The notes under the pieces: generated by a model
Seen by the model: the letters and a program-made list of their open reading frames with translations, nothing else
The model's database searches: none
Told to the model about the DNA's origin: nothing
From: Phoronis australis
Lineage: Eukaryota; Animalia; Phoronida
NCBI GenBank assembly: GCA_002633005.1
Contig: NMRA01000357.1
Location: 407,075-471,074, forward strand
DNA length: 64,000 nucleotides
Direction: 5' to 3'
Shown: positions 1 to 64,000 of the stretch, one piece after another
Numbering within the stretch: position 1 is the first letter of the stretch
Layout: each line of letters starts with the position of its first letter
Program-made: the position numbers and the translations under genes

Positions 1-591
1 CCAAGGTATCCATTGGACTAATTTAGCCACGTGCGCATAATAGTTTAAAGCAAGACCATTTACACTGAAGTTCAGCGCCTACACAAATCAATATTTGAAT
101 AAGAGCGAGGTGCTGCCGCAAAAATTCTGCTCATGGGATCAAAACCGACACCCTATACTCTGGCGTATCGTAAGTTCATACTTTTCAAAAAATACGACTC
201 TGGTGGTGCGACCTGCGTTCATATTAGACCCTTCGAAAAACAGCCCCCATGGTTGCACATTACTGTATGGATATAGAAAATGTGAATCTTTGAATATTTC
301 AGCTTTCTGTTAGAACCATAAGTGAGTCCAGCAAAATCTTTAACAAGAGAAAGTAGTAAGCAGACGTGATAGTTGTGAAAGCACTGTGGTAAGATAAATA
401 TATTTGGGGCCAGTTTTACTGAAAATATGCAGCACCGGGTTTGCACCAATTTGTTGTCGACCGTCTTTAATACAACTGCAATTCCGACCAATGGTAAAAC
501 TGGCCCCATGCACATTGGCAGCATATTACATGGAATTTAAGACTGGCCTACTACATAACGCGTGAATTAGTGATGTAATTTTTGTTTTCAG

Positions 592-3500
592 AAAAATCGT
601 GCGATGTGCAGTCTTTTCCTGTCCAAGAAAATTTTGATATGACAAAGGTAATGCTTCAAACTTGAAAATTCGGGGGTTTACATGGATGAACCTAAGTAAA
701 TTACAGGTTCATACTAGAAAAATATGTCTTTAAATAGTATCGACAGACATGAAGCAAAAGGGCGAAAGCTTATGGCACACACTTTCGCTTAAAATTTTCA
801 AAACATCAAGATTGGTTGTTGCCACCCTGTGAAGCGTACATGTACTTGCAGATAAATCTATCGAAAACCAATCAGATGTCTTAGCCGGTTGACCCAGCGG
901 AACCAGAAGTCAGCTAAGTGAACCAAATGTGAAGCACCGACCATTTCTCTAATCTTCCCCTCTGACTCTGGAGATGCAAAAGGCTTAGATTCGCGTTTTT
1001 TGTGGTGATGGCTTTCACCTTTTTGTGGACGCTTTTGTTGTGGCCTGCGACAGAGATAAAAAAGGACCCCCGCCACTAGACCTTTTGCAGATTTCCATAG
1101 CAGACAAATTGGAGAAAATCACCATCTTGTTACATGATCTCGCACATGATCCATAGCCCTCGAAGTGGAAAACCAGCATGAAATCTTACAAATCTTAGGC
1201 AAATTCCCTGCCTGTGCAGTAGCAGGTTAGCACCATGACACCACGAGATGTGAGGCAAAAGTGCACCTTGTTTCTTATCTCTCCAAAGGTATATCTAAGA
1301 CTCGGGTCCTTCAACGTAAGAGTTAAACAATGTTATTTGTGGAGGATGGCTTATCCAAAAACCCGGTGTCAAAGACATGAAGTCTCAGGTCACAGTTATT
1401 ATTTGAGGACCGAGCAAGGTTATCCGCTCTCGCGTCCAACCGGACGCCAGCAAATCAAAAACATCTACCTATCTTTTCAATGAACGTGAAATCTGATAAT
1501 TTTATTACTTTAGATTACAGATGTTGGCAAGTGGTTCATAGTCCAGGAGGGAAATGTGACTGGGAAATGGAGGGCTGATCACGTTGTTTTCACCCCTGAT
1601 GAAAATGGAGAGATTCAGGTGTCATTCCACGATGGGGGAATAACAAACACAAAGCACGCTGTGAAAATATCAAGAGACAAACATAGGTAGATACTGCATG
1701 AAGCTAAACAGAAACATGTGGACTTGTATTATCTATGCAAAGTGCGTCATCGATTTATCAAGTACACAATTCATCAATTGCTTAAACGATGACTTGGTTT
1801 AAGACGGTTTCCGACTTTAACATGATACTAAACTATGTTTTGTTCAAGTTTACCCTCAACATATTGCCACTTGTTATTGTGCAATCTCTACGACACTTTT
1901 TCGTTGTGTCTTGCAGAGTGATCTCGCATGTCGTTCGAGGTAGTTGTTTTCAACAGCCCTCTATTCGTTTGGCCATATAAAGCAATAGCCAAGCTTGGAC
2001 ATTACATAGTCTGTATGCAGTTTCTATTGTCATCGAACCTTTTGAAAGTTTTTTATCGTACGTAACAGAGCAGTGTTTTGTTTCAAAGGGTCAAATAATC
2101 GTACTAATCTTTCTAAAAACACTACAGTCTGCAAATCCAGTATTCCGAAGTGGTTCATGTCATGAAATTAAATGTGCAAATGTGAGATGTGTGTATGTGC
2201 AATGATGTAGGGTGATAGTGAAGTACAACGTGCATGAGAGGCAATAATGTTTAACATGAGAGGAGGGCTCTCTGGAAGTGGCATCTACGTGTAGTGGTAC
2301 TAATGGAGGGATACAAAATGGTATTGGGAATGGCGATGGTGTGATGGACAATTTTATAGAATATAGAAAGTTTGCAAAAGTAGCGGCGGATTTCGAGGGG
2401 TTTGCCAGTTTAATGATTCGGTCATTTCAGTGAGGAGGTATAGTGTTATCTATTGATGGTCAATCTTGCAACTTGTCGTTGCACCATTTCAATCCTACGA
2501 GTCAGTGCTTTTGTGTGAGGTGACCATACTCTTGAACAGTAACCTAGTTTTGGTCGGACTAGAACGGCATAAGCTATTTCCTTGAGTAGTGTAACGAATG
2601 TGTCTTCTACGACAGTCAATGTCTTTACTGGCCGAACCAGCGATTATAACAATAAGTGAATTCCAGAGGAGATTGTTGGAAATAGTAATGCCAACATTTT
2701 AAGCCTCAGACAGAGGTGACAGGTGTGGGCAATGGAGAAAATGGTCTTGGAGGATGGGTTTCTTTTCCGATGCACGTGACGCATATTTCACTTTGATGCA
2801 TTGAACTACAAACCGAACACTGATTCTCAATCATCAAATTTGTTAAAAAACGGTTGGAGTGAGAAGCAGGGTCGTCTTGGGTCTGGATGAAGCGATAAAG
2901 TGTACAGTCTTCTGCAATGAGGGGATAATGTACATGTAAGATATCTTTTGAGGCAGGTCATTGATAAAGAGGAGGAAGATGACTGGTCCATAGTTAGATC
3001 CCTGAGCAGCCCCACAGGGCACAGGGGGGGTTGTCAGATGAGTTGTCCTCTAACAAAAGACACTGAATTACATTGTTGAGAAAGGAGGCATCCCAGTTCT
3101 TTGTGAGGACGCCAACCACAAAGAAACCATTTGTGTTAACAAGTCCAGAGCGAGATATTTTGTAGAAAGCTTTACTATCATACTTAGTGACGTCATCGAA
3201 CTGCATGCCTGAGTTTATATTGAGAAGGAGGTCGTTTGCGAAAGTGAGGAGTTGTGACTTACATGAAATGTTTGGTTTCAAGATGTTTCATACATGGTGA
3301 CTCACTGTGACGTGTTCAAGAATCTTGCAGCATGTACATGTAAGGAATATTGGGCTGTAACTTTTGCTTTGCGTTTTTTTTTCCTTTTTTGAAGACTGGG
3401 GCGAGGTTGGCGTGGTGCCAATCCGCTAGAACCACACCAGATAATAGTTAGGCATTAAAGATATCAGTCAGTAAGGGAGCTATTGGGTTTGATTGTTCCC

Positions 3501-6151
3501 GGAGAACAAAGTGTTTGGACTTCGGGGTTTGTGTGGGTTCTGAATGGGAAGTTGTTTTTCAACTTCATTGATATCATGTGCGCACCCAGGAGGCAAAAAG
3601 GTCCACCCCAGAGAAACAAAAAGTCCCAGGGAAACGAGACGAAAGTCTACAAAAAGGCGCAGACACACAGTTCACAGTACTGAAGATGGTACCCCGTTTT
3701 TTGTTTAGTCATCCAACTTTTGTGTTAACAAAATGTCCACTTGGTCAGAATTCGACTCCCCCCAAACTAAAAGCTGGCTGCGCGCATGGATATCAATGGA
3801 GTGGTTTTATAAGGACTTTCATGTAGGTCTGGAGTTATAGAGCTGTCTTCAGTAGTGAAGACTGAGCAAGATTGATTATTGGAAATTTTTGCTCTGTCGG
3901 ATGGCTAGGTGGAAAGTCGGCCGTTGTTTTGCAACGGGGCCAACTGAGAAGGCTCTCGCCTGGGACTCTTAAAAAATGTAAAAAGACACTTGGGATCGCT
4001 CTTATCTTAAGGGTTGATAATGCTATTGGCGTATTTTCATTTGCTGCTAAGGTTTTGTACTTAATGGGATACTATGTGAGTACCATTGTTTGGGTTGTAA
4101 TTTATTTTGTTTTGGCTCCAGTTACATGTTCATACATACACGTAGGTCTGCATAATACGACGAATAGACAATTAGCTTACCAAGGGGTAAGTCGCCGGAA
4201 GATCTCTTTGGTCACTATTTTAGGCACATCGATGGAAACATTAAAGAAGATTCTCAGCCAGGGGATTATGTGTACATGGACAAGTATCACTCTAGTAAGT
4301 TGACGCGTGTAGACTCGCAGCTAGCACAGGCCTTAACGGCATAATGAACGATCCTGAGCGTCGCAAGGGGGCGCCAGGGGTACAATCATGATTCCAGAAA
4401 AAGAAGTGCATGCGGCAAGCCCCTGTATTAACACTTTAGGGTAACACGAGAGGAAGCCCGGTTTCATTATTCTGACCCTGAATAACCTTACGCCGTGTTA
4501 TGAAACTGGTCGAAACTCGCGTTAGGTTATTTTGAACAATTTTCATGCTCACTACGTAGCAAATTCCAATCCTATACATTCGCTTATGCATTACCATCAA
4601 TACGTAAACTAGGTCATCCGTCAGGTTCTCTGCATAAACTAGGTCGGCGCTTCAAACAGTCCGCCTGCATCAAGCTCAAGGAAGATTTTAGTAGCCCAAA
4701 AATACCACAAGTTCAAAGATATTCAATTAAAAAGGAAAGACGAAACATAACTCTGAAGATACCTGGCCAATATCAAGGGTCACCGCTTGTAAGCAAGTCA
4801 AGGCGATCCTTATCTCGCACTACCAGTCGACTAGTTTTCCCTAATGCAACAGAAAATTCTCATACACTTACTTAACTTGTGATGACTCCTTTCAATTTGA
4901 AACCACCCACAATGCACTAAAACAAACTAATATTAAGTGCAAAACCTTTTTATACTCTCAAATGATTATTCTGAAAATAGTTGCATTGGTTTCCTTACTT
5001 TTAAAGTGTATGCCTTCGACACCGATAGGCTCAAGCGTTAATTTACAGCTGAACGCCGTAGGCCGTGCTCAGTAATCAAAATGGTACATATAAGATAAAC
5101 AGTTAGAATTATGCTGGTGTGAAATTTGTCAGTGATTTAACCAAAAACTTCGAATTAGCTCGACCCACTGATGATAGTATGTGGAATTCAAATACACACA
5201 CAACTGAATGTTAGTCATTTTTCAACCCTTTTTGGTCACCACTTTTCTCAATGGATTTCAAAGAATATATGCGTATAATGTTGATTATACTCCCATCTAT
5301 AGGCGCTATCGGAAATCCCGTCAACCTCTTCGAAGCATTGGCCGTTCAAAGTACGGCACTTCCCGGACCTCAGAGGGCTTTGATTGGATGTTTTGCGTGC
5401 AAAAGCGATTGAACTTTGACCATCACATTGACACCATACAATTCCGCTCAGTGTTCATAAAGTTTTGATGCGAATTTGGTTAAGGCCTTGTGAATGACAT
5501 TTTGCTATCGGCAAATGAGGTCGGGTCAACAAGCAACACGTACATAAGGTCATTTTCTGTGAAGGGAGGAATTTTCACGCATGCGCAAATAGCTGGTTTA
5601 TGGATTTCTGGCAATTGTTTAATTTACAGAAAATGGTGATGATAATACATTAATGCAGTTTTAAGCAAACGGGTGACGTCTGTGTTTGTTTCGATGAAGA
5701 TGCAAAAATAAATACGATAATTATTTCGCATTACATGAAAGCTGTACTCATATTTAGTTAAATGTTTTCATCTAAATCAAATATTTGGGTGCGTCCACCA
5801 AAAGAATGCACACATTACAAACAGTGAACGGAGTATTGTACAGACGGTCATGATCTGGTAGTTAAGAAGTGGGTCCTTTTGTTTTCAAACACATGAATGC
5901 ACCCAAGTCAGAAACCACTTTTCCTAACATATTTTCTTTTATTTTTGCAGCGCAAATGCGATTCATCTGGACGGACTACGAAACAGCGTTGGTGTACGAG
6001 AAATTGTTGTCGGAAAAGTCAGGCGAACACAAGATCGGTAGTGCGGCCGTTTATTGGATAAGCAAGATTACGGAACTGTCAAACGGAAGCATTCATGCAA
6101 TTGAAGGGCCCACGGAAGAATTGTACAAATTCCTTTGCATTGACGACAAAG
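592..6151 (+). CDS. Lipocalin module 1 (exons 592-647, 1514-1686, 4224-4294, 5951-6151)
   Basis: KSCDVQSFPVQENFDMTK|ITDVGKWFIVQEGNVTGKWRADHVVF...|HIDGNIKEDSQPGDYVYMDKYHS|QMRFIWTDYETALVYE...VYWISK...FLCIDDK. Has lipocalin SCR1 (NFD..GxW) and SCR2 (TDY) motifs; intron phases 0,2,1. Confidence 0.9.
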
Positions 6152-9100
6152 GTATGGAAAACACAATAAGAGGACCCAATATATATGCTATCTGACGCAC
6201 GATACCACCGAATGAAAGCTAGTTTGATCACGTTAGACATGCTCCACAAGGTTGTTAAACCGTGGAACACAATTTTGCCAAAATATTAATCTCGTACCTG
6301 TGGTGATTGCGAGGACTGAATGAAGCAAAATACAGCACCAGTTCCTAACCAAGTTATTTAATAAAAGAAATCGGCAGCATATGCAAAAATGACAACATTT
6401 TCCACTCATTTCGTACTCTCGACGCCATATTGTCGCTGAGTTATACTACCGTAAAATGATGTCGTGATTTGTGAAAAGATATAAACGACCTAATTTGTAC
6501 TTGAATGCCATAGGTTGATTTAGAAACGGAACCGACCCACGAGATCTTCATCTGACAGAACCGGAAACAAGCGCTTTGTAGCCAAAAATGGCATTCTTGT
6601 CGAAATTAAGTCAAGATTGTAAAGTAATGCTATTGCAACTTACCCAACTAACTGTTTATTTTAAAATGCATTGGATTTTTCGGGCAAGTTGTCACAATCT
6701 CTACGAAAGGCGTGGAGCAATACCTGTTGAGAATTTGTTTAACTGGAAGTGAAACGTGTTCTAGTCGAAAAGCAAGAAACAATCGTACACTGTATGTCGT
6801 TGTTGCGTCAACGTGAGGACTAGTTAAATGTGCTGATTTATAGGTAGCAATTGGTTACCCATTGCCTATATTGGGTTGAATGCATGCATTAGTTGTCCTC
6901 ATGTCGACGACACACGTGTTACCAATAAATCATAACGTAATCTGTAGCAGTATATGATACCAAATTTTCTATGTGTTTATTGAGACTCACCAGTGTCCTC
7001 CTTTACATTTGATCAGACACAGAATGCAACCCCAACGTGACGATGATACAAGAAAACTTTGACATCGAAAAGGTACGAGAGTTCTCGGGAGAGTGTCTTT
7101 GTTTTTAACGTATTAAGGTTTCATTCATACATGTACACATGGTAACATTTCGGAATCAGTGCTGCCTGCTCTCCCTGAAAAAGATGTTTTGACTAAAAAC
7201 TCCACAATGTGTTTAACAATTGGCTAAAACATATATCACTTCTACAGGGTGCGACCAGAAAGCAGGCCCTAAGTTAGAAAAAAATTCACTAAAAATTTCG
7301 TTGGATGTCTGCGTTGACTTCTTATGAGCTCCCAAATCAACCAGCACATCTTACAGTGCGCCTACAGCCAAATGACGTCACCGATGGTGATGGCACCTGA
7401 TGGCCATTTTGCGCACTTTAAGTACCTCGTAAGACGGCACATAGAATGCTCTTGTGGACTTTGGTTTATACTGCTAATACACTTTTTGATCACACTTCCT
7501 ATGTGATGTTTCATAGCAAACCCACATGTGAACCTGGTAGTACTCTGAAACATTGTAGCAGCAAAAATAGCCAACAATTCGGAAAATTACAGTATTTTGT
7601 TACATAAACCTGGAAGATCTCCACAAAGGATTTGTGATAAGTGTGAAGTACGATGTAGCAGCCAGAGAAAAAAGTCTTTCTTTAAATGGCGCTTTTCTAA
7701 TGCATCCATTTCTGTAAAAAAGGAGTTTGGAATTCCATACAAGTCGGAATATTGGATTTGGTTAAAGATGAATGTTTAACCTATCGATACCAATGTTTTA
7801 GTTTATGACGGGTGAAAACTGGTACATTGTCAAAGAAGAAGGCGTACATCGGGTGGGAAAATGGAAAGCTGACCATGTCTTATTTACCAGGAACGACGAA
7901 GGTCTGATAGGCATGTCCTTCCATGACGGCGGTCTTCTGTCAGACGATGACGTTGAGGAAAAGGAACACAGGTAAATAAGTAAACTCGACCTTGTACAGT
8001 TTTTTTTTCAATTCACTCTGATGAAGTACGTCATATCAGACAACCATGATTAAACAGCGAAATCTGGCAAGTAAGTTGGAGGCCAGGCTAAACAGCGTAT
8101 AGACGCAACAAACGCGTAAAACGCAAGATCACGAAATTACTCCAGACACAATGGTACGCATTAGAGCTGACCAAAATGGTCAAACTAGCGATTTTCACGA
8201 GTGACCAGCGTTTAAGGATTAGGTGCCAGTTGCCTTCGATGGCTTACTGTGCGCATGCCCAGAGAAAGAGAAAGAATACCAGAAAATGTGTCTCATGATT
8301 GATTCGTCTGAGTCGGATTGCGTCGTTGTAAAAGGACTGCATATTGCATGTATATAATCGAACCTAACTTCTAGACCTTCGCTGAATAATGGGTCCGTAT
8401 GTTGGCATTCAAAACACCTAGCATGGACATTGACCCTGACAGAAGGTCTTTGCCACGACAAGGGGACAGTGAATGAAGACCAGTCGTTCACTCGGTTGTT
8501 CTGAGCGACTAATTATGTACCTTTGAGTTAATCAGAGTGGAGTCCAGGGCATCTGTGGCTGGTTGCATGAAACAGTCCTAAGTAGGGACTAAACTAAGTT
8601 CCCTAAATCTACTGCGTATTTGTGGACTTGGGAAAACACTGTCTGATTGTCCTTTACTATGCTGTTTTAATTTCATCACTATAAAAATTTTTGGCTTTGA
8701 TGCAAATCGAGAGTGAACCTCGACCTTGAATTCTCAATATTATTGAAAATGCATAGGGATCTTTACGTGCAACATTCTTAACTCGTACGTACAAACATCG
8801 TCACCATTTTCCTGTTTCCAGACATATAGATGGACATTTTGCTGTCGGGCAACAGCCAGGAGACTACCACTACGTTGACAGTACACACTCAAGTAAGGTT
8901 TCATTGCTGTTGCACAACCTAACTTGTTCGTTTCTTCCAACACTCGTGCATGAAGTTGTGTTACCCTTTAACAGCCTTTGGTACTACATTCAGAAATGAA
9001 CCTACTACCAACCGCCTTCTTCAAAAGTCAACCTGAGAGTCTGAGATTATTCCTTATCGGTATTAATACGCTTGTTTAGCAGGGTCTACGCACATGTCCG

Positions 9101-12100
9101 TGTAGAATTTCATTTCAAACGCTTATATTCTGGTTCCTCTTGGAATATTCTCAGTACTTCGTTTCTCTGCCGTGCCGTAGCGACTAAACTGAATGCCGCT
9201 TTGTACTGTTTTTCAGCTCACATGCGATTCGTCTGGACCGATTACTCGAGCGCTTTAGTTTACGAGCAGCTCTTGTCTGAGGCAAATGGAAGTCGTCTAT
9301 CGGCTAACGTTGGAGACAGCGCCGTCTATCATCTGAGTAAGACGTTGCGGGTACCCGAGGAGGAAAGTAAAACTGTCGGGGAGGTCAAAGATCAACTGTA
9401 CCCTCAACTTTGCTTGAAGCGTCCTCGTACGTTATTTTTTAGATCATTCGCGTGCGTTACTCGTTTTGATTATTTATTGGAATACGCATAACAACTGTGG
9501 GAATTATGAAGGCACCATTTCAAAGCAATTGTTCATAATTTCTCTTACTTGCAAGCTTTCACTTCATTTTCACATCGTTCTTTAAAAAAGCAATTGAAGC
9601 TTCTCTTAACTTTGATACCATTTTGATCTGCTCTAATGGCTTCTGTCGAATTTTTAATAACACACCCCTAAAATACTTTAATTGACGCTGGAATGGATTA
9701 TGTCTCTTGATCACAAAATACCATTAAGCCAAACATAAATTAGATTTTTTTTCAGAAAAGAGCAACGGGCATCAGGTACCCACCCTTGAGACGTCCAACA
9801 CAGGTAAGGTAGTGTTCAATACTGTCTTTTTTCATTAGATATGTACACGTAAATGCACGCATAAAATTAGTCTTTAAAATGTTTTGGCAACAAGAGATGC
9901 TTCGCATGCATATATCAAAAGCACTTCGGAAGGGACTAAAGCCTTACCAGGTGCAATTTTCGGTACAACTTGTGTATTTGAATTTTAGGAAAATGCAATG
10001 CGTCGAATCAGGTAGCGGGCAATTTCACCATGCATAAGGTAAGTTACCTGCGTACAATTGAACTGTGAACATTTCAGAGCTGAGATTGATTGCGTCAAAG
10101 CAGTGTAATCGGTTTTACGATCGACGCAATTTTGGGACTATTGCAGATGTGATAAACTCTTTGAAGTTTGAGTTATATTTGACCAGAGCTAATAGCTACA
10201 GAATACTTTGTGTTTGAGCGATTTTAAACAAATCCCCATTTTACGCCATTTTCTGCCAGCCATTCACTGAAATCGAGGCACCTGACCTTTGCTAGTTGAG
10301 TACACTTCAAGTACTCTTTCATTTTTCTAGAAGGGTTTACTGTGTTTATCCGCCTGCATAGTGTTGAACTGGAACCGCTGGTTTTATGAATTTGATTCCG
10401 TGTTAGGGCTGATCTCAAACAAATGCTTTTCTCGCCGATAAAACCACTATAAGCAGGGGTTGCCTGCTGTATGATGTGACATGGTAATGCTACGAATAAA
10501 GAAGTCATTGACACAATCCACTGTTATTGCTTGTAACAAGGATTGGCCCAAGGAAAACATGTATGCAGTAGTTGAGACCGTTGGACGAATTTCCGTTCTA
10601 GTGATACAGGGCTCCATTTCATGAAAGTTTAATCACAAATTTCATTGTTGGCGTGATGACAGCAGTTTTGTTATGGTGTTAGTTAAGACTAAAATAGTTT
10701 TGTGAAATGGGGACCAGGTTGCACAGTACGTAAGATCTTACTGAAAAGACGGTCTATTTAGTCATGTATCTAATAAGCTATAAATTTTAGTTCAATAAGG
10801 TACATGTACGTATTTGCTGAAGGTTGAGATAAATATAATTTTGAATTTTATCTATATGCTCTAAACCGGGTCTCTTGCCAATGTCTATTACAAACATTTA
10901 GCAGTGATAACAAAACAACGGCATCAACAACATGGCCTGATGTTGTTGATATAAATGTTTAACGTGAAACCTCAAAAAATCTTACAATTTTCTAAATTAC
11001 CATTTCCTCTTTTTGTGAGTTTTTGAATAGTTTTTGATAACCCTTCACACAAAAGTAGAATAATTTACAAACAATTACTAGCTTTGAAGACGCTGCATAA
11101 TTTTCTGAAAGTTCCATATAGTCTAGACGCATTTCCTGAAAAGAGCCCTATATAAGATTCTAGAAGCACTTTTAGTAAAAGTTGGGAACAAGACTTTTTC
11201 ACACAATCAAGGTATGGCGAACTCAACTAACCCTGTTCCCAAGCCGAATTTTGCATTTTTTTGACCATCTAATTTGCATAAACAAAATGGCGGCCAAATT
11301 GTCAAGTTCAGATGTATTTTTGTAATAGAAATCACCAGATACCATTTAAAATGGTGAAATGTCTCACCTGTACACTTCTTATAAGCACTTCTTGAGCAAT
11401 ACATCACTTATGAATACTGAAAATGCAACTCTGAAAACTAATTATGCAAATTAGGTGCCGCCATTACCATACAATGTAATTTGCGTCTTAAGTTTGTGTT
11501 CCTGCAGGCTAACTTGAAAAATGAGTTGTTTATACTTATATTTTCATGGTCAAAAAACATGCTAAAGACATTTTTGGAGCAATTTATTTCATATTTATTG
11601 GGTTATAGATGTATACTTACAGAATGGGGAAAAAATAGTCATTAATCTGCAATGCTCGTCAAGCAAGGTGTCACTAGTTTGATGGAATATAAGGACAAAT
11701 GTTCACACTATCCCGTTATCTTCCATTCATAAAAAATCAATATAGTTATTGTTATTGAAGACATTAAATTCTCAGTTGCATGAATCATTTTCAGGCCTGC
11801 TGAACACAATTTTAGCATTCACTTTTTGGTACTTTTTAACATGCCTAAAGCCAGGCAAATCAAACTGTTTGCATACAAGGAACATGCTGGTGGCATGAGC
11901 ATAATGATATGCATTGTCTGCTGTTGCGCTGTTTCTGGCATGCACACAATACCATCTCCAGGCAGCTGTCTGGGATAGAACTCTGTGTCATCAGTATGGG
12001 CTGCAAGCATAAGTTTGTGTGTCCCTCCCATATCAGAGGGTGCTGGGAGCTTAGGTATGGAGGACTTCTGGGTTCACGGGGTTGGAGAATAGTAAATGGC

Positions 12101-15100
12101 GTGCTACATCTACAGGCCGTGTTGTATATTCTGCAGACAAATACTTCTGAAGCCATCGTAATTTGTTCAGTGATTTCACCTATGCAGGGGTTCTTAAGCA
12201 ATCTGTGATGCTCTAGGAACACCTTCCATGATGATTGTTTCATGTGATTGGCAAAGTACGAGTTGGTGCCAAATCCGGTCACGGCATGAAAAGCAAACAA
12301 GGATGTTGCTGAGTCTCTTAGTAGTTTGTTGAAAAGTGCTTCAATAGGTATATATCGTCATTTCTTTGATGTGCTTGACATCATGTAGATATGCTCACTT
12401 TGCATTTGTTGGAAGTGAGATACCAGAAGCAATAGAACATCGGGTGTCCCTGGAAATACGACTGACGGTGGACAGCATGCAGTACCAGTCTTGCATCTGC
12501 TTCTTCATGTGTAGATTTCAGAGTCCTCAAATCAGTCATAACCTTAGATGATTTAATTTACTTGCAGCTCATCGTTGAACCCTCCTGCAACCATAAACTC
12601 TTTATCTTCAGGCATCTTCAAACACAATTCCTCTGACAGGAAATGTGCTAGGTCTTCTTTATTCTCAGTCAGTGCCCGAAAATTTGACCAGTTTTGAGGA
12701 AGAGGTACACCACGGCCTTCCAAAAATCACCTGATTTTCTGTATTCCTTTACTACGCTGTTTTCCTGTTGTGTATTTCATAGCTTCTTGTCTGTATCTGT
12801 CAAATACAATGTCGATTTTATGATATCGAAATCCTGTGTTTAGCACTGTTTTCATGAATGAATCAGCCAGGTTCTCGAAGGTCACATCACCATCAACCTT
12901 CCCAAGGGCTACCAGCAATGCCATCAAAAATGAGGAAAGCGGGCGAGCCATGAAGTTGAATTCTTTTAGGACAGTCGATGTGTTAACTATTAAGAGACAG
13001 TCCATATAAAAACCAGTAGATTTTCAAAAATCAGTCTATACGTCAAAATTTAAAACAACTTCATTTTTTGTACATGGGTAGGTATCCTAACATAAACCCA
13101 AATGCCAAATTTTGTGCACTCAATGACCCCTAATTTCGCCGCTGGAGCATAACACAAATTGGCACAATTGGGCATATTAGCCGTCTCAAAAATCGCATGT
13201 TTTCAGCAACAAAAATGAGTAACATACAAAATAGATCAAAAGCTATATTTTGGTGGCTGAAATAACCAACGTATATTGTACATAATTCTGTGCCATTTAT
13301 TAAAATCTGACAGTTTTGTGCTAGACAGGGGAGATAATCCACAGACCACTTTTTGGGGCTAATTTTAGTGGCCATTTTTGTGACCTTCTTACTGCCATAA
13401 AACACCTTGTAGCCTTATGTGACGTTTTGAACATACAGTTACAGAGTTAGTCTTGATGACTGAGCAATAAAAAATCTTGCCTCAACTTTGCAACTTAGTG
13501 AAAATTGTCTTGCAAAACTGTCTATTTTCATAGTTTGGAAATGACGAGCAGAATTTACAGACCATTTGAACAAACTTTTAGGCAGTAAGTCTGCTTTAAA
13601 TAAAATAGTTATAGAAACCAAGTCTAAACTCTTTCAAATGAAAACAAGATGTTTTCCGGGTTTATTACGCGGCTAGTATCAAAACTCAACCCGATGACCT
13701 TTGCCCACTGAGAGAGTCAGTTGAGGTTAAGCTTGAGGATATATAAAAAATGTACGTGTAACCCTCTTGTATTCTTTCATTTCTTTTACATTATCAGGTT
13801 AATTTAAAAACTCTGTAGAAATTTTAAATGGAAATAAATGCCTTTAAGATTAAACGAGTAAGAATTGATATTTGTAATGACTGGTTTTGAAAGAAGCAAG
13901 TGCATTTTAAAATGACAAAATGGCGGACGATGTCGATGGGTCTTCATGTTCCTTTAGAGTTTATTCAGCAAAAAGCCGATCACAAAAGCTTTGTGCTTTA
14001 GTGTGTTATGTCAAAGACACCACTGAACATTTGAGATACAGGAAACTACCTCACAAAGCAAGGCCTGTGCCAGAGTACGGACTCGTACTACCCAGAGTCG
14101 GTGAATTTCTGACTGAACAGGACCAGTCATGGATGAGTCAGGTAATGCTGGATGTTACCACTCTGCTCCTCTCCTCCTGAACGTAGCAGCCTTGTCAAAT
14201 TCTACCGGCATTTCTGTTTCGAGATATGACTTTAGTGAAAGTCAGAATGGAAAGGATCTCTGTGATCGCAAGATCGCTCCACTAAAACAACATGCAAAAT
14301 GCTTTGTAGCCGAAGGTAACAATATCATAAACTTTCTGGATTTGAAAGAAGCATTACTTTCCAGTGGCCGTGTGAAGGGATGTTATTTGTATGCATGTTC
14401 AGTCAATGCAACAAAGTCTTTTCCAAAATACCCAGTTCCTGGTATAAGCACATTCCCAAATTCCCACTATTCCACCCAAGGAATTCGCGTGTGAAATCAT
14501 TCCATGTAGGTGACGGTAAGTTATTACAAATACTGAGAAAATGGGAAACCTATTTCTCTAAAATACACTAACATCTCTCTGAGACATGGCGGATTTTCAA
14601 CACCAAGAGTTAAGGTTGGCATTGTATCTAGTGAAGAGCCTCAACAAAAGTTCCCTTGTACCCAGCAAGGTTACTCGAAATGTTTTGCTACAGACGCAGA
14701 ACTAGGTGAGCATTTGGATGTGGGTAACCACACTGAACATTTACAGAGGGAAACCACGTATGACCACATCGCACGAAAGTGGTCAGAAATGCTTTCAGAT
14801 GCAAGAACCGGAGCGTCATTTGAGATAGCCTCAGAGTACTATTTGGATGAGACGAATGCTGAAGCAATAGGTTAGGCATTGAAAAAAGGTAAAAGGTAAA
14901 CAATTTTTTCAGCAAAGGTTAAGAACTTTCTGACGAACATATTCGATGAAGGAGATAAGTCAGGTAAAAACGTTCACCCTCGGAAGTGCCAAAATGGAGA
15001 AAATATTACGAGAACCTACTGGTAAAGTGTTTACCTGTGATATTAAGTGAATCGCAGATTGGTGGATTTTTTGGAGGTTGTCTGCAGCAATGTTTATGAC

Positions 15101-18100
15101 GATGCAATTTCTGCTGAAGATGCTGTTATGTCGTCAGAATTACTGAATGAAGTGGTAAATGAGCTCAACGTTTAGCCTAGTTTTGTAGCATACCAATCAA
15201 AGATGTGTGATATATGAAGACGAGACCGTTACTTCTGTTTACTTCATGTCTGTCATGAATGAGTCATTAATAAAATTGTCTCTCGTGAATTATTTTCTAT
15301 TGACTGTGAATGTGTATCTTTTTATACCACTGTTCACACTGGCAGCGTTAGGGTGCCCGGTGTGTGGGGGGAACACCAGATTTCTGGCGACTGGTGGCGA
15401 CTAAAATTTTTAGCAACCGGCAGGGACATTACAATATGAACCCGAAGTTACAATGACTATCGACAAGTTGAAGGATTTTTTGCACTGAACACTAGGGAGG
15501 CATATCCACCTTGGGTGCCTTCCTTTGCCTGTGGCACGAACAAGGCAGATAGACAACAAGGCAGGGGTGAGTTCAGTAACTCTAGAACCTCTCTAAAATT
15601 TATCCAAAACCACGTGTTCTTATTTAAAATGCAGGGCAATATCTCGCGAAGTCTTGAATTATAACAAGGTCCTCGTGTTACTGCTCTTATTCTAGATGCG
15701 TCTTCGGTCTCTACGTAAACAAAAGCAGCGCCATCTATCATTTAGAACCACGCATGCCAGTTGATGTACGTTACATATTTTTTGTAATAAGCATTAATCA
15801 TCAATCCCGTTTTCAGAGAATGGTAATTAATAATGCTGTCTGCCTTTTCTCCAAAATACAAGGTTTTTATGTCTTGTTTTGCAAGCTAATTGTATGTTCC
15901 AAGAGCCCCCTATTGGCAGCAGAGGCAACTGAGAACATGCAAAAGGACGAAGTGCAGTTCGTGTAATGCCTCGTATGCAAAAACTACATCAGAGGCAAGA
16001 TTTTTTATTTTGATTATGAACAGGTTAGGAATGACTAAACAAATTATTATAAAGTCAATTTCAGGAAAGGTGCGTTATGGGTGCTACAGAATGCCGAATT
16101 TGGCCGAAAATGGCTTCAGTGAAAAACTGAAAAATAACCGTTTTTGCCTCACAAATTCAAAACGTACAAATTTAAAAATGGATTTTGAAAGTTATGCCAT
16201 TAAATTATTCAGCCACTGCCCTTTCGATTCGTATTATTAATTTGTTTTGACCTTACCACACATGCTAGTAAAATGCATTCAAACATGCCTACTTCGACGC
16301 CCAATTTTGTTGCAAAATGGAGGTACAGGTCATAAAAAGAAAAATGATGATTGAAAATTCTTAAAAAGTGAGGTTTTTCTACATTTCAACAAACCAAACT
16401 CATGTGCTAAGTTTAAAAAAAATCGGTGATTTTGGGTATAGACTCTACCTGTTGGTTTTTATATGGAGTCACTTTTAATACTTCGGCAAGTGAAGATTTA
16501 TCTCCAGTGCGCTATGTGCCACTCGTTTCTGTAAGAAAACATGGACGGGAAGAAGCTCGCGTTTGAGCACAGACGGCAAATCAATTGACCGACCCCCCTC
16601 ATAAGCCGTAGCTAGGCAGTGAAGTATATCTCTCTCTGCCTTAAGAACTATTTTCTTGTCTTTGTCTTTGGATTGCTTCTTCACATCATGTAAGTTGGCA
16701 AATGTTGGGGCATTATTTTTGCGCATAACAAACTTTGCGAACAATTTTTTTAGTATGCTCGTGTCCAAGTTCCTTGGCATGTAAAAGTGACCCTTGGATT
16801 AGTGCTGTTACTAGGTCTTTTGTTGCAAGGCTTTGTAGCAGCTAAGGCCTTGCGGACGAGAAGACCTTCAATCCATGGAATGCGTAAAGAAGGGAACTCT
16901 CGACAGCTGCCACGTGGCTTCGTTATGAAACTATGTACTCCCACAGCAGCAAGTTTGTTCAGCTATATGAGATTTGAGATTAAATGAGAGTGTCCACCTC
17001 CATAGAGCTGACGAGGTTTTGGTATTACCAATGATACAACCTCCTTTTTGCGTGCCCCATTTACCCACTGGTCAGAATCTACATGGAAGAGCATATGGGG
17101 AGATCACTTGACTACAAAATTTCCTGCTTGAAACTCTGACCAAACAGACTGTAGAAACTGATGTATCTCCGCTAAAAAGACCGCACCCTACCCGGGCATA
17201 ATTCGGCGAGGCAGCACGAGAGTAAATGAATAGAGATACAGTTCCAAAACACCATCCCGTTGAGAGCATGTGTACTTTAACAATATTGGAACCATGTACA
17301 TGTAACTCCACCAGAAGCTGAAATTCACATCATCAGAACTACTGTTGACAAAATGCCCAGGAGTTTCCTGAACTTATCCTAATTGAGAAATGTTAAAAAA
17401 TCCGTAATTTTCTGTGGATCATCATCTGCAGACATACTGGTAATACAAGCATGACAGTCGCTTCTGCAATAAACGAGAGAAGGCGTGACACTTGCTGGAG
17501 ATGCCACAGAGCTTGCAAAGACAGTTTGTGTGCCCTCATACTGAAGCTTTGCTGTACGACTTTCCACTGAGGACCAGTTCCATAGGTCTGGACCAAGTAC
17601 TGCACTCTCTATACACACCTCAGCTATTCCGGAATCACTCATGTGATCTTCCATGGCCTTGATAAAGTTCATTGGTAGTGAAGAACCACTAATGAGGTAC
17701 TGTATTAACATATTTTGGTATTCTGGGACCGACCACGTAAGCTCCATTAATCTGCAGCAGAGTGCTTGGTCGACTGTGAGGACGGTATGTTCCTGTCCAA
17801 AATGGGACGATATGGCCATGCATCTCTTTACAACAGTATTTAAAAGTCATGTTGTTATGTTTACAATACTTTTATGTCTTATCTAAATAGTGAGATGTTA
17901 ACAAAAAGCATTGATAACTATGATTTCTAATTTAATTTTCAGACTTTATTAATGAGCATTTGTAACTTAGTGAAGATGAAATAAAAAGCTTCACATGTGT
18001 CATAATGATTTTTCTAGACCTTCAAATCATAGGTATAGACACCTTAGTTGTCATGTTTGCCTGCAAATTGATAAAGTTACACCGAAATTTGAATTTTTTG

Positions 18101-21100
18101 GTAATGGCGGAAGCTAATTAGCATAATTGGGGAATTTAATGACGTTCATTAATATGCTCTTAAATTCAAGTGATCTAAACACATTTATATTATGTTTTTG
18201 AAGCAAAAATTTTCCTAATTATTCGTCACATATTGTACTCCTGGTCTTACGAATGGTTCTTATCTTGTTGGTTTGGCGGCCATTTTGTTTATGCAAATTA
18301 GATGGTCAAAAACTCAAAATCCAGCTTGGGAACAGACATAATCGAAATCAGCATACCATAATTATGCTGAAAAGATAGGTTCTCCACTTTTACTAAAAAA
18401 TGCCTCTAACATGCACATTTTCCGGAAATGCGTCTAGATTAATAAGTTGGCCTATTCGACTACCCACCTGGGAGATATGATGATTCAAATTTGACCACAT
18501 TTTGACGTTATCCTAGGGTCATACATAACCCCGAACGTGATCGAACGACAGATTATTGTTGTTGCTACAGTACATGGTTGTGTTGCAAGATCACGTGCTT
18601 TGCTTGTAATACATGGCGATATCTCGCAAAAGCTTGTTAGATTTGGCGTCTATCAACACATCACAGTTCCTGACGTTCATTGAATTTATCTTCATGGCGT
18701 ATATGGTTCATTTTCTACCTAGTTTGTTGGGCGGTGGTATATTGCTCATGACAATCAAGTAACACCAGGGAAATGGCGAGCTGATCACATAATGATTGCA
18801 GAAAAACAAGACGGGATACACATTCATTTTCGCGACGGACCTTTTGACACGGAACAGTAAGTATGCAAATGCTACTCTGATGAAGTTCCTAATTCCATAA
18901 ATAGTCCGAAAGTACAACATACATTTGCAGTCCAATGTATACATGTAAATTGTGTCATACTTCTCTCATTGATTTTTGTCACAAGTTACTCCTTAAAATG
19001 GGATTTTTAATAATTTTCAATAATTTTAAAAGGTAATTGCGTTCCTAATTGCAAAGCATGCAACATTCTCCGTCATCATTGATTCTGTTCTCCATCTAGT
19101 TACATCACGGGTAGGTTGACTGAAGAGTCCAGTGGAAAATACATGTACTCGGATGACACTCACTCAAGTAAGTAAAGATCCTGCACACTTTGCAGGAAAC
19201 TTTCCTGGGCTGTGACAAAGCAAAGTCTGGAATGATCTTGGAAATAGAGGAATATGCACGTGCACTGCAAATCCTCAATTTAGTAATTCTACAGGATTGA
19301 AATACATAAGTTCTGTTCTATGCAATAAGTGCTTACAACCATCATTCACCTTCTAATCACAAGTCACTACATTCCAAGCATCGTTAAATGTTCGTTATAA
19401 GCTCTGGATATCACAACTACGGATTCACTATCCCACAAACGAGACAAAGGAAAAGAGGCAACTTTAATTAAAAGTTTATTAACTCCTCCGAAATGAGTGT
19501 GACGCGTGAACTAATCCTGCGCCCGTTTGTCTTATCTGTGAACACAGGACATTTTTGAACAAACTTGTGCCACATGTGATGTCCCACTGACAAGAAAAAA
19601 GGTCCTAAGTGTGCTCAAATGCAACCTCTCGCTATTCATTATTACGCCATATCCCATGGGAAAGCGAATAGCAACAGGTGGCTGCTTTTCACATTAAACT
19701 CAATAGAGAATGAATAATGATGTGATTGGTTGTCTCTATTCTATGTATTACGTAATGACCAATAAACGCTGGTGAATCGAGATCACTGCTAATTAACATA
19801 TCGCCATTTACTGCTAATCAATGAGTGGTGTTGTTTTGGTGTTTTGGTATGAAAATGGTGTTTTAAGCACTTTTAGGTGAAGTATATTGTATACATGTAT
19901 AATGGCAGGCTGTCTTGTTCACGTTGTACCAGACGTGCGCAGGCCGCGCATGTGGGTCCATTGCTCTGATCACCTGGAAATATGTTTGTACTTTACAATT
20001 AAAACCAAGCTGAGGAGCGAGAATTCTGACTCAAGGGTCTAGTAGTGTGACCCAGTGGGACTCGAACCCACGACCTCGAGCAAAGAAGGCGGGCACCATC
20101 ACACTAGGCCACACTGCCTCATCCTTTAGGTGAAGTTGAAACCAACAAAAATTTTCAACCTTCGGAAAGTCAAATCTCGTTCCTAGACTCAAAAGAAACT
20201 TTCAGATACCGAGCCTTACGCATTGGTTTCCAAAAATATTTTAGGGTTTATACCAACTGACATTTTTGCATGAGGGTCTAGTACAAATAGGACTTAAGAT
20301 GTTTATGAAAAATCGTAAAACATGACGTTAAAAGAGCGTTTACTGACTTTGCTACTGTACATCAAAGCGTAGGCTGGCTAGGTGGTTTAGCCCTACGCGG
20401 CTTCTTCGGATATCAAAGGAATTCTGGCGACTAGGTACATGTACACCCCAGCCTAGGAGCAAATGAAGCCTATGCAAAAAACATGCTCTAGTAAACTGAG
20501 CCTGTAAATCTCTGTTAGACAGTATTGTGCCTGTAATTATTTCCACTAGATAACGGTTATTGCGTTGGAAACACAGAGTGTACATGGTAATGCGTTGTCT
20601 TCCTGGAATCGGGCTGAGTGAGGTGTACTTCGTTTAACGCAAGTTATGTCATGGGTTCAAAAACACTAAAACAAAACAATAAATAAGAAAGCTGTACAAT
20701 TTTTGAAATTCTACCTTGAATAATTACAGCAAGGAATTATAAGCCGCGTTATCCATACCATTATTTTAGTATAAAAGTACTTTTCCTTTATTTACTTACA
20801 ATTTAGCACTAACTACTAAAAATGAGACGAGACCCTTAAAAAGTCTTAAAATCCTACATTTATTTTATAATGGTAGCTATGTACAAAATGTAGTTAAAAT
20901 CCCTGATACGGCATTACAGCTCATTTACGCGTGGTATGGACAGACTACAATACGGCCCTGGTTTACGAACAACTGGTCAGCAATTCCGACGGCATTGGGC
21001 AGCCAGGGAACAGCAATGCTTATTTTATCCATAGAGAGCGTGAGTTGTCGAACGACGAACAGCAAAAAAGGAAGGAATTGTGGTCCAATTTAGCACCTCA

Positions 21101-24100
21101 TCTCTGCCTCACAAGTGACATACATGCACCACCGAAAGGTGATCAATTTTAAAAGGCTTATAATGAGTTCTGCTGTCTAGTCTTCTAGCTTAAAAGACAC
21201 ATCTGAATGCGTGCTCGAATTCTTCATATCCAATAAAGAAACCCTACAAACCATTGGCTTACCAGTAAGTTCGTTAAGTGTAGCACACAAAGATGTACAC
21301 TGTGTGCCCATCTCGTTTGAACTTCCGTCGGTGCATTAAGGTCATCTTGTATACTTTTTAGAAACATGTGAGCCGTCAGACAGAAAACAGGATGATTTTG
21401 AAATGGAGAAGGTAAGGAAACGTCTAGTTGGGTAGACTGAATAGACTTTCGAGTTTAGGGGAGCACATAACTGTTAAGTTTGTGGCAGAATCTCAGCATA
21501 GAAAACTAATTTTAAGCAACTTAATTTACTTCTGGAATGCGACAACGTGGGCAATTTTGACGACTGCTGATGTTCTAACAGAAGTAACTGCTCTCTTGTC
21601 GTGACTGGGTAATAGGAATGCTCGAAGCGAAAACATAAGAATGTTATTAAAGTCATTGTCGGTTATCTTTTGTAGTTCACTGGTAAATGGTACATCTACC
21701 ACGGAAACTTTGTCCACGTGGGGAAATGGCGAGCTGATCACCTCTTGGTTGAGCAAGAAGAGAACGGCACTTATATCGAGTTTCAGGACGGTCTTCTTGA
21801 CAAAGCGCAGTAAGGTTTCAAATCTACTTTGACTAATTTCTGATGAAAGTGAGTCACATTTCCAGTGAAAAGAATACTAAACACGGTGTTGGCATATTGA
21901 GAGATATTAACAAGTAGTTTCACATCTAGTTCTCTAAAATAGAATAATGTTCTTCAACACACTTCAATCCCGGAACGTTTGGAAAGTTCTTTAAAACAAG
22001 CATCTCACTAAACAGGCGGCCGTGACTAACTATGTAGGCCAGCTACTGCAGGGCAAGAGAAAGAGCACACATTAAAAACCTCAGGACATATATTTGACAC
22101 AATGAGCACTTGTTGTTAGTTGAATACTACTTGTATCACTTCACTGAGACACCAACGGAACATCAGCAGTGGACAAATTGAGTGTGGAGGGTATTCACCT
22201 AGACGCAGGGTTTAGTACCCTTCTTTGTTCATAACTATGACGTCATACACAACTGGAAATACGAACAAAGACAGCTACACGTGTGGTAAACGCGGAAAGG
22301 TTAACGTCGTAAAGCCACCTGAATTGATAACACTGTCTCTTCACTCCGGCTGCCCGTCTACATTATAAACGAACTGTTTGTGTGTACAATAAGCCAAATT
22401 GGGTTACATTGTTTTCATTCGTGGCATCACTTAGTTAAAGACATCAGTTACGCCTCCCGTCCACACGCATACATTAGTCGAATCCCAAATCCCCAACTGA
22501 ATTATTTGCGGTAACTTCAAAAGTCTAAAGCGTCAACTGTGCTACTGTCCGGAGTCACAACACCCAGCGTCAGGATATACCTAACTGGTGAATCTACAAA
22601 TAATGCCCCAATTTAATAGTTTAAGACTTCAACCCAGTTATTGACACTATACAATGGCGTAATTAACTTAAACTGGAGGAACTTTGGTTGTGAAATAAGA
22701 GATTATTTAACAAAGTCTTTATTTCCAGTTACGTAAAGGGTACTCTGACGCTGAAATCGGCAGCAGAATATATTTACAGCGACAGCACTCACACATGTAA
22801 GTTCTGCTTCATGTTTCTCGAAGAGTAACACTACAAGCAATTATTAATGGTAAATTCGTTCAGGGAACTTTCTGCTTTTGTTCAAAAAGCATTTCTTGAA
22901 CGTAAGGGTGCAGTATTCTACTATGTAATCAGTGACTTGCAGTGTACAAGTCCAATGGACAGGATATGTCTTACAAAGTCTGAATTAATTGTTTAGATTT
23001 AAGCGCATGTCACTTTAATAAACAAATATACCACTACTACTACTAGCACCACCACCACCACCAAGCATCGCCAACCCTACTTTTGTTTCCTAAAATAAAG
23101 TACGTCCAGTGCAGCAGTATGCAAGCTATAGGACAATATACGCATCATGCGCGCACCCAGCCTTCAATATGGAATGATCGAATTGCCGACATTCTGAACC
23201 TTTCGCTAACAAAAGAGCGGGCGGACTAAAAAAAAAACGGGTGAGCACCACTGTGAATTGCGCGTTTGCCCTTATTTAGTGGGACCCCGGTCCCATTTTT
23301 CAGACTTTTTGTTACTCGTGGGCGGTCCTTTTTGACCACTTCGCCAAATGGGGGACTCGTTTGAGCCCCCCGAGCTCCCTCCCCTCTGGGTGCGCCCATT
23401 CGCATTATTTCTATTTAACTAGGTTTATCGTTCTGTTTTCTTACCCCTGAGCGAACAATGAGAATGCAAGTATCCTTATTAAGTATTAATGTTAAATGAC
23501 TACTTGAAACAGTGACGTTTCGTCATTAAAACGCAAACACTGCCAACAGGCGTTAGTATTTTAGAAATTGGGTGTTTCTTGTGCCATTCATCTTGTTCAC
23601 AATGTTGAATTACTTTGACACATGACTCATTTTTCGTGTTCTTTCAGCTCACATCCGCATTTTATGGACCAACTACAACTTTGGCCTTTTATACGAACGT
23701 TTGGTAAACGCCCACGACGGGCTTGGTAGTTACGGCGATTCAGACGCCTACCTCATTCACAGAAAGCGTGACTTGTCGGCGGAAGAAATTGCGAAGATAA
23801 AGTCGTCATGGACTAAGATAGTTCCTACCATGTGTTTAACACATCATGAGGAAACAATGGAACACAGTTAGTTCAATTGTTTCGTAAAGTTTGCGGAGCT
23901 TTTCTTAAGAAGTAACATAAAAAACCCTAGTAAAGTTTCTCGAGAACTGTTTCGGTAATATGCTAATTTGCATGAGAAATCATGTTTTAGTAACTCAACG
24001 GCAGGTGTCAAATATTTTGCATTATTTTTGTCATTTTCGGAAACAAATGAGTCGTTAAGTGAAGCAAGGAGGAATGACGCTCATAGGTGTCGCTTTTGGA

Positions 24101-27100
24101 TTGATAAACCTCTACTATTATCTAAGGTGCCCTTTTAGCCCACCGTTGTACCGCTCAATATAACTTATGAAGACTATGGGATATATCATCTGTACCTAGT
24201 AAATCACAATTTATTGCTTAAGTATAACTTAAGTAGTGTAATTGAGCTTTTCACCACTTACACTTTATGAAAATATCTCCGACGGGTCCATAGTAGGTAT
24301 TAGAGCTTTGTGAAAGCTCATGGTTTAAACTATAACCTGTAAACAGTTTTAGGTATTCCATATGACCCAAATGGGAGTCTAAGATAAAACGCCTTTAGTC
24401 TACTTATATTTTCAAACAAATCACCTTGGAACGGCACGTGGCCGTTACGAACCTGTGAAATATAGAGGTAAAAAGTACGTCGTAACGTAGATATACTATT
24501 GCGGATGAGATACACGTGTGGTTGTCTATTGTCCGATATTTTGCGGGTCTGTCTCGCTTTTTGAGGCTTTTTCTTAACTCCCACACAAAGTCAGAATGCC
24601 CTTTTTGCTGACACAAGTGACGATAATTAGGTAGTGACGTCGTTGCAGTTCGTGCTAATCCATACTAAGTGGCCATTACTGCCATGTGCAAAAAGACGAC
24701 TAAAAGGCCGACGTCACTCCTGGGTATTCCGGCGGATATCCCGTCATGTTAGTGTTCAGAAATGCTGGGACGCCGCTAGGACTTCGCTAAGAAAGCGTGA
24801 CTTTGCAGGATTACGCGAAATATTGCCTTGTATTTTAAATGAGAAAAATCGTGATTTTGTCTAGACTGTTCTAGCCGCGAGACAGGCACTGAACTCTACC
24901 CAGATGGCCAGATTCTTTTCTTTTTCTTAACGATGTTCGCAAGTTTTATGGTTCTTGACAAAGATGAGTGTATTTATGCATTTATTTTGACACTCAGTCT
25001 TGTCTTTTTCTTTAGAAACGTGCAAACCAAATACAGTTGCTGTAAATATTCAAAGCCCAAACCTTGCTTTATTTCCTTTGAAATTTGTTGACCTTGAACA
25101 TGACAAGAAATAAGCGTTGAGAGACCATGGTACATGTACATTCATATCAAAGGGTAAACTACGCGAAGTGGTTTGCATCCATGCGATCTCTCAGGACATA
25201 AAGGAAAACGCGATCTCTTAGTCCATCAGACTGCAAGGTACTCCTCAGCCAGCAGTAGGTCAAATACATATTCGAGTAAAATGAGTGTGTAAATCTATGT
25301 CAAAGTGTAGTCTCCCTGCATTATTTACACTAGATTCGTTGACTTAGTGCGCTGGAAACACTAAGAGTATCGTAATGCGCCGTCTGCCGGTGAAGGGGGT
25401 GAATGACTTGTACATGTAAATCGCAAGTCGTGATGCTCAGTGGTAACTTTAAACCAGGAAATATTTCGTACGATTGATATGATAGCTTGAGTTGGAAATT
25501 AGACTGTTTTGTTGGCTTTGAAATTAAATGCAAAGTAATGATGGACACTTGTCTTGTATTTTAGAAATATGCAAACCAAGTGACCGTGCGCAAGAGGGTT
25601 TTAATATTGCCAAGGTTTGTATTTATTTTAATGGAATCAGTCCAATTCTTTAGATGTAAGCCGTTGCTAGTCTACTTTCACTGCCTTTTGACATAAAGGG
25701 CAGCCTGTCTAACGCAACACTGTGTTTATTTCCACAGTTCACTGGTAAGTGGTACATCCATCAAGGCACCCACCTCCACGTTGGTAAATGGCGGGCTGAA
25801 TATCTCATAATAGATCATGGAAAAAACGGAACTCACATCGAATTTCACGATGGACATCTCGACAAAGCAAAGTAAGATATGTTGGAAAAAGTACTTTATT
25901 TCCTGTTTAACCTAGAAGAACCGTACCGCCATTTGGCTATTTGGTGAGTTAGGCTACAACAGCATTTGTTCACACAGAGTCACGAGGTGGAACAGAGCAC
26001 CAATCCTTTGATTCCTGCTTCTATAGAAACGTGCATGCAGACGTACACAGTGGCAACAAACCTTCAAACTCCATGTTTTTACTTTTTAGGTACGTGAAAG
26101 GTGTCTTAACGCCAAAGTCGACGGCGAAATATGAGTACAGTGACGAATCACACTCGAGTAAGTAGTAGAATTATACCGAGGGCCAACTCCAAGCTAAAGT
26201 AAAGTAAGAATCAAGCGGCTGTAAACCCTCCTTCTAACACTTCTGATTTAGATCACTATCCATTATCGAAAAGCTATCAAAATGTTCCTTTTCCAAATTG
26301 AGGATAAGTTCCGGGTATCGAAAGAACTAGTAACCGTTGACTGCTGCTTGAAACCGTTCTATGTAAGTTGTCTTGTACCGTGTGTAATGTTATGCGTCAA
26401 GCTTGCTTTCAACGATGAACAAACTCCCAGTTCTCTTTTCTTATCTGAGTAAGGAGATAGCATGCCCGCACCGGGGGGGGGGGCTCGGAGGGGCTCCAAG
26501 GAGCTCCCTTCATTTGGCGAAGTGGGCGAAAATTTCCGCCTCAGAGAAACAAAAAGACCGAGAAAACGAGACAAAAGCCAACTAAAAAGGCAGTAACTAC
26601 AAAAATTCGGCGTTCACACATTTTACAGCTCTCAACGTATCTCGTTTTTTTAGTAAAATGTCGACATTCCCCAAAAATCCAAGCCCCCCCCCATTTTAGG
26701 CTGAGGGCGCCCATGGGATGTTGAAACCGATTTTATCGCAGGACGGGGTTCTCGAGCAAGAATGTGCTACTCTGACGGACGCGATTTTATAACTGGTTCA
26801 AGGAATAACAATTAAATGCGTCATCATGACTGTATTACAACTATAGAGAACAAATCAACTTTTCCTCCTGGTGTATTTTACCTTTCAGTTTTGTAGATGC
26901 GACGCCAACTTAAATGAAAACATTTGAGACTCGTCATTTTGTGAACAAGATGTCCTTTGTCAATAGTCGAGCAGAAATGTTGGCTCACAATATGCCGCTG
27001 ACACCCGTGTCTCTAGTTTAACTGATGTCGAAAATATTCAAACACTTTCGGCTTCCAAAGATCATTAGCTATAGAGTTCAGGTACTGTTTAATTTTGCGA

Positions 27101-30100
27101 GGTGAACAATTTTAGACAATAAAGGACTGCGTCACTTGAGTTGTTCAAAAAACGTCGGTCGTTGAAATACTCCGGAAGCGCTATTTACCCTTTAAGACAA
27201 GTAAGGGACTGCTGAGAGAAAGATCCAGCGTTTAAATCCACGGTCGAGGTCTACTTCGTTATACAAACCGAAGTGTTTTATCTGATGATCTATGGAGTTT
27301 TTACTAATAGTGTAACAACTTGTGACGTAATTGGTTGTTATTGAAATCGTCAAATCAGGGTTAACTAGCCATTTAAACTAACCAACGTCACTTATTCGAT
27401 TTCAGCACATTTCCGCATTGTATGGACTGACTACAACTTTGCACTGATTTATGAGCGTTTGAGAGTTGCCCACGACGGACTGGGCAACTACGGCGATTCG
27501 GACGCTTATTTCATCCACAGACACCGTAACCTGTCGGCAGACGAAAGTGCCCGGATGATGTCGTCCTGGGACAGACTAGTGCCCGGTCTTTGTCTAACTC
27601 GTCATCAAGAGACCGACTCGCCCAGTGAGTACTAACGGATGCAGTTGGCTGTAAAAGTGTGGGGCCTAAAGTACACATTTCAAAATAAAACTGTTCACTT
27701 CATTGTTGCCATTCGTAAACATAGTCTCTGTATGTAAGATCTGTAACATTTTTGTTTTGCCTCAAAACTTGAAATTTGGTCATTGTTTAACTACAACCTA
27801 AATTCCTCTTGTTTTTTTCTGAATTTAAATTCAATCTGTTTTCAATCTTACAAATACATTCTAACTACATTTTGACACACGGATTTTTGTAACAGTAAGT
27901 TATTGGTTTACATCAGATTTACGGCCAAAAGAGGGTACAAATTCTTTAGTCGATGCCAGTGGCCCCTGTTCTAGTTCTATTAAAGTTCGTATGTGTGATT
28001 GAAGCCAAGATGGCTGTAGGTCCATAAAGTGCGCACACGGCGTTGCATTCATGGAAGAGAGGAACCATCTTTCACATAAAAGTGAGGGCATAGTCTTCGG
28101 TCACGTTGAACGAACACCTTCCCAAACTACGTGTAAAGATATCAATACAGTACCGTCTTATCTAAGACTAGTCGTAAGACCTCTGATAAATCAGGTTACT
28201 GAAATATTTCAGCTCTGAATTCGGTGTGCGTCTTCGATTCCTATTTTTGGAGACAGTAACGCTGCATTTTACTTCTGTTGTTAAGCGTATGGAACACAAA
28301 ACACGAACAGAAATAAAAGGTGTAGTTGGGAGGAATTGTAGCAAACGACATGTTTGACTACATGTACTTGTGTAATACACGTACAATAGTTTACATGATG
28401 TATAGTGCCGTCCTGGATTACACAGCGACATTCAAATCTTGCTGTATTAACCCACAATGCCGTAAACATCCGGCAGATTATTTGTTTTCTCGTTTTCGTG
28501 CTATTGAATTCTTACATGTTATTGTTGTTGTCTGATACTTCGCAAGTTTTTCCTCGGTTACATTACTCTATTCGGTCCTTCCAATGTCAACGAAAATTAC
28601 TGTTGTGGTGTGGGCTGCAACACCGAGGTTAGAATGTTTGATAAACTGGACAATTACCCGTGGGTGAGCCTAGTGATGTGAAATTCTTCGCCTTCCCGAC
28701 ATCAATGAGAGACACGAAAAGCTGCCTCGTTTCCAAAGCGAGGTCACTCACTTTCTAATTTCCGGGGCAAAGGAGAGTTCTAGTGCCGTGTAATTCGGAA
28801 CGACCTTATTGTTTCCTTTGTCTATTCAAATTTTGGCTTAGAGGTTTAACTAAAGAATCTGATCAATTTTCTCTTTCACTTTCAGAAATGTGCAAGCCCA
28901 GTGATAAAGTACAGGAGGGTTTCGAAATGGGAAAGGTTTATTGTTTGTGTTCATTGTATTCTAAATTTACGAAAGCATTGCTCGCTACTCAGTGCTACAT
29001 AAAACGCCACGTTACTGCAATTATATTCTAACTGCATATTTTGGTAGGATACGGCTGCCGGCTTTCGAATTGACCTACAACCCAAGGTATAAATGTAATA
29101 ATGGTCATTCATTCATAATTCGTTCCCCAAAACAAAGAGTTGCTTATAGTTGAGGTTAAAAAAACAATCACTTCTGTGCCCCTTGATTTACCGCTGAAGT
29201 GTCTAATCAGCACTGTTTGGTACATCAGTTTACAGGTAAATGGTACATCACCCACGAGAAACATGTCCATGTAGGCAAATGGCGCTCTGATCATCTCCTG
29301 ATCCAACAGCGTGAGGACGGTATTCACATCGAGTTTCACAAAGGACCCATTGACAGTGAACAGTGAGTGAAACTGCAATATTAAATATGTGATATAATAA
29401 CTAATAATCTGTTAAAAGTAGTTAAGATATCCTTCTTTCACGATTATTACAATCATACATTAGGTTCACCAAGTTCTTGATATCCTGTCTACTTTCAGAA
29501 AATATATGCTTTTGCCAAGTTAAATCTACAGCTTTTGGTTACTGAGCTAAGTACCCGACAAGTCAGTTAGGTCCAACGGAACCTAAAACAAGTTCTGATT
29601 CCCTTTTTTCATCCTAGTAGTGTGTCTTAGGAGAGGGCTTCGTAATTGTTTACCGCTCTTGCTTTGGGAAATTCCTTTTATCCCCTACGCGTTGAATATT
29701 GTTTTCCCAACTACAGTCCTTGGAAATTTCAAAGTGTAGGTCAAGGTCGACTCGACGTCGTTAGACGGTTTGATCGTCAAAGTTTCGCAAATTAGTTTAA
29801 AATAATAAATTTGCAACAGTGTAAATAACACTCAACATGCAATCAGGTACCTAACATAATATTTGATAACAACTGTTAGTTAAAAGGGGGGGGTCCTGGA
29901 TTTTTAGTTAGGGAGCGAGGGTAGAGTATTAGCCAGGATTTTGCTAGTCAGGCATTCTCACCCCCGAACTGCCAAATGGAATGTGGGAGAATTTCTACGC
30001 TGTGTGGGTACGATTACACCTTTTATTTCCAGTGATGTCAAGGGTATGTTGACCCAAGAGTCACCCGGGATCTTCGTATACTCAGATGGGACTCACTCAA

Positions 30101-33100
30101 GTAAGTCATGCGTGTTCCAAGGTGAACTTATGACGACATGTTTGAAATAATCTCGGGTCTACGTGACCTAATGTATTAGCAGCCCCTTCCCCCATCCATC
30201 CTACAAACACGACCAACAAAATAACACAGCCGGCATGTCCTTTTAAAGTGCCCGCTGTGAACAATAAAAAAAATTGTGGAAGTCCCTTTAGCATATCGTA
30301 GACCCGCCAGTGTCACAGTAGAGATCTGCTATACTGTATGTAGTCTACTATTACAAAACTCAAGTCTGAAGACTGGTAAGACGATTTCGGATGTTACGAA
30401 TGTTACACTGCAGGCTATTCAAGTCGATACGTCGCGGTGCTATTTACTGTCCTGAGCATAGTCTCGAGGACAATTGAACTGCAAATACTTTGAAAATTTA
30501 GAAAGCACCGCTCGTCTGAGTAAAGACTAGGTTTAGACCAATTTTTTCCGCTAAGAGGTCTGGTCTGCACGCCACCTTTTGGCCACATCACGTGACCTAA
30601 TCAACATATTCATGTAAGGGGTCTGGTCTACACTGTAGCTGTGGCCACATCACATGACCTAATTAACACATTCAGGCACGAGCTCTAAATCAAAATTTAT
30701 TTTTTTTATTCGACACCGATTCATTGCCGTTTTAACTACCAAACTGGCGCCAACAGTGATGCGTGAATGTTGCCACAGATTAATAGATAGTTTCACCGAA
30801 TTCCCTGACAATTATTGCAGCACATTTCCGCGTTGTGTGGACTGACTACAACATAGCGTTGGTGTATGAGCGCCTGATCAGCTCACAGGATGGAATAGGA
30901 CGTCCTGGCGACTCAAATGCTTACTTCATTCACAAGCATCGCGAGTTATCGGAAGAAGAAAACGTCAATATGGAAGTCGTGTGGTCCAGCATTGTGAGCA
31001 ATCTCTGCCTTACTAGCCAAAAATATAAGGCTCCTAAAGGTATAAAATACATTATGTCAGTCTAGGTGTCCTGGGGAAATTTTGGTGTTACGCTCCCACT
31101 GGTCGAAAAGGGTTTAGTCAAACAAGTCAATGACAGACTAGAAATAATTTACTTCAAAAACTAGAAGTAATGTATACATTCTTAGTGGCTAGGCTATCCA
31201 CTTTCGTTCAAAAGGTATTCAATAATATTTTTGTCTGAAATAGTGGTGTGGAGCGCAAGACCAACTTTGTTAAGTAACTTGCCATAAACAGATCCCTGGG
31301 CTCAGTTGTTGATTGATACAGTACTTGAATACTGCACACGCCAGTCCCCAAGAACTGTTAATAATATGACTCAAATTACAGTTGATCAAGAATTCGAGTA
31401 GTCTTGATGAAAAGCGCAGCTGGGTTATTTTAGTGGGGGCCAGGAGGGGTGCAGAAAACGAAAGTCGCGAAGTTTTCTGCCTTTTGGTCAATCTTTAATT
31501 GCAAACCAGTATAAAGACATAAGACGGTTGTATGAATTACATTGTCCAAGTTCCACAAATCAAAAATGTTAACAAAGACGACATGCGTAGCAGCGCAAAC
31601 ATGAATAGTGGTTATTTTACTATTCAGAAAGCTCCGAAATTTCAAAGTCGCATATCGCAAGGTTCTTGCACCTGTGACGTGTACACAAGGATTGGTGAAT
31701 TCAATAATCACCACACTGTGTCTGCGATTCAATAACAGGCCAGAGCTGCTACAATTTTGGTTGCTGGAACTGAAACACCTGTTGACATACAGCTTTTCCA
31801 AGGGGACCGTTCCTGCCTCGATGACGAATCATCAAAATGTCAGACCGAAATCACGTTTCTCAGGGCCCTAATATGCTAGAAGACAAGGCCTCGGGGTCTT
31901 TGGGCTTCCACTTTAGTCGCATTTTTTTCACCGCGTAGTCCCATTAATTGACTTTAGAAACTTGTTCATGACTGTACATGTACATGTATGTAACCCTAAT
32001 TCCGTATGCACGTAACACTTTGAACTGTCATGTTGCAATCTAAGCAGGACTATTGCCAGGTTTACGTATAATTCTGACGCTTTTTAGCTTGAGAAAATAT
32101 GGTTACAAGGGATAAAACAAGCATTAGGTCCAGCCAAGGGAAATAAAATCAGCATTTATAACGATCTTTGAGAGAACAAAATGTTGAAGTCTAACAACTT
32201 GAAAACGAGGCTACTTTAAAGAATGTGTTTCTTGACAGTTCCATGTTTGTTTATCATGAATTTATTAACATCACGAACACAAAAACGCAACTGTAAAATT
32301 TTGAATTTTGAATTAAAATCTAAATAAATTAGTGCTGGAAAATTGTGCTCGTCAAATTCTCTAGGGCATTCTAGAAGAAAAGGAAACGTTCCTGTTTCCA
32401 AGTACGTGCTTCAAAAAATAATTGGACGCCTCCAACAAAAATGACCCGAGCTTCCAAAGCGTGTGTGCGACAATGAGACTCCTGTACACAATAGGTGTGC
32501 GAAGATATTTTCATTGCTATTTGTGCCTTTCGTTTCATCTCGGATTTTGTTTGAAAGGGCCTAAAACGTCATGTCTGAAATTCTAAAACTTAAATGGCGT
32601 TAAGTAACAACTCAGAAACATTAGAGTGTCCCGTTCATGTAACGTCTTGCCTAACCACACCTTTCCCCTTCTCAACGCTCCCTCTTGAGGTAAAGAGTCT
32701 GGGGCCCTCACTACAGGTCTGTCACAATTCTCACTTCCTATTCGCCACATTTGAAAGGAACGCCGAAAGAGTTATAGAGTGGTTACAATTTCAGTAGGCA
32801 ACACCACGTGGGTCCGATATTTTAGTTTAATTCCATCTATTCAGTCAGGGTAAATTCTTGCTGTTTTTAATATTGTTTCCGTAATACATATAAATTATTA
32901 CATGTTCTTAGTCGGTATCCCCCGCAATCTAAAGCCCGAGTGTATGTTGGAGAATTATCGCCCGAGGGGCTAGTATATAGCTTACTACACATTCTATCAC
33001 CCTAAGCTTCGACCGTGAAAATATCGTCTGCTAAAGTAGGTTACCCCACTGCAGAATGCTGAATGTTAACCAAATCCCCTTTTGTCCACTGACGTCATAT

Positions 33101-36100
33101 GCATGCTGGCACCCTCCAAGGGAGGTTGGGAGACTTTGCACTGGTAGCCTGCCCTTGTAGAATCTGCAGTTTATTTACACAACTGGTAACTGGACTCTTG
33201 AGGGTGATGACTGACATCATTTGTATCAAACAAAGATACTTAGTCCGGTCCCTTAGCAGCCAAAAACCCCAAAACATTTACACCCCGGATTAAAGCACCA
33301 AATTTGGTACACAGATACTTTGGGACACGCTGAATCTCATGGGGGTCGGTTGCCCGAAATTTGAGGTCAAGGTCAAGGTCAAATCAAGGTCAAAGGTCAT
33401 GTGGGTAATTTTTTTGAAATGGCTTCAGACGAAGTATCTGTTTCATTACTGTTTCAGGTGATAAGCAGGAGGCTTTATTTTTGGTTAAAATTAATGTTAA
33501 TAACTTGTAAAAATAAGTTGAAAGTAAAAAAGTAATTTTCCAGACACTTAAGATGGTAATTATCCTAATTAATAGAGCATATACATTTTCAATGAAAAAT
33601 AAGTCTATTTGTTTTCTCTGGCTGAGAAAAACTGTCAAACTAGTATGAATATGCATTAAATCAACTCTAAAATGGTTTACCTTTAACAGAAGTTCATTTT
33701 TAAATGTTTTTGTTACAATATTTATGGTTAATTATGTAACAAATCGTCTCCGTAATTAAAGGAAATCGGACATCTTGCTAAATTTTCAAATAACAATTGC
33801 TGAAACTTTTATCATCATTTTTAATTTGATCATAGCTGAAGGTAACTTTGTTAATTAATGTGTTTACATTTTAGTTTGAACTTGATTGTCACATAAACTA
33901 AACCAATTAAAGTAATTTAGGTCATTGATGGTTTCCAGTAGAATGAAATAAAAAAGTCAGGTTTTACTTGGTGTATCACAATAAGGTGAAGCCCTTGTTG
34001 CACTATACTTTAAAACAGGTCCAGGCATAATGATTGTCTTGAGGAACATGTCCATTTTTAAGGTTTGTGTCCATCCAGTTAGTTGTGTTGACAAATTATG
34101 TAACAAGTGAAGCTGACCCTTGCTCATCCAGACAACAGTACCCAAGCAGGTGACCTCAGGTCTGAGACTCGCATGATGTTGACCTCCAGTTCATTGCTCT
34201 TGTACTATTATATTTTGATTGAGGTTTACTAATTTAGGTATGTACTTTTTTGAGTAACTATGTACATAAAAATATCCTAAATTGATTTAACTTATTGGAG
34301 ATAATCATATCGCGTTTGGTGGTGATAGACCGACCCAAAAAACCTCGCCTCATTTTCGAATAGGTGGAAATTCCTGAGAAAACCACAAACCTTTGAGTAA
34401 AATGCGATTTCACGCCTATACACATTAACTCTATTCCGATACATTTGCTTGTATGCCAGGCCACGGACAGTGCTGTTCTTGAATGGAATTATTTACGGAT
34501 TTTTAGGCAAACCTTTGGCAAATGCGACTCGACTTAGAATGAACAAAAACATACCGTTTTAGTCGACATAACTTTCAATATTTTAATATGAAAAACAAAA
34601 TAACCGAATGCTCGGCCGCATTCAACTCACAGGCAGCAGACGTCTTATCACTGCCGTAAATCATGAGAAGCTCAAAAGTAAGTTTTACACAACCTCTGCA
34701 TACTAAGTATCGTGGCCATTCGCAGTAGGCCCCATTACCCGCGGACGCAGGACTCAGTTCAGACACTCAACTGAGCAAAAATTATTTATCATGCCGCAAC
34801 CTCAGAATTCACTTTGTAACATACCACAAAAGCATTTTTCTTAATTCTTAGATTTTGAGGATTGACGAAAGTCACGATACATAGAATTATCCAAGTCTAT
34901 ATGTGACTCGTCTGATGTTACTTGGTCCGTACTGATAGGCTAAATCAGTGGTTAACTCGGTTTACGAGTTCTCATGACCTCCACTGGGGGCGCCAGCATG
35001 CGTGTGACGTCAGTGGACAAAAGGGAATTTGGCCAACATTCACCATTCTGCACTGCTTACTGAGTACAGTGCCCAAGTCAAAGGATCCCGCCGACACGAT
35101 ACCCGCAAGTGAGAGAAAAGGAGAGACAAATTGGATTGAATTAATGTATGGTTTTTATAGCGTATACATGTAAGTGTCGGTACAATGCCCTTTGTTGAAC
35201 ATGTGATTATTGCGTGTGCTCAATTATAACTATTCTATTTTCGCGTTAGATGACGTCAGCGGCTGAGTGGTGCAGTTAAGTCTTGGGAAGCAGGTTCGAA
35301 ACCGGCCGCGGTTTCCCGCCAAAATGTTTTCTACTGTAACGCCGTTTAATAACTGAGTGGGTCATTACACTGTTGTATTGGCCATTCGAGGCTGGTATTG
35401 TGGTATAAAAACGTTTTTATACTCCGCTACACAAATCTCGTAATGTAAGAAGCCACATTAAAAAATCGACCTACCGTAATCGTCAGACCAGGTCGACTGG
35501 TCGGCCACAAGTTTTTACATTTCAACACCGAAGAGTCGCTAGGACTATGAGACAGTTTCCCTATCCTGTGCAGGTCCCTAAGCTGTACTTGTAGCCCTGA
35601 TCAATCGATAAACCGGGATCTGTTTACCACAAGATTACCCGAGGTGTTCCAGGTGCCTCAATGTTGTTAAATTGGGAGAAATGACAGAGCGATACATCAT
35701 TGCTTACGCCTTGTTACGTGGGGATAGTCATCTAGAACCTCATAGCATTAGGGTTGAGGAGATTGACAACGGCAAACTCTCCAGAAGAGGCGTAACTTTG
35801 CTTCGTGCTCAGTTCTTTTGAATAATATATTGTTTGAAGTAGGCGTCACCAGATGCCAAGTACTGCGCGTGTTGACTGTGACACGTGATACGGATAACTC
35901 AACTCCTTGCTATATATACCATGTATGGTTCACTTTCAGAAAAATGTGTTGTTAATCAGCGAGTGGCCCCAAACTTTGACATTCACAAGGTAAGACGTAG
36001 TGTATTCATTTCCCGGCCGCCCATGTTGGACATAAGACTATTAGATCCCAAAAATCATTATTGGTTATGGTCTCTCTCCCGACTAATGGTGACACCTGCG

Positions 36101-39100
36101 CTCACCAACTAAAAATAAAAAACGCCCGTCCGCCTCAGATTTGTTTGTTTTTTGTTCATAAAGCTGCAAAAACGTATTTAAGGAAGGATACGCAATGTTT
36201 GAAAAATCAAGAATTTGCTAAGCGATGAGTCAAGAAAGCAGAACCCGCATCATCTTTGTTGGTCTCAGTTGGATTTTCGTGTTTGAAAAAGGGCGCCTAA
36301 ATATTCCACCGCCTCGATTTTTAAAAATAGCAAGGACAAGAATCAACTATTTTTTGCTCTCCGACCACTAGAAACATTCTTCTATTCGTCGATATTTGAG
36401 TGTAAAACATTTTGATCTCAGCCCCATTTCCAAGGAATGACTGTGAAAACAATAAGTCACACATCTTGATCAACTTTGCAGAATATGTGCGCAATTGTCC
36501 GGCAAGAACTTTGTTGTTTTTTTGTGAAATCAGCACACAACAGGCTTAGACTGTTGATTTTGTTTACGATTATTGAAATTCTTATATGTCTGACATTAAT
36601 TCTAAATTTGAACTTCTAAACAACACTAAATATACATGTATCCAACACAGATTTCCAAATAGGGATCACTCAGTTTTTGTGCAGTGACACCCAGACAAGA
36701 AAACGTGAAACAATCATTGGACATTAATAGTATGGGAGTCTTCCCATTATTACTGAACTACGTACGACTATTTTTTTTGGTTTGATCACACTAAACTTTT
36801 TATTGCGGTGCCTAAATAAGTGAAGAAAGTTGGTTTTTTTATTTCACCCATATCTGTGTAAGAAATCTTCTTGTACAAGACTTTCGGCGACAGAAATCGC
36901 TGTCTATGACAGCCTTGTTTGAAATATAAATTGTTAACTTTCCTTTCGCGCGACAGAACGTAAAATTAATGTGTGTGCACGACCCAGAATTTTTAATTTG
37001 CAACTTAATAAATTTAGATGTTACGTTAATTTTAAAAACGAAGAAGACATGTCGTCAACAACAAATAATAAAAAAGAATTATATCTTGCGAACCCCAGCT
37101 CATGGGTGAGTAAGGTGCATTTGCATTTGCATTTGCTTTTGCAACTGCTTTTGCTTTTGCATACATTTACATTTAGGGCAAAGGAAACCCAAAAACATTT
37201 AAAGGATGGCGTAGGGTTGCACATATAATCCGCTTCTTCATTTTTCCTTAAGCTTTAAATCAAGATTTTGCACGTCTCACTTAAAGCTAATGGGCTCTGC
37301 TAGAAGAATTGTGCGTACGCTATTTCACAAACAGCTTATATGGGAAGATTTAAATAAAGCAAATGAGTTTTTGAATGTTCTAGTTCGTAGGGAAGTGGTA
37401 CATTGAACAAGAAACGCGCGTGCATGTAGGGAAATGGCGCGCAGATTACCTCGTCATCAAAGAAACAGAGCAAGGCGTTGGCATTGAATTTCACGGTGGA
37501 CCTTTTGATCAGGGACAGTAAGTATTTTGCTGATCGAATCCCAAAGTTAACCAAGATAGTTTTAGTAAATGATCACGTGAATTTACAAGTACGTTTCAAT
37601 ATTTCTGTTTGTGGTGTACACTGTACGTCCTCGGATTTGGGATGCGAGCAAAATGTGAATTCATTTAGATTGGTGCACATTTGTAATATTAGTTTTATGC
37701 ATTGGTTGTTCACACGTGACCAGAAACGAAGATTTGAATGTGTTCCCATAACTCAACATTACAACCTCTCCAAAACATCATTTTAGCTATGAACATTTTG
37801 ACAGCCATATACTCGCTCAGCCCTTATCTCACTCGCGTGATTTTGAGCAGTCTTGCGTGATATCCATTTTCTTGCAAGAAATCCGAACGCAGCCCAGCAC
37901 ACTCACACAGTCGGCTTTCACATGGTCAAGGCCCAATTTATACCCTAAACCATTTTCCCTGTAGCACTCCTCAGTCCCTGACTCCGGCATACTGTCACCC
38001 TTACCTTGGTAACAATCAATTGTTACCATGCATACATGTTAAAACTCACGGAGTCCAACTGGTAGCTAGTACTCTAAGTTTCGTGTCCATCAGGCAGTTG
38101 TAACCCTACCATGCGATTAATGTTCGAATCTTCAGTCCGACGCATTTTGAGTCTTGCGCTAGCGGACAAAATAATAAAATCTGGCCGGAATTAATTTAAC
38201 AACCGACACGTCAGCAAGGTTTGAAACGCCATGATTTGCAGAATGATGAATGAAAAAGTCACGTGCTCTCCTCTCGGGTATGTGTTCGTTTTTTGAAAAG
38301 AGCGAACAACGAATATATCCTGCACATATTCGATTTTCAAAAATGCAGACCAGTGTGCTTCTTAAACTACTAATTGAAAATTATTTGCAGTTATGTGAAA
38401 GGCAATTTAACTGAGCAGTCACAAGCAGTTTTCAAGTACTCAGACGCCTTGCATACAAGTAAGTAACATTACGAAGTACAAGCGACATTATGTGCAATGG
38501 CTGCTGGGTTTGTACCATATTAGGACTCGCTCCGTAAAACAATCCGTTTATTACCTCTTACAGGAACACTGTCGCTTCTTCGGGTGAAAACGCATCTTTG
38601 TGATCATTGTTGGCAAGGATAGACTTCTTGAGGTTATGAGCATTGAGCAGAACTATAACTCAACAACATTGTGTTTCGTGATTATACTACAAATCTCACA
38701 TTCTCGCCACCTACATGTATTCGTTGAAATCAAGCCCGGAGTTTTTACCAACTGAACACACTTTTACTGTTTGTTAAACATGATAAAACATGCCTTTGGC
38801 GGCATTTACAGTTCATGTTTGGATTGGGGCTAAGATCTGCCTGCAGAGCTATAGTCTGCCACCATGTGGATACCTTGTTCGATTCCTCGCTGAGTGATAT
38901 CTCAGAAATGTATTTTTCTTGCCCATAATGTCCCTTTGAAGGTACACGTTTGTTAAATTATATTTTCACTATTTCCAGCTCATTTCCGCGTCGTGTGGAC
39001 TACCAGTAACCTGACATTGATCTACGAAAGCCTCATAAGCTCTCATGATAGACTTGGTAGCCATGGGAATTCGGACGCCTACTTCCTTCATAGGCACCCG

Positions 39101-42100
39101 AAACTGTCGGCAAAAGAGCTTCAGTTGATGAACGAGTCATGGGTGGACATCATATCAATGTTTTGTTTAACTAAATACCAACACATTCCTAAGGAAGGTG
39201 AGCCAGGTGAAGGTCCCTGGACCTGTGCTACGATCAATTAATATAGTTAGCTTTTAAGTTTGAACTCAAACATTAACCTTGTCACCTCTGACAAGGCATA
39301 ACGAGAACTTTTGGAATGTATTGGAATTAACGTACCCCTGGGTGGAAAGTTCTAAAAAAATTTAAAATTTCCTGTACAGTCCACCGTATCATCACCATCA
39401 TTATGTCTGCATACAGCACCAGAATTACAGAAAGTGCATCATTCTAAATCACAGGGAGCGGTGAGTCAGCAAGCAGCGGTGATGGCAGCGGTGAAACCGG
39501 ACCCAGCTTTAGTAGTGGTGACGTCAGCAGTGGCGAGCTGGACAGTAGCGCATCTGTTGAAGGAAGTGGCGTCGGTAGCGGTGATGTGGGCAGTGGTAGC
39601 GTTCATAGACTGACAGGTAGGAATTTAAAATAGAACTTAGCAAAATTGGTTCTTATTCTGGTTCTTCCTCCCCACTTATTTGGATACCTGCGCTTACGGA
39701 CTAAAATCCTCCAATTCATCAATTTCTGATAAAGTCTTGTTTTTTGTCTGAAAATATGCAAAAAATCACGAAAACAGGGATCAGCTAGGTTTGCAACTCC
39801 ATGATTTGTCAATTAATAATTTAAAAATATCGAATACCGCGTGGGTCTTTTTACTATTAAAATATCACACCAATCGATTTTCCGAAAAGAAGAGAACAAA
39901 ACCACTTCTGCACCTTTCGGACTAACCCTGTGTTTTGCATAAAAACGGTTTCATCAGAATTAGCGCAACCTAACACTAGTTACAGTGTAACTAAAACGCT
40001 ACCTCACCATATTAAACAAGAGCAACACGGAGCGTTGAAATGCACCCACGAATGCACCGCTAACGCTGTGCTTCTAGAGGTGTTTATTTGGAACATAAAA
40101 ATGGCAACTGGAGGGCGCAAAATATGTCGAATCCATTCAAGAACTTGTATGTGTCATCAAAGCTATTAATCAATTTTCATGAAAATCCGTCAAGGAACTT
40201 TTGAGGAAACAGAGGAAAATGAAAAAATGAAATTGTCACCAAGAGGCACCAAAGTAGATAAAGCAGGAAAATAATCGACAGACTTCCTCTTGCCATTAGG
40301 AACATAAATGTCTCTTTCCACAACCATCCTTCGAGTAGTTTGATTGACAGAGGGGCAGACGGCAAATAACAAGACTCCAGAACAGTAAAAATGGCCACAA
40401 CATGGCGCAAAATGCCCCGAATTTTACCGAAAACCGGATGATAGCGTCACCTCATTAATAGATGCCTAACTGCCAAATTTTATCAAAATCTATTGGCGAC
40501 CCTTTAAGATAGAGAGGTAAACGTAAAAAATTAAATTGCTACTATGGGGCACACGGGTAGCCCGATCTGTCCGAAAGTCGCCATCCTCTGTTGTCAACTA
40601 CATATAAATACATTAGCAAAATTCAATAAAGATTCTATAGAGCATTTAGGAGATACAAACAAAACTGCCACCAGGAGGCGCCAAAGTATTCCAAGTCATC
40701 GGAAAAGCATCGTCAGCCGCCCTCTTCACAGTAAGAACATATATGCCAATTTTCAAATCATCCCTAGAGCGAAAACAGTAAAAATGGCCACTAGGTGGCG
40801 TAAAGTACCCCGAATACGTCCGAAAACGGGAGGATGGCATCATCTCGCTAATAGATGTGTAACTGCCAAGTTTTATGAAAATCCGTTGAGGACCTCCAAA
40901 TCTACAGAGGTAAGCGTAAAAATTAAAATTGCCACTAAGGGACACACCAGTTGTCGGAGAGGTTTGTTGTCATCAATTGCCACCTTCATGGGAACACATC
41001 TGCCAAATCTCATTACGATCTTGTGAGGGGTTTAGGAGATAAAGCCATGGGCTCAAAAACAAACAAAACTGCCACTAGGAGCCAACACAGTTGTCGAAGT
41101 CGACGGAAAATCACCTCAGTCGCCCTCTTCACCTTAAGAACATATATGCCCATTTTCAAATCATCCCTAGAGCGGTTTGCTTGATATAACGATAAACGCC
41201 AAAAACAGACTCGAAAACAGCAAAAATTGCCACTACGTGACGCAAAGTACCTCGAATCCGTCAGAAAACGGGAGGATGGAATCATCTCACTAATAGATAC
41301 CTATCTGCCAAAATTTATGAAAATCCGTTGAGGACATCCGAAGATACAGAGGTAAGCGTAAAAAGTTAAAATTGCCCCTGCGGGCTACACCGATTGTCCG
41401 AGAGGTCCGAAATCCGTCGTCGTCAGTCGTCAGCTTCACAGGAACACATCTGCCAAATCTCATCAACACCCTGTGAGGGGTTTAGGAGATACAGCTGCGG
41501 ACGCCGGACCACGGACGCCGGACGACGGACGCCCAGACAGAGATGGCGGAAACATGCAACCACATATAAATATGTGGGCGCATAAAAATAAATTATTTCA
41601 GTGGTTCGAAGTGTTCGTTATAGTGTTCATGAACTGGCGTCAAGCGATATAGTAACGCATGCCGACTTGCCAAATTTGTGAGAATTCTACACTTTCAGAG
41701 AATTCAGGAGACGACTCTACAATGGAGACGTGCACGACGCGACGAGACAGGATAAAAGAGAGAATCCAGAAGGGCTCTGAATCTGACACTGATGCGCTGG
41801 ACCAGAACGTCCCTGTCTGTGAACAGGACGGTAGTTACAGTGCCAAGCAGTGTAGAGGTTCTAGGTAAGAATCTTCAGCCGGTTCATGTTCGACAAATGT
41901 GACCACGCGTCCGCAAAGCTCCTTTATTGTGTTTGAAAGGAGAGTGGGGTTGGCGAAACAGATTATTTAAATTTCACGACGTAACAATGGAAAGATAAAC
42001 ATGTATAAAGTATCTGGTAAAGCATTTATCTCAAATTGGCATAAACTGCTTCACTTAGATGACATAACGAAGACAAAAGGGATCGCGTCACAATTGCTTC

Positions 42101-43292
42101 GGCTGACTAATGGTTTATTTTGGTTTGGTTATATAGTTCAGAGTGATAGAAACGGAAGTGCCAACGTTGCCTGGCTACCACGAAGGGCCTTATTTTGGAC
42201 ATGGCACAATTTGTGGTTTTCGTGTACAGTGTAGGAGACCTACATATTCGTTGCGACAGATCTGGAAATAAGTTTGTAGGGCAGCTTTCTCTCAGTCATT
42301 GACACTTCATATCACCATGAAGAATTTGCTGTATTCTCAGATTGTATGCTCATACTGTATTACACGTCGTGTATATTCAGGTGCTTCTGTGTGAGTCCAG
42401 ATGGCAAAGAGATCGAGAACTTCCTTGGAGTCGATAGGCGGAGCTCTGACCATCTCACATGTGGTATGGCCACTGCTTTATGTATTGTAAAATGAAAAAG
42501 TTTAGAAGCTTATCTGGGCTGCCACTCATGAACGGCTGGCATATAGCGCACATGTATGTTACAAGTGAATGTTGTGCACGATTTTCTTTTTGCAAAATCT
42601 CCCGCTTTGCACACGTGCAGAAAGCCAAGACATGCCGACCATTTTGCATAAACTGCGTTTACAACTTTAATATTTCGTGTCAGTGTTACTTAAACTTTCG
42701 CGGAAAAGCTTTACTCGACTTTCGCAATGCTTTGTATTCAATCCATCACTCTTGTCGTGTTTTCTGCAACAGGTTGTGCCAGGGAACACTACTCACAAAT
42801 GACGGCTGGTAATGACCATCCAACCGTACACTGCGACAATGTAGGAAATTATCATCAGGTTCAGTGTAAGGAGGGGGCGTGCTTTTGTGCAGACCCGAGC
42901 AGTGGCGCGCCAGTCGAAGGCACTCAACTTCCAGAAGCGGAAAAGAAGAAACTGGAAGTAAAATGCGTTATGGAGAAAAAGCGTAAGTGAAAGAAAAATA
43001 ATTAGTGTGATTAATCCGATCAAAGCAAAATAATTCAGAACTGTGTGCGATGAGATCTTTAATAAAGTTTAAAAAATTAAAAAATCGATTTCCCGAGTAT
43101 ACTTGTTCACTGCTGTTGCTGCTCTGCGTTGTAAAAAGCAATAAATTGGCATGACCGGAGAGACGGTAGAGGATTATCATTATTCTGTGAAATTACAAAA
43201 TTGTAACTATTAAAATCATATTCCTAATCACTAGTTCCATCTTAATTTCAGAAACAATGATGCCCTCGGAGGCTAAAGAAGGGCCACATTAA
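592..43292 (+). CDS. Multi-exon gene (34 coding exons, 5' end not found in window): 7 tandem lipocalin domains + Ser-Gly putative GAG-attachment segment + 2 thyroglobulin type-1 domains
   Basis: Exons: 592-647,1514-1686,4224-4294,5951-6151,7017-7072,7802-7971,8822-8892,9217-9426,9756-9803,9989-10038,18723-18856,19100-19167,20920-21138,21362-21411,21676-21809,22729-22796,23648-23866,25565-25614,25738-25871,26090-26157,27406-27624,28886-28935,29229-29362,30033-30100,30821-31039,35940-35989,37384-37517,38391-38458,38979-39197,39455-39616,41699-41864,42381-42463,42773-42982,43252-43292. All are AG/GT bounded and phase-compatible, with no internal stops; 4073 nt ending in TAA at 43290-43292. No start or signal-peptide exon identified. 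Confidence 0.88.
2150..3460 (-). mobile_element. Decayed non-LTR retrotransposon (CR1/L2/Jockey-like) reverse transcriptase fragment
   Basis: Minus-strand RT motifs YSPIFLTCTCCKILEH, SCKSQLLTF..DL, YDSKAFYKI (DFSKAFDKV-like) and QGSNYGPVIFLLFINDLP, broken by frameshifts. Boundaries approximate. Confidence 0.8.
3575..3788. mobile_element. CATG-ended MITE with 5-bp TSD (GATAT), hAT5-like family
   Basis: TIR CATGTGCGCACCCAG...CTGGCTGCGCGCATG; GATAT on both flanks; homologous to copies at 23146, 26461, 52342 and 58271. Confidence 0.75.
7017..9426 (+). CDS. Lipocalin module 2 (exons 7017-7072, 7802-7971, 8822-8892, 9217-9426)
   Basis: TECNPNVTMIQENFDIEK|FMTGENWYIVKEEGVHRVGKWKADH...|HIDGHFAVGQQPGDYHYVDSTHS|HMRFVWTDYSSALVYE...QLCLKRP. 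Closest to module 1 in sequence and exon sizes. Confidence 0.9.
9756..9803 (+). CDS. 48-nt phase 1-1 linker exon between modules 2 and 3 (KSNGHQVPTLETSNT)
   Basis: Strong polypyrimidine acceptor TTTTTTTTCAG and donor CAG|GTAAGG; open in the required frame; symmetric, so it could be skipped. Confidence 0.7.
9989..21138 (+). CDS. Lipocalin module 3 (exons 9989-10038, 18723-18856, 19100-19167, 20920-21138)
   Basis: KCNASNQVAGNFTMHK|FVGRWYIAHDNQVTPGKWRADH...|YITGRLTEESSGKYMYSDDTHS|HLRVVWTDYNTALVYE...AYFIHRERELS...HLCLTS. Exon sizes 50/134/68/219. Confidence 0.9.
10610..10714. mobile_element. Small Harbinger-like MITE
   Basis: Imperfect TIR GGCTCCATTTCATGAAA / TTTGTGAAATGGGGAC flanked by CAG on both sides. 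Confidence 0.45.
11119..18441 (-). mobile_element. Decayed Academ (AcademX-type) DNA transposon in intron of module 3
   Basis: About 180-bp imperfect TIRs starting TAGTCTAGACGCATTTCC and ending GGAAATGCGTCTAGATTA; 3-bp TSD ATA (11116-11118, 18442-18444). Minus-strand remnants: TVLTVDQAL, RAHKLSLQALW, NYAR, RTGDKSSLA, IDIVFDRY, HEEADARLVLHA and AFHAVTG (XPG/PIN-like nuclease). Confidence 0.85.
12994..16474 (+). mobile_element. Decayed Sola3 DNA transposon nested in the Academ element
   Basis: TTAA on both flanks (12990-12993, 16475-16478); TIR GAGACAGTCCATATAAAAACCA vs reverse complement AAGTGACTCCATATAAAAACCA. Transposase remnant at 14129-14494: SGNAGCYH...RYDFSESQNGKDLCDRKIAPLK. Confidence 0.82.
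19884..20124 (-). mobile_element. tRNA-derived SINE with 12-bp TSD
   Basis: Minus-strand A box TGGCCTAGTG and B box GGTTCGAGTCC; flanked by direct repeat TTTAGGTGAAGT (19872-19883, 20125-20136). Confidence 0.8.
21362..23866 (+). CDS. Lipocalin module 4 (exons 21362-21411, 21676-21809, 22729-22796, 23648-23866)
   Basis: TCEPSDRKQDDFEMEK|FTGKWYIYHGNFVHVGKWRADH...|YVKGTLTLKSAAEYIYSDSTHT|HIRILWTNYNFGLLYE...AYLIHRKRDLS...TMCLTHH. Exon sizes 50/134/68/219. Confidence 0.9.
23146..23400. mobile_element. CATG-ended MITE with 5-bp TSD (CGCAT), hAT5-like family
   Basis: CATGCGCGCACCCAG...CTGGGTGCGCCCATT; CGCAT on both flanks. Confidence 0.75.
25565..27624 (+). CDS. Lipocalin module 5 (exons 25565-25614, 25738-25871, 26090-26157, 27406-27624)
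   Basis: ICKPSDRAQEGFNIAK|FTGKWYIHQGTHLHVGKWRAEY...|YVKGVLTPKSTAKYEYSDESHS|HFRIVWTDYNFALIYE...AYFIHRHRNLS...GLCLTRH. Exon sizes 50/134/68/219. Confidence 0.9.
26461..26715. mobile_element. CATG-ended MITE, same family, TSD eroded
   Basis: CATGCCCGCACCGG...GCTGAGGGCGCCCATG; internal sequence is the reverse orientation of the 23146 copy. Confidence 0.65.
28886..31039 (+). CDS. Lipocalin module 6 (exons 28886-28935, 29229-29362, 30033-30100, 30821-31039)
   Basis: MCKPSDKVQEGFEMGK|FTGKWYITHEKHVHVGKWRSDH...|DVKGMLTQESPGIFVYSDGTHS|HFRVVWTDYNIALVYE...AYFIHKHRELS...NLCLTSQ. Exon sizes 50/134/68/219. Confidence 0.9.
33047..35055. mobile_element. Non-autonomous TIR element (about 85-bp TIRs) hosting an Academ terminal fragment
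   Basis: 33047-33133 (CACTGCAGAATGCTGAATGTTAACCAAATCCCCTTTTGTCCACTGACGTCA...) is an inverted match to about 34970-35055. No clear TSD; superfamily uncertain. Confidence 0.65.
33241..34426 (+). mobile_element. Left-terminal 1.2 kb of second Academ family (copy 1, truncated)
   Basis: Starts TAGTCCGGTCCCTTAGCAGCC; near-identical to 60905-62099. Confidence 0.78.
35940..39197 (+). CDS. Lipocalin module 7 (exons 35940-35989, 37384-37517, 38391-38458, 38979-39197)
   Basis: KCVVNQRVAPNFDIHK|FVGKWYIEQETRVHVGKWRADY...|YVKGNLTEQSQAVFKYSDALHT|HFRVVWTTSNLTLIYE...AYFLHRHPKLS...MFCLTKY. Exon sizes 50/134/68/219; TDY motif replaced by TTS. Confidence 0.9.
39455..39616 (+). CDS. Ser-Gly/acidic exon, putative glycosaminoglycan attachment segment
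   Basis: GSGESASSGDGSGETGPSFSSGDVSSGELDSSASVEGSGVGSGDVGSGSVHRLT: 8 SG dipeptides flanked by D/E; phase 1-1 exon, CAG acceptor and CAG|GTAGG donor. Confidence 0.82.
40014..41587 (-). mobile_element. Helentron-associated non-autonomous element (HINE/DINE-1-like) with internal ~400-bp tandem repeats
   Basis: Minus strand begins TTTTATGCGCCCAC, then palindrome CCACATATTTATATGTGG and a GTCCG microsatellite. It ends with the matching sub-terminal IR GTGGGTGCAT, hairpin CAACGCTCCGTGTTG and CTTGTTT. Repeat units start near 40381, 40772 and 41214. Confidence 0.7.
41699..42463 (+). CDS. Thyroglobulin type-1 domain 1 (exons 41699-41864, 42381-42463)
   Basis: C-TTRRDRI...VPVC-EQDGSYSAKQC-RGSR-CFCV-SPDGKEI...LTC: six-Cys pattern with the PxC..DG.Y..QC and C[WF]CV..G motifs. 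Confidence 0.88.
42773..42982 (+). CDS. Thyroglobulin type-1 domain 2
   Basis: CAREH...TVHCDNVGNYHQVQCKEGACFCADPSSGAPVEGT...KC: six-Cys TY pattern; acceptor CAACAG, donor C|GTAAGT. Confidence 0.9.
43252..43292 (+). CDS. Terminal coding exon (TMMPSEAKEGPH-stop)
   Basis: Acceptor TTAATTTCAG, in frame with the previous phase-1 donor; TAA followed about 300 nt later by AATAAA. Confidence 0.6.
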
Positions 43293-43595
43293 GGATTTGG
43301 CTTCTTCGAGCTGCAAACATTGGATAAATTTGCGCGGAAACTATAAACTGTAATCATTTATGATGTGCATGACTCAATTCAGTGTGAACCAGCCTACAGC
43401 ATTGTCAAGGTGACGCTAACGCATGCATTGTAACCTGATGTGTGTACTTTCTAGTCACAATTGTATGGCTTGAACAAGCTCAGTCATACGCGCTATAAGC
43501 AAAATTTGTGATTGCGGAAATTGTCATTTTTAATGATGCTTCTAAGTAAGTTGTTTACTCGTCTCGCTAGATCGTGAAATTTAATGTACACCAGG

Positions 43596-43601
43596 AATAA
43601 A
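43596..43601 (+). terminator. Probable polyadenylation signal of the lipocalin-repeat gene
   Basis: AATAAA followed about 25-45 nt later by a T-rich tract (GGCTTTTTTAATTTTCTCTTT). Confidence 0.55.
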
Positions 43602-44560
43602 CGACACCCCACGCATATAGCCACTGGCTTTTTTAATTTTCTCTTTGAAACTATTATTTCCCAATTGAGAAAAAGATTTTTCTTGGGGGAACGCTACACT
43701 CCAGGGGCGCAGGCGTAATATTTGTACTCTAAATTGAACTTGACATCATTTTTTAACTTTCTGTTCTATTTCATAACTCATGATAAGTGACTATCTGGGA
43801 TTGAGTAGATTATGGTTTGTGCATATGAGTTTCCGGTCCAACTTTGGACTTAAGAATCCCTATTCTCGTGCTGCTCGAGTAAAAACTCGATAAATTGGAT
43901 TGTTCAGACTCGAACATTTAAGCTTAATGCTGCGGTCACCATGAACAAATTATGATTATGAAGTTATCCCCGCAAGCCGTGATGTATTCGAGGCTTGATT
44001 GCAGAATAACAGACACTTATCTTGAGTTGGTACGTAAGTAGAATAGACAATGTCAAAAATAATTTCGAGTTTGTTTTCCACTAAAAAGATTAGACCTCTG
44101 ACCTTTTTATTTCAATTTGGGAGTCCGCACGGACTCGCGGCGAACTGTAAATTGTATGTCGTCTTTATAACATGAATGCCGATTGCTTATTCAATAAGCC
44201 TACTATACACTTCAATTGATTAGAGGCGTGCATGGCTTATGGAAAACCGAGTGTTAGTGCATTGAAATAAATATCTATGGACTGAGGAGGAATTTTTAGA
44301 AATTTCTAAATCCACATCTATTTCTTTTTGCTCGATGTAGCCTTTCTCATAACCTAATTAGCCACATGCATGTACCGAACGGTGAGGGCACACGTGTCTT
44401 TATATGTAGGAGGCCTTACATGTACATGTACGTGGCGTGTTGGGACTCTTCGCGTTCACTGTAACCAAAACCTAACAATTCCAGACTAACTCGCTAACAC
44501 ACCATTGCCATGCAGACCTAACATGCCTAAAATCCAAGTATGTGACACTACACCGGAAAC

Positions 44561-45315
44561 CAGGGCTCGACGTTCTCAAAATCGCCAGGTCACACTTTGC
44601 GACCTAGCCAAAATCCCAGGTCGCATTTTCAAATCAAGCTCGCATTAATAAATGCCGGGTGGCAAAACTTTATGCCATTTTTACGCACCAAATTTGAATT
44701 ATTTAGATCATCGAGAAAGTGTTTAAATTATGCTCTTCCATGCAGCGTAATATAATCACAAATTTCATGTCGCAAAGTTGAGCTCTTACATACAGGCGGC
44801 GTTGCTGTTCTTCATGAAAGGCTCTAGAGCGCAAGGCTAGTTGCCTACGTGAAAGATTAATCGGTGCTCTCTAACCGACACGTGCGTTCGAGTAGTTAAG
44901 TTAGCAACGCGAAAAAGGAGAAAAACTCGTTGAAAAAGTATCCGGTAGGACTGACCTGCTATAAGACCGATATCAAAGTCGTTAAATATCCAAACTACAA
45001 TGTAACTCTCAGTGCAAAAGCTCTCGATTTTTAGTGTTCGCTGTCTAAACTTTGCAACGTAACTCGACATTTGAAAATTATCCTCTCGAAAAAATCCGTT
45101 AAACATCGCCCTTGCCAATGCATTGGAGCAGTTCAGTGAAAATTTCACAAAAGACATGACACTTATGATGTTTACGTACTCAACAACTACGGTAAAAAGG
45201 GGGTTTATAAATATTTTCGCATTCTGCGATTTGATACGAGCTGGCAAAAATCTCAGCTAGCATTTCCAAATTTCACGTCCCATTTGCGACCTGCAGCTCG
45301 TCGTGTGGAACCCTG
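44561..45315. mobile_element. hAT-like MITE (CAGGG...CCCTG)
   Basis: TIR CAGGGCTCGAC / GTGGAACCCTG with subterminal TTTGCGACCT motifs; flanks GAAAC/TAAAC (4 of 5 match). Confidence 0.55.
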
Positions 45316-46206
45316 TAAACAGTATCAAATGAGGAAAAACGAGATAACACGCACTTAAACCTTTGGAACTTATTTATGTTTGATTATTAAAACACGTGAC
45401 TTGTTGATTAAAACTTATAATCTTAATAACATACTGTTTTATCTTTCTTCGTAATGCCTAAAAATTCCCTTGTCATGCTCTACTGATATCTTCGGTATGT
45501 AAAATCTCTTGCACACCAGTTTCTCCGGTTCCTAAGGCATAGGAACTTATAATGTATGGGGTTGGGGATAGTTTGAGCTCAACGTAATGCATCTGTACAC
45601 TCTCAATCGCCACAAGATTCCATTCAAAGTTGCTCCCTTCTCGACATATCACGCGTTAATTTTTTGCCATTTTTTCCCAGTTGCCAGTTGCACTTCTGGC
45701 ATATATAAACAAAAAACAGATAACAGCGTGTAAAGCACATCACATCCACAGACTGATAAACTTTATATCCGGAGCATTGCAAACTACCGTGTAGGCAATA
45801 GACACCCTATACACATCTAAAGAGCAAATGATGTGTTATTCAAAAGACGTACAGGTGTACATGTACCTGCAGGCTTAGAGTATCGCGCTAAGATGTAAAA
45901 CCCTTACACGTCAACATCTGAAAGGCTTGGAATTTAAAAAAACGGTAGGTTCATGCGCGCCAAAAAGTGATTTCACAGGACACGAAAATGGCCTTCACCC
46001 CTTAAATAACTTCTAACAAGAGAACATTAGCTCACATGCTGTTTACCGACAGGTGTAAGAAACTACTGTATTTAAACTAACCGACTCCGACCAGACAAGC
46101 AAGTGTCTTGTCTCCCAAACAGCATCTCTATAGCTGTAGTCTGATGATCATTTTGACCGTACGAAGCTACGATTTGATTTGTATACGTATTTCAAAATTT
46201 CATGAG

Positions 46207-46277
46207 CATGGGCGTCGCAACACTGTAATAAGTGGGGGGCTAAAGGTTCCCCAGACCCCTATGGTGCGCCACCCATG
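46207..46277. mobile_element. Tiny CATG-ended MITE
   Basis: CATGGGCGTCGCA...TGCGCCACCCATG; flanks ATGAG/ATTAG (4 of 5 match). Confidence 0.5.
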
Positions 46278-49200
46278 ATTAGGGTTGTCAAAAAAGAGCA
46301 GCTGAAATCAGTAATAAGCAATTAAATGAATTTTTGTCTCGGAATATTATTGAAAATGACAGAAACTAGAGACAATTTGAATTATTAAAATGCGCATACA
46401 AACCAGAATATACATGAAGCTTAGCCGTGGCCAAGCCAAACTGCCTCGTGTTTGAGTACATGTACCTCACAAGGGGTTGGATGCCAAAAAAGTAACAATA
46501 CGTGTGATTTGTTAGGTTGTGTTAAAAAATACAGCGACTCCAAAAAGAAAACATTGCTAAACAGAATCGTTATTAACTTCAAATTAAGCAAAAAAATGAG
46601 AGCTTCTATGATTCATCCCTTATTGAAGGATTGTACAGCCATTTTTTGGCTAAAAAGCACAGTTGGTCCGCGTCTGTATCTCGACATATTTTGAGACCTG
46701 CGCTTGCCGAGTAGAAAAATAACAAAAAAGCTTCGCCTCATCAGTATCAGCCAATGTCTTGTGTTTTGTTTGAAAACCTGCAAAGGCAGAAAGCAAGTGT
46801 AGGCAAGGTTTGGAACGCCACGTTTTGCTACGCAATGAGTAAACAGTAAGCAAATAAATAATTCCGCATCATTTTGCTGGACTCAGGTTGATTTTTTCGA
46901 ATAAGTGAAGAACTAAAGATGTACTAAAGCACCCACTCGGTTTTCAAAAATAAAAAACAAAATCTTTGCTTTGGCTTTACTTAGTAACTGACCAAAATGT
47001 ATTTTGAAAAATTAAGTAACGGAGAATATTCGGGTGGAGATCCTGAATAAGTCAGTCTGACTTAAATGACTATACTTGTCGTCCATGTGAAATAATTTTG
47101 AAATCAACTGGTATTACAATACATGCACCGTACATGAAAATCTCGACCAGGTCATGTTTTCTAAAAAAGTATCCATAATTATTGCAACTGCGTATTTATG
47201 GCAACGTCTGCGTCAACGATAATGGAGGTTTTAAAGTGCAATTTGCAAGGTGCAAGTATTTAACATTGTAATAAAATTTTTCAATGTAAAGTTACTTGGG
47301 TGTATTTTATTCAAATTATTGGGTAATTGCATCACTAGTTACTTTAAAAATGCGAAAATGAAAAATGCGCGATAAGTTGACTTTTGACATCGTGATATGG
47401 GGTAGGGGAACAAGAAATAAACCTGTAGGTCAAATCACACAATGCAGTTTACCACCATTCAACTGTGCACGGAAGAGAACGACTGTTCGACCTTGGCGTG
47501 ATTTACCCTTGTTGTGTGTACCACCATCCAGATGGAAGGTGTGAGTCCCTTTAGATTCCTATCGTAATATTTGCAGCGTCTCTTGCAGCCTCACCTTTAC
47601 TCAGAATCAAAGACTTGAACACACACTGTCTAGAGCACCAAACGCGGACGTCCTGTCCGTAGCAAGACCAGAGGAAGAGAGAAAGAGGGAGGGAGGGAGA
47701 CATCCCAAAATGCCCCAGTCGTGTGACAACACCAATACTGAAAACATGCGGCCACTAACGGACCAACACGAACATAGGAGACAATAGGAAAGCCTAGAGC
47801 ACGCAATCCTACATTTAAAACATTCCCCCATCCCTAAATAGCAGTCATTACACAAGGAAATATTGAGAAGTGAGAATGACCAAAAACATTAGACGAAAGA
47901 ATATTTAAACCTTATTCTCCTCCACCTGACAAATGCTACAAGTGAGTTAGTAGCACAACACAAAACTAATGAAAAATATTAAGTTATTGAAACTTAAGAG
48001 ACGAAACTGAAACCTGCATGGCCGAATATACAATAAAACTAGAAAGACTTGTGTTCACTGAACAATTTACTACGTAATAAAAATCTATTAACAACTTGAC
48101 CATGTGAACAAGTAACAAACACAGGACATACAGTAACACATGGACAAAACAACAAGTACTGTAACAGCAAGGTACATGTGCATGTATTTACAAACTACTC
48201 TTAACACGCGACTCCTTGGTTTACCTAAACATCAAGGAACCATACATTGACAGTCAATGGGGCTATTCGGAGAATTCTCCTCGCGGTGTCGCTGCTGTAC
48301 TAGTGGTGATTGAATTGCGCATGCGTGGCTGTCTGCATGTAAACAACTGGTAAATGATGTAATTTTTATCAGAATATGTCGTCGCGCTAAGCCTATTTAC
48401 AGCCAATTTCCCTGGTGCAAGTCTTCGACAGGTGACCACAAATTCCCAAAAGACCTAAGGTTACTATATTCGTGGACAATTGCGGTCAACAGGGTCAACT
48501 AACTGACAAAAAGTGTGTGGATGCTGAAGCCCCGTGTGTGCGCTATGACTAAGCAGTTCCATTCGGAGACTACACAACATTACTTGGTAAGTTTTTAGCC
48601 ATCAGTTTCTATCAACATCGTTCGGTGATGTTATCCCCACCAGTTACCCCACTGAATAACAGTTTTATTGAGTGGAACTAAGTGTTTCTTTTTGGAAATT
48701 CACCCGATCGATGCCGCAGGCTAGCAGCACATATTCATATTGTCCTGGATGGGACTGCTCCCAAAATGAGAGGTGTATGGTACGTGATGCACAGAAGTCA
48801 AGAGTGACTTTTTCACAGCAGTTTCTCTTCAAAACTATGCTGTTTCCAATAAAGTTCTCTAGATGAGTGAGTTTCCTTATTTTATCGTGGACCCCACCCC
48901 CAGGACCACCAGCTCAGTTGTCACCTAGAATGAATTTTACTTGTTGAGATCAGAAGCACATCTTAAGTGTCATGAAAAATACACATTGTTAAATCACTTT
49001 TAGCCTGTTTCACATATTTTAATTCAGATATTAAATAAGACTTGGGTACAAAGGTTATTAGTTTCTACACATAAACATGAAGATGAAATGTCAAGTATGT
49101 TCTGCCTTACAAAAGTAGTTTTGTCTTGTCTTTTCTTTTACAATTTGCTAATATTTCTATTCTGTTACAGGCAAGAAAAAACAACTGAAACCAACCGCCT

Positions 49201-51549
49201 GACCATCTATTTCACCGTTGGACAAAGTGAAAAGCAATCCTTCAGCAATAACCTGAGAGAATTGAACGTAATTCAGTAATTCAGCACCTGATATGCCTGA
49301 TTATGGACTCCCTCGCAATGTTGTTTCTTTCTGTGCTTTTTCAGTTTGCCATTTGTTTTTAAATACACTGATAATTGTTTATTCTCGAATCTTGTGCATA
49401 GCAGATTCTTATCCAGCTAGCTACAATTGAAAACATACAATAAGACAATCGATGCAGTCACTGAATGTCATTTCCCCATAATCTGTACCAAATTGAAAAG
49501 TTTTTACCAATAGTATAAAGCCTTTCTTCTGAAAGGAAAATTTAATGTCACTCAGCTTTTGGCTTTCATTTCACTGGGTTCTAGTTTCAATGGCCTATAG
49601 AAGCGCTTGTAAAAAAGGTCCAGTTTCAACACGTGGCTTTCTTTCATGTAACCTCATTCAGCCTCAATAACATCCACAATTAGACCCTTGAAGGTAAACA
49701 CAGCAGCATATCACTTGAATCGTTTTGAGCCCAAAATCAGACTCTGAACTAGACCAGAGTGTGACTAGGTCTTCTTTAGCTTCAGTCCCTCATGTTTCTT
49801 CCAGGAAAGGAAATAAGCTATTGTCCACACATGACTCATTGCCTATGAAAGGGCATCCTCACCAACAAGGCTTATTTGTGTAGCAGTCAGATATAGTTCG
49901 TCTGGATACACAGACACTCCACTGGCACATTGTCTTATGGTAACTTAGTACTGCGATTCACATTTCTCCAGGGCCACTGACTTGCACATTGTGCCATGCA
50001 GCACTGCTGGTGTGTGGAAGTGCTGTGGGAAGAGAACGGAGTAACAAAGCTTGTCTATGATACAGCTTGAAGTGGCCTTAAAATGTCACTGAACCTGGAA
50101 CAAATATTGAAATATGAATAATTAAGTACTCCAGATTGGATCAAAAATGTTATCCCTGTTTTTCAAAAATATATGGTGATTGGTCTACAGTTTCACATAA
50201 AAGTAAATAATTACTATTTTCAGAAACCAAGGGTGTATATAATGAGTATTGCATAAAACTGTGTCTTTATTTTTTATCCCTAGCCATAACAATTCTTTAA
50301 ACGCATCACTTGTCTGTAAAATATACAAGTTTTTTGAGACAACTTCAAACCTTTGTTACCCATTTTCAAGCCTTTTTAATTTTGATACTTTCAGCAATTT
50401 TAAACTCAGATTACAGGTTCATGGGTCTGTCAAGCATACTTCTAGCCTAAGGTTGAGGGAACCGTTTTTCTTCTAATAGAAGATATGAAGACTTGGGTCA
50501 TTTAAAAATGATGGATAATCTTTCTGTTGTTTAAGAGTAATTACAAATCGTAAGGCACCATCAAAAATGCAATTTTCACAAAAATGGCAGTCATTTGAAT
50601 TTATAACGACTTGCAACATTTCAAGGCATGAGTTAAGACTATTCAGTCACTGTGAATTCGGAAAATGTAATATATTTTCGTGGTTTTACAATTGATACAA
50701 GTAGCAAAACAGTTTCATGAAATCAACTTGAAGGGACTTCGTGAAGGTTAAGAATTACCTCACCATGCTCTTTTCCCCAAACATGTATTACCTGTTATTT
50801 CCACACATTCAGTTGTACCAAATATTACAACCCCCCATGCCAATCCTCCCTCGGGACCTGAATAAGTAATTTAACAAAATGACTTTAAAAATAGCTGTTC
50901 CTTTTCAAAGGCTTTGTTCGTTGTCTCCAATATTGAAAGTAGGCTTTGACAACAGATCTGCACTGGATGGGAAGATCTTGTTGGTTAGCTGCAGTCAAAT
51001 GCTAAAAACCAATTTTTGTCCATTCAGGGACGGTGCAGAAGCGATGCATATCTCCTCTGCACGGTACAAGCCTTCAAACCTAAAAACCAAAGGTTACGTG
51101 AAAACTGACGTGATAGATTTCCATTTCAACGTGTAATAGATTTCCAGAAGACATATGATAGGGAGTAAACAAATAGTCTAATGCAATGGATATTTATCAC
51201 TCACGTACCCTTTGCCATTGGGATTGGATTGTAATCTTAACTCATTAACCTGTATCGAGTTGACAGCATAAACATTCAGCATTGATTGATGTAACTGTCA
51301 CTGATAAACTTTTAGAAATCATTCCAAACAATAATAATGCTTTGATGTACGAAAAGATCCCGATTGCTACGTCAAGTATCGTATCACATATCACAACATA
51401 CAAAGATTAACCAGACTCTGGCTGGCGACTGACTGCCGCGGAGTCGACATCGGCGAGTGCCTCAGTTAACAGGCATCGGTAGAATAATCATGCAATAATC
51501 GTTAGAATAATCACAAACCTTACCTTTGTATGAGGTCGTGCTTACTTCC

Positions 51550-52780
51550 TCTCATAGAAACACTCTTTTTACGCAATCTCAGATTTAGTTGGCACGGCTG
51601 CAAGCCATTTTTAGCGTGTATTTAAAGGGCTCGCGAAATCGAGGCTGTTAATCTATCACCACTAGTACACGCACGCCCTCTAGTTATTGTAGATTTTCCG
51701 AATAGCACCATTGCTGACTGAGCTTGCCCAATATTATACATATGTCTACCATTTTCATCTAGTCTGTACGACATGCTATAAACGACTCTTAGATAACGTT
51801 CCTGTGGCATATTCAGCTAACAAAGTATCTTGCAAACAGAGGATGACTGCCACATTCACCCAATACTGCAGCGTAAGAGCAAGAACCGCCAAGTCCCAGT
51901 GTCGATTTACAAAATTTAAATGAGTTTTTTCTAAACACTCGTATCCTTTAAAACCCCAAATCTCGGCACCATAACATAATGTTGGGAACACCAGTTTATC
52001 AGATAACTGAAAGGCGAGTGATGGGGGCACATCGCGTCATCTGCGCTGTAGTTTCAAAACATATGATGCAGCTTTACTTGCTTGACGAGAGAGTTTTTGT
52101 CGCTTTTGACCATGACAATTTAGGTGTGATAAAAACACCAAGATATTTATAACGATATCAAGTTGCTGTTTGTTAAAAAACATTTCTCATAATGTCTTAA
52201 GTGGTCTTCATTTCTAAATACAATTATTTTGTTGTTTTTTTTAATTCACAGCCGTAATTCATGAATCACAATAATCGTTAAGTTAGATGCTGTTAGTGTG
52301 TACAAAACCATGCCATCTGCATATAATAATGAATTAATATTCATGCGCGCAACCAGCCTTCGATATGGGGGCTCAAATTCCTGGCAATGTGGACTTTTTA
52401 CTAACAAAATAGTAAGGCGACTAAAAAGTACCACGACCGGAGCTGTGTGAATTGTGCGTTAGTGGTCTTTCATCTCGTTTTCTCGGACTTTCCGTTTCTC
52501 TGGGGCTGACCTTTTTGCCCACTTCGCCCCCCGAGGCCCCCTGGGCGCTTGCATGATATTTGTAGCATGCTCATCTAAAGTAGATGCTTTTAAAGTCGAT
52601 AGGTGAATCGAGTTTCTCTAAAAATTCATTGAGATGCAGAACAAATAGCAGAGGGCTTATCACACAGGCTTGACGAGTACCAATAGTGCAATAACATGTA
52701 AATAAGTCTGTTAAACAATCAGGTGCTTTAACTCATGATCTCAACTTGCTATACACATATCGCAGAATTGATAACATATT
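51550..52780 (-). mobile_element. Decayed non-LTR retrotransposon RT fragment (possibly extending to about 50250)
   Basis: Minus-strand motifs GTRQACVISPLLFVLHLNE, INSLLYADGMVL (YADD-like), YKYLG and DKLVFPTLCYGAEIWG; interrupted by the MITE at 52342-52555. Confidence 0.8.
52342..52555. mobile_element. CATG-ended MITE with 5-bp TSD (ATATT) inserted in LINE RT
   Basis: CATGCGCGCAACCAG...CTGGGCGCTTGCATG; ATATT on both flanks. Confidence 0.75.
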
Positions 52781-53612
52781 ACCATGAACATTAATTTGCA
52801 CAAGTCTATGAAAGAGTAAAATATGTGGTACTCGATCAAAAGCTTTTGAAAAGTCAATATATGCACAATAGAACCCAGCTTTTGTAAGTATATGGATCTT
52901 GATTGTGACTTACCCGTCTGACGGCCTTCATACCGGCTCATTTCTCATCAAACTTGTACCATTTGACCATTTGTACGCAGCCCGTTTTTCGTTAGAAGCC
53001 CAGTGGTGTATAATTACAGCAGAAGCTAAAGACTCATAATTTAATTCCTAAATTATCATCATTTCGCATACCTGACACGTTTAAACGATATTTTTGTTTC
53101 TAAAATGCGAAAAACAATAGGGTGTTTTAGTAGCATAAAAACGGAATGGGCCAGAGAGGTTAAATCAATGAGAAGTTAAACCAGCAGGGAAATAATTTCA
53201 ATAATTCAAAAGATGTCTACCCGATAAAAACGGAGATATTAGAATATGGACGTCCTATTTTTTCATTTCAGTCGAACGAAAAAATAGTGTAGCATGGGAA
53301 ATTAAAACGTATAACATTTTGGTAGTCTTGCGGAGTGGCTGGAAAAATTGAAAAAGTGGGATATTCCGTCAAGAGCGGAATAATTGGTTAGTAGCATGTA
53401 CACTGTCAGCAAGATGAAGAATTGACCTAGATATTTTACAAGGTAAACTTTCATTATTTTCAGATTAATTTGACTGGTAAAGGTAAATATTATCAATAAA
53501 ATTCACTGCCCAGAAATATCATTTATAAAAAAGATTTGGGCAACAGGTAAACATTGCGCAAATGAATTATTATAGAAACAATTGAAACCCGTAATAATTT
53601 ATAGAAATACAA

Positions 53613-53636
53613 ACACACACACACACACACACACAC
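53613..53636. repeat. (AC)n microsatellite
   Basis: About 12 AC units read directly. Confidence 0.9.
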
Positions 53637-54277
53637 CCTTAGCTAAGCAAATAAAAGTAATGTTTCGAATTTTACGTAAACACACCTGTTAGTAGGCCCT
53701 AAACCTTTCATTTATAATTACAGATTAAACACTCAGAAACCAAAAGTCACTTCTTTCCGTAAAATACTGCCACATTTTGAACACCCGGTACATATAAAAA
53801 ATGACCAATGTATGGTTTGTTGACTAACTTTGTGGGGAAGTCGCTAGTTGTCTGTTCGCAACTACGCAAAACGAAATGACATCGAAATGGAATATAGTTC
53901 TAAAACCCCCTCCACCCCTATGACCCCCACCCCATGACCCCCACGACCATCTCGACCCAGGACACTCTCGACCCACAAGCTCTAGTCCCACGACTCACAA
54001 CCCCCATGGCCCACAACCCCTTCCACCCAGTCTACACAAGCTCGAGTAAATCTGAACATAAAAAGCGCTGACTTGCAGGAGCAAAGAGTCGGGCTGTGAG
54101 CTCGGCTGGCTTTTCCCTGTATTTTTTGCAATCAAGAGGGTCGGTTCGGCAAGTTTGAAAGCCAAAAACAGAAGAAAACAACAACACGACCAAATCAAAT
54201 CGGATACCTGTCAACGTTACAAATGTCGCAGAACAGGGGGTGGTGGGTCGAGAGCTTCGTTGGGTGGGGGGGGGGGG

Positions 54278-54383
54278 NNNNNNNNNNNNNNNNNNNNNNN
54301 NNNNNNNNNNNNNNNNNNNNNNNNNNNNNNNNNNNNNNNNNNNNNNNNNNNNNNNNNNNNNNNNNNNNNNNNNNNNNNNNNNN
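54278..54383. other. Assembly gap (N run) after a poly-G tract
   Basis: 106 Ns. Confidence 0.99.
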
Positions 54384-54501
54384 ACGGAACGAATTTCTTC
54401 ATGTGCTGGCGGATCATGTCAGAAAAAATACTGAACGTAATTAAGTCAGCCAAACACTACGGACAGGTACACTGTATTTGATAGCATTCCTGACGAATCC
54501 C

Positions 54502-54793
54502 GGATTGTTCTAAAACCCCTTCGACCCCCACACCCCACGACCCTCTCGACGCACGACCCCCAACACGAGTATGCAGCAGAAAGTAAATAATAAAATGTGA
54601 AAATACGTCCTTTTACGTTAACGTAATCTCTAGACGTTCATGGGAGTCATTCAGCGACCTAATGTGATTATGAAATTGTAAAAGGCAAAAATTACATCTG
54701 TTGACGCATTTCGTAGGTCGAGGGGGGTCGTGGGGGTTGTTTGAGTTGAGGGGATCGAGGGGTTTGGGGGTCAAAAGGGTTTTAGAACAATCC
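54502..54793. mobile_element. MITE with TIR GGATTGTTCTAAAACCC and C-rich subterminal repeats; related copy at about 53897-54277 runs into the gap
   Basis: 17-bp inverted match GGATTGTTCTAAAACCC / GGGTTTTAGAACAATCC; GACCCC-type subterminal motifs. Confidence 0.6.
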
Positions 54794-57184
54794 CACACAG
54801 GCCGATCGAGCTTCGCAAGTTAACAGATACGTGAAAATTGACGGGTGCAATGTAGAAGTAAAAGAAGCACTCTTGGAATTCAAAACATTGCAGTGGACAT
54901 GTGCGTTCGCCGGATGAAAATAAAATTGTCAGGAGAGCAGTCGTCAGACTAGGTTCTATCGTTGACGGAAGGACCTAACTAAACGGGAAACGTTTGAATG
55001 TTTAGAGATATTTGCAGTCGAGTTGAATTCTAGATCGGGAATTTCCAGTTGCTCACCATTTTCACGAAAGACATCGCTCTAGTCGATACACGCAGTGTTG
55101 GCTTAAGCAGTAAATGGTTGTTCAACGCCTACAGTTTTTGTATCAATTTAGATCGAGTACATATGTAGTTCTACTCGATAACGGCAGGTTTGGTTTGGTT
55201 GCGTTACATGACACCTGACGTAATTGGTTTCACACGCAGTCTGTTCAGCAGTTCACAACACGGGTTAGCGGTGTCAGCTTATCGCTTGAATTCATCGTTT
55301 AACACCATTAAATCATCAAACTTCTATGTAAAACCCTTAAAAATACACCAAGAACTTATAAAAACGTGTTGTTTTATGTCGTTGTTACGGATTTACTGGT
55401 ATTTGGGCACACCGTAGCCCACAAAGTTTGGCAGGCCAATTTACCAAGGTCCGTAGCAGGAGTTTGGGGTCTGTTCGGGGATAAATTCGAAGTATTCTTC
55501 CGTGAAATACAGACAGGAGAACCTAGATTTGTGTTGTTTATACTTGTGATTTTTTGAGTTCTAAACGCGCAAAACGCTTGTTAACCCGGCCAGTGGCTCG
55601 GAACCCGATCAGGCCCGTCGCAGCCGCCGGGACTGGCAGGAACATAAACCAGCTTGAATTGGAAACTAAACCTCCAGTCACGAAAAGACTATAATAGTGA
55701 ACCAAAGAAATAATGTGCACGTAATTCTTTTGGTGAATTAGCCACGAAACTGAAAATCTACTTACTTGTCGTGGGCCGCGAAGTCGGGGTTTCTCTTCCA
55801 CAGGCCGTCAGGGCAAAGGTTGTACAGTAACAATGATTTGAATAATGTATAGTGTATAGAAGTAGTACCCATGTGTTGTATTTGTGCGAAGGGAGATGAT
55901 TGCATCCTGCCACCCTCAACTCTCTGAAAGCGAAGTAACTTTTAAAGGTGGCAGAGCGATAGCCTAGCTGAGGTAGACTGGGTCTGAACCATGCAGAAAT
56001 TAAATATGCTACTGGTTAGTAAATTTCGTGCTCATCAATAGTTTCCTCATTGTTGTAAAATGTGAAAATGTTTAAACCTCTGTAATTATAGCTGTGAGAA
56101 AGTTCAACAATAAACTCTGTAATGCTTAGCTTCGTCAGTTGTACTTTTTAACGACGTCATTTTTAATAATTATATATAATAGGATATTTTTGTTTGGAAT
56201 TTAAAGATGCAAGCTAAAGGTGGCAGAAACTGAAGATCAATTGAAATGATGGCTGAAGGGCTGAGCTGAAGTATGCTGGGGACAGAGGCGGAGACAACAA
56301 ACAGGTGAACAACAATGTTATAGTTTTCAAAATCGATGAATTGGCAAATCTTTTGAACACGTAGTCTTTCTAGCATTGTGAACAAAACTGATTTTTTTCA
56401 ACTTTTGTAGTAATATTCCTTAATATAGAGTTTAGTTTTTCATAACAAGCCAAACCTAAAATTAAACTTTTGAATATGAAACCAAAGGTCTCAACATATG
56501 TTTTTGATGAATTTGCTTCGTAGTGAATTTAAAACTTACTTTCATGTATTTTTGCTATTTGCAGGGAAAGCTGTGCAAGTTTTAGATTATGCCCAATAAC
56601 TTGGTAGTAACGAACAAGATACAGATTGATTCTGCAGTGCATATTAACTTGGGCCTTCTTGTATAAAGGTTTAAAAGAGAGTACATCTTTATGCCTGATT
56701 AAAAATATTTCGTATTTCATTTAACTTGGAGATGGCATCTTAATTTTGTACTGATATGTTTAAATCTGGTCAAATTTTAACATTCTTTTAAGTCTTTTTA
56801 AAAGTTTATACCGCTTGGGCCCCAGTTCTTATGAAGGCTCTGTGTTGAGAGACATCTTCTTCAACTTCAATTAAATTCTTAGACAGTTGAAAGAAATGCA
56901 TTGTTATAGTTGCTAAAATTGCTTTAAATTCCACTGCTCTATATTCCATAGCTTGATTAACATTCAGTTTTTCGTTGAAATGTTTAGGATTAATTATTTG
57001 CTACTTCGATGTTCATTTAGGCACATGATTGTATTTTAGTATATTGATTTATGTCAGAAGATTGACTGTGGGTTTATTTAAAAGGTAGCTATGCTTTGAG
57101 ATTGTGCGTAGATGGAAAGTGAATGATCAAATCCAGTAATTAATTTATTATATGATAACACCTAATTAGACAAGTGAAATCTAT

Positions 57185-57919
57185 TGTTAATCAAGTAATC
57201 AACTACAAAGAGTAACTACGCTAGCGCCCTCTTTAAAGATTACTTTAATCAAACAACCAAAACGATCAAATGTCTTATCTGCTATCCAAGCTAGGACTCT
57301 CCACTTGTTGGATGTCTGTCCTGTTGGTGAATCTTCGAACTACTCACACTGTATAGCGACAGTGTACTTACTGGTCACCGTCTCTGGTGATGCAACACTT
57401 GCAGGCAATTTCTTCTACCCGCGATTGTTCTTGCTGGTCACAGTCTCTGGCTGATGACGCATTACTTCAGGTAGTATCTTACTACCTACGATGCAAGTGA
57501 CAAGCTCTTAGTTAACTTCCTGTTCGTTAACCCTTGCCCTTGCCAAGATCCTTTCTAGAATCTTCCACGAGATGGCTCTGTCGTACAATGGCTTCTGTAC
57601 ACTGTAGCAAGTCCTTATGCTTCAACTACTATAGCGCATCTAATTGTCTAGTTGATTTCAGCCCATAATATAACATTCTACTTATTTAGTGATTGGCTAA
57701 TAAAAACCACATGATCATATCCACTCATATTATTGGCTGTTACAATTTGTTCTCAGACTATTTTAGAATCTCTAGAGTACTTTGACCCCAGAACCCAAAG
57801 TTGTAAACACCATCTAAAATAGATTTTGACGTTAAAATACATGTCAACAAGTCTGACCCCATGACTTAAAAGTACATATGCACAAATTTTGGGCAACTTA
57901 AAATGGATCTATTCTTACT
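57185..57919 (-). mobile_element. Possible solo LTR
   Basis: On the minus strand, CCAAT boxes, a TATA-like TAAATAA and ATTAAA occur in LTR order; one terminus is degenerate and no TSD was found. Confidence 0.25.
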
Positions 57920-58270
57920 AATTACTTAATCAATATTTATTCTGACGATTTTCATCTCATGTCCTGTGTTTTTCATAGTGGCCCATGGATCCCTGTTTAA
58001 GTATCCCTGAATTTTTTTTAAATTGTATTTTACCAACTGTTTGGCATACGCATAATTCTTGTAGTCATAATGTAAGTTTGTTGATTTGCTCATATTTCTC
58101 TATTTTATGTCCTGCAATGAAACTTTAATTACTGGAAAGCTCACTTTGGCAACTATTAAGCTAATGGAACATTGATCAATTTCATTTTTTTTGTTCCAAA
58201 CGTAGTTTTGAGTATTCTTTGATATATAAACTCAGGCTTTGTAATGAGCATTATTTTTTAGTCTATTATT

Positions 58271-58490
58271 CATGCGCGCACCCAGCCAAAAATGGGGAGC
58301 TCTAATTTTTGAAAATGTGGACCTTCTACTCAGATTCAGGGGTACGTTCAGAGCTATGAATTTTGCATTCCTAGAATTTTGGTTGTTCCTGCGTTTTTAG
58401 TGGACTTTTGTTTTCTACTTTTTTCGAAGTTTTTTTTGCTACATGACTGACATTTTTGCCCACCCTATCAAAAGGAAGGGTGCACGCATA
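58271..58490. mobile_element. CATG-ended MITE, same family, degenerate right end
   Basis: CATGCGCGCACCCAGCC...GGGTGCACGCATA; internal similarity to the 23146 and 52342 copies. Confidence 0.6.
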
Positions 58491-59019
58491 GTAATTATTA
58501 AGTTTAAAGCTTTACGGGTGAAGTGTTTGTTTCTCCTACAGTGTAATTATAACGTTAGCACAGTTTTCAATGAAAGTCACTATACGAGGCTTGCCACAAA
58601 TTTACATGTTCAAGGTCATAATGAGATATTTGCATCTTTGAAAGTTATCTTCTGTGCAAATAGTTTATTTTTATTATTTACTTTATCATTCACCATTTTT
58701 GATATTCATCATTTCTGGTATTAATATGTTTTAATCAAATACTTAAAGAACACAGGAATGCCTTTAATGACACACTGTGTGCTGTGCATATCCTGATGTA
58801 CAATCCGAGCATTGTTGTCGCCACCAGTTGGTTGGGTGGCCCTGGCTCCTCTTGACATGTTCTGGACTGTTTACTAACGTCGAACCTACCTGCGACTTTT
58901 TCACCACGTGTGTTTTCCGATTGCTCCCATAGATGAAATACTGATTTAATCGTTAAATTAGTACATGTATGTCCTCTATGGGAGCAAGCGGGAAAAGCAG
59001 GTGGTTGAATAGTCAAAGG

Positions 59020-59405
59020 TCGGTGCGAAGTTGGCAAACGGTCGCTTTTATGTTGGTGCGACGTTGGCAAACAGTTGCCTCTTAGTTGGTGCGACGTTGG
59101 CGAACAGTAGCCTCTAAGTTGGTGCGACGTCGGTAAACAATCGCTTGCAGGGTGGCGGGACGTTGATAAGTGGTCGGAATTGAATTGGCGCGACGTCGGT
59201 AAAGGGTCGTATTTACGACGTCGGCCCCAGGTCGTACCGTCGTCGGTTATTAGTCGGCAGTCGGACCAACGTCGGGTCATCGGCGGCCCGACTGCGACGT
59301 TCTTATTACGTCGTTACAACTTTCATCCGATGGACAAAATCACGTTGGTCCGACGTCAGACACCAACGTTGGCCCGACCTAACGTGAGTCAGCATGCTAT
59401 CTGGG
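59020..59405. repeat. 33-bp tandem repeat (about 6 copies, core GGTGCGACGTTGG) inside a probable CCCAG-terminus MITE remnant
   Basis: Core recurs at 59023, 59056, 59089, 59122, 59155 and 59188; region ends in ...GCTATCTGGG. Confidence 0.6.
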
Positions 59406-60904
59406 ACGAGCTAGGTAGTGAGTGCTTACTGGTCTCCAGAGAGCGCTCTAAGGAGAAGAACTTAGAATTTAGGTTGACAACGAAAACTGGGATTACTGAC
59501 CGACGTTTTGACCACGACCAACACATCGGTGATGACGCAGGCACTAGCTACGACACCAATGATGACGTCACCAACATTGGGTCGACAACGACTGCAATTG
59601 CAAGTCACAAAAAACGTATGGCGAGTTTTCATGATCCTTTCAAATCGTTTGAGCGCATATGGTATATTGGTCCGTAACAACACTATGCAAAAATTGTAAG
59701 TATACGTAATTTACTGCGTTTTTTTGAAATGGATTGAGTAGCGATTGGATATGATGTCACATACATGTACAATGACCCAACGAGATAAATATACCTCATT
59801 GCATTGACTGAGAAGTCCATCACGCTTTACGCTTCACGCATTTGGCCTAAGGCACAAGTCGTAACGAGATGCAGATCACTTATTCAAGATAACTCTGGCA
59901 ATAAAGCAACTACTGTACATGTACACAGATGTCGATCATGCACCAACAACTATGACAACAATGTCAATGACCAGAATGTTGCTGCCCGTGAGTAAGATCC
60001 CCCCCACTAAATACGCCACTGCCGATGTCAACATCAGCGAGCCGCCCAAAGCAGGGAGACTTTGGTATCGTTGTTAATGTTAAAAAAACGCAACATATTC
60101 AGTTTAAATCTGTTTCCACCCCACATGCCACCACCAACAGCATGAGTGGCTGTGAATCGTTTGACACCTAGATAAAAAAGCACAGCTCTGTTTTGAATAT
60201 TTCATGATTGCCAAAATTTTTGTAACCCCGCAATCCAAAATTGGTGCCACACATGAATTAAATAATGTTTGTAATGTTTCGAATCCTAGATTCTAGTTAA
60301 CACGGAATATTGAGCATATCTTCCCTAACGCTCTAACAGAAGCTTCAGATACGTATTCAAATTTTCTTTGAAGTGAAGGTGTTGATCCAGTTGTATTAGG
60401 ATTTATAACTAAGGACACTGTTTAAAACAAATTCAAAATTGCTTCTAGGCATGGAGGTAGCTCAAAAATGGACAATGTTAGTTTTTGCCATGTTTACAAC
60501 CATTCTACACATTTTATACCTTCAACATACATGTATCTTGCTTGTCATTTTCATTCTTAGACAAAAGTGCAATATCGTCGGCATAAAGAAGCACTGAAAT
60601 ATTGTTCGGGCTGCGACTGCCCACGGCCATCTAAATAGGCAGCATCCAGCCACCACGAATAAACTTTTTGAAATTCCGAATGATTTGTAGTTAAAAAATT
60701 AAATATAGATTTATATTTTCATCTTTTTTACATAATTAATACCAGGGTCCACGCACTTTTAAGAGTACAGAGAGACGCATCCAATGAAAAATCCCCTCTC
60801 TGTGCGCTACTGACTGTGGGGTGTACCTAGTCAGGCTCACACTCAGTGACACAAGAAACAATTATGGTAGTCGTGGCCAATTGTAATCACTACACCATGT
60901 TTTA

Positions 60905-63900
60905 TAGTCCGGTCCCTTAGCAGCCAAAACCCCCAAAACATTTACACCCCGGATTAAAGCACCAAATTTGGTACACAGATACTTTGGAACACGCTGAATC
61001 TCATGGGGGTCGGTTGCCCGAAATTTGAGGTCAAGGTCAAGGTCAAATCAAGGTCAAAGGTCATGTGGGTAATTTTTTTGAAATGGCTTCAGACGAAATA
61101 TCTGTTTCATTACTGTTTCAGGTGATAAGCAGGAGGCCTCATTTATATTTAAAATTAATGTTAAGAACTTGTACAAATAAGTTAAAAGTAAAAAAGTAAT
61201 TTTCCAAACACTTAAGATGGTAATTATCCTAATTAATAGAGCATTACATTTTCAATGAAAAATAAGTCTATTTGTTTTCTCTGGCTGAGAAAAACTGTCA
61301 AACTAGTGTATGAATATGCATTAAATCAACTCTAAAATGTTTTACCTTTAACAGAAATTCATCTTTAAATGTTTTGTTACAATATTTATCGTTAATTATG
61401 TAACAAATCGTCTCCGTAATTAAACGAAATCGGACATCTTGCTAAATTTTCAAAGAACAATTGCTGAAACTTTTATCATCATTTTTAATTTGATCATAGC
61501 TGAAAGTAACTTTGTTAATTAATGAGTCTATATTTTAGTTTGAACTTGATTGTCACATAAACTAAACTAATTAAAGTAATTTAGGTCATTTATGGTTTCC
61601 AGTAGAATGAAATAAAAAGTCAGGTTTTACTTGTTGTATCACAATAAGGTGAAGCCCTTGTTGCACTATACTTTATAACAGGTCCCGGCATAATGATTGT
61701 CTTGAGAAACTTGTCCTATAAACCAATGTCTATTTTTAAGATTTGTGTCCATCCAGTTAGTTGTTTTGACTAATTATGTAACAACTGAAGCTGACTTGCT
61801 CATCCAGACAACAGTACCCAAGCAGGTGACATCAGGTCTGAGACTAGCATGATGTTGACCTTCAGTTCATTGTTCTTGTAATATTATTTTGAATGAGATT
61901 TACTAATATAGGTATGTACTTTTTGAGTAACTATGTATATGAAAATATCCTAAATTGATTTAACTGATTGGAGATAATCATATCGCGTTTGGTGGTGATA
62001 GACCGACCCAAAAAACCTCGCCTCATTTTCGAATAGGTGGAAATTCCTGAGATTTCCACAAACCTTTGAGTAAAATGCGATTTCACGCCTATACACATTT
62101 CCTGATGGCGTTAAAGTTCCATTGCCAGACGTAATTTTCATGTTTATTGCCCCTACAGCCCTAATGGGTAATAGACTATTGAAATCGCTGATAAAAGCGT
62201 GTCAAGTTTATAGTCTCTGTAACCCCTCAGATTCTATCACGAATATTTCGCGTTATGACTTTTGGTGGACTTCAGCACATCTGAAGACAGGAGCAGGGAT
62301 TTCCTGTTTAAATCAGTACAGTAGCTATTCCCATAAATACAATGTAAGTTGTTTAATAAGGCATAAGAGACTAATTTTTCCAAGAGCCCTATTCCGATAA
62401 ATAATATCTACAAAAATTACACTTTGATTTAGCAGTAGATTCTTCCCAAGGCCAAGTTGTTTGAGCAATGCCCTACTCCAGAGTCACCACTAGTAATTGC
62501 CCGACAACCGATTGTTCTAAAACTTTATTGAAAGTAGTTGAGATAACGTACATTTTCTGAATAACAAGCCATAGGCACAATTATTAGAAATGTTTCGAAG
62601 ACGACTGGTTACCTGAGCTGAAACGATACATCAGCTCTCGTTAAATTACTATGACGTATTCATACTGCCTGCTTCAGGCCACAGGCCTCAGTGGCTACAG
62701 TTGGTAGAGCTGACTCCTTTCTTCAAGCTTCGCACTTGACTCGAAAATAGCATGCACATCTCTGGCAAAGCTTCAGGAAGAACCCTTTCTTATTGTGAGA
62801 AATGAAGGTGCAGTTTTCGACCAACATCTTTCTCCGGCTGGAAAAGTGATAACCAAACAAGAAGTCCAAAATTTGATTTCTGAAATGTGATTTTACTGAT
62901 CTTGATGTTCGTCCTTGCTCATAGCGAAGGCAACTTGCCACTGTACATTGATGTCCTTGAATTTCTTGTGCTCTATTTCCTTGCTCTTGACCTTCAAAAT
63001 TATGCAAGATGGGTCCCTTTCCACATCCAAGACATGACAGCTATGTCAGCTAACGTATGACAACAACTGAAGGAACACTGGGTGTTTTCAAAGACACAGT
63101 AAAAATTCTGTGCTATTGCAATTGACCAAGCGGATCATCAAAATAATGCTTTAGTCAAAGACAGTGATGGGGCTATTGGATTAACTAAAAATCAAAACGC
63201 TTTGACAGGGTAGTGATTGGGAGCTAGCTAGCCTGGTTGGTGGCTGAGTTTGATTGTCAATAGCGTTTTGAAGACAATAGTGAGGAGACAAGCCACCACA
63301 AAGACATGACATCCTTCCAGAACAACTTTAAAAACCATGTGAACAGTTTGTGTGGTGAAAGATGTAATTTCAACCAATAGAAGCCCTTTCTTTGTCCATG
63401 GTGATAAACTTATTACGATAGATACGCTACAAGTCTTCAGATTATCGAAGTGACTGGAAAACAGCAATATGACAACTATAAGCAAACAGTCCTAATTGTA
63501 AAGTCACAACCAATAAAGACTCCTATAAAGATAAAACAAGTATGCTGTTTTCAAAAAAGCTAGCGGGAAGGCAAAGTGAGCAACTCAGCAACGCATGGAT
63601 GACATCAAGAAAGACTGCAGCTTAGTCAGCTTTTTGTAGCTAGCCAATTTCTAGAAGCTAACCTGGATGATTTTCTTATGCATGAGAATCATTCTTGGCC
63701 ACCCTCCCTGAACCAAAACGGCAGTCTCCGTTTACCTTCACAGAAGTCACTTAACATGTTGGAATTTCCTCATCCAGACGTTCCTGAATCCGTCGATGTC
63801 AAAGCCTTTGATCGACCAGCTATTGGGCACAGGTTTTCTCCAAACGAATCAGTGACATTTGGACAGTTCGGTGGGCACATTCTAAACTTCACAAGTGTAG

Positions 63901-64000
63901 TAGAGTTGACATTGTGTTTGCAGATGCTTACACCGAAGGCAGCTTGAAGGCCACCGCAAAAGCTGATAGAGGTTCGGGTGACCTTGCCAAAGTTTCACCC
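60905..64000 (+). mobile_element. Decayed Academ DNA transposon, second family (copy 2, runs off window end)
   Basis: TAGTCCGG terminus; plus-strand transposase remnants LALDLQNYARWVPFHIQDM, AIAIDQADHQNNALVKDSDGAIGLT and HENHSWPPSLNQNGSLR, with stops and frameshifts. Confidence 0.82.

What the first reader, a model, noticed from the sequence alone, without database searches (positions are those of the whole stretch)
592..43292. Seven-lipocalin / Ser-Gly / twin-thyroglobulin mosaic protein hidden across 34 small exons
Seen: the exons splice into one open frame of about 1357 aa with the architecture (lipocalin)x7 - SG/acidic - TY1 - TY1. Established: animal lipocalins are nearly always single ~170-aa barrels (pufferfish PSTBP, with two lipocalin-like units, is a known exception). 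TY1 domains often inhibit cysteine cathepsins and occur in testican/SPOCK proteoglycans and saxiphilin. I do not recognise this combination from any described protein. Inference: a secreted, multivalent ligand-binding proteoglycan, e.g. a matrix- or mucus-anchored sponge for metal, pigment, toxin or lipid, protected by its own protease-inhibitor domains.
Basis: partly seen in the sequence, partly recalled or inferred. Interest (0 to 1): 0.92.

Follow-up and report, generated by a model that had tools for sequence, protein, structure and literature searches.

The report
Seven-barrel lipocalin with thyroglobulin tail
This is a real, expressed animal gene for a large protein made of at least seven lipocalin-related repeats, a serine-glycine spacer and two thyroglobulin-type domains; it is likely secreted and likely works as a many-pocket carrier for small molecules, and unstudied sea-urchin proteins have a similar layout.

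Summary
34 AG/GT exons join into one 1356-aa frame. RNA-seq lists 24 of 33 joints, including every joint between modules and into the tail. The 5' end lies upstream of exon 1 and was not found. The repeats are divergent lipocalins: HHalign 98% to RBP4-like sea-urchin modules, lipocalin intron phases 0-2-1, GxW and TDY-like motifs. Both TY1 domains pass Pfam. Multi-lipocalin chains are the named insect polycalins (PMC10145054). Three sea urchins have uncharacterised (lipocalin)x6-TY1 proteins, and Owenia, Haliotis and Mytilus have long lipocalin arrays. What is particular here: the seven modules form their own clade, keep only two cysteines, share invariant Glu/Asp/His residues, and are followed by a Ser-Gly stretch and two TY1 domains, which echoes vertebrate AMBP. 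Secretion, glycosaminoglycan chains, cathepsin inhibition and the ligand are untested. No whole-barrel model was obtained. Verdict: new variant of polycalin-type proteins.

The parts
592..43292 (+). Whole coding span in the window: 34 exons, 1356 aa plus stop, 5' end not found
   Evidence: RNA-seq joints
592..6151 (+). Lipocalin module 1: exons 592-647, 1514-1686, 4224-4294, 5951-6151
   Evidence: joint 4294>5951 and loose ends for 1686>4224; 36.3 bits to urchin profile; joint 647>1514 not tested
7017..9426 (+). Lipocalin module 2: exons 7017-7072, 7802-7971, 8822-8892, 9217-9426
   Evidence: 15.5 bits to urchin profile, the weakest, against a decoy maximum of 9.5
9756..9803 (+). 16-residue linker exon, phase 1-1
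   Evidence: both joints in reads
9989..21138 (+). Lipocalin module 3: exons 9989-10038, 18723-18856, 19100-19167, 20920-21138 (8.7-kb first intron)
   Evidence: 83 reads across the 8684-nt intron in each run; model of its last exon
21362..23866 (+). Lipocalin module 4: exons 21362-21411, 21676-21809, 22729-22796, 23648-23866
25565..27624 (+). Lipocalin module 5: exons 25565-25614, 25738-25871, 26090-26157, 27406-27624
28886..31039 (+). Lipocalin module 6: exons 28886-28935, 29229-29362, 30033-30100, 30821-31039
35940..39197 (+). Lipocalin module 7: exons 35940-35989, 37384-37517, 38391-38458, 38979-39197
   Evidence: model of its second exon
39455..39616 (+). Ser/Gly/acidic exon (17 Ser, 13 Gly, 9 Asp/Glu in 54 aa; 8 SG pairs), candidate glycosaminoglycan attachment region
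   Evidence: joints; GAG use inferred
41699..42463 (+). TY1 domain a, six Cys: exons 41699-41864 and 42381-42463
   Evidence: Pfam PF00086 27.9 bits, cutoff 20.6, on the first exon; joints
42773..42982 (+). TY1 domain b, six Cys, single exon
   Evidence: Pfam PF00086 35.9 bits; joints
43252..43292 (+). Last coding exon with TAA; first AATAAA/ATTAAA downstream at 43596
   Evidence: poly(A) site not mapped

Best explanation
One expressed, spliced gene encodes a chain of at least seven lipocalin-homologous modules, a Ser-Gly/acidic spacer and two thyroglobulin type-1 domains, and it likely works as a secreted, polycalin-type, many-pocket carrier or sponge for a small extracellular ligand. Shown: gene structure, transcription, lipocalin homology, TY1 identity, and an expansion of one four-exon cassette flanked by phase-1 introns whose copies group with each other, not with sea-urchin modules. 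Inferred: each module folds as an eight-stranded barrel with one disulfide between its two cysteines. The invariant Glu that replaces the Ser of the relatives' Y-S-C motif, with invariant Tyr, Asp and His, would make the pocket more polar than that of RBP4, so the ligand is more likely an amphipathic or cationic small molecule than a neutral retinoid. The SG stretch would carry glycosaminoglycan chains that hold the protein in matrix, mucus or body fluid. The TY1 pair would dampen cysteine cathepsins or act as a docking module.
For: Frame and splice sites. 24 of 33 joints in stranded RNA-seq at similar depth along the gene, 45-106 reads in X2 and 48-119 in X3. In X4, joint counts fall from about 40 at the 3' end to 0 at the module 4-5 joint, as expected for one long 3'-anchored mRNA. 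A profile of 18 sea-urchin modules scores all 7 window modules at 15.5-36.4 bits; the best of 1235 scored shuffles (of 1400) reached 9.5 and reversed modules 0.9 or less; HHalign 97.96%, E 2.8e-13 over 138 columns. Those urchin modules pass Pfam Lipocalin/Lipocalin_2 and match RBP4 best in the PDB, E 6e-19. Internal intron phases 0,2,1 match the start of the 0,2,1,1,1 lipocalin pattern (PMC3184775, passage). The model of the last exon is three strands plus a helix, pLDDT 78; its highest-probability Foldseek rows are RBP4, sandercyanin and crustacyanin, prob 0.69-0.82. Atlas feature neighbours of that exon are lipocalin clusters at 0.86-0.91. 26 Cys, 12 N-glycosylation sequons, no transmembrane or GPI-like hydrophobic stretch. 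25 invariant columns in 7 of 7 modules. All three urchin relatives end in a TY1 domain, and P0001 begins with a hydrophobic, signal-peptide-like N-terminus read by eye.
Against: No signal peptide is in the window, so secretion rests on relatives and composition. None of the 11 lipocalin-module exons scanned hit a Pfam lipocalin family. PDB sequence searches with exon profiles gave no hit for exon 4 and only E 0.85 to odorant-binding protein for exon 2. Foldseek E-values were all above 0.4 and VIA-align Z was 5.0 or less, with non-lipocalins at the top. The Atlas recognition value was below its threshold, and exon 2 gave no hit. No whole-barrel model exists. Which residues face the pocket rests on alignment and on my recall of the RBP4 structure; the strand-B register differs between HMMER and HHalign. 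Short reads chain the joints but do not show one full-length mRNA. The reads differ from the window at fixed sites, so they come from another individual, population or close species. No ligand, tissue or GAG data.
Confidence: 0.6

Rival explanations
1. An AMBP-like polyprotein: the chain is made as one precursor and then cut into free lipocalins and a separate GAG-bearing twin-TY1 protease inhibitor, as alpha-1-microglobulin and bikunin are released from AMBP.
For: The order lipocalin - SG - two inhibitor-type domains parallels AMBP. The lipocalin-inhibitor fusion is stated in PMC8420045 (passage); bikunin's chondroitin sulfate and twin Kunitz domains are recalled. A 75-residue cysteine-free stretch separates module 7 from TY1a.
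Against: No R-x-K/R-R site anywhere, and no dibasic site in the 7-12-residue linkers or the SG stretch; the one linker KR, after module 2, is followed by Pro.
Confidence: 0.12
2. A metal-binding or pH-switched scaffold: the conserved Asp/His cluster at the hairpin between exons 3 and 4 (D-x-x-H-x-x-H), with other His residues, binds a transition metal, and the barrels serve as a rigid multivalent display in a structural secretion.
For: His is 4.8-8.3% per module against 2.5-3.5% in the seven marine relatives. D79 and H82 (module 4 numbering) are invariant and H85 is in 6 of 7 modules.
Against: A His-rich hairpin can be purely structural. No model places these residues together. The aromatic core motifs of ligand-binding lipocalins are kept.
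Confidence: 0.15
3. A structural or adhesive matrix proteoglycan in which the barrels are spacers or protein-binding beads and the pockets are vestigial.
For: Very long lipocalin arrays occur with Ig and vWA domains in Haliotis and with at least 25 units in Owenia, layouts typical of matrix proteins. The modules have lost two of the three disulfides seen in the relatives.
Against: 25 positions are invariant across modules that are only 32-62% identical, several of them predicted to face inward.
Confidence: 0.12
4. A cluster of separate single-lipocalin genes next to a TY1 gene, joined only on paper.
For: Tandem arrays of single lipocalin genes are common (PMC8420045, passages).
Against: All six module-to-module joints and all tail joints are seen in reads at depths like the within-module joints. 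No module has its own Met, signal exon or stop.
Confidence: 0.01

Closest known systems
Sea-urchin LOC584238-type proteins (Strongylocentrotus XP_030853519, Lytechinus LOC121428339, a Diadema protein; all named 'uncharacterized')
   Same: Tandem RBP4-like lipocalins followed by a C-terminal TY1, about 1300 aa; best hit of the exon-4 profile among 1.84 billion representatives.
   Different: Six modules with about six Cys each and one TY1, an antistasin domain in two of three, no SG cluster (at most 2 SG per 55 aa). The window has 7 or more modules with two Cys each, 9 clustered SG and two TY1. Modules are not one-to-one orthologous; TY1 identity is 22-31%. A joint window+urchin clade is neither shown nor rejected (p-AU 0.26).
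Lepidopteran polycalins (Bombyx chlorophyllide-binding protein; Plutella, Helicoverpa, Spodoptera)
   Same: One polypeptide of many lipocalin-like domains; 'polycalin' was coined for this (PMC10145054, passages).
   Different: Insect midgut proteins with about 15 units. The Spodoptera multi-lipocalin found here (P0014, named 'apolipoprotein'; polycalin-like is my reading) has no TY1 in Pfam and its modules form a separate clade.
AMBP (alpha-1-microglobulin/bikunin precursor)
   Same: Lipocalin fused to a protease inhibitor (PMC8420045); SG-linked GAG and two tandem inhibitor domains (recalled).
   Different: One lipocalin, Kunitz rather than TY1 domains, and cleaved at a basic site (recalled). 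No such site here. An analogy only.
PSTBP, saxiphilin, testican, tick IrThy
   Same: PSTBP is a duplicate-fused lipocalin-type toxin binder (bioRxiv 2020.04.19.048728, passages). Saxiphilin and IrThy carry two TY1 domains; testican-1 is a TY1 proteoglycan that inhibits cathepsin L (PMC10889554, passages).
   Different: None combines a lipocalin array with TY1. No sequence link to them was found or tested beyond the shared domain families.
Multi-lipocalin proteins of Owenia (5687 aa), Haliotis (1332 and 3267 aa) and Mytilus (1086 aa)
   Same: Long tandem lipocalin arrays, unnamed in databases. Haliotis modules give the best whole-module scores to the window profile, up to 35.5 bits.
   Different: No TY1 in Pfam for the Haliotis and Mytilus proteins; Owenia was too long to scan. 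They keep the extra cysteines.

Membership tests
Lipocalin (calycin) family | SCR1 G-x-W motif after an N-terminal Cys/F-D segment | tested here: met
   W invariant in 7 of 7, G in 6 of 7, Cys and Phe invariant; aligns to urchin SCR1
Lipocalin (calycin) family | SCR2 T-D-Y motif | tested here: met
   TDY in 5 of 7 modules, TNY and TTS in the other two
Lipocalin (calycin) family | SCR3 basic residue after strand H, then a helix and a Cys | tested here: met
   Arg or Lys in 7 of 7, invariant Cys; helix 44-60 in the exon model
Lipocalin (calycin) family | Profile-level homology to established members | tested here: met
   HHalign 98% and 7 of 7 modules above all decoys against urchin modules that pass Pfam; indirect, one step removed
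Lipocalin (calycin) family | Direct Pfam Lipocalin hit above the gathering score | tested here: inconclusive
   Only single exons were scanned; 0 of 11 hit; whole modules not scanned
Lipocalin (calycin) family | Eight-stranded antiparallel barrel with a cavity | tested here: inconclusive
   Fragments only: exon 2 all-beta, exon 4 three strands plus helix with weak lipocalin matches
Lipocalin (calycin) family | Conserved intron phases 0,2,1,(1,1) | tested here: met
   0,2,1 in 7 of 7 modules; pattern from PMC3184775; the last two introns are absent
Lipocalin (calycin) family | Binds a small hydrophobic ligand; secreted | not testable with these tools
   5' end not found; no binding data
RBP4/ApoM-type lipocalins | Three disulfides | tested here: not met
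   Two Cys per module; three-disulfide pattern per PMC8420045
Polycalin (descriptive sense) | Many lipocalin-like domains in one polypeptide | tested here: met
   7 modules, all inter-module joints in RNA-seq
Lepidopteran polycalin (orthology) | Modules group with insect multi-lipocalin modules | tested here: not met
   Window modules one clade (SH-aLRT 100), Spodoptera P0014 modules another (97) (quick tree; only one insect protein included)
Thyroglobulin type-1 domain | Pfam PF00086 above cutoff; six Cys with Q-C and C-x-C-V/A motifs | tested here: met
   27.9 and 35.9 bits against 20.6; six Cys each; Phe replaces the usual Trp
Thyropin (MEROPS I31) | Inhibits cysteine or aspartic cathepsins | not testable with these tools
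   Specificity differs greatly among TY1 domains (PMC10889554)
Proteoglycan | Clustered SG with acidic neighbours | tested here: met
   9 of 9 SG in residues 1137-1200 have Asp/Glu within three residues
Proteoglycan | GAG chain actually attached | not testable with these tools
   Needs chondroitinase/heparitinase shift or glycoproteomics

The most novel reading that the evidence does not exclude
Marine invertebrates have an undescribed class of giant polycalins, expanded separately in sea urchins, Owenia, abalone, mussel and this animal. This member is a convergent invertebrate counterpart of AMBP: a GAG-anchored, protease-shielded sponge whose seven barrels have been rebuilt with acidic and histidine pockets to sequester cationic small molecules (amines, guanidinium toxins) or metal.
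Probability: 0.2. Interest if true: 0.78.

Novelty: new variant of a known kind. Interest (0 to 1): 0.52.

Why it matters
Reviews treat lipocalins mostly as single-barrel carriers, with polycalins as an insect-gut oddity. This gene and its database relatives show that long lipocalin arrays, some joined to TY1 domains, recur in at least three marine phyla, and my searches found no paper on them. A 154-kDa-plus chain with seven diverged pockets, a likely GAG tether and likely protease inhibitors is a testable model for how invertebrates store or neutralise small molecules outside cells. It is also a clean case of a phase-1 four-exon cassette being multiplied.

Tried and rejected
No whole genome is held for this window, so the 5' end could not be followed. 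An in-window start was considered: four ATG-to-donor candidates lie in 1-591, none with a clear signal-peptide core; not tested with reads. The word-index search with the exon-4 profile among longer proteins found 0 of 7407 candidates (weak evidence). The full HMMER search gave 3 proteins at E<=0.001 and none close, so no near orthologue was seen. PDB sequence searches with exon profiles were blank or E 0.85. VIA-align on the 72-residue fragment was uninformative: Z 5.0 or less, lipocalins among many unrelated folds. The run search listed no indexed holder on record as RNA; raw-read runs with the same species label were laid instead. The back-joint 23866>21674 (23 and 28 reads) is read as mis-mapping, because module 5 lay outside that lay and its second exon begins almost like module 4's; back-splicing is not excluded. 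Separate single-lipocalin genes: rejected by the joints. One-to-one orthology with urchin modules: not seen in the tree (careful search unfinished, quick tree; 53 of 69 relative modules kept, 16 short or weak ones dropped; Mytilus not included). Ten paper searches found no description of a lipocalin-array plus TY1 protein, of LOC584238, or of marine polycalins. I saw listings and abstract starts for these, and passages only of PMC3184775, PMC10145054, PMC3695081, PMC8420045, PMC10889554, PMC10987296 (nothing relevant) and bioRxiv 2020.04.19.048728. The library lacks most subscription journals. No supplements were read, and proteome tables there could list the urchin protein. Twenty other ORFs of the window gave no Pfam hit at E<=0.01.

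Full report
Observation. Self-searches and a splice-site scan of the window recover seven copies of a four-exon cassette and five tail exons. All 34 exons have AG acceptors and the 33 internal ones GT donors. Joined, they read 1356 codons to a stop at 43292, while the other two frames hold 61 and 103 stops. Intron phases run 1-0-2-1 in every module. Modules 3-7 have the same exon lengths (50/134/68/219 nt); modules 1 and 2 differ. The first exon begins in phase 1 without a Met, so the protein (154 kDa so far) is incomplete at its N-terminus. No genome is held to extend it.

Expression and splicing. Raw RNA-seq runs carrying the same species label as the best holder were laid on 3900-23899 and 23500-43499. 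The tables list 24 of the 33 predicted joints, 13 and 11, all from the + strand. Loose ends support a 25th. Every joint between modules, and from module 7 through SG, TY1a and TY1b to the last exon, is listed, with 45-106 reads in X2 and 48-119 in X3. In X4 the counts fall from about 40 at the 3' end to 0 at the module 4-5 joint, which fits one long mRNA; one tail joint (41864>42381) shows 0 in X4 and is unexplained. The reads differ from the window at fixed positions, so they are from another individual, population or close species. Among the 23 exonic differences shown (a subset of truncated tables), 21 codons give 9 synonymous, 12 non-synonymous and 0 stop changes against a neutral synonymous share of 0.21 (p 0.017), which is mild purifying selection. 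Short reads do not prove a full-length transcript.

What the modules are. Single exons do not hit Pfam lipocalin families (0 of 11) or the PDB. A profile of the seven fourth exons found three proteins among 1.84 billion: a sea-urchin, an Owenia and an abalone protein, all arrays of lipocalin-like domains. The urchin modules pass Pfam Lipocalin and Lipocalin_2 and match RBP4 best among solved structures (E 6e-19). A profile of 18 urchin modules scores all seven window modules at 15.5-36.4 bits against a decoy maximum of 9.5, and HHalign gives 98% over 138 columns. The GxW, TDY-like and terminal Arg/helix/Cys motifs are present. The 0,2,1 intron phases match the lipocalin pattern quoted in PMC3184775 (passage). 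A model of the last exon shows three strands and a helix; its most probable Foldseek rows are lipocalins, but no E-value is significant and VIA-align is uninformative. The Atlas puts that exon beside lipocalin clusters, below its recognition threshold, and gives nothing for exon 2. I rate lipocalin homology at about 95%; the complete barrel is not modelled.

What is particular. Each module has only two cysteines, where the relatives have about six. The relatives' Y-S/T/Q-C motif is Y-E-x in 7 of 7 window modules, and 25 columns are invariant, among them Asp79, His82, Glu100 and Tyr118 (module 4 numbering). By alignment to RBP4, and my recall of which RBP4 positions line the cavity, Glu100 and Tyr118 would face inward. 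That suggests a polar pocket, but it is inference. His is 4.8-8.3% per module against 2.5-3.5% in marine relatives. In a quick ML tree of 60 modules the seven form one clade on a long stem (SH-aLRT 100), whereas urchin modules group by position across three species. The array was therefore built or homogenised in this lineage. A window+urchin clade is neither shown nor rejected (p-AU 0.26, 38 modules).

The tail. A 54-residue exon has 17 Ser, 13 Gly and 9 acidic residues. Nine of the protein's 12 SG pairs lie in residues 1137-1200, each near Asp or Glu; the eight relatives checked have at most 2 per 55 residues. Two six-cysteine TY1 domains follow, both above the Pfam cutoff, 22% identical to each other and 22-31% to the urchin TY1. 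There is no transmembrane or GPI-like segment and no furin-type site. TY1 domains inhibit cathepsins in p41, saxiphilin, equistatin and testican-1, with very different specificities (PMC10889554, passages), so inhibition here is a guess.

Mechanism. Most likely (0.6) this is a secreted polycalin-type carrier or sponge: seven or more barrels on 7-22-residue linkers, a GAG-bearing spacer, and a TY1 pair that guards against cathepsins or docks the protein. The gene, its splicing, the homologies and the residue patterns are shown. Secretion, barrel closure, pocket polarity, GAG, inhibition and ligand are inferred. Rivals are a metal or pH-switched scaffold (0.15), an AMBP-like cleaved precursor (0.12), a structural bead chain with vestigial pockets (0.12) and separate genes (0.01).

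Comparison and novelty. Many-barrel lipocalins are a named kind, the polycalins of moth and butterfly larvae (PMC10145054, passages). Six lipocalins plus a TY1 occur in Strongylocentrotus, Lytechinus and Diadema database proteins, all labelled uncharacterised. Arrays of at least 25, 15, 6 and 5 units occur in Owenia, two abalones and Mytilus. Ten literature searches found no description of the marine proteins or of the lipocalin-TY1 combination, within a library that lacks most subscription journals. The order lipocalin - SG - twin inhibitor domains parallels AMBP (fusion stated in PMC8420045; the rest recalled). The organism is not known; the nearest relatives are marine invertebrates.

Verdict. 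A real, expressed gene with no close relative in the searched collections. Interest 0.52.

Noticed in passing
window 11170-18398: The 8.7-kb intron in module 3 holds an element with long inverted ends (arms 11170-11312/18258-18398 and 11440-11611/17957-18128, 70-87% complementary) and broken ORFs on both strands with no Pfam hit. Reads cover it on both strands. It looks like a decayed DNA transposon; the intron is still spliced out.
   Followed up: partly
P0001, P0012, P0013 (sea urchins): A conserved, uncharacterised protein with six RBP4-like lipocalins that keep the extra cysteines, an antistasin domain in two of three, and a TY1 domain; modules are conserved by position across the three species. 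It may bear on the origin of RBP4-type lipocalins.
   Followed up: partly
P0002 (Owenia), P0003 and P0011 (Haliotis), P0015 (Mytilus): Unnamed giant lipocalin arrays: at least 25 units in 5687 aa in Owenia; 15 units with vWA and Ig domains in Haliotis asinina.
   Followed up: partly
window 23866>21674: Back-going joint in 23 and 28 reads; probably mis-mapping between the similar starts of the second exons of modules 4 and 5, but back-splicing was not excluded.
   Followed up: partly
window 41864>42381: Run X4 shows 0 reads for this joint while its neighbours have 27 and 40: a splice or allele difference, or a table artefact.
   Followed up: no
window 40000-41600: Repeat with several internal copies in the intron after the SG exon, heavily covered by reads from the opposite strand; probably a dispersed repeat transcribed elsewhere.
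   Followed up: no
window 43300-64000: No ORF with a Pfam hit among the 8 tested; an assembly gap of N near 54.3 kb. Small-exon genes there were not searched for.
   Followed up: no

Follow-up and report, generated by a model that had tools for sequence, protein, structure and literature searches.

Along one stretch of the Phoronis australis genome, seven repeated units follow one another in the same direction, each divided over four exons, and the likeness of their short motifs and intron phases to those of lipocalin genes raises the question of whether a lipocalin became a module of exon shuffling in this lineage and, if so, from which type of lipocalin gene it came. The original prediction was that a whole lipocalin gene of the ApoD-like type had become a mobile module bounded by phase-1 introns. 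Here, we describe a computational analysis of this locus within the window, a stretch of 64,000 nucleotides from contig NMRA01000357.1.

All of the module exons lie on the + strand between 592 and 39197, possess AG/GT ends and maintain a single open frame (Table 1). DNA profiles run across the window recovered exactly seven A, seven B, seven C and seven D exons; the best extra match, a candidate dead A exon at about 25016, had an E of 0.12 and was rejected. The gene is spliced and expressed, as seen in stranded RNA reads and contigs, in which 11 of the 33 modelled joints, from A1-B1 through B3-C3, fall at the predicted bases and modules 1-3 are joined. A candidate back-joint, 7970-4224, was also noted. 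The 22 joints from C3-D3 onward are placed by splice sites, frame and homology. The predicted in-window product comprises 1357 residues; the 5' end of the gene and any signal peptide lie upstream of the window. An intron of 8.7 kb separates exons A and B of module 3.

Table 1. Features of the modelled gene (positions in the window; all phases of the modules are given in the text)
Feature	Span	Strand	Exons and phases	Product or match	Basis
Lipocalin module 1	592..6151	+	A 592-647, B 1514-1686, C 4224-4294, D 5951-6151	167 aa, 2 Cys	every joint in RNA reads
Lipocalin module 2	7017..9426	+	A 7017-7072, B 7802-7971, C 8822-8892, D 9217-9426	169 aa	every joint in RNA reads
Linker exon between modules 2 and 3	9756..9803	+	phase 1-1	48 nt	both joints in RNA reads
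Lipocalin module 3	9989..21138	+	A 9989-10038, B 18723-18856, C 19100-19167, D 20920-21138	157 aa	joints through B3-C3 in RNA reads
Lipocalin module 4	21362..23866	+	A 21362-21411, B 21676-21809, C 22729-22796, D 23648-23866	157 aa	splice sites, frame, homology
Lipocalin module 5	25565..27624	+	A 25565-25614, B 25738-25871, C 26090-26157, D 27406-27624	157 aa	splice sites, frame, homology
Lipocalin module 6	28886..31039	+	A 28886-28935, B 29229-29362, C 30033-30100, D 30821-31039	157 aa	splice sites, frame, homology
Lipocalin module 7	35940..39197	+	A 35940-35989, B 37384-37517, C 38391-38458, D 38979-39197	157 aa	splice sites, frame, homology
Acidic Ser-Gly-rich exon	39455..39616	+	phase 1-1	likely glycosaminoglycan attachment region (predicted)	
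Thyroglobulin type-1 domain 1	41699..42463	+	41699-41864, 42381-42463, phases 1-2-1	Pfam PF00086, E 1.6e-6 and 0.041	
Thyroglobulin type-1 domain 2	42773..42982	+	phase 1-1	Pfam PF00086, E 5.1e-9	
Predicted last coding exon with stop codon	43252..43292	+			gene model

The intron phases of all seven modules read 1-0-2-1-1, with phase 1 before A, phase 0 before the GxW exon, phase 2, phase 1 before the TDY strand and phase 1 after D; the phase before A1 was deduced from the frame, because the upstream exon lies outside the window. The predicted uniformity of phase is thus borne out in every module, but the motifs described along with it vary. The kernel motif GxW is present in six of the seven modules, module 2 carrying G-E-N-W, and its tryptophan stands at +7 from the intron in modules 1-2 versus +5 in the others; TDY is found in five, with TNY in module 4 and TTS in module 7, and R/K follows strand H in all seven. 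Phase-1 flanks and a length divisible by three, the marks of a class 1-1 unit, are shared by the seven modules, the linker, the Ser-Gly exon and both thyroglobulin domains. The Ser-Gly exon together with the following nine residues contains nine SG and 11 D/E.

Judged from sequence, the seven modules are divergent lipocalins, as had been proposed, and it is their relatives that reveal this identity. Whole-module HHalign comparisons over 132-146 columns gave 98.7% with abalone, 98.1% with urchin, 97.8% with Owenia and 95.6% with moth sequences, and the relatives match Pfam Lipocalin/Lipocalin_2. A profile of the D exon found three matches among 1.84 billion representatives, every one a multi-lipocalin protein; real domains scored up to 35.7 bits, and the best of 200 shuffles 4.1. 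In a fold search, two barrels were recovered from the urchin relative (E 2e-11). We regard it as extremely improbable that the repeats are non-lipocalin or that pattern matching has produced a spurious chain of exons, even though isolated exons give such a reading some footing: a Pfam scan of single B or D exons matched a lipocalin family in 0 of 14 cases, the D-exon alignment drew none of 7407 candidates in a word-based search and no match in a PDB sequence search, an ESM Atlas search with a window exon returned no usable match, and a model of the D exon (three strands and a helix) gave weak lipocalin matches (E 0.5), with an unrelated match scoring higher (Z 5.0) than they did (Z 4.4). An artefact of this kind would not account for joints present in RNA, for full-length profile matches to Pfam-confirmed lipocalin arrays, or for the recovery of all three kernel motifs.

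The positions of the introns, and not only their phases, place the modules among canonical lipocalin genes, as the original prediction held. The RBP4 introns c.111, c.248 and c.355 fall, with an 18-residue signal, between R19 and F20, in N65 and in N101. Intron A matches RBP4 exactly in five of the seven modules, and intron C lies at TDY-7, versus TDY-8 in RBP4. Intron B occupies the same loop in the same phase but, compared with RBP4 or urchin, is shifted by about six codons towards strand D; an exact match at this site was dropped, as the distance changes with the choice of anchor (0-1 codon when counted from upstream, about six from downstream). Exon B is 134 nt versus 137 nt in RBP4, and exon C 68-71 nt versus 107 nt. 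Because the seven copies are duplicates, they were counted once in estimates of chance. The bare string 0,2,1 would arise about 3% of the time, as calculated from general phase frequencies, and agreement with RBP4 in both phase and position with a chance of 2e-7 to 2e-5, by tolerance. The reading of 0,2,1 as a mark of ApoD-like genes was not supported: the string also opens RBP4 and the ApoM/PTGDS/amphioxus pattern, and 0,2,1,1 likewise opens that of ApoM/PTGDS, and it is the cysteines and the sequence that point to the RBP4 type. Three further papers (PMC10378304, PMC4532494 and PMC3695081) yielded no usable intron positions.

Where the module ends bears on whether a whole gene was captured. 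Read-through open reading frames of the urchin type break at Cys-4, at TDY-7 and at post-helix Cys+12, with a D exon of 71 codons; these urchin introns were deduced from four protein records and not from DNA, and the fourth phase could be 2. In the window, the break lies at TDY-7, the D exon is 73 codons, and the module ends at post-helix Cys +11 in modules 3-7 and at +5 in modules 1-2. Since the urchin-like frames break at the equivalent site inside a six-cysteine domain, the 3' phase-1 flank of the module is likely no new boundary intron. RBP4 has a fourth coding intron that we take to be c.568, just before the last cysteine, a position that literature searches did not confirm. The Phoronis australis lineage likely discarded a small exon that encoded the sixth cysteine, and rather than a whole lipocalin gene the unit probably represents one that ends at an ancestral internal fourth intron. 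The linker exon was considered as a remnant of the sixth-cysteine exon and rejected (p 0.04 in two of 12 comparisons, 0.12-1.0 in the others); it showed no clear likeness to the urchin linker segments.

The cysteines extend the comparison. Six cysteine columns are present in 6 of 6 urchin modules, 6 of 6 chosen abalone modules and 3-4 of 4 chosen Owenia modules. The window modules keep columns 1 and 5 in all seven copies, short of the six cysteines and three disulfides of RBP4; these N-terminal and post-helix cysteines align with those of RBP4. The ApoD strand-B and strand-G cysteines are absent in all seven modules, which therefore lack the four-cysteine arrangement of ApoD/Lazarillo. A gene of this last type, single-domain at first, could have gained phase-1 introns at both ends in the Phoronis lineage and then multiplied: ApoD has four coding exons, as does each module, moths have ApoD-like polycalins, and the window clade sits on a stem too long to fix its sister group. 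Besides the missing cysteines, such an origin is at odds with a post-helix cysteine where the ApoD sequences compared by eye have none, with the moth modules having the lowest HHalign score, and with a 3' flank that matches an internal urchin break point, and we consider it quite unlikely. The intron positions and the invertebrate relatives together suggest that the repeated unit likely descends from an RBP4-type lipocalin rather than from ApoD.

How specific the likeness to RBP4 is can be gauged from the relatives. Among PDB lipocalins, the best match was RBP for S. purpuratus (2e-18 vs 2e-11 for ApoD), for Diadema (2e-17 vs 1e-6) and for abalone, every RBP chain ranking above ApoD for both urchins. 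For a moth polycalin, by contrast, sandercyanin and ApoD come out on top, and the ranking test therefore discriminates. Across two alignments, five cysteines align with RBP4 (four in one, the post-helix cysteine in the other). These results, and an intron C one codon from that of RBP4, speak against the alternative that the likeness is ancestral retention or convergence and that the arrays form a separate invertebrate clade, an account that would leave tandem duplication unchanged. That alternative draws on the weak abalone matches to RBP (E 7.5e-8 and 0.0055), on a fold search of the urchin relative that gave no separation (RBP 2.0e-11, ApoD 3.4e-11), on the wider occurrence of 0,2,1,1 noted above, and on the tree, which joins the urchin modules to ApoD-like moth modules (96/89, marked as a meeting of long branches) and so does not establish the six-cysteine modules as a single clade. 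We judge it unlikely on balance, though a serious competitor. A search for short relatives returned three of 494 candidates, with no RBP4 or ApoD among them.

Both trees were built from sequences other than RBP4 and ApoD, the RBP4 affinity resting on best-match ranks. The first came from a quick search and held 79 of 106 modules; the second held 38 chosen rows and omitted H. rubra, most of the moth modules and, for Owenia and abalone, modules that were long or partial. The seven window modules form one clade (100/100) on a long stem, the moth polycalin modules form a separate clade (100/98), and the urchin modules do not pair one-to-one with those of the window. Fourfold sites are near saturation between modules, which share no alignable introns; the modules are an old lineage-specific expansion. 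The proposed tandem multiplication of a symmetric unit thus agrees with the tree and with the class 1-1 module model of Patthy, as set out in PMC8001218. The phases permit this expansion but, contrary to what had been suggested, do not by themselves explain it, because any equivalent pair of introns gives in-frame duplication once two copies exist.

A lipocalin as a mobile module had been thought unusual for the family, yet tandem lipocalins are already known as the polycalins of Lepidoptera and are also present, unnamed, in three marine phyla, with 6 to about 30 modules in urchins, abalone and Owenia. The lepidopteran proteins (the Bombyx chlorophyllide A-binding protein; Plutella, Helicoverpa) have many lipocalin domains per chain and many exons, according to PMC10145054, and the window gene, with seven modules in one frame, fits polycalin as a descriptive term. 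Unlike those of the window, the moth domains are ApoD/sandercyanin-like and mostly have 3-4 cysteines over the stretch that matched, and their listed domains do not include thyroglobulin, of which the window has two. Separate clades, other cysteines and other best matches argue against shared module ancestry, and the window gene is likely an independent expansion. RefSeq already lists the marine relatives as lipocalin-domain proteins, uncharacterised so far. In sea urchin LOC584238, and in its counterparts from Lytechinus and Diadema, tandem lipocalins precede thyroglobulin-1, as in the window, with intron C and the post-helix intron in matching places, but these proteins have six modules of six cysteines each, an antistasin domain, a single thyroglobulin domain and no Ser-Gly tract that we could see; the LOC584238 protein appears in an urchin gonad proteome table (PMC6669438). 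Abalone XP_067662350 / XP_046567489 gave the best whole-module profile match to the window and, unlike it, are fused to Ig and vWA domains. The abalone arrays have 15 and Owenia CAH1786129 about 30 six-cysteine-type modules. Related modules sit beside thyroglobulin/antistasin or Ig/vWA domains, the flanking phases having been deduced for the urchin alone.

Vertebrate RBP4 resembles the modules in its near-equal exon B, its introns and its two corresponding cysteines, but is a single domain with three disulfides, and the conserved residues of the window are more polar. This likeness does not imply that the window protein binds retinol or transthyretin; the conserved Asp, Glu, Tyr, Trp and His suggest a ligand more polar than retinol. 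AMBP (alpha-1-microglobulin/bikunin) likewise fuses a lipocalin to a protease-inhibitor part, and bikunin carries a glycosaminoglycan chain, but AMBP has one lipocalin and Kunitz rather than thyroglobulin domains, an analogy and not homology.

We consider it probable that the gene encodes a secreted polycalin whose modules go back to ancient tandem duplication of a single, streamlined unit of RBP4 type flanked by phase-1 introns. Its ancestor would have been a six-cysteine lipocalin with introns 0,2,1,1 and a phase-1 intron before the first cysteine, as the urchin relatives appear to have, and so would already have been a 1-1 module. Three elements would have disappeared from the Phoronis lineage: the short symmetric exon bearing the sixth cysteine, the codons at the 5' end of exon C, among them that for the partner cysteine, and the G-H hairpin pair. 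One predicted disulfide would be left, joining the N-terminus to the post-helix strand. Intronic unequal crossing-over may then have produced the seven copies, presumably kept under purifying selection. The product may bind small ligands outside the cell in multivalent fashion, as a carrier or a sink. Putative glycosaminoglycan chains would tether it to matrix or mucus, and its thyroglobulin domains could act as cysteine-protease inhibitors or binding anchors.

RBP4 is usually regarded as a vertebrate protein. Its origin has been called unclear (PMC3184775), annelids are reported to lack it (PMC5821490), and the name rbp4b has already been given to an oyster gene (PMC10543319). In our searches of mainly open-access literature, neither polycalins of marine invertebrates nor an RBP4-type clade among invertebrates turned up. 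Tentatively, and at somewhat less than even chances, RBP4-type lipocalins with six cysteines and introns 0,2,1,1 may be as old as the bilaterians and persist, as unnamed exon-shuffled polycalins, among echinoderms, molluscs and annelids. Vertebrate RBP4 would be a single-domain member or sister of this family, and the window gene would have branched off with two cysteines, a disulfide pair having been lost through exon-edge trimming. The RBP4-matching six-cysteine arrays of urchins and abalone, together with the six-cysteine arrays of Owenia, would provide a concrete candidate for the sister group of RBP4. The Phoronis gene would show a 1-1 module carved out at an internal intron that already existed, with both partners of a disulfide lost at its exon edges, and the lead of interest is a possible pre-vertebrate RBP4-type lineage.

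In the window the gene comprises 34 coding exons read in a single frame, and its 5' end lies outside, so that the 1357-amino-acid product is the in-window part only. A unit of four exons (A, B, C and D) is repeated in seven modules, and DNA profiles run over the whole window recovered exactly seven copies of each exon. Every module follows the phase sequence 1-0-2-1-1, the outermost introns being the phase-1 boundaries, in agreement with the original prediction. Module 7 is followed by an acidic Ser-Gly exon and then by a pair of thyroglobulin-1 domains recognized by Pfam; all are of class 1-1. Stranded reads (RNA runs X6 and X7, 41-93 reads per confirmed joint) and RNA contigs (X5) place 11 of the 33 exon-exon joints, from A1-B1 to B3-C3, at the predicted bases; the remaining 22 are based on AG/GT signals, frame and homology. 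Run X8, from the same study as X6 and X7, has 0-4 reads at these joints, and expression is therefore likely to depend on tissue or stage.

Coordinates and dimensions of features in the window
Feature	Position	Length	Phases	Context
Coding exons, + strand	592-43292			
Exon A		50-56 nt	1 to 0	seven modules
Exon B		134-173 nt	0 to 2	seven modules
Exon C		68-71 nt	2 to 1	seven modules
Exon D		201-219 nt	1 to 1	seven modules
Opposite-strand reads	14008-16675			in 8.7-kb intron; 80-100 deep in X8
1.2-kb repeat	33241-34426 and 60905-62099	1.2 kb		94% identical; first copy within D6-A7 intron
Degenerate tandem repeat	40266-41495	units of about 390 nt		71% identity; intron before first thyroglobulin exon
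Assembly gap	54278-54383	106 N		

The opposite-strand reads are abundant in X8 while the host gene is nearly silent there; two plus-strand open reading frames in that interval lack a Pfam match, and the reads probably derive from a repeat or transposon relic transcribed elsewhere. The 1.2-kb repeat is likely a recent mobile element. A fragment at 25016-25060 that follows an AG and resembles the first part of exon A5 was not significant (E 0.12). No gene was recognized in 43293-64000, where the long open reading frames tested had no Pfam match (12 of 38 were tested window-wide).

None of 14 single B or D exons matched a lipocalin profile in a Pfam scan, and the structural model of exon D (pLDDT 78), which shows three strands plus one helix, gave weak lipocalin matches. 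A D-exon profile search of 1.84 billion sequences retrieved three proteins. Sea urchin LOC584238 has 6 lipocalin modules, an Owenia protein of 5687 aa has about 30, and an abalone protein has 6; a second abalone protein has 15. Pfam assigns the urchin and abalone proteins to lipocalin families, whole-module HHalign comparisons gave 98.7% (abalone), 98.1% (urchin), 97.8% (Owenia) and 95.6% (moth), and real domains scored up to 35.7 bits against 4.1 in 200 shuffles. These comparisons bear out the predicted lipocalin identity, and argue that the modules are lipocalins through their relatives rather than through single exons.

The ApoD-like ancestor originally implied is not supported. The phase string 0,2,1 also opens the ApoM, PTGDS and amphioxus patterns (PMC3184775) and that of RBP4, and is thus uninformative on lipocalin type. 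The relatives share six conserved cysteine columns, five of which align to RBP4 cysteines, and their top-ranking PDB lipocalin is RBP for both urchins and, weakly, for abalone; in the same comparison, which covered urchin, abalone and moth proteins, a moth polycalin ranked sandercyanin and ApoD first. Against an RBP4-type origin, the fold search with a two-module urchin record, modelled as two barrels, matched RBP and ApoD equally, and urchin modules cluster with moth modules (96/89, flagged for long branches) in a tree built without RBP4 or ApoD sequences. All seven window modules keep only the first and fifth cysteines, which presumably form one disulfide, as in RBP4. With two of six cysteines, the gene is not an RBP4 by membership, and it is not an ApoD either; the cysteines and PDB ranks of the relatives point to RBP.

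RBP4 introns follow c.111, c.248 and c.355, and its signal has 18 residues (PMC3506607, PMC3238285, PMC8006376 and PMC7432399), which places them between R19 and F20, inside N65 (5 before Cys70) and inside N101 (8 codons before the TDY motif). The distance from intron A to the GxW tryptophan equals that of RBP4 in modules 3-7 and is two residues longer in modules 1-2; intron C lies 7 codons before TDY in all seven. Intron B shares phase and loop with RBP4; counted from the strand upstream its offset is 0-1 codon, but measured downstream it lies about 6 codons closer to strand D. Counting the seven copies once, the chance of such coincidence in phase and position is 2e-7 to 2e-5.

Protein records P0029 and P0030 each contain one sharp block matching urchin modules between unrelated sides, as would be expected of open frames read through one exon; P0028 and P0007 are truncated gene models. 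Break points in the protein records would put urchin-like intron B 4 codons ahead of the second cysteine, intron C 7 codons before TDY and a fourth intron 12 codons past the post-helix cysteine, directly before the sixth, giving a D exon of 71 codons; a fifth may precede the first cysteine of the following module by 4-5 codons. Residues at the breaks are compatible with phases 2, 1, 1 (or 2) and 1. Since the window's 3' flank falls 11 codons past the post-helix cysteine in modules 3-7 (5 in modules 1-2), it is likely the ancestral internal fourth intron. We take the fourth RBP4 intron to lie at c.568, for which confirmation was sought in the literature and not found.

We propose that the ancestor was an RBP4-type unit, already symmetric because phase-1 introns preceded both its first and last cysteines. 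The lineage would have dropped a short 1-1 exon carrying the sixth cysteine, cut back the beginning of exon C (68-71 nt, versus 38 codons in urchin) together with that cysteine's partner, lost the hairpin pair, and then amplified the shortened unit into seven modules. The modules form one clade (100/100) that splits into 1-2 and 3-7. Their 32-61% identity, near-saturated fourfold sites and unalignable introns argue that the duplications are old and the copies kept under selection. Phase-1 symmetry permits the first duplication (PMC8001218) and is dispensable for later ones. In X5, a back-joint of depth 142 connects the end of exon B2 (7970) to the start of exon C1 (4224), and C1-B2 joints reach depth 323 against 100-194 for their neighbors; the back-joint may come from an allele that carries one more in-frame unit between phase-2 introns, from a circular RNA, from an upstream module of similar sequence or from faulty assembly.

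Descriptively, the gene counts as a polycalin (definition in PMC10145054), although it falls outside the moth family. With moth polycalins known and relatives holding 6 to about 30 modules, the rarity first ascribed to such expansion was overrated. The literature searched, which excludes most subscription journals, contained no description of polycalins from marine invertebrates; one oyster gene already bears the label rbp4b (PMC10543319), and the urchin relative is listed in the table of a gonad proteome (PMC6669438). Abalone P0011 (3267 aa) uses the module in a genuine mosaic, its lipocalin modules alternating with Ig and vWA domains.

By analogy, the product is probably secreted and would serve as a multivalent carrier of small ligands or a sink for them, with the Ser-Gly tract a predicted glycosaminoglycan tether and the thyroglobulin domains predicted protease inhibitors or anchors. 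Conserved Trp35, Asp38, His83, Glu101 and Tyr119 (module 6 numbering) would suggest a polar ligand, provided that they face the pocket as in RBP4. AMBP offers a precedent for a carrier-plus-inhibitor design (PMC8420045). The main value of the gene is as a testable lead on the origin of RBP4.
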